Positions 1-64,000 of a stretch of 64,000 bases of DNA are shown piece after piece. The DNA comes from Lytechinus pictus (lineage: Eukaryota): assembly GCF_037042905.1 (NCBI RefSeq), contig NC_087245.1, forward strand, positions 27,034,001 to 27,098,000, written 5' to 3'. A program made the translations under genes and the position numbers. Below the pieces are notes generated by a model. The model did not search any database, was not told where the DNA came from, and was given only the letters and a program-made list of their open reading frames with translations. Every line of letters begins with the position of its first letter. Position 1 is the first letter of the stretch.

Positions 1-326
1 CTTAACCAGATTTTCCCCATATGAAACCCACATGGGACCCATATAAAAACACAGTATTGTTTTCATATGGGACCCAGATGGGCCATGTGGGGTTTACATG
101 GGTTTTATGTGGGCATGCCCACATTTAACCCACGTGAAACCCACTTGGCCTATATGGGGCCCATATGGGGATGACGGTGCAAACGGCATATAGGACCCAT
201 ATGGGTCATATGGGGCCCATACATTCCCATATGGGCCCCATATCTGTTGCACAAATGGGGCCCATATTGTTGCCCAGTTTTGCCCAGAATAATCCCACAT
301 GGGCCCCATATATTTTGCTGACTGGG
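1..326. repeat. Array of CCCATATGGG / GGGCCC palindromic motifs; probable right end of a non-autonomous DNA transposon (ends ...TGCTGACTGGG)
   Basis: Dense repeats of cccatatggg/gggcccat stop abruptly at GCTGACTGGG (326). The ORFs here are repeat artefacts. Confidence 0.6.
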
Positions 327-836
327 AAATGTTTCCCCAGAGAAGTTCATCGGTGAAATGGCCAGTATGAAAGCTAACCGGAGAACTTCTCCTCTTTAAT
401 GACGTCAGAGGTCAATTTCTTCCCACCCGAAATCCCATGTACCGAGATTCTGCGTGCAATAGTTGCAAGCTCAGCTGAATGCTATGTCCAAGTAGATACC
501 CTCGAAAATATAATTTTTTTTTTTTTACTAACAATATTTATTAAAAAGCACTTTTTAAATGTATAAAATGCACTAAAATTAAAAAACAAGTTAATATTGT
601 TTGTTTTGCTCACAATATTTCCAAAATATGTTTTAATTTAATTTTTTGACACCTTTTTGTAATCGGTAAGAAGTAATATTTACAATTTTCTTTCATTTGT
701 TCTGCACATGCTGAGAACAGACTTTAAAAGGGACTACTGTTTACTTGCCGTCATCCTGACAACTTTACTAGATCTCTATAGTTCATTAGGTGACAACAAT
801 TAATTAAAGGAAATAAAGACTCGTGGTGCGGCGGAA

Positions 837-1160
837 ATGCAGAATGAGGGCAGAGGCAGAGAGCAATGGAGCACTGAGGAGGAGTGTTGCTCCAAATTCG
901 AGCAGAGGAAGCCGTGATGGCTGCAATGGATAACCCATCAGCGAAGCTGTATGCCGACGTAGTGGGTAAGCTACGAGAAAAGGGCATCATCAAAGACAAA
1001 AAACATGTAATACAAAAACTAAAGTACTTGAAAAAGAAGCATCATGGGATGGTGGCCCATAATAATAAAAGTGGAAACAACAAGAAAATGATTCCAAACT
1101 CAGATTTGATGGAGTCAATCTGGGGGACGAGGGCGAGCAAGAAACCCTTGAACATTGTTG
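837..1160 (+). pseudogene. Myb/SANT-like (trihelix-type) DNA-binding ORF fragment, Harbinger accessory protein
   Basis: MQNEGRGREQWSTEEE, frameshift, then LLQIRAEE..LYADVVGKLREKG..KLKYLKKKH..NNKSGNNKK..LMESIWG. Confidence 0.7.
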
Positions 1161-1534
1161 TACAAATAAACACCATAGAACAAGAAAATTGTGGACTAGT
1201 ACAGCGTGTGCCAATAAAAATTGGCACATTATTTTTATCTCAGCCGATAGGAAATACTGCAACAAATCAATCTATTGGGAAAGCAAGAATGATCTCTCAA
1301 TTATTTTCACTGTTTTAAAGCACTTATGATCGTTTTAATCTACAATTCCTCAGCTTCCCCCACTACTCCAGCAAGCCCAATGTAAAACTGTGTGTGTGTG
1401 TTGTGACAAATTATACTACATTCTTTGGCTGAATTGTGAATTTTGATTATTATTAAAAAACGGATTCATGGATACTATGAAATTTGGTAGATGTCTATTG
1501 TGCACTATTTTCATAAAGATCTGAAAAAATCCAG

Positions 1535-1975
1535 TTGAAAGAGACAGCCTGTACAATCTGGCAGGATATTGTTTGCACAGCATCAAACGTAAACGAAAAA
1601 ACATGCGTCATGTGTATGAATGCTGTGACAAGAGGACCAGATGAGGAGATTCACCAAGCATCAGAACTCAGTTGGCTGAAAGAATACAAGACAGGTTGTC
1701 TCATGCAAATCTCGTCTAAAGCTTACGACATGCTCCTAAATGTTGAGTTAATGTTTCGCCGTTTACAGAGCACATTGACAGAAAACACAAATGTCAGGAC
1801 CCGTCTAGTGGCCGAAGCAGAGTTCTGCAACAGGAATGTCGACCTGCCAACCTGTCATGACATCAAATCAAAACTGTTGAGCAAGTTCATCAATGCCCGC
1901 TTGCACTTTTACTGCAGGAAGAAGAATGTGGAACTGAAGGCAGAGTTGGCAAAAAACAAAAAAGGTGGTGAATTT
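1535..1975 (+). pseudogene. C-terminal fragment of a P-element (THAP9-like) transposase
   Basis: CxxC...LKEYKTGCLMQIS..ELMF...PTCHDIKSKLLSKFINARLHFY resembles the P-transposase C-terminal Zn-binding region. Confidence 0.6.
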
Positions 1976-2580
1976 TTTGCAAATATTACGAATATTATGG
2001 TATGGAATCGGGCTGGTATTGGTGGTAAAACTAAAAAGGTACAGGGGCCTAGGTAACGCAAGTATGGGCCGGCCACCAGTACAGTGCACGCATTAAGGCG
2101 CATGTGTACATAGATCTACATGTACATCATTACATGACGTTAAAAAACCCTCAAAAAACTGAAACCAATTGCAATTCCTGACTGCCTGACGTGCATGTAC
2201 AAACTCATAACCTTCACTACGTGTACTACTACTAGTGGTATACCCTAGACTTTTTCCTAGCTCCATGATCGATTTTGGTAACAATTATTATAGGCCTAGA
2301 CCTATGGCTATAGAATCTAGGGTAACGCGCCCAGTATTCGGTCACCTCCCGGTATTCGGTCAGACAGCTGTTGTAACAGCTGTCAAAAACTCATGCATAA
2401 TGCATGAGCAAAAAAACTTTCACCAATCACGCACCATAACGGCACCTTCAAACTATCTCAAAACTGACGTCGGTCAAGAGGAGGGAAGTGTTCAGAACGT
2501 ACCTGAAATTGGACTGCATCGGGTGAGTTTTATTCACTTCCGGGTTTCTTAGCAATTGAGTTAACGTACATAGCCTTATG

Positions 2581-3962
2581 GGCCCGAATTCTCAAAGGGT
2601 GGCTAACTTAGCCCGTGCTAACTTAGCCCACTGGGCTAACTATCCCCCGTGGGCTAATTTAGCCCACCGAGCATTTCTCAAAGCGTGGGCTAGTTAGCAC
2701 CCCCGGTTAACTTAGCCCACTGGGCTAAATATTTAGCACAGTGGGCTAAATCATGAACTGAAGCTAGCAAACTATTATCAACATCATACAACTGTACTGA
2801 GCATGCTCAGTACAGTTTTGATGCTTGCAGTGCAGTGTGCAGTACCCACATAGCAACAAGATGGAGGGTAAAGGTAGATGTGCCAACTGGCAACTGGCTG
2901 AAGTCAACCACCTCCTCGAACTTGTGCATGACAATGCCGCGATATTTTCAAATAAGTGTTCGGACATTAACACAAACAAAAAGAGAACAGCTGCGTGGGA
3001 GGCGGTGAGAGCCAGCTTTGATCACAGGTTCGGTCAAAAGTATACTCTACAACAGATAAAAGAAAAATGGAAAAAGATGCGGGTCACCGCCAAGAAAGAG
3101 TACAGCGAATGGAGTAGGAGCTGTAAAAAAACTGGAGGTGGTCCTCCTCCACAGCTAAGTGAGTCCACGAAGATGATACAGGAGATTGTACCAGCAGATT
3201 TTGTGCAACTTGTCAATCCCTACGATGATGACGTTGGTACAAATGATCGAGCAATAACTGCTTTGGAATTTCTGGCAAGAGGAAGAGGGAATCAAGTTGA
3301 GGAAGACGACGAAGTCGAAGACGTCGACGAAGTTCACCTTACTTTCCAGTGAGTTAAAAAACTACTTCTTATTTAATTAAAAAATAACTACATTCAAAAT
3401 TTCATGACTTGACGGGCTCTCTTCGACACAAATATGTATATACGGGACTACGAGAAATTATCATCGTGCTCGTGGCGACGATTAAATGGTCTTTCCGCAA
3501 CATCAATTTTCAACTAATATTCTGATGCATTGAATAAGCACATATATGAAAAACAAATTCAACATGTAAATCAATAACTATCGAACTCTTATGTGAGCGT
3601 AATTTACTTACGATTTCGTATGAAAATTTGAAGAAACACGCACAATCTCCACTACTTTGCAGCAGCGATAAAACACTTCTACAAGCACTTTTTTGGCGGC
3701 AATTACTCGCGAAGAGAAATTACTACGATTCTGTTTTCTGATTGGTCAAAATCGGCGGGCTAATTTAGCCCACGATTTAGCCCATGGCCAAAGGGGTGGC
3801 TAAATTTGTGACGTCAAATGACGCGATTTAGCCCACGATTTAGCCCGGGCTAAGTTAGCCGAGCTTCGAGAAATGCAAAATTTAGCACCATGGGCTAAAT
3901 GACGTCAAATGACGCGATTTAGCAACATGGGCTAAGTTAGCCACCCTTCGAGAATTTGGGCC
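2581..3962 (+). mobile_element. Non-autonomous PIF/Harbinger element retaining only the Myb/SANT ORF
   Basis: TIR GGCCC(G/A)AATTCTC(A/G)AAGGGTGGCTAACTTAGCCC at both ends. 3-bp TSD ATG (2578-2580 and 3963-3965). Many subterminal TTAGCCC repeats. Confidence 0.9.
2861..3348 (+). CDS. Myb/SANT-like DNA-binding protein (MSANTD/NAIF1-like), first exon of the Harbinger accessory ORF
   Basis: MEGKGRCANWQLAEVNHLLELV..KKRTAAWEAV..QQIKEKWKKM..KKTGGGPPP, ending at donor CA|GTGAGT. No downstream exon seen. Confidence 0.75.
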
Positions 3963-5396
3963 ATGTAGACTCCTGTTACGTAATAACGCTGTGTGTAGGT
4001 GCAATGAATTTGGTACGAGTGTGAAGGGGAGATCTTGTGTGTTCACCCTGTCGCAGCGAATTTGCAAATGGCGCTGAAATCGAGGAGCAACGGGGTATAT
4101 ACTTTACCCTTACCATGAGAGGGCGCTCGACCAAAATTCGGTCGGGCAACATCGAGTGTCTTGCCGGCGTGTTTGTGACGAGGGAGGAGCGTGCAAAGAC
4201 GCATTGCTCCTCGCAAGTGAAACACTTTTCTTAATTCATTTTCTTTCTCAAATGATATGTTAGGCCTACATAAGTTTAGAATAAATCTACAATTATTTTT
4301 ATGAATAAAAATCTTAAAAACATAGATGTTTATTTCCTATGAAAATGCAATTTGAGTTGGTGAATGACAAAGGTGACGATGTTGACGATGGCGACGATCT
4401 TGATCAAGGCTCATTTTTGATTGCCTTTGCGTGATCGAGTTGAAATCTTAATGATTTCCTCTTAGGTCTATCTCAATAGTTTAGATGCTTTCATAATTAT
4501 TCTCAACTACATTATTATTATTTTAATTAATATATCAGGCCCAAGTCCAGGGGGCGGAGCCCCACCCCCTCCCCCCCCCAAAAAAAAAATTATAAAGGCT
4601 ATCCCACGATAGTATTTTTAAAATGACGTTATTGGTTGGTCAAATGCCAGAAAATTGCACCCCCCCCCTTACTGAGAGCAATTTTGCCCGCCCCTTACAT
4701 AATGTCTTGGATCCGCGGCTGGTTAGTTTTATTTTATTTTTCATTTAAAACAAAGGGGTTTAAATTAACATTATCATTATCGTCATCATTGCTAAAATTA
4801 TCAGTCGAAACTGGATTACAATGTTGGCGAATTTGGTTGATATTTTATGTTTCCTGCTGTGAATTCAGATGGAATGTTCAATAAGTTAAAGTGGTTTATA
4901 CATTGGATGAAATTTCCCCTTCTCTAATAATTCTTAATTCTTTGAGTTCATACTTAACCAAGATACTGTAATATTATTTGATGAACGGTGCACAAGTTGA
5001 CGAATATTGTGTAAATTGATATGAAACTATACATCAATGATCATACACAAAGATTGATGATTATCATGTTAAGCCTATGAGAACCGATTTTCATGACAAC
5101 AATCTTACTTGCCACATAAGAAAAGTAATGTTTTTAATGAACATGAGAAACTATGCCTACACCAGATTAAACATCCCAGGGCTACTGGGTTATATTTAAT
5201 GGGAAATTCCAAGTGTGTGTGGGGGAGGGGGGGGGGCATTCTCCTTTCTTGGGGAAGATTTTATAACATTACATTCCCAAGAGTATACGTATTGTAGTTC
5301 AAAAGAATTATACCCTTTTGAAAACTTATTTCCATTTTTCAACAAATATTAATTCATCAATTTCAATGATTTTTTTATATATATATAGATATCATA

Positions 5397-8144
5397 ATGC
5401 CTTACAGACGATATAGCCAACAACAGGTAGAAGATGCGGTGAAAAGAACCAGGGTCGACAAGATGTCAATAAGAAGGGCATCACAGTTATATGGGATACC
5501 TTCATCGACGCTTGGGGATAAAGTAAGTTGGTCTACACTTTCTTTTTTACTTAACCAACCCTTAAACTAAAAAAAAAATATCAATCAGCAATTTCCCTCA
5601 TATGCTGTGTAATTCAAATGTTCTAATTTCTCCTTACCCGTTTCTCCACAGATCGCTGGGAGGACACCAATTAAGTCCACACAAGGACCAAGTCCATACC
5701 TGTCAGTTGCCAAGGAGGCGAAATTGGCGGCCTGGGCGAAGAAGATGGCAACACTTGGGTTCGGGCTGAACAGGCTCGAGTTACAGCAGGTGAGCCAAAA
5801 TTATTCGTGGGTCTAGTCTTTCTTGTTTCTTTTTTTTCCTCTCTTAATTTTTTTCTTGATCACTTTCACGCGTTTTAAAGGACCATTGATGTAAAGGAAA
5901 TAAAATACTTATAATCATAACGAGAGCAGTAGTTTGTGTTTTTATTATGTTACCAGAAATTGTGATGTTGTAGGAAGTTGCAATAAAACGATGAATGGGT
6001 GTGAAAAGGAAAGTGTAAGAAAATGAGATATAGGCCAACATGATAAAGGAAATTATGAGGTATATTCCTTTCTCCCTTTCTTCATTGCTCCAAATTTTGA
6101 TAGACTGCTGGGAAGATGGCCCTCGAGGCCAACATACAAGCCCCCTTTAAAGGGATGGTCCGGGCTGCAAGTATGTAAAGCTTAATAAATAGAGTAGAAG
6201 TCACTGAGCAAAATGCCGAAAATTTCATCAAAATCGGATAACAAATAATTAAGTTATTGAATTTTAAAGTTTAGCAATATTTTGTGAAAACAGTCGTCAT
6301 GAATATTCATTAGGTGGGCTGATGATGTCACATCTCCACTTGTTCTTTTGTATTTTATTATATGAAATTAGGTTTATTCAAATTTTTTCCTCCAAGAACT
6401 AGAAAAATTGGATTGACAACTGATTTAGTGCATTAGATATTTATTGCTGCAACTTATTTCATTATAAGGGAGACATATTATTCACACAAGTATGAAATAA
6501 TTAAAAAAATAGGATTTTATGTAATAACATAAGAGAACAGAAAGTGGAGATGTGACATCATCAGCCCACCTAATGAATATTCATGATGACTGTTTTCACA
6601 AAATATTGCTAAACTTTAAACTTCAATAACTTAATTATTTGTTATCCGATTTTGATGAAATTTTCGGCATTTTGCTCAGTAAATTCTACTCTATGTATTA
6701 AGATATAAATACTTTCAGCCCGGACCATCCCTTTAAGGATGGGACCCCAGGAGAAAAGTGGTTGAGGGGGTTCTTCCGTCGGCACCCGGAGTTGTCTGAG
6801 CGGAAACCAGAGCTGCTAGGAGGGGAAAGAGCGGTAGTTACCACCCATAAGATGGACAGGTTTTTCGAAGATCTTCAAAAATACCTTGAGGGCGAGGGCT
6901 GCGCATCAATCCTTACGTCGCCACAACGGATCTTCAACTGCGATGAGACGGGGTTCCCGCTCTCTGGGAAACCATGTCGCGTCATAGCGACCAAGGGCAG
7001 TCGGACGGTGAGCGCCGTCAGATCAAGTAACAAGTCACAAGTAACAGTGTTAGCAACAATATCAGCGTCAGGTGACGCACTGCCACCGACAATTGTTCTG
7101 GGTGGACAAAGGTTCAAGGAGAACCCCATGGAGGGTGCCCCCGTCGGCTCATATCTGGGTCGGAGTGAAAATGGATGGATGGACTCAGAGGTCTTCTACG
7201 AGTTTGTCGCCAATAGTTTCGTGCCCTACATTGAAAAAAATAACATCCCCAAACCCGTCCTCCTTCTCGTAGATGGCCACAGTAGCCACGTTAATTACCA
7301 CGTCGGAAAGTTATGTAACACTTCCGGTGTGGTGCTGTACCCCTTGCCTGCCCATGCTAGCCACATCGTACAGCCGTGCGACGTGTCTTTCTTTAAGCCC
7401 CTCAAGGCTGCGTGGGCAAAGGCCGAGAGGAAGTTCCGACAGGAACACTGGGGCCAATTTGTCACCAAGTACACATTCGCAAGTGTATTCCGAGGCCCAT
7501 GGGACGCCACCGCCCAAAGGAGGGAGCTTATACAGACAGCCTTCAGAGCGACTGGGATTTTCCCGTTTACTGGGCAGTACTCGAGGGAGAAGCTTGCTCC
7601 TTCAACAGTGTACGTCGTGGAAGCACAGGATGGTAGAGAAGCAAATGTCCCTGGTCCATCGGGTGATGCCCCTTCAGCATCAACAACTACAGATGTGTCA
7701 GAGGGCCTGGCCCTTGAGAAGCACCTGCTTTTTCTGGTCATTCCAAAAAAGAAATCCGGGAAACGATCAAAGGAGAATATGCCTAAGTGCATTAGTAGTG
7801 AGGCCTACCTCAAAGTCTTGGAAGACAAACAAGCAGCAAAAGAAGAGGAAGAAGAAAGGAAAAGAAAGAGGAAAGAGGAGCAGGAAGCTAAGAAGAAAGA
7901 GAAGGCAGATGGAAAGAAAGGCGGAAAGAAGAAGCAGAAGACGAAGAATGTAGAAGATGTTGATGTCGAAGAGGTAGATGAGAATGTTTGCCAGGAATGC
8001 GAAGGGGAATACAATGATAACCCTGAGGATTGGGTAGGGTGTAACTTTCGCCCAAGGTGGTTGCACATCGTATGCTGCATGGGCTTGGATGGCCTTGACG
8101 ACGAAGAAATAGAAGCGCTCAACTTCAAATGTCATTTCTGTTAG
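5397..8144 (+). pseudogene. pogo-type transposase (HTH_psq + CENP-B HTH + DDE_1 + C-terminal PHD finger), 3 exons, interrupted by a MITE
   Basis: Exons 5397-5522 (MPYRRYSQ..SIRRASQLYGIPSSTLGDK), 5652-5789 and 6104-6150 + 6737-8144. Motifs NCDETG, LVDGHSSH, QPCDV. PHD CQEC..WVGC..WLH..C..CHFC. Confidence 0.9.
6151..6732. mobile_element. Fold-back MITE with TTAA target duplication (Kolobok-like)
   Basis: TTAA|AGGGATGGTCCGGGCTG ... CAGCCCGGACCATCCCT|TTAA with long inverted arms. Removing it restores the PFKDGTPG reading frame. Confidence 0.9.
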
Positions 8145-8167
8145 AGATAAAGATTATTTTATTACAT

Positions 8168-8596
8168 GGGCAATTCCACGGTTAGTAACGTTACATTTTT
8201 AGCAGATTTTGGTATTTCATCCTACTGTAATATCACCATCTATTCATTTCAAATCACAATAATGGTACAACATGTTCACACACCCTAGGTCTACAATACA
8301 AAAAAAATTAATGCAATTCAACCAATATTGCATGCGCCATCGTAACTTTTAATGTTGGTTAGTAACGTTACCAAAAAATTTATTTTGTATCGTTACTAAC
8401 CAACATTAAAATTTACCATGGCAACTGCAATATTGGTTGAATTGCATTAATTTTTTTTTGTATTGTAGACCTAGGGTGTGTGAACATGTTGTACCATTAT
8501 TGTGATTTGAAATGAATAGATGGTGATATTACAGTAGGATGAAATACCAAAATCTGCTAAAAATGTAACGTAATGTTACTAACCGTGGAATTGCCC
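8168..8596. mobile_element. Fold-back MITE with 4-bp TSD ACAT (Sola-like)
   Basis: TIR GGGCAATTCCACGGTTAGTAAC, arms ~200 bp, ACAT at 8164-8167 and 8597-8600. Confidence 0.8.
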
Positions 8597-9276
8597 ACAT
8601 AAAGATTATTACTTTGTCACCAGTATGTTTATCATCTGTTTTAGCCAATCTAATTCGAGGATTTCATGACGTCAATACAGACACAGCGATCATATTAAGT
8701 GCAACAAGATCCATGAAGTAGATATAATTTTTCATAAAATGTAGTTATTCTTTCCAAATTTGAGTGAGAGAAATTAAGATGAATTAGTCTTCAATGACTT
8801 CTTATATCACAATGTTTCAAGGAAACGGGACTCAAGTCATATAGTCCTATTAGGAATCTGACAGATTTCATATTCGCTTTTGACAGGTTCCCCCCCCCCC
8901 CCACCCCGAGAGAATAATTTTACAGTCCAGTAATAATTGTGTATATATTCTATTGTAATAATATACCCCCACTTTACCTTAAACAACATTTGCCGATAAC
9001 CCGTCACAAAAGTGGAATGTTAGGATGGAATATTTTAAAAAGAGATGTTTGATTTATAAAAGAAATTATATCGAAATTTCCTCTTCACTCTTCCTATATC
9101 GTAGGCCTACATGGATCTCAATAATCGAGCCGATCATTTCATTGTCAGAAATGAAAACAAATGTTAAATCACCCAAGAAAATAAAAAGAATATAATTGCA
9201 TATATTCTATATGCAATTGTGGAGCCCTGGTACTAATTATTACAACGAGAACCAGATCATTATGTTTGTCTTAAAT

Positions 9277-9870
9277 GATCACATATTATATCTCCGCTTC
9301 TACTGACATTGTTTATGTGAGATTTTTTATTTTGCAGTGCAATATTGATTTTTACATTCCATTGATTGTATTCATATCATTCTTTTTATCTAAATTTATT
9401 TATTGTAGACGGCTCAACAAGAAATTTGAATTTTGTTACGGAGTATATAGCATTGATTTCTTTCAATTTAGAAATGGTACGAAACTGATTTTATCTAACC
9501 TAAATGTATCAATACTACATTCATCTTGCCATTCATTTCGCTGAAATAACAATAATAAAAAAGAACACCTTGTCTTATATGATCAGATATTATATCTCCG
9601 CTTCTACTGACATTGTTTATGTGAGATTTTTATTTTGCAGTGCAATATTGATTTTTACATTCCATTGATTGTATTCATATAATTTTTTTAATCTAAATTT
9701 ATTTATTGTAGACGGCTCAACAAGAAATTTGAATTTTGTTACGGAGTATATAGCATTGATTTCTTTCAATTTAGAAATGGTACGAAACTGATTTTATCTA
9801 ACCTAAATGTATCAATACTACATTCATCTTGCCATTCATTTCACTGAAATAACAATAATAAAAAGAACAT
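9277..9870. repeat. ~300-bp tandem duplication in the pogo 3' region
   Basis: GATCA(C/G)ATATTATATCTCCGCTTC starts copies at 9277 and 9581; copies are near-identical. Confidence 0.9.
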
Positions 9871-10835
9871 CTTGCCTCCAAAGATGTTACAATAAAGTTT
9901 TAATAACATGTTGCCCATTCGACTCTTTGTCTGTATTGAGATGGACGAAAGCATTTGAATATGAATTGACTGGTTAAAAAACCCCACACAATCCCAAACA
10001 AACAAACAAACGAGCAAACACATGCATCTAAATGAAACAACAAACGGGTATTAAACCAATTAAGTTGGCATTTTATTACCTACACAACTAACAAAAAAAA
10101 ACCAAACAAACATCGGAAAACATAATAACGCAAAGCAAAATAAGTGATTGAAAGTAGAAAATTGAAAATCATAAACAAAGTAAAACAACACACAAAGGAT
10201 CTTTGCCTGTACAAGAAAGAAGAACAAAAAAGAGAAAAGTTATATTGGACATGTATTTTCATAGAATGAATAATGAAACATATATATATATATATTCAGT
10301 TTGCGTCATCACATTTTTCAAACCATATCGCGTTCAGTCTTCTTCCACTTGTTCTGTTATTTCAGGTGGATTAATTAGGTTTTATTATTATAATTTTTCT
10401 AAATAAAGCTTAAGAATGCATAATTAAGATGTGGAGATCACATAAAACAAATAAAAAAACAGTAAGCATAAGAGAAATTGTAATAGTTAACATCGGAGAT
10501 ACAGTGCATTACCGCGCGACCGAATTCTGGGCGGCGTAAGCGAATACTGGGCGGAAAACATCTCCTCCTTCTATCAGCGATATTTTGTTCAACATGATTT
10601 AATATTTTAAATGAGTTTGATAATCTTTTAGAGGACAACTTTTTCTTTCTCCTGGTTGGTGGATTTACAAATAAATGAGGTAGGTATTTATTTTATCGGC
10701 GATTTCCCCTTTAGTGACCGAATACTGGGCGCGTTACCATATACCTGATTAAAAGTATAAAGTGAGACTTGTACTCTAGTTAAAATCAAAGTGTAGCTCT
10801 ACATTAATGTTTTACTTCTATTTTGTCATATCCAG

Positions 10836-13800
10836 ATGCCAGAAATGGGTTCAAAACACAAGGAGACATGATGTTCTCAACAAAACTCCATAGTATTTGA
10901 ACACTAACTGTCGGTTATGTGCTGATCACTTTGACGAGGGCCAATTTACGATCAGAGGAGAGAGGAATCAACTGAAGTGGAATGCTATTCCCACAATCTT
11001 CAAAGTTCCCAATCCACCCAAGGGCTCACAGGCCTAACTCATTTCCCATAGACTCGCGTGTTAAAGTGGCACTTCAAAAGAATTCATAAAAAATAAGGAG
11101 GAAATTCGAGGGTTGAATGTTTACTACCAGTGGATAGGATAAATGTCTGACATTCCATATCTGACCAGAAAAGGGTACCTCGACCGGCTCATTTTAAAAA
11201 TAAATCAGCATTTATGAAGACTACACCTGATGGGACCAAATTCATCACTTGAGAGAGTAAAATGACCCTAATTCTTCCGCCAGCAAAAATATAGTTCCAT
11301 AGTGGTGATATATCTTTCCAATTTGGAAAAAGTAAGTTCAGTAGGTACCCTCCCTAGAATCAGTGTTAGATTGTCAGTCATATTCATTCATTTTTGTCAA
11401 TCAGCAATATCAAATTTAAAAATTGAGCAATGGGTTGGCTCGAATGAATATCTATGGCCTGCCAGTTGTGATTAAGCCCGTGCAACCTGTATTATATGGC
11501 ACATGAAGGTTTCTTTTTAATTTACCTTCCTGGCTTTTCTTTAACATCTGTACACTCATCACTTTATCACAAAGAAATGCATGAAATATACAGATGTGTT
11601 ATGTAATGACCAATTTTAATGTTACTCCTAATGTCTAGTGCCCTATGGATTTACACACATCCTACCTGCCTATATGTAGCTCAACAATTATGAATGCAAT
11701 GTAGGGCCCAACATCCTATAATGCAAAATTGTAGATATGCATAGTGTGCATATCTGGATGCAAGAACTGCCCACAATTATAAATACCAGATTCACATGAG
11801 TTAAATGAGATAACAATAAAAAGAAATGAGAATTAGCATACAAGCATACTATACATTCACATCTTCCTATGACAAGGGGTGTAATAACCCAGGGAGCTCC
11901 TGCCCGCAGCGGGCAGCGGGCGGGAGCCCAGGGGCTTACCGTGTATTTGACCATACTCACGGGACTAGCGTGATTTATGGTCTAAATATTTCTCCAAATG
12001 AATTGTGAAAACAGATATTATGCACTTACCACGATTATATGGATGAAGGTCTAACAAGTGGCAGTTTCCTGACATTGAGGCACAGACTGGAACCTCAAAA
12101 AAACGAAAAGTTCTCTCCTACCCCAGTCTCGATCTGCCATTTTTGTTATGAATCATATGAGGTAGTAAATTGGTGGTAATACAAGGACTAAGAAAGATGT
12201 AAAAAATATATAAACTGCTTTTTTATTTAATGAAACTATGAATATGATATACTATTTTCATCAGACTATATATTTTCTAATATTGTGACATTAGGGTATG
12301 AGTTTTAGAATTTGATTTAATGGAAGTGTAAAACACTTTAAATGTGGTAAAATGTTTGAGTAAGGAAAATATCAAATTGCATCCAGTTGTCCATGGAAAA
12401 TATAAATGTTAGGCATAAAAATAAACATTCATTTTTCTATCCTATTTGCAGTAATCAACTCCATCCTGCTGGACCACTCATACTGCCAGACTTTGGACGG
12501 TGTGAATGATGCAAGATGTGACAGTCCCGCCTCCTGTCAGTCATCTCCTGGGTACTCAAGGAGCAGCGGTACACCAAAAGGAAAAGGAACCAGTGCACCG
12601 AAGGGCAATGGGAGTGGTACACCGAAGGGAAAAGGGAGTGGTACACCGAACGGAAAAGGGAGCAGTACACCAAGGGGAAAGGAAAGTAAACTACTTAGAA
12701 AAGAACGCCTTCGAACATTTTGTTTGAAGAAGAGGGTGGAACACTTGAAACACTTGATGAATAAGGCAGCAAGTGAATTCCATTCCATGGAAGACTTAAT
12801 AAAGGGAGCAAGTGAATATCTTGACAACACTTCCCTCTCATTCTTTGCTTAACAGCTACATAACTCGTCCAAGCGCCGTAAAATCCCGAGGAAGGCGATG
12901 GACACACTCAGACAAAATTGTGGCTCTTTCTCTGTATCACCAAAGTCCACGTGCGTATCAGTTCTGCCAACGAGTGTTCACTCTACCCTCGGTTCCATCA
13001 TTGAGACGTTGGGTTAGCAGTATTGAAGTGCGTCCAGGTTTCTCACCCGGGTTATGGAATTGCTGCGGGATAAAGTTGCAGCAATGCCAGAGAAAGACAG
13101 ACTTTGCGTGATATCATTTGATGAGATGAGTCTGAGGTCAGGGCTGTCCTACAACATAACTGAGGATGCTGTAGAGGGTTTCGAGGATTTTGGCTCGCTA
13201 GGAAAAACTGGACGGCCAGCAAATCATGCCCTGGTATTCATGGTTCGAGGCTTTGTGGGGAAATGGAAGCAGGCTGTTGGCTATTTTCTTGCCTGTGATG
13301 CAACTCCAGCTTCCGAACTAGAGCCTCTCCTGAAGGAGTGCTTACTAAAGCTAACAGTCATTGGAATACGCCCTAAAGTTGTCGTTCGTGACCAAGGGTC
13401 AAGTAATGTGCAGCTGTACGAAAAGCTGGGAGTTAGCTGTGAGCATCCTTTCTTCTTGAATGATGGTGAGAAAGACTATTGCTTGCATGATCCCCCACAT
13501 CTTCTCAAGAACACCAGGACAAATATGGAGAAATACGTCTTCAGAGATGACAGTAGTGACACTCCAAAGCACATAAGCTGGTCACATATAAGACAATTCT
13601 ATGAGTTTGACTCCCAGCTGCTAATCAGGAAGGCTCCAAAGTTAACAAAGTCGCACTTTGACCTGAACAGCTTTTCTAAGATGAGAGTAAATAAGGCGGC
13701 TCAGGTCCTTAGTCATTCTGTTGCAGCTGGTGTCTATACATATGCTGCACTTGGAAAGCTTCCCAGGGAAGCCATCAACACTGCAGAATTTGTGGAGATG

Positions 13801-14821
13801 GTAGATGGTTTGTTTGATGCCTTTAACAGTCGTTTTTTCAGAGACTAAAAAAAACTGAAGAGGCGGTTGTCACAAAAATCTGCACATCTGAAGTACTTTG
13901 AGAAGTGCCTTCCTGTCCTCGACAATCTGAAGGTGCTAGGATCGAAGAACGTTCTCTTCATCAAAGGATGGCAGTTAGCCATATCATGCCTCAAACAATT
14001 ATGGCAGCACCTTCAATCTGAGTTTGAACTCAAGTTTATGTTTACCTTAAGACTGAACCAGGACATTGTTGAGAACCTCTTTGCCACAATCAGGAGGAGA
14101 GGAGAATGCCGAGACAACCCTTCAGCAAAAGAATCCAGGTGTGCACTGAGGATGGTGATGGTGGCTGAACTTATCAGACCAGCTATTGGTGCCAACTGCT
14201 CGCCAGATTCTGACAATTTTGTCATCACGCTGCAATCTCTAACCAAGAAGAAAGCAACAGCAAACAGACAGACCACATGGACAACTCCATCCACTCAGAA
14301 GAGTACTGTATTCAGTAATGTGCAGATCAAGCTGCCAGAGAAGAACACTCTTGCATACATTGCTGGATACTTGTGTCGCCGCTGCATTACTGGACATGAG
14401 GTACTATCATCCTGTCATGTTTGCAGGGAGTCTCTTATTGCAGAAGAGACACTAGTCAGTGACCCTGCCTTACTGTTCATCATCACAAGGCATATGAAAC
14501 CAACATGTCTGACTTTGGATCCCTCATGGTCCCAACTGACACATTTCTTGATTTCTGTACGCAGTGTGAGGATGTGATCCGTCAGGAATTCTCGGGTGAC
14601 AAAATGGCCAGAAGTAAGATCTTCTTTCTGCTAACACAAGCCTGTACAACCTCCCAGTTTACAGGGATTTGAAGATGTGTTCAGAACGTGTGAAGATGAG
14701 GCTTGTTGCCACATTTGTGAGTATCCGTATGCACTATGCCTTAAAGTTTAGGAACAGGAATTTACACACAATCACACAGAAAAGAAAGGATACAAAAGCA
14801 AAGAAAGTTTTGCACAAATAG
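10836..14821 (+). pseudogene. P-element (THAP9-like) transposase pseudogene with THAP-domain exon
   Basis: THAP exon 10836-11021 (CQKWVQN..RLCADHF..LKWNAIPTIF, one stop). Core in frameshifted ORFs 12812-14577 (FDEMSL, DQGSSN, DPPHLLKNTR, KMRVNKAAQVLSHSVA, LNQDIVENLF). Stop at 14819-14821. Confidence 0.9.
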
Positions 14822-15364
14822 GATCTTGTGTATTTCTTTGCATTTGTTATCTTTGGCCACTTTGACTCCTTTGTAAATTCCTGATGGGAAAGACTTTGTT
14901 GTTATCTTACAGAGATCAAAAAGTCACGGAATGTATAATTCTATGATTTTTATCCAAAATCAGACTTGCCGGAAGAGAACATATGCAGCAAAGCTAATAA
15001 ATTGTGAACTCATGAATCAATTGAAATAGTTCTAACAACTTAACTTAGATTTTACAATTGTTGAAATATACAATAGTATTATACATTGTTGCACAAGTCT
15101 GGTTTAAACATAGAATTTCATACAATTTTTTATGTTGGCCAATGCCAGAATTTTATTCGCATTTAATACTGGTCCATAAATGTATTTCTGTATATATATT
15201 TAAGGCATTGTTTAACATTGTTTTAACTTAAAAAATATGATGCATGACCACTTATACAATCAGTGTTTCTGATAAGGTGTAAAAATGAAACAATAAAAAA
15301 TTAGACTTCAAGAGGATCATTAACTAATTCTAAAAAGTGAAAATACTACAAGTTACCAGAATTA

Positions 15365-15501
15365 ACATACTCATTTTGCCCATAGACTGCAGTGTTATTT
15401 ACTTTTATGATGTTCCTGACCTTAAGACATTATTTAGAGATATTTCACCATTATGTATTGTAAATTTCCTAAAGGAGATCAATCTTTTTATTAGATTTTA
15501 G
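15365..15501 (+). mobile_element. 3' end of ORF2 of an RNase H-containing LINE (I/Nimb-like)
   Basis: FYDVPDLKTLFRDISPLCIVNFLKEINLFIRF* resembles the typical ORF2 terminus. Confidence 0.5.
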
Positions 15502-15509
15502 GTGGGAAA

Positions 15510-15690
15510 CTGTTCGAATCCCAATCACAACAGGTAAACCCTTGGGCAAGGTATTTTATTCCAATTGTCTAGTCTTTCGGAGGAGACTCTAAGCCGTCGG
15601 TCCCGTGTAAAAGAGAGTCACACCATTTGCACGTTAAAAAACCTACTCCTCTTTTCGTAAAGAGTAGGGAAGTTATCCCGGGGAAGTAGT
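15510..15690 (+). mobile_element. tRNA-derived SINE fragment with a Deu/Nin-like core
   Basis: B-box GTTCGAATCC followed by GTCTTTCGGAGGAGACTCTAAGCCGTCGGTCCC..TGCACGTTAAA..AAGAGTAGGG; part of the core is shared with the SINE at 48591. Confidence 0.65.
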
Positions 15691-16119
15691 TAACGTATTA
15701 ATTTATTACTGATAATTACTCATTTATAATCCTGTTCCTTTGTAAAGTTGCATTAGGGTAATTTGTATTGTACAACGCCTACTTAGCTTGTTGTACGCGA
15801 GCAAATGGGAGGCTGAATGTCAAACATTCGTACCGTTGCACAAAAGACGTACCATCCAAAATGTACCGTCCAAAATGTACCGTTGCACGGCTTTAGGAGG
15901 TGACGTCACAATACGATTCAATTCATTGCGCTCAGTAAAAATGCAGGTGCAATACGCGTATAGCCTTCTGGCCGGCTAAATGCGCAATGCTGCCCGAGGT
16001 GTTCGCTTGTGGGATTTTGCTTTTCGCTTTCCATATTTTTGCTCCCTTTTCATAGATTACTGCAGGAAAAACTCTTTGTTTTTACATAATTTCGCTAACT
16101 TCCGAGGCGTTGTACAACA

Positions 16120-16285
16120 CAAATAGCGAATATTCTTATTCGTGCAATGGTGCAAGATTTCGCATTCTGTGAAAGAAAGAAACACTCTATTCAACTCGGC
16201 TAACGCCTCGTTGAATAGAGCATCTTTCTTTCACCTCATGCGAAATCTCGCACCATCGCACTCATGCCTATTCGCTATTTGTATA
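16120..16285. repeat. Imperfect ~165-bp hairpin centred on CTCGGCTAACGCCTCG, resembling Crypton-type element ends
   Basis: Inverted arms TGCAATGGTGCAAGATTT..GAAAGAAAGA..CTCTATTCAAC / GTTGAATAGAG..TCTTTCTTTC..AAATCTCGCACCATCGCA. Confidence 0.55.
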
Positions 16286-16879
16286 CTGTATTATAGTAAC
16301 CTTTCCAGATTAACTGTCCAACACTTATATGACAAGCATGTGTTGATAGTGTCGTTAATTTTTTATCAATCAATCAATCAATTGACCTGCAATTGAATTA
16401 TTCTTGTGGGTATGGTGTGCTACATTATGGAGTCCAGAACATAAATTTATACAACATAAGTTCCTTAAACAAAAGGCTGTAACTTTTTAATGGAAGGGAT
16501 TTTTATGAAAATGACTTGGCAGGAATGTTTCTTTTTTTCATTGACAAACTTTAGTATGAATATGCGATATATCCGTTACTGAAATGATCGAAGTGACTGG
16601 AGAAAATTTGGAGTCGCATGCTGCGCAACAGAATGATGATGATGATGTTTATTAAGAAAAGGTTACCAACGTATCGGGGTGCATTACAAATTTAGATAAA
16701 ACAAAAGAGTACATTAAATATACAATAGTCACAAAACTCTGTCATTGAAAATTCAGGTAAAGAGTTAAAATATCTTACATTTAATGACTTAAGTGTACCA
16801 GTATAATAGGTATGCTTTGATGGTGTGCTGCAAACATGTTGCGGTGAACTGTTCTTATCCTAGTGAGGAGGCCAGGGGA

Positions 16880-17540
16880 TAAGGATATTTTTGATCAGGA
16901 AGATTATGGTCCATGCCCTTATTGTCTTGGATTCTTTAAGAGGAATGATCTATGGAAACATACAAGGTATCTTTGTCATGGTAAGGATTGTGAAGAGACA
17001 ACAATATCTGCAGGACAGATTAAGCTGTAATCCGATTTACTCCTAGACAAGGGGTCAGGAGCATCAGCATATGTTAAGGAAGTGCTAGCAACAATGAAAG
17101 ATGATGACATTACTATGATTGTGAAAAATGATCCACTAATCATTCAACTAGGTAACCGTGAGGGAAGAAAGTGCACGGGAGTAGAGTCACAAAAGAGGAA
17201 ACACTATGTTAGTCAGGAGATGCGCAGAATAGGGAGGTTGCTACAAAACCTCAGAATGCTTGATCACAATGGGCAATCCACGCTGGATCAGTTTATAAAA
17301 CCCAAAAACTTTGACAGGTTCATAGAGGCTGTGCAAATTACAGCAGGGAGTGGTGAAAGCAAAGAAAGCTCACCATCACTAGCTTTGAGGTTAGGAAATG
17401 CCATATCAAAGGCAGCAATGATAAAGAAATGTATGGCATTGAGGATGTATGATGATAATCCCACATTAAGCAAAGAAAGGGAGCAAGAAGCAAAGAATTT
17501 CATGACTTTGAAGAATACTGAATGGGCAGAGAAGGTATCC
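16880..17540 (+). pseudogene. N-terminal/core-binding part of a tyrosine-recombinase (Crypton-like) transposon protein
   Basis: PCPYCLGFFKRNDLWKH..LATMKDDDITMIVKNDPLIIQLG..YVSQEMRRIGRLL..PKNFD..PSLALRLG..EWAEKVS; one stop; catalytic domain absent. Confidence 0.6.
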
Positions 17541-17690
17541 ATAACCATTAAATTTACAGCAATAGAGGGCTTGGCCAGAAGGCCAGTAGCTCACACCTGT
17601 GGGCCTACACTGGAAGTTCCCTCCACTTACCCAAGCTATCGTGAATTCCGACAAGAATGGGTGCAGTGTTAAGCTCTGGGTATCTTAAAA
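17541..17690 (+). pseudogene. HECT E3-ligase (G2E3-like) C-terminal fragment with catalytic Cys
   Basis: GLARRPVAHTCGPTLEVPSTYPSYREFRQE carries the HECT PxAHTC motif. Confidence 0.7.
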
Positions 17691-18063
17691 TGGACTTTGT
17701 CTGAATGATGCTGTTCTTTTTAGTGTTTTTGATGTATTTGCCTAACCAAGAATCTTAATAATTGCACTTCTTAGGATTTTTAAATATTATATCCATCATA
17801 ACAAAACAGTGATACTAATGATTCAATGTACAGTAGAAGCTTGATAATTACAGCAATATTCTTGTGCCCAGGTATTTTTGTTTGTCAGAAAAGATATTTG
17901 TTAATACCAGTAGAAATAACAGTAAACTGGTCTGAAGGAAACTTATGACAAATATTGAGTGCGATTGGATTGTAGACCAATTTTCAAATTTTATATTGTA
18001 ACTGAATGTCAAATGTTTACATTTCATGGTCATAAAATCTTGGATAAAAATCCCAAACTTATT

Positions 18064-18657
18064 GGCCCGTATTCACAAAAGAAGTTTAAACCCCCCTGGG
18101 GTTTGAACCACCTCTCTGATTCACAAACGATGGTTTCTTTAAACCATGGTTTAAATTTAGACCATGGTTTAAACCATGGGTTTTTTCCTACTGAGCATGT
18201 AGATCAGATGCTGTCTGCTACATCCAAAATGGAGGAGGCTAGGTGTGTTGTAGCTGGAAGGGAGAGAGCAAAGGGAAACTGGCAAAACGCCGAAAGAAAC
18301 CTCCTCCTCCAACTAATCACAGAGCGAAGGGAAGTTCTTCTATGTAGGAAGACTGATTATCATAGTAATTTGAAAAAAACAGCTGCATGGGATGAGTTGG
18401 CCAATCAATTCCACTCAAAATACGGTAATAAATGGAGCACGCATCAAATAAAAGACCAGTAGAAGAGGATGAGGCTCAATGCCAAAGAACATTCAAATTT
18501 CATTAAAGAATCCAGAAAGACTGGCGGAGGTCCACCTCCACCTGAGCCCAGTCATTTTAGCATGGTTGTGAAGGAGCTCTGCCCACTGGATTTTGAGCAA
18601 TATAGGAACCCATTCGATGACCCATCCAGAACAACTTGTGTTGTACATGTTGCTTGA
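18064..18657 (+). mobile_element. Harbinger 5' end plus disrupted Myb/SANT ORF (ATG 18229)
   Basis: TIR-like GGCCCGTATTCACAAA and TTTAAACC repeats; GNWQNAERNLLLQLI..KKTAAWDELA..IKDQ*KRM..RKTGGGPPP. Confidence 0.8.
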
Positions 18658-19982
18658 AAATCCTGAGGTATAAACAAATGTACATACTTCAATTTTCAGA
18701 GGAAATGAAGGATTTGGCTCTTCTGATGTTACCTCTGTCATTCGAGGTTACCTCTGTCATTCGAGACAAGAAGTAAAGGGAAAGGTCGATGTTCCTTGAA
18801 ACAATCTCGGGAATGCTTTTTTGATGTGCAATTGGTAAGTACCTTGTGCATTTGCGCCAATTATAAATCAAAATATGAGAATAAATTTCAATTTAAGCAA
18901 AATTTTGTTGATTACTCACGTCTGTCATCCTTTCAAGAGGAGGTTGATTATTATGAAACTGGAATGTCAGGCATGACTGCACTACACAGGAGTATAATGC
19001 AAGTAGGAATATCATTTGAATAAACATATGTATGTCCTGTTCCTGCGTATGTGACAATTGAAATGCTGAAATTTTTGTCTTGCCTGCATAGCATAAGTGA
19101 GAGATAGGCACTGCTTTATTTTCTGATGGCAGCATCGTTGTCAACATAATTGCCTCAAAAATTGAATTTACATTCAATTTTGATGACAATTTCAGCACTC
19201 TGCTCATTGGATGCCTCTCTTTTTATTCATAGCAAATATTTGTTGGGTTGGATTTCCACTTAAAATGTGCATTATTTCTTGATAATATTGTGCTTGCTAA
19301 TTTTTCATTAATTCAATGTTATTATACAATTTCAATGAAAAGAACTGAAAACAGTGATTAGAGCTATCATCAAAGAGGAGTTAGAAAAGATAGTTCCTTC
19401 GATTAAAGAGACAGTGTCAGAGGCAGTGAGAGATGTTCTGAGGATCATGCGCCCAACTATGCCCCAATAACCCCTGCTGTCTCTTCAGGCATCGAAATCC
19501 TCACCATGTTAACATAATTTTCCACATCTTCTCTGCCCAAGTCCTCGCGCCGCCATCAGTGGGAAAATCTGATGCAGCAGACGTAAGTACTTCATTCATT
19601 ATTATGTTTGTGCTGATGTGACCCTATGCTGAATCAACACAAATTGATGGTATACTTTTGTGGTCAAGAATGCAGGAAACTGTGCTTGGTTCCAGTTGGC
19701 CCATGTTGCAGTGGTCTACATGGCTATGTGGTAGACTGGACTGCATGTGGTAAATTATGTGGTACACGCATATCACAGTGTGGTGTATAGTGTGGTGGAC
19801 TATGTCGTGACTGTTACAGTGTAAAGGATTGTGTGGTGAATGCCATAATGAAGTGGACTATGTGGTTGTATGTCAGTGTGGTGTACTGTATGGTGTATGT
19901 CATAGAGTGGTAGACTGTGTGGTGAATGCCATACTGTGGTGGACTATGTGGTGTATGTCAGTGTGGTAGACAGTGTGCCTCT

Positions 19983-20519
19983 GAGCCTGTTCAGACCGGC
20001 AGAGATAGCGCGATCTAGCGCGCGCTAGATCGCGCTATCTCTGCGGTGTGGAAGGTACAACGTCGTTTCGGTCCGCCCAACAGCGAGCCACGGCGAGCCA
20101 AAACGGCGTGCCACTGGAGCACCTCTTGGGGGTGGTCCACGAGAGATAGCGCGGTCTAGCGCGCGCTAGATCGCGCTATCTCTGCCGGTGTGAACCCGAG
20201 CTACGATAGCACGCCGGAAGTCATCTACACGCGGGGAATTTTATACTCATTCTATTTTGGTGCGATCTGAATCTGAATCGGTACAACTCAACACTCCTAA
20301 TTTTATGGAGTAAAACGCGTCGGAACATCGTGAAAATAGAAATATAGTAAGTAATGCGTCATGGCAACAGGACCTCTCAAAAAAGGGGGTGCTACGATAG
20401 ACCGCGCTATCTCACTGCGGTGTGAATCCGGCGAATGCCAATGGGCGGACCGTGGATCGCGCTACGATAGCGCGATCCACGGTCCGCCCACGGTCCCCCC
20501 TTGCGGTGTTAACAGCCTC
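19983..20519. mobile_element. CpG-rich Harbinger-like MITE with internal palindromes
   Basis: Imperfect TIR GAGCCTGTTCAGACCG / CGGTGTTAACAGCCTC. Absent from the duplicated copy at ~21305 (empty site GTGTGCCT|ATGTCATAG). Confidence 0.75.
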
Positions 20520-20656
20520 TATGTCATAGTGTGGTGGACTATGTGGTGACCGCCACAGTGTAAGGGACTATGTGGTGAATGCCATAGTGTGGTGGACTTT
20601 GCGGTGACTGCCACAGTGTTTATGGACTATGTGGTCATAAAAGTGTGGTACACAGT

Positions 20657-21240
20657 GGCCCGTATTCTGATGGTAGGTTTAATTTAACCCTAGTCTGAAG
20701 TTAACCCTGGTTCAACTAAACCTCCTCTAAACCCCACCTCTGGTCTAAGTGTAGTTATTATTATTTTGGTATTCTGATAGCCAGGTTTAACTAAACCTGG
20801 GTTTAAATTCTAACCCTGGATTAAATGCCCCGCCCCTTATTTTTACCATGGAGACGAAATCTCCCTTTAATTGCACATGCTCAGTGGGCACTCTATCTAG
20901 CTATCAACATCACTGTAAAATGGCCACTCCCGGGAGAAATCGAACGGCCAACTGGTCCTGCAAAGAAAAGAACCTCTTGGTTTAACTAATCCAGGACCAG
21001 TTGGACCAAGTAGAAAGTAAGAAGAATGACTATGACTCGTTGACGGCCAAATATCGCTCCTGGATACACATATTAGATCAATTTCATGCCAAATTTGGAA
21101 AAGTAAGAGATCTCAAATGCTTAAAAGACCAATGGAAAAGGATAAAACTCTGGCAAAACAAGAATAGAGTGATCACAAGAAGGAAATCAGAAAGACAGGG
21201 GTAGGCCAGGTACTAGGGCAGGTGTCTCCCCTGACGGAGG
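20657..21240 (+). mobile_element. Harbinger 5' end plus Myb/SANT pseudogene, copy 1 (ATG 20920)
   Basis: GGCCCGTATTCTGA TIR; MATPGRNRTANWSCKEKNLLV*LIQ..LKDQWKRIKL. Confidence 0.8.
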
Positions 21241-21443
21241 GAGAATGCCATAGTGTCATTAGTGTGGTGGACTATGTGGTGTATGTCAGTGTGGTAGACA
21301 GTGTGCCTATGTCATAGTGTGGTGGACTATGTGGTGACTGCCACATGTAAGGGACTATGTGGTGAATACCATAGTGTGGTGGACTATGCGGTGACTGCCA
21401 CAGTGTTTATGGACTATGTGGTCATAAACGTGTGGTACACAGT

Positions 21444-22030
21444 GGCCTGTATTCTGATAGCAGGTTTAATTTAACCCTAGTCTGAAGTTAACATTGGTTT
21501 AAATAAACCTCCTCTAAACCCCACCTCTGGTCTAAGTGTAGTTTAATTATTTTGGTATTCTGATAGCCAGGTTCAACTAAACCTGGGTTTAAATTTTAAC
21601 CCTGGGTTAAATGCCCCGCCCCTTATTTTTACCATGGAGACGTAGTCTGCTTTTAGTGCACATGCTCAGTGGGCACTCTATCTAGCTATCAACATCACTG
21701 TAAAATGGCCACTCCCGGGAAAAATTGAACGGCCAACTGGTCCTGCAAAGAAAAGCTCTTTTGGTTCAACTAATCCAGGACCAGTTGGACCAAGTAGAAA
21801 GTAAGAAGAATGACTATGACTCGTTGACGGCCAAATATCGCTCCTGGATACACATATTAGATCAATTTCAAGCCAGATTCGAAAAAGTGAGAGATCTCAA
21901 ATGCTTAAAAGACCAATGGAAAAGGATAAAACTCTTGGCAAAACAAGAATGGAGTGATCAAAAGAAGGAAATCAGAAAGACAGGGGGAGGCCAGATACTA
22001 GGGCAGGTGTCTCCCCTGACGGAGGGAGAT
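21444..22030 (+). mobile_element. Harbinger 5' end plus Myb/SANT pseudogene, copy 2 (ATG 21705)
   Basis: Tandem duplicate of 20657-21240 with different lesions; ..KEIRKTGGG. Confidence 0.8.
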
Positions 22031-22514
22031 CATCCATTTAATGCTCCCCTCACAGAAAAAAATAATGAAGCAGTGTCTACACTGATGTTCCTCGGAATGG
22101 GATCTGCCATATAAGTAAATTAAATTTGATAAGCGATATCCGATGTTGTTCTTCAATTCTAAGAACTTAATCGTAACACAAATTGGAAGAGCAAACAAAA
22201 AAAATAGTTAAATAAAACCACAAAATAACATAGATTTAGGTCTACAAAAAAACACTTTCATTCAATTGTAATTCGTGTAAGATCCAACGAAGTCTAACCA
22301 TCCGATCGATGTAAATTTTAATATGCCGAAGTCTGAGGGTAACGTAGTCGTATGTCCTGGTACTCGATGCAGACTTAAGTTAGGGTTTAACTCCAAATTA
22401 TTTTTAATTAACTTAGGGCCTAGGCCTAACGTTAGATATAGAGCGAAGTCAGTTTTGGAGGAAGAAGCCCGTATACTAGAATCTAGAATTTCTACTTCTC
22501 CTAGATCTACCATA

Positions 22515-23143
22515 GATATGAAATATGTGCTGACCAAGAAACTCTCTGGGGTTTACCTCAGCGATATTCTCCCTGGTGAAAGTTGTCCTCTGAGGCAACA
22601 GCAGCTACCAGCAGAAGAGCTACAGGAGAAGAAGGCGGTTTTCAACCAGGCTTTGGGCTTACTTCAAGATTATTGGGAAAGACTCAAGTTCGACGGCCAT
22701 CCCATCCACACAAGACACATCACAGCACATGCCACCCATCAACCTTCTCTTCCATCTGTCCAGACTGCACTTTCTTCACTCAGACAAATCCAGTGGCACC
22801 CGCAGATCATGGAATCCTTCTACTTCTCCTCTTCGCACCTGCACCAGATGGATGAAATGCTTCTTGTCTCCAAATGCACCGGCACCACCTGCCTCCACTG
22901 TACCCGTCATCCAATACAGCACCAAGAAGCTTACGAAGCATTCCAGAAGTTCACCACACCAGTACTAGCATCACAAGACACCTACAAGACCTACCTTCAA
23001 ATGAAAGCCACCCAGTAACCTCCTCCTCCAGATGCAAACATGCCAAGTCGTCAGGTGGATGGCATAGGGAAATGCTCCCGGTGCGCTTGTTACCTGCTCT
23101 GTAGCAAGGCTGACAAACTTTGGCACAAAAGACTTTTTCACTG
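22515..23143 (+). pseudogene. C-terminal fragment of an unclassified transposase-like protein with Cys/His zinc motifs
   Basis: LTKKLSGVYL..LPGE..YWERLKFDGHPI..CxxxxCxHC..CSRC..SKADKLWHKRLFH; family not assigned. Confidence 0.4.
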
Positions 23144-23159
23144 AGCTATAGAACAAGTG

Positions 23160-23325
23160 AAATGAAAATCCAACTCGTCTGGAATACTCAACATCTCATC
23201 TCTGGCCAACCAAGTTTCCACTTATACCAAACAAGCTAGCACCTACTAGGGCATCTGTAGTATGCAAACTTTGTCAGATTGAAAGCAGATACTTATGTCA
23301 GCATGCAATGTACCTCTTCACCTCA
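23160..23325 (+). pseudogene. piggyBac transposase C-terminal Cys-rich (zinc-ribbon) fragment
   Basis: NPTRL..HLWPTKFPLIPNKLAPTR..VC..ESRYLC/ACNVPLH. Confidence 0.55.
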
Positions 23326-23754
23326 ACTGAAATTTAACCATGAAGAATAACTGGTATCAAGTTCTTTCCAAATGTGAAGTTTTGGGTGTTTCCTCCTTTC
23401 CTTCGGGGATTACATTCTAGTTGCTTAAAATAATTGTGGTCAAGTTATAAATGGACAACTTTTACTGGATACCAAATCCATATGATGAACTCCGGAGTTA
23501 TGATGAATTTATATTTCCTATAACAATTTTTTAGAATTGAACCATTTCCATCAAATTATGATTGTGTATTTATTTGAATTACTGCATAATTACTTGTATA
23601 ATTTTCTTTTCTTTGCAAGACATCAAATTATTGCTTGTCATCTTTTTTTTTTGCTGAATGCTTGCTTACAAGTTCTTTGTGATGATCTTGTTGTGTCACA
23701 TGTTGGACTAATATTTATCTTGAAAAAAACTCTCCCTGATTTTATTAGCTAAAT

Positions 23755-24965
23755 TGGGGGATTCCCAAGAAAGCGTAGATAGGTCCGTAGAAAGGGTGAA
23801 GAAGGACAACATGAGCGTGAGAGCGGCAGCGGAGATGTTCAAGGTGCCTAAGAGAACCATCCATGACAAGGTAGTTTAGCAAACATATGATGATTATCAG
23901 TGCGATAATGACTACTGATGACTATTATGAAAATAATAATTATAAAAGTGATAACACACTATTACAGTACTAGCAAAAACTTAATATATAATAATAATAA
24001 TATAAATAACATTGATAATATTGATAATTTTAAGAATAAATGACGATGAAATACATCAAAATATTTGCTGGAAAAATGAAATTATCTGCAAATGAATGAA
24101 AGAGATGGTGGTGCCCCTTCACCTTTTTTTTCCAAGTGACAAAAATAATAAAGAGAAAAGGAAGAAGAAAAGTATACAGAGGCGAGGTCAAGGCCATGTA
24201 ATTAAATATATCCAGAGCAATAATTCAAATCTAAAAAAAATATGACGTCACCAGTTTACCACCCCCCCCCCCCCCTGCTAGGAACATTACGTAACGTTAC
24301 CTTACCAAAGAAAAATTGAAAGCACTATAATATTGTTAAAAAAAGAGAGAGAGAAACAGTACACACACATGCATGTAGGAGTAGGACCTATATGTATTTC
24401 GGTCAAGAGCACAGTCGGAAGGAGTACCTATCTTACGGTAGCTGAAGAAGCAAGACTATCGAAGTGGGCTCTTCACATGTCCAGGATTGGATTTGGGCAA
24501 ACAAGGAGAGAAATCAAGCAGGTTAATAAAAACTCATACCTACTCTTTTTGATCTATACATATTTTTTTTCAGATGGGAGACAAAGCAGGTTAAGAAGTC
24601 ATACTTATATTTTTTTTTTTTATTTACTTAGGAGGGAGATAAAGCAGGTTAAGATTGCATACTTACTCTTTTTGATATTTTTTTTCTTTTATGATTGGAA
24701 GTAGAATCAGTAGATCTTCTAACATTATATATTGCATTTAGATTGAAAATTTTAGGCATGCCTATGTACATGTATATCACTTTTACTTTCGGTTACACCT
24801 TTCACATGTGTAATAATATCTAACGCTTGATTTAAATCCCACTCTTCAGACCCATATCAAATATATTTGAGCTCGCGGTGGGATTGTAGTCTTGTTTGTT
24901 TGTTTCACAATGTTGTACTAGTAAAGAAAATAATCGATGAAGATGGAAGGCCAACCCCCTTTAAG
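23755..24965 (+). pseudogene. 5' three exons of a second pogo-type transposase (HTH_psq + CENP-B HTH), truncated
   Basis: MSVRAAAEMFKVPKRTIHDK|gt; GRSTYLTVAEEARLSKWALHMSRIGFGQTRREIKQ|gt; VKKIIDEDGRPTPFK. Same intron positions as the element at 5397. Confidence 0.8.
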
Positions 24966-25139
24966 TGTCTGATATTAGGCGGTCTTACTCTATATCAATC
25001 CAAATTTTATAGGATAGTTCAAAAGGGATTTTTAAGGCTTATCTGCTACGCATCAAGCAGGTTTCACCCTTTTGTTCACATCAGTTACGCTGTTCAAAAT
25101 CTATCAATTGAGTTCCATAAAGCATTCATGTTTTTTCTA

Positions 25140-26150
25140 CAGAAAAAATGCGCAAAAAGCAAGACATCCAGACAAGTACAGGATCATCATTGACGGAATG
25201 GACCCACATTCTACCAGCATTCCTAAATTTTACAGAATGGCGAAATCAGTTTCATTAGTATGGAGACTTCCATCACATGTCACAGGAACAATGAATGGTC
25301 CATGGGCGGGGACAGCATATTTGTTGACAACAAAGAATATCCTCATGACTCAAACCTTACTGCAAACATTCCTCTTCAAGTTCTCAATAAATATATGTCA
25401 ATTCTCTACCTGATATCTCCAAATGGATAACTGCGGTAGGGCGAACAAAAATCAATGTCTTCTTGCTTTATGTGCTCTTCTTGTGAAACTCAACATGTTC
25501 AAAAGAGTAACAGTCCATAAGGAATAATAGAATCAAAGCAACAATTTGTATCAATTTGGTCATAAAGATAGACATATTGGCTGCTGAAAAAATTGGAATG
25601 TGAAAACAAAAAGTACAGTATAATTTTGTGTGGCCTACATAGTGGAAGACAGGTGGCACTACTATTCCGATGGCAATGTCAACATTACGTATGGACTTGT
25701 ATGGGTGGGAATAGATACTTACACATCAGTTAATCCCAATATATTTGAGATAGAGTGGTATTGTTTGTAGACAGCAATAGTGCCAAATATGATACTATTA
25801 CAACATGAAATACTCCTTTTGTTACATTGTTTAAAGTACTTCTCTTGTTTATGTCTTTACAGATCAAATTGTGCTTCTTAATGAAAGAACACACCCACGA
25901 GGATATTGATCAGCTGTTTAGTAGGATATCAACACATACATCAAACCATATCAATCCAACACTTTCATCTTTTCTACACCATATTCCACTTTCATACAAG
26001 AAGACAAACACAACAGCAGAAAGAATACACATCATATATAATATAAGGGACTGGCTTGAGACACACATAAATAAACCATCACATCATAGCCTACCACATC
26101 AATCTAAAATAACTGGAAAGATGCAGTCCATGATGTCCGGGAGAAGGTGA
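25140..26150 (+). pseudogene. Sola1-like (DUF7869-type) DDD transposase fragment, intron-containing
   Basis: IIIDGMD..YPHDSNLT..YLQMDNCGRANKNQ..| IKLCFLMKEHTHEDIDQLFSRIS. Confidence 0.7.
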
Positions 26151-26359
26151 CAGGCCTTCCGAAATATAACAAATTATGTGGGTATGTGTGCGTATGTTTT
26201 AAACTGTTGAAGTGATGCCATTTTTAATACATAAATGGTTTGTTTGTTTACAAAACTGTGACTTCATCATGGACAACACTCCCATTAAATTTCTACACCA
26301 AATTGAATGTTTTCTTTATTTTTAAGACAAAATATTTTACTCCTTTTTGTAGTATGACC

Positions 26360-26810
26360 GTTCATATATCAATGCTGCATGCATTTTTGAAAGATCTACA
26401 TTGACTCGAACTCTCTAGAGAAAGGTCTGAACAGTGAAAATATCCAGCAGGATATGCAGACACTTTTAGTGACCCCGTTCACCAGCGACAAGGCCCTGTT
26501 CCGACAGATCAAAGCAGCTGAAGAGCAGGAGACTGAAAGGAAATTAAATTCAAGAGGACACACAAGGCCAGCCAGGTCGATGTGCAGGATGATGAACTTG
26601 CAAAGCAGTTGCAGCCGATCCAGGCTAATCTTGCTGCTCTGAAGGGAGCTTCAGCCAATGTGAGAACACAGCAACAACCCAAGGAACCGGCAAAGGTCTG
26701 CCACGCCAAAGCAGAAACCCAAGGATTTGGGCTGCAGAGTCTGCCGTGAGAAAGGGGTACAGACAAGCTGTCGCCACTACTTCTTCTGCGGAGGGGAAGA
26801 TCACCAGCTA
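26360..26810 (+). pseudogene. Gypsy LTR-retrotransposon gag fragment
   Basis: LEKGLNSENIQQDMQTLL..SDKALFRQI..ETERK, then degenerate zinc knuckle GCRVCREKG..CRHYFFCGGEDH. Confidence 0.55.
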
Positions 26811-26920
26811 GTTGGAACAGTACGGGAAGATTCTACAGCATCCCAAACGTGCAATCGATGCACAGGAACGGTTGTTGCATCAACCCATGTAATTACAGAT
26901 TTTGAGATTGCCATTCAATA
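26810..26920 (+). pseudogene. Very short MULE-transposase-like fragment
   Basis: HVITDFEIAI resembles the MULE (I/M)TDFExA motif; only ~35 codons. Confidence 0.35.
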
Positions 26921-27590
26921 ATTTTTCCTTTTGGAGGAAGTTTGGAAATGCCCCTGCATATGTTCTCAATATTCAATCCATTCTCATACTTCTGTTCAAA
27001 GCATAATACCAGGCACTGGAAAGAAATTGCAGAGGCCAAAGGTGTCACAGCATTTTGAGTGGGGAGGAACGGAAGTGCTGGCTGGTCAAGGGCAAGGTAG
27101 CATGTACATCATGATGTCGCCCCAGTACGGGGTAACATATGAAGATTTCTTCGCTGAAGGTAGGTATTTGGTAGAAGGATGGAATTTAAGAGAATGAACC
27201 GCTAGTGATGAGTCTTTAGTTATAAGACATTTTGATGTTTATCTGAGCAATAATTTTTCCTTTTGGAGGAAGTTTGGGAAAGCCCCTGCATATGTTCTCA
27301 ATATTTAATCCATTCTCATATTTCTGTTCAAAGCATAATACCAGGCACTGGAAAGAAATTGCAGAGGCCAAAGGTGTCACAGCATTTTGAGTGGAGAGGA
27401 ACAGAAGTGCTGGCTGGTCAAGGCCAAGGTGGGATGTATATCATGATGTCGCCCCAGTACGGGGTAACATATGAAGATTTCTTCGCTGAAGTAAGGTAGG
27501 TGTTTAGTAGAAGGATGGAGTTTAAGAGTATAATAAAGTGATAATGAACCGCTAGTGATGATTCTTCAGTTGTAAGACATTTTGATGTTT
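26917..27590 (+). repeat. ~332-bp tandem duplication containing an exon-like fragment
   Basis: CAATAATTTTTCCTTTTGGAGGAAG starts copies at ~26917 and ~27248. Encodes RPKVSQHFEWGGTEVLAGQGQGSMYIM, similar to N-terminal regions of G2E3-like HECT proteins. Confidence 0.8.
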
Positions 27591-30500
27591 ATTTGATGGA
27601 GATTTGCTCTATGTAAATATTTGAGGTGATAAAGAAAGCAAAAAGTACATGTAAATAATGGATTCATATGTGTCGTGGTAAATACAATTAATTTGGCAAA
27701 TTCATTCTTTCTTTTTTTTCTAGACACTTGACATTGCAATATTTAAAAATCTTTTTCTTAAATACCTGAGGGATTTGGTAAAGGTGAGAGAGGTGACGAG
27801 TCTACAAAAAATAGCTATCTAAACGAGTTGATCAAGGAAATCATGTCGACCAATGAGATGGCCAAGACAACAGAAGTGTGTGATTGAGCACTTTTAGAAA
27901 AGGTTGTCTTCTATGTCGACTGATACGAAATTACGTCATTTGACAGCATTGCGCATGCGTCCGGTTCTCTCACTCGTTCACTACGAATTTCGAGAACGTG
28001 TTAACTGCGATTTTGCCGTTCTCTGAAATCTTCGACATCGTCCACATGTTTTCCAGCTTCAAAGCCTTGACTCGACCTCACCTTCGGATTGTAAAAGTCA
28101 GTTTTCAGTATATTTTCATGAAATTAACGTAAGTCGAACGATACATATTCTCTATCACGATTTAAATTGTTGCATTAATTGTGTAATTCACATCGGTCAA
28201 TGGGAAAAATGGAATTAGTATCAAATAGAATGTCTTCTGCATGCTCTCTTCAGCGTAGCGGGCGGTGATGTGATGGTACGCCGCTTCCCTCGGGTAGGGC
28301 AGCTGAGTACGGCCCGCTCGCTATAACGTGCATGCATTCTTGTGTTTTTTTTCCGTTGATTTTATATTAAGTTAAATCATAATCAGCTTTGACTCTGCCA
28401 GAACTTATTTTGCTCATGAATGTCTAATTTCAGTAAAAGAAAATCCTAAGTCAGTGCTGCCGCCAAACAAAACCTCAAATTCCGAACAAACTTCATCAAG
28501 TTCATGATTCATCATCATGTTTTTGAAAGCTAAGTCTGAAAGTGTGCCAGTGGCACAGCTCAGTGCATGTGAGTAAGTTAGAGAGAGGGGGCTGGCCATG
28601 CAAAGTCACAATAGATGGTAATTTTACATTTTTGTACAGTTTTGGAAAAAATTTGGGGGGTGGGGGATGATGCCCACCCACGTCCCAGCCTCCCTATTTC
28701 TGCACTCTGCAGCACCTGAAATCGCAGATTTATATTATAGGCACCGGCACATTTTTTTCCAGCGCCCCCACTCCCAGACCGATATAAATTAAGTAGTTCT
28801 AAGTTAGAGCAGTTATTTTTTGGCAGGCATTGCCTGTAAAGGTGCCGCGCAGGTAATAATATATCTTTCTAATATCCTATTTTCAAATAAAAATAGGCAG
28901 TTAAGAAAAATTTTTGCTGTAGGGGGGCACTCCCGAGGCAAGTTCACCTGTTGAAAAGAACGGCATATAAACCGAGATTTATAAAACAAATGTTGATTTC
29001 AAAGGCACCAAATGCAAACTTTTTTTTCATGTTCTGGATCTGGATGTATGCGATGCAGGGTCCTTGGCATAAACGCATCTGGTACTTGACCTGAATTTTG
29101 CCGAGACCAGCAAGTGCAATACAACGGGTGAACACCCTACTCTTAGACGAATAGTGTATTGATTTTAACGTGTCTAGGGCTATAGGCTGTACCTCTCCTA
29201 CATACGGACCAACATTTGCGTCCTTTCCGATGGACGGAGTGTTTTCCAACTGCATTCACACCTGCACTGAATACAGTGGTGAGGCACGCTAACACACAAC
29301 GCTATAGCATCAGACTTTTTTATTAGACGTGTTTTGGCATGAGCTGAACTCGAACTCCTCATGAACTCCTTTTTTTTTTCAAGTTGAGAATTCTCTGAAA
29401 GTATTTCATTTGACAACTTGTAACTTAGTGTGATAGAAGTCACAATACTCTAGTATATCTATAAAGGCAAGTTTCATGTCATAAGCCAAATCCCTCTAAT
29501 TACAGACTCTAATTGAACAAATTAGTTACATGTTACGTATGGGACAGTTACGTATGGGACATTTTGTCCCCATAGAGAACATACACAATTTTCCCCATAA
29601 TTCAAAAAATTGAAATAATTTAAAATATGGAAATAACAAAAGAGTTTCTTTCTTTTAAATGTTCTATCGGGACATATTTGATATTAGCCATTTCAACAGT
29701 TTTTTCTTGTTTTTCATGGTTTCATGAATTTCTTATGTATTTCTATTGTTTTTTATTTTTTTCATATTTTTCCAATTTCACAATTTTTTCGCTGCGATTG
29801 TTTTCATTCATCAGTATTCATAACAAATCAGTCTTTAAAAACTAAAGAAAAGGTAAATAAAAACTTTTTAGAGCACTCTTGAAATTAGTTTTTCTCCATT
29901 TACTTTGTACACTAATCTCCCCATTGACTTGTGTGTAAATGTCCCATACGTAACAATTTTTTAATCAACTTTTAATTAAAAAGTAAACTCTATTTTTGAA
30001 ACTTTGTGGTATAATATTTTTTTATACTCAATGAATTAGAACTTCCCAGAGATGCAACAATACAAGTATTGTATTATTAGAAATAACTTTAAAAAAACAT
30101 CCTCAAAATGTTAGGTATGGGACATTCCATCCTTGGACAAGACCTAATTTGCATAATTAGATGACACCACTTTTTCCCCCCAAAAGTAATAAGATGTTAG
30201 GGGGTCCATGTCCCACCTATGACTAAATCTCAGAAGTGTTGTTTTCATTTTCTATGAGTTTTTATAGATATCCCATACGCAACGCCCATTTTACCAATTA
30301 TGCAAATTAGGAGCCCAAAATTAGCATTAATATGCATATTATCAAAATTTTCTTAATGAAATTTAAAAATTCATTATTTGGGCTTTCTTACCCTACCAAA
30401 GATAACTTCTGAACTTAAAGATGAAATTTTGCCTTCTGGGATGACCTTTTCTTGGACTTGCCCAACAGAGAAAATATTGGTATAAAAAAAAAGAGCTGAA

Positions 30501-31554
30501 ACGCACCTTCTTGATTATTCGTAGTTGATGCATATCATGGATGTAAATACATGATACATGTACCATACTATTCAAGTGCAGGGGGCCCAAAAGTTCACCA
30601 TCCGCCCCCCCCCCCCCCATCCCCGAACAATTGGTTTGTATGCACATACATGCAGATTGCAGGGCCCGTGAACAAGCAACAATTCCTGGCATAAAAGTGG
30701 TAAAATATCACAATTATCCAAGTGTTTGTAGGTATTAGTAAAATACATGTAGACCCTATTGTAGTTTAATTATTGATCATTAGTTGATTGCATTATTCGA
30801 TAGTGGCACAAATTTTGACTGCTAGAATGGTAGCCAACCCAGACAAAACTAGCTACATTTTAATTAATAGATTAATTTCTCCCCCTTTTCAGAACAAAGA
30901 ATGACAGAAGAAAGAGCAGGCAGTCAGGATCTTTGGCCAGAGATGGATCCCTCAATTGCTCGATTCTTACAGGAGTCACAGCCTTCAACTTCAAGTTCTC
31001 GGGTTCAGAGTCCGCAGACATCTGTCAATCAAACCTTAATGCCAAACCCAGTCATAACCATCAGGCCGTGAGTAGCAATGTATACTTTCAAAGTCTGGAT
31101 GTTTTCCAGTTTGTAACTATTTGATTTCTATCATTTATGTTGATTATTTTTAAAATCTTGTTGTGCATTAATTTTGAATTGAGGAATATAGGTCTGTCAG
31201 ATTGACAACCATCATGAATAAGCTCACTTGATATACTATTTGGTCTATAACCATTTGATGCAAACTTTACTTGGTCTAATGTTCAATTAGTCTAATTGGA
31301 TGTTGCAAGAAACTAACGCTCGATTGCAAGTCTATAACGCTTCTCATAATTAAGCCTGATTGTTCGTTGCAAGAAATATTAATGCCCATTGAATGCAAAT
31401 CAAATCGACCATAAATTTCTGTTTAATCAAAGGACCTGTACTGGATTTAGGGACTTCATACCTGATATAGAAACTGTATTGTCTAGTGTTAATCTTGAAT
31501 AATATAAAAACCAACCTGATTTTATTATTATTTTACGTGAACAGAATTACCACG

Positions 31555-31947
31555 TGTACTGATACGATGAATACAGTTCTTTGCCGGGAGGTAGAATACG
31601 TTAATCCATTCAAGTTCAAAGAAAGAACTAAAGAAAGAGGGAAGGCATGGGAGGAGATCTCCAGCAATTTAAGAAAACATGGTTATGAGGTAACCAAAAG
31701 GGCGGTCAGAGACCACTACAAAGTTCTTCGGGATTCAGTAGTGAGGAGGAACAGTGAAGAATTGAGACAAAGTGGCGTAGCTCCTACTCTGACTGATGGT
31801 GAACAGGAAGTGACACAAATAATTGAAGATCTCGTCGAGGTAGAAAAGGAAACCAAAGAACAACAGACTGAGGAAGGGAAAAAAGAACTGGACGGTGTGG
31901 AAATGAGAAAAAGGGCTTTAGAGACCTTTAAAGAAACAAGTAAAAGG
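31555..31947 (+). pseudogene. Myb-like Harbinger accessory ORF exon (different subfamily)
   Basis: VLCREVEYVNPFKFKERTKERGKAWEEISSNL..TKRAVRDHY..ELRQSG..EMRKRALETFKETSKR|gtaaac. Confidence 0.7.
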
Positions 31948-32165
31948 TAAACTGATCATTCTGAAGGCTGTTTCATGAAAGATATGAAGCTCAGAGAAGT
32001 TGTCAGATTATGACATTTGATAGTGCCTGGTGATGCTAATCCCATCAGAACTGCTGAACTCTTGGAGCTGACATCTCTAATTATAAGAAACCCCAATTAT
32101 TTTTTAATTTTTCATAATTGCAATTGCAAAAACACTAATCATTGCACTTTAATTGCCACCGTTAA

Positions 32166-32681
32166 AGGTCAAGTCCACCACCGAAAATATGTTCATTTGA
32201 ATAAACAGAGAAAAATCAAACTAGCAACTACAATCAAATTTCATCAAAATCGGATGTAAAATAAGTAAATGAAATGTTTAAGTTTCGCTTATTTTTCATA
32301 AGACGGTGGTATGCACAACTCAGTGACATGCAAAGAAGACAGTCGACGATGTCCCTCACTCACTATTTCTTTTGTTTTTTATTGTTTGAATTATACATAG
32401 TATTAAGTAATGCTAATTCCGCATGTTCCGCTTGATAAAGAGGAGAAAATAAGAATATTTCATATTTCATATAATAAAATGCAAAAGAAATAGTGAGTAG
32501 ATGACATCATCAGTCTCTGCATTTGCATACCGACCAGGATGTGCATATAACTTTTCTGTGAAATTAAGCAAAACTTTAAAAGTCTTATTTTACATCCGAT
32601 TTAGATGAAATTTTCAGTGTTCTGCTTGTTAGATTTTTTCTTTTTATTCAAATTAACGTTTTGTTGGGGTGGACTTGTCCT
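32166..32681. mobile_element. Kolobok-like MITE
   Basis: TTAA|AGGTCAAGTCCACC ... GGTGGACTTGTCCT|TCAA; related copy at 61399-61870. Confidence 0.8.
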
Positions 32682-33269
32682 TCAATTGGCTACAAAAAGA
32701 TTATCTTGATATTTTCACCCCATTCATGCATAAGTTTTTGAAGTGTCATAATGTAGAAAGTATATGGACCTAGTGAATGAAACTTGGACATATTATAATG
32801 GTGTATCATTTAAGATCCAGCCTTAGTTTCAGGTCATATGACAAAGGTCAAGTCTTTGGCCATGTTAGGGATAAATGGTGTATCATTTAAGATCCAGCCT
32901 TAGTTTCAGGTCATATGACTAAGGTCAAAATTTTTGGCCATGTTAGGGATATTTGTTGAACTGTCATATCTTTTGAAAGTTTATGGCTCTTTTGATTGAT
33001 ATGGCGCTTCATTTGTACCTGAGGAATCTCCTGTTATATATGACCAGGAAACCAAGGTAGTTAGTTATCCTCACATTTCATGTTAATACGCAATTCACAC
33101 TATTCAAGTGAACACAATAGCTCCTCATGCGCCGATATCTAGAGAAATCTTAGGCTCTGAGGAATCAAGATGTGGTGGTATTTTCCAACTGTTTCGAAGC
33201 CAAAAGCTAATGAGGATAAAAGGAGAAAGCAAAAAAGTGAAGCAGCAAAAGCATATGATGACACAAAAT

Positions 33270-33649
33270 GACAAATGTACCCATCAGAACGAAGTCCAGT
33301 CAGCATATTGGACCACAAATTCTGCGACCCTGCTTCCCATGGTGTCATACTACCATTGTAAGTTGTGCTCAAGCCTTGTGACAGACAGCATGATATTCAT
33401 AAGTGATGATTTATGTCACGACTTCAAGCAGTGGCATGCAAACATCTTGTTGTAACGAGAGAACTACATCTCCGGCAGATATACCGTTTTTCTGATGGTT
33501 GTGGACAACAGTATAAATCACGTGGTCCTATTTCCGACATTAGCTACGCAGTCGCTGGTCATGGGGTACCCTTACACCACAACTACATGGGGTCACGCCA
33601 TGGAAAAGGGGCTGCAGATGGGGAAGGTGGAATAGTCAAACAAGACTAG
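33270..33649 (+). pseudogene. Sola2-type DDD transposase core fragment
   Basis: QNEVQSAYW..FISDDLCHD..FSDGCGQQYKS..GSRHGKGAADGEGGIVK. Confidence 0.75.
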
Positions 33650-34934
33650 TGACAAAGATTGCGGTCTTGTATCCTGTCGAATGTTATGAGGGTTAAACTT
33701 AATTTCAATGTTGATATGTAAGTGAGTGCCGATTGGGGTGGTTGATGTTTTGTTTAACATGTATTTTTTCATATGTTTTTCTACCATTCAATTCAGAAGG
33801 TAGAATTTGAAGATACTATGTACCATAGAAATTCATGTTGACCGTATAATTTGGTTAAGATTAGGCAGTAATCTACATGTGCAGCAGACATGTTTTTTGC
33901 TGTTTTCGCTACAATTTTTTCTGATTTTCTGTGTCATGGTATTTTCCGCCAAGAAAGTAAGTATGAGACCAAACTATAGGAATTTTAAGGGGTTCGAATT
34001 TCTATAAACTACCAAAATGTTGAACTTCCTACGAAACTGAACTAAATCTGAGAGGTGGCCCGTACCATATGTCAGTAGAAGCTACATGTTTGGTATCCAA
34101 GCAGTTTGCATGCCCCTCATCCAAGGCCAAACTGTTATAGACTCATCTCTAGATAATTTCTCATTAGGGACATTCTTTTTGTTTAATACAACTTATTGAT
34201 GAATTGTCCTCAGATGGAACTTTAATTTCTTGTTTGTTTCATATTTCAGAACACATGCAGACTTTAGTAGATGTCGATATTGCTGATAATGATAAAGTAT
34301 ATGTAACTGCAAATTTTCAAAAATTATTGGAGGAATATATACCAGACACATTGCACTTTTAACTAACAGCTCTGTTATTTGTGGAAATGAAGATCATTCC
34401 ATAATTAATGGTCGCATAGGTCATTTATGAATAAATTGAAATAGCTTTGTTTTTTTTTTACATGATTTCGATCTATTATAGATTTGGAGGGTCAGGTCAT
34501 ACATGTAGGTATATAAAAAGGTCCTTATGTACATGTACTTGAAAATATATCTTTTTTCACTACAACTTTGAGGAATCAACTTTGTACTTTGCTCTGGTAC
34601 ACAATAAATGACAATGATATTATACGATCTATGGTCCAATAGGCACAGAGGTCATTATTTTAAAAGTATTTAACTTAATTTCTCTATAGAGTATTTGACT
34701 GCATAGTGTGTAGTCAAGGCTCAAGCAAGTTCTTGCGTAACCCAAGTAGTCATGCTCCAGAATGTTTGGTATTATTGGTTATCAAGTTTCATCTGTTTAA
34801 AAGCGAGCAATTACTATTATAATCAGGATCACATTTCGTTGTTTTATTTTTCTCATTGCAAGGTCTGCATTTTCCCTATTTCTCAGTATATTTGAGAATA
34901 CTGACGCAGGTTAACTCTTTTTACTTTTAATCAG

Positions 34935-35135
34935 AAATGAAAACCTGCTACAAGCAGATTTGGATGCTTGGAAGGAGCAACAGGTAACGGGTGACGGGGC
35001 ACCTAATCACCTTTACATAAGAAGGAAACACCTGATGGCTGACACTCTTGGGAGGTTCCGAGGTATGAGAGCATTCCATATTAGACTACTTGCCTCATGT
35101 TTATATGAAGCTTCGGAGATGAGCTGGGCCAAGTA
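34935..35135 (+). pseudogene. HECT-domain N-terminal fragment (G2E3-like)
   Basis: LYIRRKHLMADTLGRF followed after frameshifts by FGDELGQ resembles the start of the HECT N-lobe. Confidence 0.4.
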
Positions 35136-35455
35136 GCCCTTGGATTAAAGGCAGAACAGTCACACGCAGTATTCAGATTTCAGGCATAGAGGGTCATGGG
35201 TTTTACTACTGTGAAAGCAATAGTTTGCGAGAAGTTTGGCTTCAGAAAGTCAGCTTCTCAGAATACCCAGTATCTCATGGGCATGATAGCACTAAGTTCA
35301 ACTTCAAGCGAAAAAGGGGTGCTGCCTTGTTATGATAGCTACCCTGCCAGCTGTAATGAAGCGGCCCTAGAAAAGCTGACCAAGACGAACATGCATCAAC
35401 ATACAATAATGAAGGTCTTAAAGTACCCTAGAAGGAGTTATCTTGAAGGAGAAGG

Positions 35456-35695
35456 ATGAGTGATGTCATGATGATTCCTGAATCACTAAGACATTACATC
35501 ATCTGGCTTCATCATGATCCTCCTTCAGCAGGGCATGCTGGGATCGATAGCACCCAGGCATGTCTGAAGACACATCTGCATAGCCAGGAATGCAACTCGT
35601 ATAACAAGAAAGCGACCCGTTCTGGGAGGCATCCTACGAAAAATTTCCATGAGAGTGCCCCCATGGAAGGTTTTTATCTTGATTTCATTATCAAT
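35456..35695 (+). pseudogene. Gypsy integrase zinc-binding (H2C2) fragment
   Basis: IPESLRHYIIWLHHDPPSAGHAGIDST..EC..APMEGFYLDFI. Confidence 0.7.
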
Positions 35696-36589
35696 CCTGG
35701 TTATGGCAGATTAAAGCAAGGGAGCTCTATTGCCTCAAATAAAGGGGCAATGCTACTCCCTCGCACCTGTCTCTGCATGCCAATGTGTGAATCTATTATA
35801 TTATATGATGTGTATTTTAATGCAATACAAGAAAGGTAAAATGGATGCCTATAATTTACAACATAATTTCACCTATAATTTATTACCCAATCAATTTTGT
35901 ATGCATCCCTTATTGTATATATATTAATGTATTAATAAAATAGAAAAGTTAAATGGTTGATAATATCCTATTATGTATATATTTATTAATTTGCCTATTT
36001 GTTTATTTTTACTTACATGTAGGTACATACATGAACATGTAGGTATGGGCAGTGAGCTTATTTAATTAATTTATATCAAGGCAAAGACAAGGTAAGAATA
36101 TTTTTTATGATTTGTAATGATGTACTAGTATGATGTATTAGATTGGTATTGATGTATTTATGTTATATTTATGTTTTATGAACAAAGAAGAAAGAGTCAG
36201 AATCAGTCAGTCAGTCCCATTTGCTCACACACAACAAGCTAAGGAGGCGTTGTACAATAATTTCTATGACCACCAGCCTCCAGAAATGGAGTTATAATAT
36301 GGTTTGAATTTAATAAATGTGAAACTTTACATTTTTAGCAGGATTTAAGAGCTCTGCAAAATTGTATATTTACAAAAATTTTACACTGTATACTGAAAGA
36401 ATAAAGATGATTTCTAATGTATATGTTCTTCTCAAATTTTAATGTATAGATGAGCAGAGCAGTATTTCAGCTGGCAGTGATGTAGGGACCATATCCGAAG
36501 ATGAGGAAGATGTGTTTACAAGATGGCGAAGGAGAGTCCAGTGACTATGATTCTGATGAAGAAAGAGATGTGCCTTTCTTGGAGAACTT

Positions 36590-37263
36590 CAATGAACCGC
36601 TTTTCAATTGGACACAAACTACAAAATCTGAGGCAGCATTGATGATACTGTCATTTATGATGAGATCATGAGATACTGTCTCTCATCCATTGCTGGTATT
36701 CAACTGTGTGAACTTATCAACACTTTATTTGGAGAAGTCACTTTCACATCAGTTGATAAGGTTTTCAAGACTGGATTCTCTATAAACAAGGTATTGAAAT
36801 TAACCTTCCATTTTTTATTGTGTGTCCTGTTATGCCTTTGTTAAATCATACAACATACTTGAAAAGGGAAAATTTCTTGTGTCCACACTGCAATCACCCA
36901 TGTACTGTAAATAATTTGTGTCAGCAAAACTGTTTCATTGCAGCAGACCTTCCCACCCAAATACGATCACTTTTTGAGAGACCAGATATTTCCCCTCATC
37001 TTGCATATAGGAGAACCCGGAATAAGTTGTTCCCTAAAAATATTGAGGATATTTATGATGATGAAATATATAAGAATTTGATGGCAGATGAAGTATTATT
37101 AGGCAATGAAAACAATTTTTCATATACGTTCAATACCAATGGATTTCCCGTGTCTGCATCTACAAGATTTTCTATGTGGCCTATACATGTAGTTTTGATG
37201 ATAAATGAGCTACCTCCTAAGTTCAGGCACAATAATGTGTTACTAGCAGGCATATGGTGTGGT
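36590..37263 (+). pseudogene. EnSpm/CACTA transposase fragment
   Basis: CPHC..DLPTQIRSLF..IEDIYDDEIYK..SYTFNTNGFPVSASTRFSMWPI..INELPPKFR..NVLLAGIWCG. Confidence 0.85.
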
Positions 37264-37862
37264 TTTTTATCCTTTATCTGCATATGCCTTAAAAATATTT
37301 ATTCAGTTATACTTTGACGACTTAATGTTTAACTAAATCACTATATTCCATGCACACTTTTTAGTTTTAATTCGTTGAAGTTCAATATGCTATACTGTAT
37401 GAAACGATAAGGTATATACAATTGAATGTGTTTCATGATCATGCACACTTTTTTTTATAAATTAATTGGAAAAAGATTGACACTTACATAGTCAAAGTTT
37501 CGGATATTACACTGTTTCTGTAAGGAAGACAAGATGGCAACTCTTCATAATTGGTTTACTAGTATTTTGCTTATTATATTATGTCTATATGTTCAGCCAT
37601 GTAGCGCAATGCCAAAAGAACCACAGCACAATTAATTTCCTCATGTTGTAAACATACAACTAAATAATTTTTTCTTACGTAAACTAGCAACCACTATGAA
37701 CGCCAAAAATGACCCTATCAAAGAAGATAATATTGACCCAATAGTTCAGGCAATTCTTTCTAAACATCAAATTGGAAGGGATCAGATTCATTTACATATC
37801 ATTCATAGATTACTTATTGGAAAACTGAAATACATGAAATGTGCGCTTAAACTTGTTCAAAA

Positions 37863-38369
37863 AGACCCACGACGACGTACTTGAGAAACTACTGACTGAC
37901 CATTCACCAGACTCACCTTTGGCGAGATTCATGTCTCATCTAAAGAGTGAGAACCGATGTATACTGAACGCCAACCAATGCCTACTAGACACAAACCGAC
38001 GACTAACAGACGAGAATGTGACCCTCCGTGCTCAGGTAGAGGCTACTCGACTAAGGACCCAACGACCGAACACGACTACCATTGACGAGAGGTGATGATC
38101 GGCATACCCGGGGCGAGTTGGGGGATGGCAAAGAGCGACTTTAACGAGGCCTACGACAAGTCCTCCACTGCAAAGGAGCTGATCCTAAAACTCATGGGGA
38201 AGGTCCTAACAAGGGAAGAGCTGGCTAGGTGCAATTTTTACAGATGCCAGGTATACAACGGCAAAGAAATGGTCACCAAGGAGAGTCTGAGCACAAAGGT
38301 TTCATTCCAGGCGATCGTAGCCCAAGCAGAGCTGGTGTATCCTGGTGGGACTTCCACTCAAGCCTTTCA
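37863..38369 (+). pseudogene. Coiled-coil + BEN-domain-like ORF fragment, copy 1 (truncated)
   Basis: AKELILKLMGKVLTREELARCN..KESLS..FQAIV; near-identical to 40910-41414. Confidence 0.6.
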
Positions 38370-39709
38370 AAGATCCGGTTTCAGAACAGAAGCTCTTTTG
38401 GAGAAGTGGAAGCGCACAACTTATGAACTAAAACTTGCCCATCGATCGGGATCTCCTGCCAAAACAAAATTGAAAGAGGTTAAGGATGAACTAAATGAAT
38501 CACTGGAAGAGCTCCTTGATTCTAGGAAGGTTCTTGGCGAGTTGAAAGAAAAAAAATAAATTGAATTGGAGGACAAAGCGTTTGTATATAACAAAAATAA
38601 AGTACAATCGAAACAGAGAGGTAGAACGAAAAGAAAATGTGTATCCAGCAAGGCACATAAGAGACAACAAAAAAAGCAAACAATTTATACTGTAAAGTCA
38701 GAAATGAATTCTGTCGCATGTTCATATGCTACTCCCCTTAGTTTCCGTTTCAAGAATGAATTTAACGAAGAAGTAGAGGTCCATTTTCCACCTGGAAAGC
38801 AGATATCTGAAAATTGTACAACAGATAAGCTCGATGATATTCATATTAGATTCTTCCAAGGAGGAGAAACCATGAGCTGGCTCAATCTAAACATTCTAGA
38901 TTAGGGACTCGGAACATGGCGACGCTCGTAGCAACGTAGAGCTCTCAGACGTTTTGGGACGACATGAGCCATTATGATGGCAACCATTCGTAAAATTGAT
39001 ATTTATCATTAATTCTAATCGTTACCAAGGTACCACTGATTCTTATCAGTTTGTTTAATAACGAAATTAGCTGTAGATCAAACCTTAGTCATGTAGATTT
39101 AGTGATTTTTATTGCATTTTCCACCATTATCTTTTTTTTATCAAGTTATGGGTTATTTGGTTGCCATGGTAACGCATGAAATGGCATTTAACTATTCTTA
39201 CATGGGTAGCAACAATCACTTTCTTGATCAGAAGCGATAAGGGAAAAAGGGGGAAAATTCAGATTCTACATTTTAAATCAAAATATTTATTTTTCTAGGG
39301 GAAAAGCCGTTACCATGGCAACCGTGTAATTTCAACTATTGGGATGACTTTAAATTTCTAGAAGTATTACTATTTATTGAATTGGAAGCTTAAAACTGTA
39401 AGATTGGGTAATTTATACCATGTTTATTTACCATTGAAAGGGATTATTTTTGAGAAAATAATCCGTTGCCATGGCAACCACCAAAGACAAGCATAATCGT
39501 GTTCAGCACCCTCTAAATAGGGGAAATGGAACAAAAATCAGATTCTAAGAAATTTTGAAAGAATTTTTTTGAAAACCAACTAGGAGCTGTGTACTATAAT
39601 GCGGCCTGGCAGGGATGAATTGCCCTGTTTGGTAATGGCGGCCGGTTTACATGGTCGGCACACGATTTGCCCGCAGTCAGCGCTCTAGCTACGCTTTATC
39701 CAACTCTAT

Positions 39710-40008
39710 GGGTTTAAAGTAAACCCTGCTTTAAAGTTGTGGTTTAACTATGGAGGGCCAATTGGAGCGAAAATCCCTTACAGTTCACATTCAATTAATT
39801 AACGGATATGACACCCAAATTGTTTGTAATTGTCTGGGAATGATAACTATAGCATTATTCTTCATTATGAAAGCAAAAGGAAACAAAATAGTAAACATAA
39901 GAAATATACAATATAAACAGAATTTTTGAATTTTTGGCTCCCATAATTTTAGCACAGAGTTAGACCATGGTCTACATGTAAGTTAGACCTGACTTCAGAA
40001 TACGGGCC
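39710..40008. mobile_element. Harbinger-type MITE, left end truncated
   Basis: Ends TCAGAATACGGGCC, the reverse complement of the GGCCCGTATTCTGA terminus seen at 20657. Confidence 0.6.
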
Positions 40009-40389
40009 AATATGTTTTATAGGGGAAGGGCACAATTCTCCATAATGGCAAAAACAGTTTAAAATTAAAGTGACACCATTTTTGTTTAAGTTGTAAAGTT
40101 AGAGCATTCTTGCCCGATAATAATGTTTATACAGACCTACTGACATAGAAGGGAGACATTCAATGACTGTTTGTAAAAATTAATGTATATTTTGTTCTTT
40201 ATCCTTTTCATCATCAGGTCCCAGTGACTGCTCACCCACCGGCTCACCTGCTTCTCGACCTTTTGAGGACATCTTCGACAACCATCTTGACATGACGCAC
40301 AGACCAAAGACTTGTGACATCTCCACCGACACAACTGACCTACCAAAGACTTCCCACTTCCAACCCAACACCACTGACAGATGTGGGAC

Positions 40390-40840
40390 ACCCCTATTTA
40401 TAGAATAGAAAATCCTTTGTTTCCAAAGGGGCAGTGGGCAACCTTTTGGCTTGGCTTGGCATTCTTACTGTACAAGCTACAACTACAAACAAGTGGCCTG
40501 ACCAACTCTCATCTTTTACTTTTCTTTTAAAGGTAAGCTTGCAACTATTTCTTACTGTACAAGCTACAACTACAAACAAGTGGCCTGACCAACTCTCATC
40601 TTTTCCTTTTCTTTTAAAGATTGCTTGAGTGAATGCTCATGTTTGTGGTGTTATAAGCTTCTACAGTAAAGTGCTGATACCCCTATTTATAGAATAGAAG
40701 GTCCTTTGTTTCCAAAGGGGCAGTGGGCAACCTTTTGGCTTTGCTTGGCATTATTACTGTACAAGCTACAACCACAAACAAGTGGCCTGACCAACTCTCA
40801 TCTTTTACTTTTCTTTTAAAGATTGCTTGAGTGAATGCTC
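40390..40840. repeat. Nested local duplications (a ~87-bp core x3 within two longer copies)
   Basis: TTACTGTACAAGCTACAAC..AAGTGGCCTGACCAACTCTCATC x3; CCCTATTTATAGAATAGAA x2. Confidence 0.85.
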
Positions 40841-40909
40841 GAGAGTGAGGGAGGCTACACAGACATTCGACCCTGGGACACCAACTTGACATGACTGCTT
40901 GATAAGACG

Positions 40910-41490
40910 AGACCCGCGACGACGTACTTGAGAAACTACTGACTGACCATTCACCAGACTCACCTTTGGCGAAATTCATGTCTCATCTAAAGAGTGAGAA
41001 CCGATGTATACTGAACGCCAACCAATGCCTACTAGACACAAACCGACGACTAACAGACGAGAATGTGACCCTCCGTGCTCAGGTAGAGGCTACTCGACTA
41101 AGGACCCAACGACCGAACACGACTACCATTGACGAGAGGTGATGATCGGCATACCTAGGGCGAGTTGGGGGATGGCAAAGAGCGACTGTAACGAGGCCTA
41201 CGACAAGTCCTCCACTGCAAAGGAGCTGATCCTAAAACTCATGGGGAAGGTCCTAACAAGGGAAGAGCTGGCTAGGTGCAATTTTTACAGATGCCAGGTA
41301 TACAACGGCAAAGAAATGGTCACCAAGGAGAGTCTGAGCACAAAGGTTTCATTCCAGGCGATCGTAGCCCAAGCAGCTGGTTTATCCTGGTGGGACTTCC
41401 ACTCAAGCCTTTCAGAAAGACATCCGCATCGCTGTTAATGCTAGATGTAGGCGCGCAGACTATGTTTTGAGACATATGAAGGACCACTGA
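40910..41490 (+). pseudogene. Coiled-coil + BEN-domain-like ORF, copy 2 (includes the C-terminus)
   Basis: As copy 1, continuing after a frameshift to AFQKDIRIAVNARCRRA..*. Confidence 0.6.
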
Positions 41491-41565
41491 GCCTAAACCT
41501 TTGGTATAAGTGTATAAGTTCACTTCTAAGTATTGTACTTGGTAGATGTGCAGTTATTTTACCAC

Positions 41566-42215
41566 TTGTATTTATGTATATTGTCATTTAAGTAGATTGC
41601 GATTTTCAACTACTTATTTGATTCATGTAGCTATTCTTTTTTCGTATTATGAATTTCCATAATTGTGTTGTGATTTAAATATTTCAATAATTTGGATGTG
41701 ATTGAGTGAACACATATATTTCAGTTGTATTGTATATTGTCATTTAAGTAGTTGCAATTTTCAACTACTTATTTGATTCATGTAGCTAAATATTCTTTAT
41801 TTTATATTATGAATTTCCATAATTGTGTTGTGATTTAAATATTTCAAAAAATTTGTTGTGATTGAGTGAACACATATATTTCAGTTGTATTTATGTATAT
41901 TGTCATTTAAGCAGATTGAAATTTTCAACTACTTATTTGATTCATGTAGTTAAATATTCTTTATTTTATATTATGAATTTCCATAATTGTGTTGTGATTT
42001 AAATATTTCAATAATTTTGTTGTGATTGAGTGAACACATATATTTCAGTTGTATTTATGTATATTGTCATTTAAGCAGATTGAAATTTTCAACTACTTAT
42101 TTGATTCATGTAGTTAAATATTCTTTATTTTATATTATAAATTTCCATAATTGTGTTGTAATTTAAATATTTCAATAATTTTGTAGTGATTGAGTGAACA
42201 CATATATTTCAGTGC
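41566..42215. repeat. AT-rich ~160-bp tandem repeat, 4 copies
   Basis: TGTATATTGTCATTTAAG..GATTGAGTGAACACATATATTTCAG occurs four times. Confidence 0.9.
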
Positions 42216-45200
42216 AATAAATATTAATCAATGCGTTCAAGATTCTGTCTGTTTGATTCATTAATTAGGAGACTATTTGAATATTTAGAGATTCATGGAG
42301 GGATATTGAAAGTAGATCTGCATGAGTTGAGTGCATCACACTGAGAGAGTAGGCCTGTGAGATTGTACACGTTTTCAGTTGGTATATCTATCTCCGCCCT
42401 GAACAATAGAGTCCTAAAAGTATGACACCACTTCCCTTTTTCCTAAGTTTTACTCTTCTCACCCTTTTTTGACATTTAATTGATTTGATATAGCATGATT
42501 ACACCCTCTCAAAAAGTTAGAACATAAGTAGTATAAAGTTTGCATGACTCTACATGTCAATATTTTAAAGGCCAGATATATCCCCCTAGCATTGAAAAAA
42601 AAAAGGCTAAAATAAAAATCAGAAATAAAGAAGGAGGAGATTTTCTTTAAAAAAAAAGACAATATGAAAGATTTTTGCACAATGTTCTCTGCCCCACCCT
42701 CATTCTCTACCCCGTTCTCTGTCTCTTATTTCTTTCCTTTCACCCATCCTAGTTTTAAACCCCCCTGAACCATATGTTCACAGGTTCACACAGTCCCACA
42801 CCCCTATTCCAGGAGTCTATGTATATTTCTGAAAATATAAGAATGCATTTTTGACATTATTTTCAATTTATTTGTAAGTGGTGTGGGCAAGTTGGGTATG
42901 TGTACTTTACTCTCATCCTCAGCACCAAAAGGAGTATGGGGGGAGGAAATAAGGGGGCATGAAAAGAAATTTGGATCTAAGGTACAAGCTCGAATCATGC
43001 ATCAAAAGTTGGATTCTAATTGAAAGAGGAGGTAAAATCAAGGAGTTGGTTCATGATGAAGACATGCATAAAAACGTGAGAACTACAGTGTATGTCACTG
43101 AGAGTAATGAAAGAAAAAAAAACCTCCAAATGAAAAATAAATCAAGAATTTTTTTTTACCTTTTTGCCATGCTTAAAATTTGCTAGGACGTTATTCTGAA
43201 TCGCAAATATATGTCCAATATTTTCTCCAATGATGTCCAAATTGTAAAAACGGCATATCGTACATTATCTACGCTTTTATGGATAGAAAGTAGTTGTATT
43301 TCAATAATAAATGTTACGACAGCCCATACCTTCCGAGATACTTAAAAACGGTTTTATCTATTTTACATGTAAATAAATGATGTAAAAGGCATTAAAAACA
43401 GACTTGACGTTATGATTTTCATGACTATGTAGAATTAAATGTTCACATGACAATAGCGTCCTCGTAAACGTTCTCAGAAAAAAAAAATTTTAAGTCACAA
43501 TTAGGTTTTACGTTTCAAGAGAGAACACCGCATGTGATGTCTATGACTGCTCTCTTTACTTTAGACGTTATGATTTTAAAAGACAATGTCATCCGTAACA
43601 TCGCACAACTTTTTACACCATAATTTGTTGCTGGTGATTCCTTAGGTTTAAGAGGTTATTTCATTCACATGAATTCATGAAATAGTGCTCTTTCAAGCAA
43701 CTTTGATTTTTCCGTTTTGGATTAAAAAAACTGAAAGATATAAAAACAACAAATTAGACGTTGAAGTTGTTTTTATATTTTCATTTTCTTTTACCCAACA
43801 ATAAACTAATATGCAAGAGTTGAAAAAAAAGAAAAATGTTAATTTTAATGTTAATCTGAACCAGTTAACCTATGTGTTTGCCCCTCTAAAACACATAAAA
43901 ATCAAGCCTAGTGACTACTTTATTTTTTCGACCCCTAGCCCTTTGTCCAAACCGGAATGGTCCAAATGTTGATCCGGCCACAAACTCTGTATACGTGCAC
44001 GCCGAACGCGGACCTCATTTTGTGTGAAGTGCACGCAAGCGCGCTCTGGTGTGTGTATCGCGTGTATGTGAAATTGCACTATTCAGTTTATTCTTGTGCG
44101 ACGCTCCGGCATTTTTTTGAAAAAATTATGAAATTAAACATTGTTAAAATTAGAGGTAATTAATATGCTTAGAATAATAGATAATCATTTCTTTTTTGTG
44201 ATTGATTTCAGCATTGATGTTACAAGAATTAAAAAACTAGGATGATCCAATGCAGCACTAACTTTTTATACCACTTTATGTGCAGCAAGTCCAATTTGAG
44301 AAAAACGCATCTGAAAATTTGAATTTACATAGATAACATAACATAACATAAGTATAATAATAAAGAAAAGTATATCAGGAAACTGTATGCCTAACGCAAA
44401 AAAAAAAAGAAAAAAAAATCTCAGTGATTTCGCTTTTTATACCAAGATGATTGTGTTTAATGTGAATTTGTTATCAAATTTTCAAAGTGTTTTAATGTAT
44501 TCATACTTAATGCAAGATCTCCTAATGATTTTTCCCTATGTACTAAAAAGCTTGTTGGTGATTATCAAGCATTGCAACAGCTGACATGTTCATGCAAGTG
44601 GCATATCTCCCAAATTTGACATTGTGAATACTGTCCCATTTGGGGAACTACAAGGTAAAAAGTACTTTACTTGTAGAGAATAAAAATGCATGAATTCAAA
44701 ACATTATGAAACTTGTCTCTTGAATGCCAACTGAGAGCACTTCTGTTGCGATAGATTTGGCCTAAATTTTTTTCAAAGATTTAAATATAATACCTGATTG
44801 GAATTGTTTGGATGGGAGGTAAAATCTGTATCAAGTATTAAGAGTTTCAGAGTAGAGTTCTAATTCACTAGAGAGAATCACACTGGCAATTGTTAACCTT
44901 GCAAGTACAATTTTAGATGGTTCAGATGGGTACTACGTTGCTACAAATTTACAAGTCATAACATCATTTCAAAGTTGCATGACTTTTGCTATGACATCAA
45001 ACAATACAAATCTCTAAGATTCACTGATCTCATGTCATAAATGCTATGCTTATTCTTAGCCATGCTTGTAAAAAAAAAATCATTAAAAAGGAGACTGCTT
45101 GAGAGAGTTATAAAGTTGACCTAAGTAAGTACCATGAATGCATTGTAGGGCTAATGCAAAAAACATAGAGTGGTGACTGACATTTTCAAAACACATCTTG

Positions 45201-45499
45201 AATAAATCCTTCTGAAGACTTTCAAGAAGAATGTGACATAGACTCTGATTTTCAGGAATTCCTGATCCATGAAAAACCTGTTATACCATCAGCCCAGTCT
45301 GATAAAGTTGAAACAAACTTTATCACAAACTACTAGATAATTTTCCTCCTTTTTCCCCCTTTCACTCGTAAGCAAGGTCAATTACACACTCTCCAAATAA
45401 TAATTATTCTGATTTCTTTCTGAACTTGTATATCCTACCACTCATACACTTCTTACTTGAGCCTGTACGGACCATTTCTGCACTCTGCTGTGATGTGTT

Positions 45500-46160
45500 G
45501 TGTTGATAAATCCTTCAACGTACAGCCTTCAGCAGCACTTTCGTATTCTTTGATCTCACAACACACAATCAGACTTGCTCTTGACAGTCTCTGTCATCCA
45601 GTGCTGTGCTCATCAATCATCACCCTTTTGCAGCCCTCTCGTAGTCTCTGATGACTCTGTAATCACCAACACACCATCAGACTTGTTTTGGACCATCTAT
45701 GTCTTTGATCATCAATCCTCAACCTTCAGCAGCTGTCTCGTATCTGATCTCTCTCATATAACAAGATATGATCAGACTTACTTTGGACCATCTCTGTCAT
45801 CCAGTGCTGTGCTCATTAATCCTCAACCTTCTGCAGCCCTGTCATAGTCTCTGATGACTCTCCAATCACTAACAAACCACCAGATTTGTTTTGGACCATC
45901 TATGTCTTTGATCATCAATCCTCAACCTTCAGCAGCTGTCTCGTATCTGATCTCTCTCTTATTAACAAGATATGATCAGACTTACTTTGGACCATTTCTG
46001 TCATCCAGTGCTAAGCTCATTGATCCTCAACCTTCTGCAGCCCTGTCATAGTCTCTGATGACTCTCCAATCACTAACAAACCACCAGACTGGCTTTGGAC
46101 CATCTCTGTCTCTGATCATCACTCCTCAACCTTCAGCAGCACTCTCATAGTCCCTGATGA
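45500..46160 (-). repeat. ~100-bp tandem array (alternating dimer of ~204 bp) overlapping the tubulin stop codon and 3' UTR
   Basis: CCTCAACCTTC(A/T)GCAGC-like motif at ~45520, 45620, 45716, 45821, 45920, 46025 and 46124. Confidence 0.85.
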
Positions 46161-46197
46161 CTTGATTCACTGTTGCAAATGCCTCTTCAAATTCCGT
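46126..46197 (-). CDS. TUBZ1: Zeta-tubulin last exon (TEFEEAFATVNQVIRDYESAAEG*)
   Basis: TTTTAG acceptor, phase 0, TGA at 46126-46128. Confidence 0.85.
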   Translation of the reverse strand, partial: TEFEEAFATVNQVIRDYESAAEG

Positions 46198-49100
46198 CTA
46201 AAAGATTTTTCAAGGAAAAGATTGTATGATACAAATATTACAGGTATTTAAAGATACTATCAATCTCATCTATGAAAATCCATCAATGTCATGAATCTTG
46301 ATATAGGGAATATCTCTTTTCATTATATTTATAGAGAGGAGCAATTTATTTGGTCAAAACAATGATGCATACAGAAGTATACAGTACATGATGTCTAAAA
46401 ACTTTCAGAAATGATGTATGCAATCTATTCGCTTGATTCTTCTTCCATTCTGGTACAGTCCACCCCTACCATGTTATCGTAATGCATTATCATAGCTTGA
46501 TATAGGTGTACTCGATTGGATCAATCGCAACTCTTTTTTTAAGATGGGGACTTTTTTCTTTTAATTCAAGGGCCTTGTATACTTGCCTCATCACAGCTGT
46601 ATCTTTGGTACCAGTGTAGAAAAGCTCTGGCATCATACATGGAACGTGCTCTCGACTGTACCCTCTGCATCATGCTCACAATCCTACTAGTATTCACACA
46701 CATGGTCATGGAAGACGTGTCCTTTGGTAAAACTCCTTGCTGCTTTCCTACAACATGCAGGAAACAAATCAAGACATTCAAAATTAATCTTCTGAGATGT
46801 CTATGGAATGAGACAGAAAATACTTCAAATGATAACAAGATTACATCTTAATTAGTGTAAGGATTTGGATAATCAACTGATAAAACTAATGATTCTACGA
46901 AAACTATTTTAAGTATATTCTTGCTGTTTGGAAAAATTTTCACACAAAAAATCAAAAGCTGAATAAGAATTACAACAAAAGATGTGCAAAGGCATTTGTT
47001 GATGATAAACTCTAACTTACTGTTAGTGATGTAAGATATAAAATGTTACAGGTTATTCAATATACAATGATTGCAAATACTTAGGATTAAAAAAAAAAAA
47101 AATTAAACGAGCGTTTATAATAAAATTGAAACAGAATTATACCACAAACTAAATTGTAAACATGTACAATATCTCAAGTTGCTGTATGTCCTTAAATCCC
47201 TCAAATGACCAAACTTCCTAATTGTAACAGCCCTGACACCTTCAAATCTGAACTCAGAGCCTATCTTTTCCAACAACATGCAGCATTAAAAATAAACATA
47301 AAATGAATGAAACAAGAAAGCCATAGATTCCACATGAATACAAGAATTACCTATCCAAAAGTCAATGGGGAACGGATTCCACTCCACAAAGCCAAGAGCT
47401 GCTTTGAGTTTTCTCTCAATGACTGAAAGACTGGTCATAAAGGTAGATGTTGGGTCTCCTCTTACTGCTACCAGTGATGCAAGCGAAGAATACTGAATCA
47501 AACACAGCCTTGCAGTCAAGGAAATTAATATTGGAGCAATTCCAGAAAATAGTCTAATCCTTTGGTACAACCCCCATTTTTCTTCATTTTTATTTCACTT
47601 CATGAACTGCTAAGGCCATAAGTGTGCCAAAACCTTTCATATCCTGACAAATATTTTCAGAAAGGTCCCACACACTGTATAGGGAATCGGACATTGATTC
47701 ATAATAACATTGCCACTCGAATACTGTATACACATGACAGAAAACACAAATTTGGGTTTTGAATGTCAGTTTAGTTCTGTTACAAGCCTCTGAACATGGG
47801 CCATATGATTCGCTGAGAAAAATAATCATCATAGAATTCAAGCCATTAGAACTAAACGGCGACGTTTCACAAAGCTATTTGTACGTTACGCACAACTAAA
47901 TGCATAACTTTATAACTTTTCGCACAACTTGTGACCCTTTCTAGGGTGCTTAAATCAGATTCTCAATCATTTTGATTCCCATCAGCTGATGTTGAAATCT
48001 GATTTTTGTAGACTAAAATCCTGATTCCAAGCATCTGTGTAGAAAATCTAATGTTTGTTGGGTTTTATGATTATCATTATTATTTAACTAGCACTTCTAT
48101 TATATTACGAAACGGAAAACTCAAAGATATCTTGTTGAACACAAGAAAGCTTCAAATGTCATGCATGAAGTTATGTTACAAGCAGCTTTACAAAAGAGCC
48201 CCATGGATGGATCAAAGGGAGCAGGCAATTCATGCTGTAGTAACATGCCATGAGGGGCTCTGACTGTCAGTTAGGTACTAGATAAAAGGATACATGTTGT
48301 CCATCTGTGTCGTATCTGACAGCACTCTGGATTAGATTGGTAGTCATTGCCTCCCATGTGGATTTACTATTTAAAAATATAAAATAGGACAGTCATCACT
48401 CAACAATAATTGAATATAACTAATAAGTGATATTAGTGCTTTATATCCATTGGTCTACAAGCAATTGGTATACTTCTCAGATACACTGCCACAGGGGCTA
48501 AATGCATTTGGTTTATTGTTAATTTGGTTTGAACTAAACTTATCCTAATACCCAATTAGTCTAATTCCATGGTTGGTCTAATTTTTACTTGGAGGCACGG
48601 TAGCTCAGTCGGTAGAGCGGGGGATTCGTATTCCGGTGACCCGGGTTCGATTCCCACTTGGTGCGCTAGTGCCCTTTGGTAAGGCATTAATCCTCAGTAC
48701 CAGGTCCTTCGGAGAGGACCTTAAGCCGTCGGTCCACTGATTGCTTGCTTACAAGCATTCATGCTTTCTAAGCAATCAGGTAAAAAAATCACCACCACCA
48801 CCTATTATCATTGTTCTACCTTGTAAAATGAAAATTTAGTTCATTAGTTCATCTAACAATATAGACTAAGGGGGTGTTGTAAGAAAATATTTGAAATCAA
48901 TTGCAAATTTCAGCTGCAAATTTCCAGGTGATGGATCAAGTTTAACTAAAGCATCAATTTATACTTCTTGATGCAAGAAGCAGACCATCAATCAATTGCA
49001 ACTGTGCAATGAAATGCATAAATTTCAATTGATTATTGGACCTAAAATTGACTTGCGATCAATTGCAAGTTTCTTGTAACACCCCATAAGTGGTGTTAGA

Positions 49101-52100
49101 CCAAGTGAATATCAGAAGAAATGGGTAAAACTTTACTGGCAATTAGACAAAATTGTAAATGGGCTATAAAATTACAATTATTCAACCAAATAGTAAGTAG
49201 ACAAACTGGTTGTATACAAACTACGATTAGACCATGTGGGATGAGACGATGCAGGTGAGATAAACAATTCAACAAATAAATTTATTTATGAAATATTTTT
49301 TTAATCTGCTCTTATAGGAATCCATGACATTTGCTCTAAAGACAATTGCTCCCATGGAAAACGTGGACGTGAAGCAAAAACAGACTTTGGACCCTCCCCC
49401 CCCCCCACCTGTTGCGCCTGCCCCTGATATAAGCTTTTATGTAATCATCACTCCTACAGTGTAATAGCATTAAACAGAATTAATACAAAAAAATTGCCAT
49501 CACTCAGTCACAGACGTAAAAGAGGTGACATGACTGACATGTACAAATATCTGTATGGTTACTATGATACAAGTTCTGAGCTTTTCTGTCTGAGAAATGG
49601 TGGTAAAACATGTGGTCATTCCTTAAAGCTAGAGAAAAGATATTTGTATCTTGATGTACGTAAGTTTTTCTTTGCTAACCGAGTGATAGATGTGTAGAAC
49701 AGTCTCCCAGAAGACGTAGTTACTGCTTGTTCAGTGATTGCATTTAAGAATAGACTGGATAAGCATTGGGAGAAGATTGCCTATGATTTTGAGTGATTTT
49801 CGATTCTCATGTGTTTTCATGGAATTTTTTGCTGTCTACGATACCCCTGCCACCCCTCCCTGCCAACATAAGTAGCGCATCTAATTTTGTCTGAAGGAGA
49901 GCAGCAATAGAAATTATACTTTGATCGATGAACAGGCTTAGTCCTACAACATCGTTGGAGTAAACTAAACTAAACTAATACAATACACTAATAAAATACC
50001 AGCATGCATATTTGAATCTTTCTAAGTGAATCTGTATCCATCTTCCAAACTGCACATAAGACAAGATTTATTCACCTTTTCATTACATGGGAGACATGCA
50101 GAAACTTATGTGCAGGCATCGGAGACACAGATCTCAACAACTCCCATGGTTCATTTCCACTAGATATACCACTGCAGGGAATTAAAAGACAACTGCATCA
50201 GAATGATAAAGGAATATCAATAGGAAGACCTAAATGCCAAAAAGGACTACATTCATCTTCGTTACTTCAGAGACTAAAAAAAAATTCTTTTTAAATATGA
50301 ATTTATTTATACTGTGTCAGGTGCAAATTAATGCATTCAACGATGGAAGTGAGCTAAAGCCAGGGTTAAAATAGCTTTTCACTTCAGAATTTTCTTGATA
50401 TCTGGTGCTATGAAAATGCCTATTATCATTATCATCATTGTCACCATCACTTTCATCATATCATCATTATCATCATTATAATCATCATCATTATTTACAA
50501 TCCATGCATTTTATAATATATATGCCCCCCCAACGTTCTTTATCATGAGATGCTTGTATGTCAACTATTTTTCCCTTTTCAAATAGAGATCTCTACACGA
50601 CAGCACAGGCCTCGAGTAAGAATTTCAAAAGCAAAGGAAAGTCAGTAAAACTATAAATCACGATCCGCGCAATATCTTCGCCGCGTGGAATTTTTTTACC
50701 GTGGCACTCGCTGACTTTTTACTTTTAAGTCTTGCGCAACTTCAGAGACCAACTTTGAGACGCCCAGGTACGCAGTTCCAAAATTAGGCAACATTTTGAA
50801 AGTCCATGTCAGACCAAAATTTGCTAAAAAACGTGATTTCGTGTACAAAGTCAATGCAAATTGTGTTTTCAACCAAAAATCATAAATGTATGATTATTTT
50901 AGGTTTTGCTGGTCTAAATGGATTTCTTTTACACCGTTTATGATCTAAAAAGAGTTCCCGACAAAATTCATCGAATTTCCCGGCCATATGATCTCCCAAA
51001 ATACCCCAGCCTAGACAAGGTTAAATGAAGTTTTTAATCACTTTGAAAGAGAAAACTGTTATTAATTGATGCATGATGTTGAGTACACTATGGTCAATAA
51101 CTCTCTCAGCATTAACACATACAAGTGATATCACAATACAGCCGCTACTTGCACACATTTTATATTAAATGCACAAATTACTCTACCTTCTTGTTGTATT
51201 GCTTGAAATGGGGCACAGCAAACCTGCCAGGGAGTCTGTGATGTACTTATTCATCATTTTGATATCAACATTCGCAGCATCACGGTTGCCCTTGGTGATA
51301 TTCAAGCCTTGGAGATGATGCAAAACTTCATCATTATGATACAGGATAACACAATCTGCAAATCTAGATTAAAGGATAACAATCGAAGTAGGTAATGAGA
51401 ATGAAATTATTATTATCATCATCATCATTATCATCATCATTACTCTCATTATCATTGCCACTTATCTGTTCTACAAAGAAATACAGAATTATATGTCTGT
51501 ACTTCTTGAAGAAATTAAGACAATGATGATGATAATGATTATTAATGATGATGATGACGATGATGATATAAACAGCGAAGATAAAGCAGATCATAGCTAA
51601 ATTCTCATTAAATAAAGTAGTCTTAAGAGTTCCCAAATCACAATATGAAAGCACTTTCCTATATATTTCTAAAATAATTTTTGTTCTTTCAATAACAGAC
51701 ACACTAAACTTTTAAAAACACAGAATAATATCAAAATCTGATCTGCATTTGCAAAATTAAAAGAAAATAATTATAAAGCATTTATATAAGTAATATTCCC
51801 TGATAAGATTGCTTATCTAATTTTCATAAGGGATATGTTTTAAAGGTAGCTGGAGACACTTATGAAGATCAAGTTAACCATCTGTAGTGGATTTCATTAG
51901 TATCCTTATATTATCCAGGGTTTTACTCTTAACTTACTTTTGAAGCCAAGCAAGGCAGAACAGATTATTATAATGTTGAAGAGGGCTCTCTCCTTGGGTG
52001 TGGGGTGCTACAGCTACGTCTAGGATGTATGCCATTGGGTAGGTGTCTCGCACAGCCTCACACAGATGAGAACCAAGGCCTTCAATCAAATATTAAAAGA

Positions 52101-55100
52101 ATACAAACAATTCATACATTTCATAATACATGCACACTTAATATTTTGCTGTAAAGATTTTGACTATTCTGAAATATTTCCCATGAAGATTACAATAGAT
52201 TACCAGTTGTTTTGCTATAACTTTAAGCTATTTATGTATCATTGCCAAGTATGAAAATTTAATACAGGTAACTCTGCCAAAGTCAAATTTATTGCGACCG
52301 AGTGGGTGTTTCAAAAAGCTGTTCGCAAATTTAAGAATGACTTTAAGAACGACTGGTGAACCTTTCTTACCTGCTAAATAATCATCAATGAACATTTAAT
52401 GGTGAATATCATTTACCACAAGAAAGGATCACCAGTTTCACTCTTGACTAACAAACAACTTTAAGAAACGGCCCCCAGGCAAATATCCAACTTCAGGAAG
52501 GTCAACTTCTGAAAGCTTATCAGTAAATCCTCTAAAAATCTAAATATGATAACAGCTTTATGTCCCATAGATATAGATAAATCACTTTGCAAACCTGATC
52601 CTGTTCCACCACTGAGACTATGCATCATAACTGTTCCACAGAATGAATCACATCGTTCCACCTCTTTCCTCAACACTTCAAGGGTAACCTCAATCATACT
52701 CTCACTAGGATTGGTGGATGTCCCGTGGTAACCTGGAACCACATCAGAATTAAAATCATTTTGTTTTATAAATCACCTCTTTATTGATAAATCATATAAA
52801 TCATATAACAAAGGTAATAAACATATAAACCCAGGATATCAGTTCTTGTCGAACGAGATACAGGGTAACAATAGCATATATGACATAGGTGTGAACATAA
52901 CATCGTAACAGATACATGAACGAAACATAAGTATAAACATTGTACAAATAACAGAACATAATAATAACAATAATAACAATAATAACTACAACTGGCATTG
53001 AAAAGCGCCATCTATCTAGAAATATTCTATTCTGAGGTGCACTATTAATATCACACCGAAACCACTACATATCGTAGACCTGGCCATAAGTAGACTTTCA
53101 AGGTGTTGGCAGAGTGTAACATCAAACAACGATCTTTCAGAGAGAAAAAGGTGAATATACTTCATTTGCTAGATACTTTCCAACTACATCAAAACAATTT
53201 CAAGGAAATATGGAAAACAGATGGCCATTTCATGGATATAAAGATACAAACTGTGGGTTTTTTTCCGTAGATAGAGTCTATAAATCTAATATACGGTTAA
53301 ATGGTTATCAAAATAGGTAAATGTTTATGCACTAATGGTCATTTGAACAGCCTTTGAATGTTTTGACTCAGCCCTAAATTTTGATACGATAAACTATGAT
53401 TTTTAGAAAATTTATTTAACACCTTAATTTAGTCTTGTCCCACGTTGTCTAATCCTAGTTTATTTAACATCTTAATAATTATTAACACCTTAAATTATTT
53501 GACACCTCAATATTTAAATTCTAATCATCACTCTCATTTAGAAATATGATCATTCCACTCGTTTATACGGAAAAATGAAATAGGCCGCTTTGATTACAAA
53601 ATCGTGCCCTATATCTCAATCACACGGTAACCTTTATAAGGCACTTACCCATGGCCCAGTTTGTTCCTCTGCCTTGTTTGCTCAAGATGACATTTTTCTC
53701 TCTTACAGGAAGTCTGAAAAAAACAGAGAAAGAGACATTTGCCTTATCGTGTTATAGTTTATATTCACTTGATCTACAAGCACTTGGTCTACTTTTCAAG
53801 TAGTCAATGAGTAAAGTAGTTCAAAAAGAGTGACCTTTACAACATTTGACCTTTTAAGTTACCCCCACATCCATTCAAGTCATTATCATTCCCATATGAA
53901 AACATGAGCTTTGTTTCATTTTATCAGAAAGACAGTTCATCAGTTTTTGTGAGAACAAGCTATTTTGTGTACATGTAAAAACTGACAGCCAAGAAATCGT
54001 AACAAATTACTAAGAAATTTCCTATTCTTAAATTTTCCTTCAAATACTCAGCAATTTATTTATCATGGAAGTACGAACAAACAGATTAAAATAGCAATTT
54101 TCTAATCCCCAAATAGGAATATTCCTACTTATTAAAAGCACTAGGCAGGTATGCAACAACATGACCCCCCACCCCCCCCCAAAAAAAAAAAAAAAAAATT
54201 ATCCAGATCATTATCACTCCCACTGTCTCACAAGCAAACATAAGCAAAAATGTATTTTAAATGGATACTTCAGGACTTGAATGCAAAACAAAATCAAATA
54301 AATAATTTTTTCTTTTGATTGTTTTATGTATATATTGTGTAGGGCCCTGGTTGACAAGTGTCTAAACCACTGAACAGGCTACCCTGGGTAAAGAAGACAT
54401 ATAAAATAAAATAAATAAAAACATAAACGATTTCATCATAACCAGGTTAAATATCTGCTGAGTCAGAGAAAGTGTCCTAGTACTAGGTAATTCAAATATC
54501 AAACGGACATCAAATGTTCTTTTATCCAGTAATATATCTTAACATGTGAATAAAATGTACACAGGAAATTCAAATATCCACGCATTAGATTTTTTTCTAT
54601 TGTTTAATTTTGCAAAACAAATGTCCTAATAAATAGAGAAATTCTCTCGATAAAGAACTCAATTGTCCGCAAAATAGAAATTGTTACATATATGTAATCC
54701 TGCATTAGAGCATAAAGTCTTGAATAGGTAAATCAATTGTCATTTAGGTAATTCAGATTAGACTCGCCAGTTGAAAGCAAATGGAAAAGATGCCTTACAC
54801 TATAAAGATATCAGATGAAGATAAGGAGCACTTATTTGATACCTTTAATTAGGCAGGGGGGAAGACCATGTGGAAGTCGTATGCTTCTCAGAAAAATAAT
54901 ACAGACTACCATATCATCAGCCGAGAAGAGGCAAGGAACAATGTCATTTCGGTGGCATGCGGTGGTCATCATTACAGACTTGTGTTTAATGAAACAAGGG
55001 ATAGAGCTACAGATAGGCCAATCGGATGGGAACATCCAGAGTTCACACTGCTACAGATCAACGTAGAGCTCAGACATTTATTTTTCATATTCGACACTGT

Positions 55101-58100
55101 CAACCATCCTGAATGCAATTTCTTCTCAATGATGAAACTGGAAGACTCACTGGCCAAGCGGAAAAGCGACAGGATCACTAGAATCAGGAAGGAGTTTTCA
55201 GTTGGGATGATGAACACCGGGGTCAACTTGGAGCTCATATATCCATTGATGAAGCTGGATTCAATCTATGGACAAAGAGAACCTGTGGTCATGCAAGGCA
55301 TGGCCAACGAGCAGTTAAGAAGTTACAGGATGCTGAGGAGCAATTAGCTACAGAAGACAGAACCTCTTCCTTTGAATACAGTGATACTCAACAGTGTATG
55401 AGACAGAATAATATTTTGATGGAAGTAAAATGAAGCTTTTCACTCATCTTTGTTTTCATTTGAGTTTATGTTGTACAGTAATCAGGCATCGGGATTAAAG
55501 AGTGAAGAAATTATTTTCTTTCAAACTAAGTGCTACCAAGTTGTGTACACATAAGGAAAAGGAAAACACCTGTTGACATAATATTCTGTGGAAATCATGT
55601 AAATGCATCCCATAGCCTATTGTTCTGTGATGAAATTGTGTTTTCTTGTCAGGTAATGTAAAACTTATTCAAGTTTCAAGGTAATTACCAATGAACGTAG
55701 AGGGCAGCAACACACTAAAGTGTTGCTTTTAGGAAGGTCCACTCCGCTCAGATTTTGTGACCACTTAAGCCCCGCCCCTCACTCAGCGCACTTTTTTGGT
55801 AGATTGTAGAGTTGATTTTTTTTCGTTTGTTCAATTTTACTATTTTTTATGGATACTGAAAACTCCACGAAATAATGTAAATATTCTTTAATAACTGTTC
55901 ATTTATTTTTTGAAAAAATTAAGACAAAACGTAATCATGATTCTTGTTGTTTGCCCATCAATAAACATACATAGTCTGATGACATTGAATTACCTCTTTT
56001 CTGCTTAATTTCGCTGCCCCTACAAAGCTACACCAGCCAACACGAGAGCCAATACCTTGATCTTCTGGCATAGCCGCGCCGAAACTTCCGGGACACATCG
56101 GTGCGCGTACTGCGCAAATGCAATGCTGGCCGCACTAGCAGGACTGGCAGGATATCTAGACGCTACTTGACTTAGCCAGATATGGACTTGAACGATAAAT
56201 CTGTCATTGATGTGGCACTAACTGCCAGTTGCAACGATAAATGATCAAGGTTAGGATCCGAATTTTCCCCTACAGTGTAGATCGGAGTCTGAAAGTATAA
56301 AAGAATTAATCGATATCCACGATTCCGACCCAACTTTTTTGCAAGACATCAGGCAGAGCTCGAATACGGCCACCAGTCAAGCTCAAGCCCAGGTAAGTCC
56401 TAGTCTAAAGTTAGACCTAATTAACAGACCAAAATTATCTGGTATCGAGCCATATATGTTTTGACGGGCCTTGACTTGTGAACTATCAAGAGACGAAGGT
56501 ATATGTCAATGTCACAGCTACTTTTTTCATTCCATAATTTCATCCTAATTTGTGCAAATTAGCATGCACAAATACCAGCCAACCGTATCCTACCTCCGCA
56601 TCGACCGGCCGGCCGGGGCGCTGGCGCGGTCAGCCATGGCGCTTGCACTCAAGCGATGGCACTGTTGCTGGATTGTGTAGGCGCATTAATGTGGTGCAGC
56701 GAAACATAGATGAAGAATGTTCAACCTCACGTATATTTGTTATCATGTTGATATGCGAAAGTCATGAAATTGTTTTCACCACCACGTAATATTTTAGGAA
56801 AAATACAGAAATAAATATTGAATATTTTTATGCGTGATATTTGTTGTAAAAGTCTATCAAGTAAAAATGTTAAAAATGAGGAAATAAAAGAAAATCAACG
56901 CTACAATTTACTAAAAAAGTGCGCTGAGTGAGGGGCGGAGCTTAATAGCGGTCACAAAATGAGCTTGACTAAATCGGGGTGAAATTAGCAGATTGGTTTA
57001 TTTGATGGCAAAATCAATCCTGTTTACTGAAGAATTAAAAAAACAAAAGACAATAATCTGGTAATATTTTTAATTTTGAAATGTGGTACATTTTATGTCA
57101 ATTGTTTTTATATTTTTCTATTTCTATTATTGGGATTTAGTCTTGTCATAATCTGTTATTTTACCTCTATTTTGTTATTAATCTCTGAATGTATTGCTGA
57201 AGAATGAAGAATGTTCAACCTCACGTATATTTGTTATCATGTTGATATGCGAAAGTCATGAAATTGTTTTCACCACCACGTAATATTTTAGGAAAAATAC
57301 AGAAATAAATATTGAATATTTTTATGCGTGATATTTGTTGTAAAAGTCTATCAAGTAAAAATGTTAAAAATGAGGAAATAAAAGAAAATCAACGCTACAA
57401 TTTACTAAAAAAGTGCGCTGAGTGAGGGGCGGAGCTTAATAGCGGTCACAAAATGAGCTTGACTAAATCGGGGTGAAATTAGCAGATTGGTTTATTTGAT
57501 GGCAAAATCAATCCTGTTTACTGAAGAATTAAAAAAACAAAAGACAATAATCTGGTAATATTTTTAATTTTGAAATGTGGTACATTTTATGTCAATTGTT
57601 TTTATATTTTTCTATTTCTATTATTGGGATTTAGTCTTGTCATAATCTGTTATTTTACCTCTATTTTGTTATTAATCTCTGAATGTATTGCGTCGGTTCA
57701 TGGTTTCGTTGGCATGCCTACCAAATTGTGCGCGCACTTCATTTGTATGCGCGTATCGAGTGGACCTTCCTAAAAGCAACACTGCCGTGTGTTGCTGCCC
57801 TCTACGTTCGTTGGTAATTACTATATGGTTTATGACTTTGTGAATGAAAAATTTATCCTAATACACATATCTATTCATGAATAATTGTTGTGATGTTTTT
57901 CAAAAGAAATATTCTTTGAATCTCATTTCTTTTGAAAATAAAAACACCACAAGTTTTAAGAGAAAGTTGGAAATCCCTGTAGCTTTTTTTTTAGCAGACT
58001 CATTCCTCCTATCATATAGGAGAGAATAGAGAGAAACAGAAAGAGCATAATCAAAAGTAGAAGAAAATAAGGTGCAGAGAGAAGGAAATGAAGGAAAAGA

Positions 58101-61100
58101 TGATAATTAGAGAAAGAATGAAATGAGAGAAAGAAGAAGAGAAATGGGCTGGAGAAGCAAGAGGGACATGGAAGAAATTGCATTTTTTCCTGCAAAATTG
58201 TGAATCTTGTTATTATGAAGTCAAAAGGGGCCTAAGTTTTCGATCCTAGCAGAATCTTCGTCGGAGGCAAAATGACAAACATATAAAGTGGAACAACCAT
58301 AATATAGACCACAGACAAGCTACAGCAACACTAGAAACAAGGAGACAAAAGGGGCATTAGTGAGTAGAGAAGACCAATCAGGTTAGTGAAGGGGATGAAA
58401 GAAAAGGAGTAGGCAGACACAAAGGGAAGTTAGTGTAAGTAAGGCCAGTAAAAGACCTCAAGCCAAGAGGGATTAAGATAATGAGGCAGGCAACATCAAA
58501 CAGGATCTGGAACAAAACAGTGATAGAGGGTTTGAGGAAGAGATGAATAACAAGAGAATTATTGAGAGGTGGGTCAAACAGGTTACAAAGGCATAATAAA
58601 CTGGTGCATAAGAGTGGGGGAAAAAGGAAAAGAATGGGGAACAACTGATAATGTGCAAAAGACATATAAGTATATATGATAAAGCATTAAACAAACTAAG
58701 AGAAGAAGGAAAGTGTAAATATGTATCTATAAGTGATATGAATATAAATATCCAAAAAAGAAAAATATAAATACACATATGGTGTAACTGATATTGTAAT
58801 CCGCTAGGTGTGACGGGAAAAAAACATAAGACTATATAGTAGAAAAAAAAAACCTGTATATGTGAAAAAGAGGAAGCAAATTGCCTAAGGTAAAAGCAAA
58901 TATAGAAGCTGAGGTTGTATGAGAGAGGGGGTGTATTATGAAGAAACCATAGTATACATATAAATAAGCAAAATAAATATGTGGTAAATCTAAAAGAGGT
59001 GAGTGGAGAAAAAAATATATAATAATTATTATATCGCCTGAATAAGGAAGGAAAAATTGGAGCTGTGCTTGTATGAGATATGGGAGGAAAGTAGAGGAAG
59101 AAACTATAATGTAACTATTCAAAAGAGCTGAGGGGAAAAATTATATGTATATATAAATTGAAAGTGGATAGGAAAGAATAATCAGTCGTTCCCCTCTTGG
59201 ATATTCAGGCCATGAGGTTGGGTGGTGCGAAGTCGTCTCATCCAGAACTTCTCTCTGCTAGTACGGACTGAGTCAGAGCGGGTACCTAAAGATTCGATGC
59301 CCTGTAGCATCATGTCAGTGATGGAGTGGTTGGGGAGGTTAAAATGGCGGCCAACTGGAGTATCCAGCTTTGCTGTGTTGATGGTGGATATGTGCCCGTA
59401 GAATCGTTTCTTGAGTGTGGTCTAGGTTTCCCCTATGTATTGAACCCTACAAACTCTGCAAGTGATGAGATATACAACATTAGTGGTAGTGCATGTGATG
59501 TTGCCCTTGATTTGGTGAGACAGGCTGGTAGAGTTGCTGGTGAAAGTGTCGCCCTCGTGAATGTGTATTTCACATATGATGCACCTGTTGCTGGTGCATT
59601 TGAAGGTGCCATGCTGTATAGGAGAAGAATGGTTAGTGAGGGAGGGCACTTCAGCACGAACAATGAGGTCCCTGAGATTCGGTGGGCGTCGGTATGCTAG
59701 AAGGGGAGTATCGGGAACGGCCTGTTGGAGACGATCAGAAGTGTTTAAAATATGGTGGTTATCACACAGGATTTTGCGGAGAGGGGGTAGATTGGGATGG
59801 AAGGTGGTCACAAGCGGTATTCTGTTGGTAGTCTCCTTGTCACTTTTTGGTTTGAGAACTTCAGATCTGGGGAGAAAACAAACTTTGTTAATTGCCAGTT
59901 GGACTGCCCTGGCCCCGTGGCCCCTGGCACAGAGATGTTTCTGCAAATTCCTGGCATGGAAGAAAAATCAGGGTCCTCGGAGCAGATACGGCGAAGTCTG
60001 AGGGCTTGACTGTAAGCAATGCCGGTTTTGCAGTGACGGGGGTGGCAGCTGGATGAGTGGAGGTACTGGTGGGTATCTGTGGGTTTGGTGTATAGGGTAG
60101 TGGTGATACCGTTAGGCTTTTTCTGGACTGTGACATCAAGGAAGTGGGTTTCCTGTTGGGAGAAATCAGAAGTGAATTTGATGGTCCTGTGGAAGGAATT
60201 GATGTGGTCAATGAATGTATGGAGGCTATCTTCCTCCCTGGTCCAGATGAAGAAAATGTTGTCTATGTAACGCCACCAAATCCATGGGCGACAGGGGCTG
60301 AATCTAACATCTGCTGTTCCAGCTTGGTCATGAAGAGACAGGCGAATGAAGGAGCAATCCGGGTGGCCATTGCTGTACCGAATATCTGTAGGTAGTGCTT
60401 GCCCATGAATGTGAAGTTGTTTTTTGTTAGTACATGAGACATATCAGAGATTTGATATCGGATATGGGGGGACTGGAATGGCCACTGGCGGCTAAGGCTT
60501 CACGTGATGCTTGGATACCTTCGTCGTGGGGAATGCTGGTGTACAGTGAAGAAACATTGAAAGTGCTGATGATCGCAGTCTCGGGTATCTGGTCCTTGAT
60601 GTCATTTAGTTTCCTGAGAAAGTCTGGAGTGTCATGGATGTAAGAGGGTGCACGTGAGACAAGGGGTTTAATGTGGTAATCAACAAAAAGGGAGATGTTC
60701 TCTGTTGGGGAACAATTTCCTGAGAGGATGGGTCGACCGGGGTTGCCAGGTTTGTGAATCTTGGGGAGGAGATAGAAGCGGGCAGGTTTAGCATTAGTAG
60801 GAGAGAGAAATTTGTGGGCCTTCTCGGAGAGATGCTTGTGTTCTTTCATGTCATTCAGTGTCGATTGGATCTGTAGGGAGAAATTACAAGAAGGGTCAGA
60901 ATCAAGGAGTGCATAGTGAGATCGATTATTGAGATGTTTCATGGCTTCATCGATGTACTGCTGGCGGTCCATAACGACGACGGCTGATCCTTTGTCTGCA
61001 GGCTTCTTGGGTGGACTCCATGTGCTTTTCCGGTAGAAGGGCTCAGGATCAGAAGGGGGTTCATCTAAAAAAAACTCTTTGAGACGTATCCTGTGATAGA

Positions 61101-63212
61101 ATGTAGAGAGGTCTTGGCTGAGAGCTATCTGTTCAACTTCTGGTGGCGTGGGGCAAAACTTGAGCCCTTTAGAGAGAAGAGAGGTTTCTGCTTGGGAGAG
61201 AGGGGAGGATGAGAGATTAAAAACCAAATGGGGGGATGCATCATTGTTGTTGGTATGTCGTCTAAATCTGTTTGACCGTTGTCGCCATTGACCGTTGTCT
61301 TGTTATTATGAATACATCCCCACCTCCTTGCAAGAAGAGTAGATAATGGGAAATTGAAATAGAACTCATAGAATATAAAAAAGAAAAAATGAAAAGTTCA
61401 AGGTCAAGTGAAGTCCACCACAGGAAAATGCTGACTTGAATAAATAGAGAAAAATCAAACTAGCATAATGCTGAAAATTTGATCAAAATCGGATGTAAAA
61501 TAAGAAAGTTATGGCATTTTAAAATTTCGCTTATTTTTCACAAAACAGTGATATGCACAACTAGATGAGTCAGTCTATGATGTCCATCACTCACTATGTC
61601 TTTTGTTTTTTATTGTTTGAATTATACAATATTTCATTTTTTATAGATTTGACAATAAGAACCAACATGACTCAACCATATAGTATTAGACAATGCTAAT
61701 TCCACATGTTCAGGGAGGAATTAATCGTTGTATCACTTGACAAAGAGGAGAAAATACGAATATTTCATATTGCATATAATAAAATACAAAAGAAATAAAG
61801 AGTGGATGACGTCATAGTCTCCTCATTGGCATACCAGCCATGATGTGCATATAACTGTTTTGTGAAATTAAAGGGATCGTTTAGCTTTGTGAGGAGCTGA
61901 TTTAAAAAATTCTCAAACTGAGTTGAAACGTGCGTATGAGTGCCAGTACCGTAAGCAACGGACTATAAACCGCACCCGTGGATTAACCGCACCCCTAACT
62001 TTGGACTAAAAAATAAAAAAAATAAAAAAAATCCTCACATTATATTTGAGGTACGGAGAAACAAAAACTAAGTTAAAGATTTCAAAGTATCCAAAGAGAT
62101 TACCGGTATGCGGAAATCTGCTGTTCTTCTTGATCAATTCATCTACAAATGTTTGCAAGGTCCCGACAATATTGGCCACTTACACACTCACTCACCTCAC
62201 AGTCACAGTGTACACACACACAGCACTGCCGTTCTTGTACATTGCAAACTACGATACGGTACCAGTACATCTTATCAAATAATGATCTGTGTCTTTCCCG
62301 CCGTAGGAGGAAGAAACATTCACATTTCTTGCATCACAAACTCACAATCACTTTCAGAATTTGTCTAGCATTCGATGTCTTTGGATACGGGATTACAGGA
62401 AGGTTCAAGAAACAAAGAAATTTGCATTGTGCCGTCTCTCTCGTTGCGTGGTGTACATGGTATCTTATGAAAAGCAAACAGGAAAGAAAAAATAAGCTGG
62501 CGCGAAACGGGACTTTGGAGGGGATCGAGGGTTAAAATGAATAGCGCCAGCTTAAGTCGCACTGTAACCACAATACAACGCAAGCTAGCTCGAGCTCAGC
62601 TAACTCAACTCTCGCGCGCTCGCTCAGCTCAGCTGTGACAAAATATTACCGAGTATGCTTGGCTTCTCTTTGAACTTAGCCAGGGAACTTCGCTGCTTTG
62701 AACCGAGAATAAAGTCAAAATTAGTGTCATGAAGGTGGGTGCGTTTGTTATAATCGCTTCTCATTACCCGCGGCTCATACCCCTCTAAACGACATTGCCC
62801 TGGGCGGCTACGCCCGGCCACTCGATGTGTTATGAACTGGCAGATGTCTTTTGTTTGGGAGGGGTTACGACGGGCTGGCTCAGACCCGTCACCGTGGATA
62901 AACCGCACCCCCGACTTTTGCTTCTATCCCGCCGAGAAAAAGGTGCGGTTAATAGACGGTTACTTACGGTATTTGTCCTCAAAACCTTGTCCTTTAAAAT
63001 GAATGAAAAAAGCGAAGATGAGGCTGGGATAGACATACATACGGGCAGAGTGCCTCCTGGTGATTATCTTCAGTAGGTGAAAGCATTAACACTGGGATGT
63101 TTTTACAAATGAAACTTACTGTTTACTGTTTCTCAAAAGTTTAGCGATCACTTTCTTTTCTGTATCGACATGAAGAGAGGGAAGCTTCTGATCTCTCCGG
63201 TAAAAAGTACAT
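46126..63212 (-). CDS. TUBZ1: Zeta-tubulin (delta-tubulin-like 'cryptic' tubulin); 10 exons in window, 5' exon outside
   Basis: Exons 63120-63212, 53649-53713, 52595-52732, 51938-52079, 51187-51363, 50076-50171, 48294-48366, 47351-47492, 46587-46747 and 46126-46197 join in frame (~385 aa). Motifs VDTEKKVI, GRGTNWAMGY, HSLSGGTGSGLGS, GESPLQHYN, EPWELLRSVSPMP, WNPFPIDFW, RAFLHWYQRY. Confidence 0.85.
46587..46747 (-). CDS. TUBZ1: Zeta-tubulin exon (..MYDARAFLHWYQRYSCDE)
   Basis: TTGTAG acceptor; GAG|GCAAGT donor. Confidence 0.85.
47351..47492 (-). CDS. TUBZ1: Zeta-tubulin exon (YSSLASLVAVRG..WNPFPIDFWI)
   Basis: AG/GT boundaries, phases 0 and 1. Confidence 0.85.
48294..48366 (-). CDS. TUBZ1: Zeta-tubulin exon (KSTWEAMTTNLIQSAVRYDTDGQH)
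   Basis: AG/GT boundaries; phases 2 and 0 fit both neighbours. Confidence 0.75.
48591..48800 (+). mobile_element. tRNA-derived SINE
   Basis: A-box TAGCTCAGTCGG, B-box GGTTCGATTCC, core TTCGGAGAGGACCTTAAGCCGTCGGTCC, A/CCA-rich tail. Confidence 0.85.
49490..49977 (+). mobile_element. CR1-type LINE 3' end (5'-truncated)
   Basis: LPSLSHRRKRGDM..GHSLKL..RKFFFANRVIDV*NSLP..FKNRLDKHW; tail (TAAAC)3. Confidence 0.85.
50076..50171 (-). CDS. TUBZ1: Zeta-tubulin exon (GISSGNEPWELLRSVSPMPAHKFLH)
   Basis: AG/GT boundaries, phases 2 and 2. Confidence 0.85.
51187..51363 (-). CDS. TUBZ1: Zeta-tubulin exon (FADCVILYHNDEVL..MNKYITDSLAGLLCP)
   Basis: AG/GT boundaries, phases 2 and 2. Confidence 0.85.
51938..52079 (-). 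CDS. TUBZ1: Zeta-tubulin exon (LGSHLCEAVRDTYP..GESPLQHYNNLFCLAWLQ)
   Basis: AG/GT boundaries, phases 1 and 2. Confidence 0.9.
52595..52732 (-). CDS. TUBZ1: Zeta-tubulin exon with the GTP-binding signature (RKEVERCD..HSLSGGTGS)
   Basis: Tubulin GGTGSG loop; AG/GT boundaries, phases 1 and 1. Confidence 0.92.
53649..53713 (-). CDS. TUBZ1: Zeta-tubulin exon (LPVREKNVILSKQGRGTNWAM)
   Basis: TTTCAG acceptor, GTAAGT donor, NWA motif. Confidence 0.88.
54781..55347 (+). other. Orphan ~188-codon reading frame with one internal TAG, intronic and antisense to tubulin
   Basis: ATG 54781 is in frame with ORF 54868-55347 through a single stop; no family recognised. Confidence 0.35.
55681..57821. mobile_element. 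Non-autonomous TIR element (~63-bp TIR) with an internal 494-bp tandem duplication
   Basis: GTAATTACCAATGAACGTAGAGGGCAGCAACACAC..GTGTTGCTTTTAGGAAGGTCCACT inverted at ~57759-57821; duplicate copies 56711-57197 and 57205-57691. Confidence 0.85.
58220..61297 (-). mobile_element. Penelope-like retroelement (RT + GIY-YIG), 5'-truncated and disrupted
   Basis: LLSKGLKFCP, KPADKG, FYLLPKIHK, GTAM, WWRYIDN, HFLDV, VVYLITC..YIGET; ORF stop at 59182. 15-bp direct repeat TCTTGTTATTATGAA at 58205-58219 and 61298-61312. Confidence 0.93.
58229..58268 (-). ncRNA. Degenerate minimal type-I hammerhead ribozyme at the Penelope 3' end
   Basis: Minus strand reads GCCT-CCGACGA-AGATTCT-GCT-AGGATC-GAAA-ACTT-AGGCC; core CUGANGA altered to CCGACGA. 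Confidence 0.65.
61399..61870. mobile_element. Kolobok-like MITE (same family as 32166-32681), interrupted at TTAA by a second TTAA element
   Basis: Shares AAGTCCACCAC..GAATAAATAGAGAAAAATCAAACTAGC with the earlier copy; breaks at TTAA|AGGGATCG. Confidence 0.7.
61949..62969. mobile_element. Non-autonomous pogo/Tc2-like element
   Basis: TA|CCGTAAG..TATAAACCGCACC ... GGTGCGGTTAATAG..CTTACGG|TA. Confidence 0.8.
63120..63212 (-). CDS. TUBZ1: Zeta-tubulin exon (CTFYRRDQKLPSLHVDTEKKVIAKLLRNSK)
   Basis: TTGCAG acceptor, GTAAGT donor; VDTE.KVI motif; phase matches the exon starting at 53713. Confidence 0.82.
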
Positions 63213-64000
63213 CTGCAAATGAATGATAATGACAACCAAAAAAAAATACAGACTGGTGATGTACATAGTTTTCTTAAATGTGAGTATGACGATCGAAAAA
63301 AAAAATTATACCAATGGGGATTGTAATACATCAATGGCAATTCAGTCTGCATTCAAGCTTCCATCGATGTTTAAATGTAGTCAAACTTGCAAAAAAAAAC
63401 AATATTTACTGCCAAATTGTGTAACATGTTGTGCTTTATTTCCTTGATCTAATCAATTTGGGAATTACTTTTTTTAGAGTACTACAATCAAATACAACTA
63501 AAGATAACCTAATTGTTAATGTTTTGTTTTGTTTTACACTAGGCTTCATCCTGAAATACATTTTTTCCAAAAAAAAGATCAACATACACAGCAAACATCA
63601 GCCTCAAGTAGACTTAAATACTAAAGATGGTAATAAGTTTTCATTAGGTGATTTCGAGATCAGTGTTTGTGCTGGTTTTAGTGCTAATGTTGGAACCACA
63701 ATTCAGGGGCCCTTTTCCCTATTAAAATGACTTACAGCTGTTGTACTTTGTCATCATGGCAACTAGCTAACTACCATGGTAACAAGGCTTAGAAGCCAAT
63801 CACTATCAAGGTTTCTATGAGGGTAGTTGCCATAATTGTAAAGTTACCATAGTTGATAATCTTTATGGAACAGGCGCCAGATTGCCTTCACTAGCTCCAA
63901 CATTTATCCAATTACATTACTGGTATGTGCTTGATAAAGCGGTTCGTAAGTTGTAAGTGACTTTACGAATGACTGGTGACCTCTTATTGTGGTAAGTGAT

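Follow-up and report, generated by a model that had tools for sequence, protein, structure and literature searches.

A block of about 45 kb behind a divergent tubulin gene of Lytechinus pictus is a dense nest of transposon pieces, and every orientable insertion in it lies on the plus strand, antisense to the minus-strand tubulin gene. The window we analyzed is 64,000 nucleotides long, and positions below refer to it. In flies and mammals the source loci of piRNAs have been mapped well, and those of the one-strand antisense type target retroelements there. With moderate confidence, we read the block as a one-strand piRNA source rich in DNA transposons, probably fed by read-through from the tubulin gene in the manner of the mammalian piC-DoGs. 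The tubulin gene (46126..52772), which we take to be of the delta/zeta type, points into the block and was recognized by the Pfam Tubulin family and a match to the tubulin C-terminus in the PDB. This match, together with the sequence, places an exon at 46747-46587; the last coding exon (46197-46126) was read by eye, with the stop codon near 46126. The block thus lies downstream of its neighbor gene as a piC-DoG does, its right edge being at 41481, the end of a fragment of unnamed gene A, 4.6 kb from the tubulin end. On the left, where the sequence-only reading had advised looking for its limit, the block continues for about 5.5 kb beyond the window, with an HTH_23 domain on the plus strand (L001:4515-4739).

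The strand bias is real. Pfam was searched with all stop-to-stop open reading frames starting before 42.5 kb on both strands, and transposon-type families matched 16 of 262 frames on the plus strand and none of 279 on the minus strand, both size classes together. Among frames of at least 52 aa (E ≤ 0.01) the counts were 14/126 versus 0/129, four of the 14 matches lying below the curated Pfam cut-off; among frames of 38-51 aa (E ≤ 0.003) they were 2/136 versus 0/150, the latter being 150 of 153 minus-strand frames. Homology beyond Pfam added pieces that were likewise on the plus strand: a P slice, SET-linked, Zator-like, EnSpm and DUF7869-like fragments and the unnamed genes A and B. The sequence-only reading had claimed that all transposon coding fragments lie on this strand, and the minus-strand frames by which it might have failed did not appear. 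Its statement that the block holds no host gene also agrees with our data, since neither the Pfam scan nor homology detected a host gene of a known family. Its probability of chance co-orientation, about 2e-6 for twenty independent insertions, was too extreme because several frames are parts of one element or tandem duplicates. The orientable separate insertions number about 12-16, which, taken as independent, gives p of about 5e-4 to 3e-5.

The block grew as transposons inserted at the DNA level in the usual way, nested in one another and were locally duplicated, and it is still gaining insertions. On its left part lies a full-length pogo element (2315..10741, plus) with 28-nt terminal inverted repeats (TIRs), a TA target site and the domains HTH_psq (5370-5567) and DDE_1 (6737-8141). 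It differs from a copy on C15 by 47 substitutions in 5132 aligned bases (about 1%); CpG losses, 8 in the block copy versus 3, did not differ significantly. A Myb-only element (2581..3962, plus) with 37-nt TIRs and an ATG duplication sits inside this pogo and, judging from the 3-bp target duplication and the Myb domain, is presumably of the Harbinger type; its ends share 96-98% identity with those of elements 8-14 kb long, present at about a dozen loci. The pogo reading frame is broken by a MITE (6147..6736, unoriented) flanked by a TTAA duplication. Next to pogo follows a near-complete P element (10894..14574, plus) with THAP, HTH, RNase H N, GBD and RNase H C regions, one in-frame stop, one frameshift and a multi-copy repeat inserted at 11021-11884. 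A 444-bp slice of a P transposase C-terminus (1531..1974, plus) is 96% identical in DNA to C6:10245330-10245778, which adjoins a P frame of 601 aa. Another MITE (19983..20525, unoriented) is very young, with copies up to 100% identical across the genome.

Myb domains occur at no fewer than five separate places, all on the plus strand. Besides the element inside pogo, Myb/SANT fragments were found at 878..1315 (PF13837, E 8e-4, below cut-off; 81% DNA match on C13), at 18199..18654 (PF13873, E 8e-9), at 20519..22111, where Pfam and self-comparison revealed a tandem duplicate (94.5%), and at 31471..31947 (PF13837, E 3.5e-4, below cut-off). The Harbinger transposase domain DDE_Tnp_4 had no match on either strand of the block. 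These Myb-only pieces need not reflect trimming after insertion, because the element inside pogo has intact ends and was inserted Myb-only. The first reading had pictured a broad-panel library with about one slice per family. Slices are indeed present, but pogo is full-length, P nearly complete and Myb repeated; the idea of a curated library is not supported, and the nest takes its place.

The remaining pieces, all on the plus strand, are shorter. The 3' end of a multi-copy repeat (15401..15500), 97% identical in amino acids to L023:7093-7422 and with many copies at 94-99%, is LINE-like by motif as we assume, the LINE label having no Pfam match. At 16854..17666, homology to a SET-domain protein of 1354 aa identified an internal slice of it (aa 642-880), which may be "Crypton-like". 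A Zator-like transposase C-terminal slice (22527..23141) is 88% identical in amino acids to P0013, itself weakly matching DDE_Tnp_ISAZ013 (E 1e-3). It is followed by a second pogo-type N-terminus (23724..24701; HTH_psq, PF05225, E 7e-4, just below cut-off) and by a transposase-like DUF7869 fragment in two pieces (25036..26147; PF25273, E 3e-23 and 9e-5). A DUF7869-like DDE fragment (33410..33646) had an Atlas feature score of 0.93, with DUF7869 on 69% of the cluster; by motif it is presumably Sola2. An LTR-retrotransposon integrase zinc-finger fragment (35447..35836; PF17921, E 2e-5, just below cut-off) has copies of 77-89% elsewhere, and an EnSpm/CACTA transposase slice (36543..37314) is 73% identical in amino acids to a PF02992 protein. 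Gene B (37555..38841), divided by a 507-bp copy of gene A (37863-38369), had no informative Pfam family on any of 14 homologues, and the Atlas gave no usable match for 38086-38556 (best 0.81). The gene A fragment at the right edge (40226..41481) was found by homology. Several earlier labels did not hold up: piggyBac, MULE, BEN, HECT and Gypsy gag had no Pfam support in any of 18 plus-strand frames from six stretches, stops being read as X, and "Crypton-like", "Sola", "LINE", "CR1" and "Penelope" had no Pfam match and rest on motifs.

Faint minus-strand RNA was observed in the non-repeat bins of 28001..46009, the region covered with about 6% of three stranded rRNA-depleted total RNA runs from one study. 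Partial matches to MITEs from elsewhere made up 96-98% of mapped reads, and 7 of the 27 bins were removed before counting as repeat-dominated. In the non-repeat bins of 28-41.3 kb, 2121 bases came from reads with the first mate on the plus strand versus 80 with it on the minus strand. First-mate-plus was equated with minus-strand RNA because reads on an exon of the minus-strand tubulin gene have this orientation, a calibration by six reads of one run (6/6 at position 46704 in run X23). Of run-by-bin cells, those with a depth of at least 0.15 were all first-mate-plus, both in the block (7 versus 0 minus, of 39) and in the gap to tubulin (9 versus 0, of 21). The reads over 32960-39100 are probably local because, among the best 40 of 634 candidates, this part has no copy above 89% except its internal duplicate. 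The block RNA is thus probably antisense to the transposons. The minus-strand antisense precursor proposed from sequence thus receives direct, though thin, support: about 14 reads in 28-41 kb, perhaps 5-7 fragments and nearly all minus-strand, correspond to about 0.06 RPKM, coverage is patchy, with zero-depth bins within 28-46 kb (including 41341-42007), and run X21, with almost no signal, contributed to none of the seven block cells. A further run, X1, gave two unique contig pieces of 168 and 223 nt on 28-48 kb; they are strandless, and the run may be DNA.

In the mechanism we favor, RNA polymerase II would transcribe the minus strand across the block. Read-through past the tubulin end would be the most likely source of this transcript, with an own promoter in 41.5-46 kb as the alternative. 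Transposons would enter the zone as DNA, nest and become reduced by deletion and local duplication, as the structure of the nest shows. Antisense copies would then yield piRNAs against their own family and be retained, sense copies being lost. A single continuous precursor with a defined start, its processing to piRNAs, silencing and selection are the steps that we infer. As the trapped autonomous elements are mostly low-copy cut-and-paste transposons, the block may be a DNA-transposon-rich counterpart of flamenco and of the mammalian piC-DoGs.

The main rival supposes a transcribed zone that makes no piRNAs, such as a read-through tail, a lncRNA or a large intron on the minus strand, from which sense insertions are purged since they bring splice and poly(A) signals that interfere with the transcript, whereas antisense ones drift. 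We consider it rather unlikely, although it would account for both strand bias and faint minus-strand RNA without small RNAs, and the RNA level indeed resembles background read-through. The block also lies in a CpG-poor domain common to the adjacent gene bodies (observed/expected mostly 0.34-0.55 versus 0.65-0.86 in comparison stretches L005-L016), and most read-through genes are without piRNAs according to the text of PMC11615739. Purging would, however, be expected to be weak within a non-functional tail, the Pfam scan of minus-strand frames detected no exon of any known family, and orientation is mixed in 180 kb of flanks (1 plus and 4 minus elements; 108/111 frames scanned). Against our own reading, the minus strand of the block shows no shortage of AATAAA (45 minus versus 46 plus). 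The rival leaves unexplained that the 42 kb of the block are the densest in the genome (812 Mb) for the five families searched. With 351 collapsed elements of these families, 0.018 elements would be expected; the block holds 5 elements of 4 families, and the next-densest 42 kb holds 2 families. As in flamenco-like clusters, density is thus far above the genome average for these five families, all counts being lower bounds, with a background that consists of searches for six families and some 297 kb of selected stretches rather than random windows. Purging cannot be the cause of the enrichment because loss of sense copies does not increase density.

A piRNA source remains our preferred reading also when compared with an insertion hot spot whose orientation preference, relative to transcription, replication or a resident element, would require no later selection, an option we regard as very unlikely. 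The insertions are nested and recent, as it predicts, and co-orientation at short range occurs genome-wide. Comparing strand bias with the rest of the genome, as had been suggested earlier, gave 11 same-strand and no opposite pairs of different superfamilies less than 20 kb apart outside the window (8 loci), versus 25 same-strand and 22 opposite pairs at 20-500 kb; we count this in favor of the piRNA reading as well. In the block, however, the bias covers unrelated chemistries (pogo, P, EnSpm, Zator-like, LTR integrase), and it tracks the coding strand rather than the element ends, even though genome-wide, in 5/5 pairs less than 6 kb apart, a Myb gene and a Harbinger transposase gene lie on opposite strands.

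A composite origin, with co-oriented cargo brought in by a single large element, by a few of them or by a segmental copy, is largely refuted as a full explanation and scarcely credible. It has in its favor the Myb gene upstream of a P gene, found in 4 of the 8 close-pair loci and again at 878-1974; such pairs may be one composite element rather than two insertions. The ends of the Myb element are also those of larger elements, and local direct duplications raise the apparent piece count. Yet the best 20-40 candidates per search included none collinear with the block, in line with the earlier expectation that the whole block would not recur elsewhere, and scans for tandem repeats, composition and TIRs found no termini enclosing it. 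The nested inserts are absent from the C15 pogo, inner elements possess separate TIRs and target duplications, and an 8.5-kb relative (L025) is without such cargo frames. The pieces also differ to unequal degrees, from 0% to about 20%, from their nearest copies among the matches listed. Hardly any weight can be given to a plus-strand transcript that would read through from the left and carry the transposons in sense: plus-strand Methyltransf_FA-domain genes do stop some 10 kb before the window begins, directed into the block, but the RNA in 28-46 kb, the part examined, is minus-strand by the tubulin calibration, and sense transcription of transposons is normally selected against.

A piRNA source of this kind would have relatives in other animals. 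Cnidarian transposase-rich antisense loci were reportedly described by Grimson et al. in 2008. Close in layout are the piC-DoGs (Konstantinidou et al. 2024, PMC11615739), known from mammals, of which the productive ones are described as transcripts that read through into tightly packed fragments lying antisense. The block resembles them in its tens of kb of dense antisense fragments directly behind a host gene and in faint RNA on the tubulin strand beyond the stop codon, with zero-depth bins between. What defines piC-DoGs, however, is that their piRNAs are mapped and their read-through demonstrated, whereas the block is known by layout and faint RNA, and their content is LINE-1 and ERV, "DNA transposon" occurring 0 times in the main text of that study. 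With flamenco and the flam-like unistrand clusters (van Lopik et al. 2023, PMC10643416) the block shares nested remnants with a strong bias to one strand, which here would likewise be antisense to one transcript. As that article describes them, these clusters span hundreds of kb, have their own promoter in follicle cells and owe their bias to Gypsy LTR elements, whereas the block spans about 45 kb of mainly cut-and-paste elements, only one of its roughly 16 pieces being an integrase fragment. The piRNA clusters of molluscs (Jehn et al. 2018, PMC6128900) are invertebrate and enriched in young DNA transposons (Kolobok, and hAT up to 108-fold in Lymnaea); the likeness is one of content, the text consulted giving no orientation statistics for a one-strand antisense layout. 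Planarian Seed (type A) clusters (bioRxiv 10.64898/2026.01.28.702291) are likewise large, one-strand, gene-poor and rich in antisense transposons, but the preprint text attributes their antisense enrichment to LTR elements and finds DNA transposons enriched mostly in sense, in type B. For sea urchins, a review (PMC13666137) cites piRNA-like RNAs (Wei et al. 2012), its text containing no cluster anatomy or strand layout, and names as a gap the echinoid gonadal repertoire, surveyed in the testis of one species only. In the literature, mostly freely readable main texts with supplements aside, we found no report of strand-biased piRNA clusters in an echinoderm.

If confirmed, the locus would show that the read-through (piC-DoG) route also operates in an invertebrate deuterostome and on DNA transposons, and its dated, nested insertions would lend themselves to testing trap models. 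If no piRNAs are made, the strand bias requires another cause, which would advise caution in calling clusters from assemblies. More tentatively, and as a possibility rather than an expectation, sea urchins may hold distributed one-strand antisense traps against low-copy cut-and-paste transposons, some fed by gene read-through as here, others transcribed from the center outward as perhaps on C10. Selection on the coding strand would then preserve two-gene elements only in their antisense half, and the piRNA map of the germ line could be predicted from the assembly alone. One small-RNA library could judge the whole set of sister loci together. Two of these, on C18 and C10, were chosen for co-oriented matches, and only their additional matches are independent. 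In the 10 kb that follow the C18 nest on its right, and likewise the plus arm on C10, no host gene was identified. The C18 nest (6.88-6.906 Mb) is plus-oriented, with one LINE-like piece on the opposite strand. The C10 locus, of at least 90 kb, has two arms, with matches on the plus strand at 30.08-30.121 Mb and on the minus strand at 30.146-30.169 Mb, a layout as would be expected of divergent antisense transcription from the center.

Transposon coding in the block, a nest of elements occupying the left part of the window, was confined to the plus strand, as a sequence-only reading had claimed. When stop-to-stop ORFs of both strands were searched against Pfam, transposon-type families were found in 14 of 126 plus-strand ORFs of at least 52 aa and in 0 of 129 on the minus strand; at 38-51 aa the counts were 2/136 and 0/150 (150 of 153 minus ORFs scanned). 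Pieces oriented by homology (the P slice, a SET-linked protein, a Zator-like transposase, EnSpm, a DUF7869-like piece and two unnamed genes) were likewise all plus, and the 22 coding pieces identified together make up 27% of the block. After merging of tandem duplicates and parts of one element, 12-16 independent insertions remained, all plus. The resulting p of ~5e-4 to 3e-5 replaces the ~2e-6 proposed initially, and the labels piggyBac, MULE, BEN, HECT and gag were unconfirmed by Pfam. Transposon matches in the 180 kb of flanks came from 1 plus and 4 minus elements (108 of 111 ORFs scanned). The plus-only block is a real and unusual feature, and not a unique one.

The block is a nest and no set of single slices. 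The idea of about one slice per family held only in part: true slices exist, such as a 444-bp P transposase piece with 96% identity to a copy on contig C6 and a 507-bp piece of one unnamed gene that sits as a copy inside another, but so do a full-length pogo (2315-10741, plus, 28-nt TIRs, TA sites) and, next to it, a near-complete P element. Aligned over 5132 bases with a copy on C15, the pogo shows 47 differences; since its insertion it has acquired a Myb-only element (37-nt TIRs, ATG duplication), a TTAA MITE that breaks up the transposase, and another insert of 1.3 kb. Identical copies of the MITE at 19983-20525 occur at other places in the genome, so insertion is recent or ongoing. Over 1-41500, most pieces left of 24 kb have their nearest copy, among the matches listed, at 93-100% identity, against 75-92% for those right of 29 kb; judged from these identities, age may rise along the block, with older pieces towards the tubulin gene. 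About a dozen loci carry elements of 8-14 kb whose ends match those of the Myb element at 2581-3962 at 96-98%; one relative sharing these ends (L025, 8.5 kb) has no long ORF. Another sea urchin has a SET-domain protein of 1354 aa to which the slice at 16854-17666 is ~92% identical at the protein level, a high value for a decaying fragment.

As background we searched the 812-Mb assembly for five families (Harbinger, best 150 of 402 candidates; Myb, best 150 of 170), giving at least 351 collapsed elements. Among these, the window's 42 kb held five elements from four families, against at most two families per 42 kb elsewhere. Away from the window, elements of different superfamilies paired at less than 20 kb lay on the same strand in 11 cases and on opposite strands in 0 (8 loci), whereas at 20-500 kb the numbers were 25 and 22, both among the matches listed. 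In four of the 8 loci Myb lay upstream of P. This same-strand arrangement (C2:33.90, C2:50.35, C3:12.57 and C4:23.08 Mb; window 878-1974) may represent one composite P-like element or family. Myb and Harbinger transposase genes up to 6 kb apart were on opposite strands in 5/5 pairs among the matches listed; the block, in contrast, has Myb only, and on plus only. At C6:17.788-17.804 Mb, eleven degraded P-type RNase H matches lie in tandem, all minus.

Two sister loci, on contigs C18 and C10, were selected for co-oriented matches, so that many of their matches are the basis of selection; a reverse transcriptase in L029 (C10), DUF5641 and Zator-like pieces are independent of it. In C18:6.880-6.908 and C10:30.110-30.120 Mb, transposon-type matches fell in 8 plus and 0 minus ORFs (147/163 scanned), and in C10:30.142-30.172 Mb in 8/60 minus and 0/55 plus ORFs. 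The C18 nest (6.880-6.906 Mb) is plus-oriented, with Tnp_4, three Myb, Zator-like and DUF5641 pieces, and has one oppositely oriented LINE-like piece at its edge. The C10 nest (30.08-30.17 Mb) has a plus left arm and a minus right arm, with the switch between 30.121 and 30.146 Mb; EnSpm is plus at 30.080 and minus at 30.161 Mb. Both arms point to a centre, the pattern expected for antisense transcription running outward from it, which makes this locus a candidate divergently transcribed cluster.

Reads of three rRNA-depleted paired RNA runs (~6% of every run), along with one set of contigs, were mapped to 28001-48000. Almost every read matched a MITE only in part and stemmed from elsewhere, and 7 repeat-dominated bins were dropped before counting. 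The 13 block bins then held 2121 first-mate-plus and 80 first-mate-minus bases, and 7 bins of the gap to tubulin 1614 and 340. At a depth of at least 0.15, 7 of 39 run-by-bin cells in the block and 9 of 21 in the gap were first-mate-plus, and none minus. Since all six reads of run X23 at position 46704, in tubulin exon 46747-46587, were first-mate-plus, the block signal comes from RNA of the minus strand and is antisense to the transposons. Contaminating DNA would read evenly from both strands, and active copies in sense. Within 32960-39100, the matches listed included no outside copy above 89%. The minus-strand precursor postulated earlier gained thin support: in the non-repeat bins of 28-41.3 kb the faint reads are nearly all of the predicted strand, but they number ~14 (0.06 RPKM), zero-depth bins occur, and run X21 supplies 0 of the 7 block cells. 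AATAAA was not depleted on the minus strand of the block (45 minus, 46 plus). A CpG-poor state fits a long-transcribed, methylated domain; the block is CpG-poor, as are neighbouring gene bodies, and this is no specific sign. At the repeat fragment 29085-29355, strongly one-stranded reads (~10:1) with consistent loose ends indicate that it belongs to an abundant transcript elsewhere.

The block extends from ~5.5 kb left of the window start, as inspection of the sequence to the left revealed (HTH_23, plus, L001:4515), to 41481. Plus-strand genes with Methyltransf_FA domains end ~10 kb before the window and a minus-strand tubulin-family gene lies to the right, placing the block between convergent genes. 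We lean towards a scheme in which a minus-strand transcript, probably tubulin read-through, would cross a zone tolerant of insertions, where antisense transposon copies would be retained because they give piRNAs. The main rival, in which sense copies are purged from a zone that is transcribed but makes no piRNAs, accounts for the strand bias but leaves the transposon density unexplained, and we consider it rather unlikely. Insertion preference fits worse than either and is improbable. Composite elements and a plus-strand transcript also fit worse and seem more improbable still: among the best 20-40 candidates scored per search there was no collinear copy of the whole block, whose presence elsewhere had been named beforehand as refuting a cluster, and the reads at 28-41.3 kb are nearly all minus-strand.

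We likened the block, as a candidate with predicted piRNAs, to flamenco, although it falls outside the strict Drosophila flam-like definition as described in PMC10643416, where Gypsy elements carry the bias. Relative to its host gene it occupies the position reported for mammalian piC-DoGs (PMC11615739), and in flies antisense insertions in host 3' UTRs are reported to start piRNA production (PMC13226689). Already known are piRNA clusters enriched in DNA transposons in molluscs (PMC6128900) and one-strand clusters in a sea anemone (PMC5793845) and planarians (bioRxiv 10.64898/2026.01.28.702291); clustered piRNA-like RNAs of sea urchin are cited in a review (PMC13666137). If piRNAs are confirmed, the locus would be a variant of a known cluster type, of which the literature searched listed no echinoderm description.

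The closest protein homologues came from sea urchins. Read by eye, the last coding exon of the tubulin gene is 46197-46126, a GC donor is apparently used before it at 46586, and behind the 3' end comes a tandem array of 99/203 bp (45523-46162) that starts with copies of the exon's end. At 54853-55430 and 56001-58000, plus-strand ORFs of 164 and 83 aa adjoin a CpG-rich bin (o/e 1.0) carrying a perfect 494-bp tandem duplicate. This bin may mark the tubulin promoter; if so, the Penelope-like piece at 59-61 kb would lie outside the tubulin introns.
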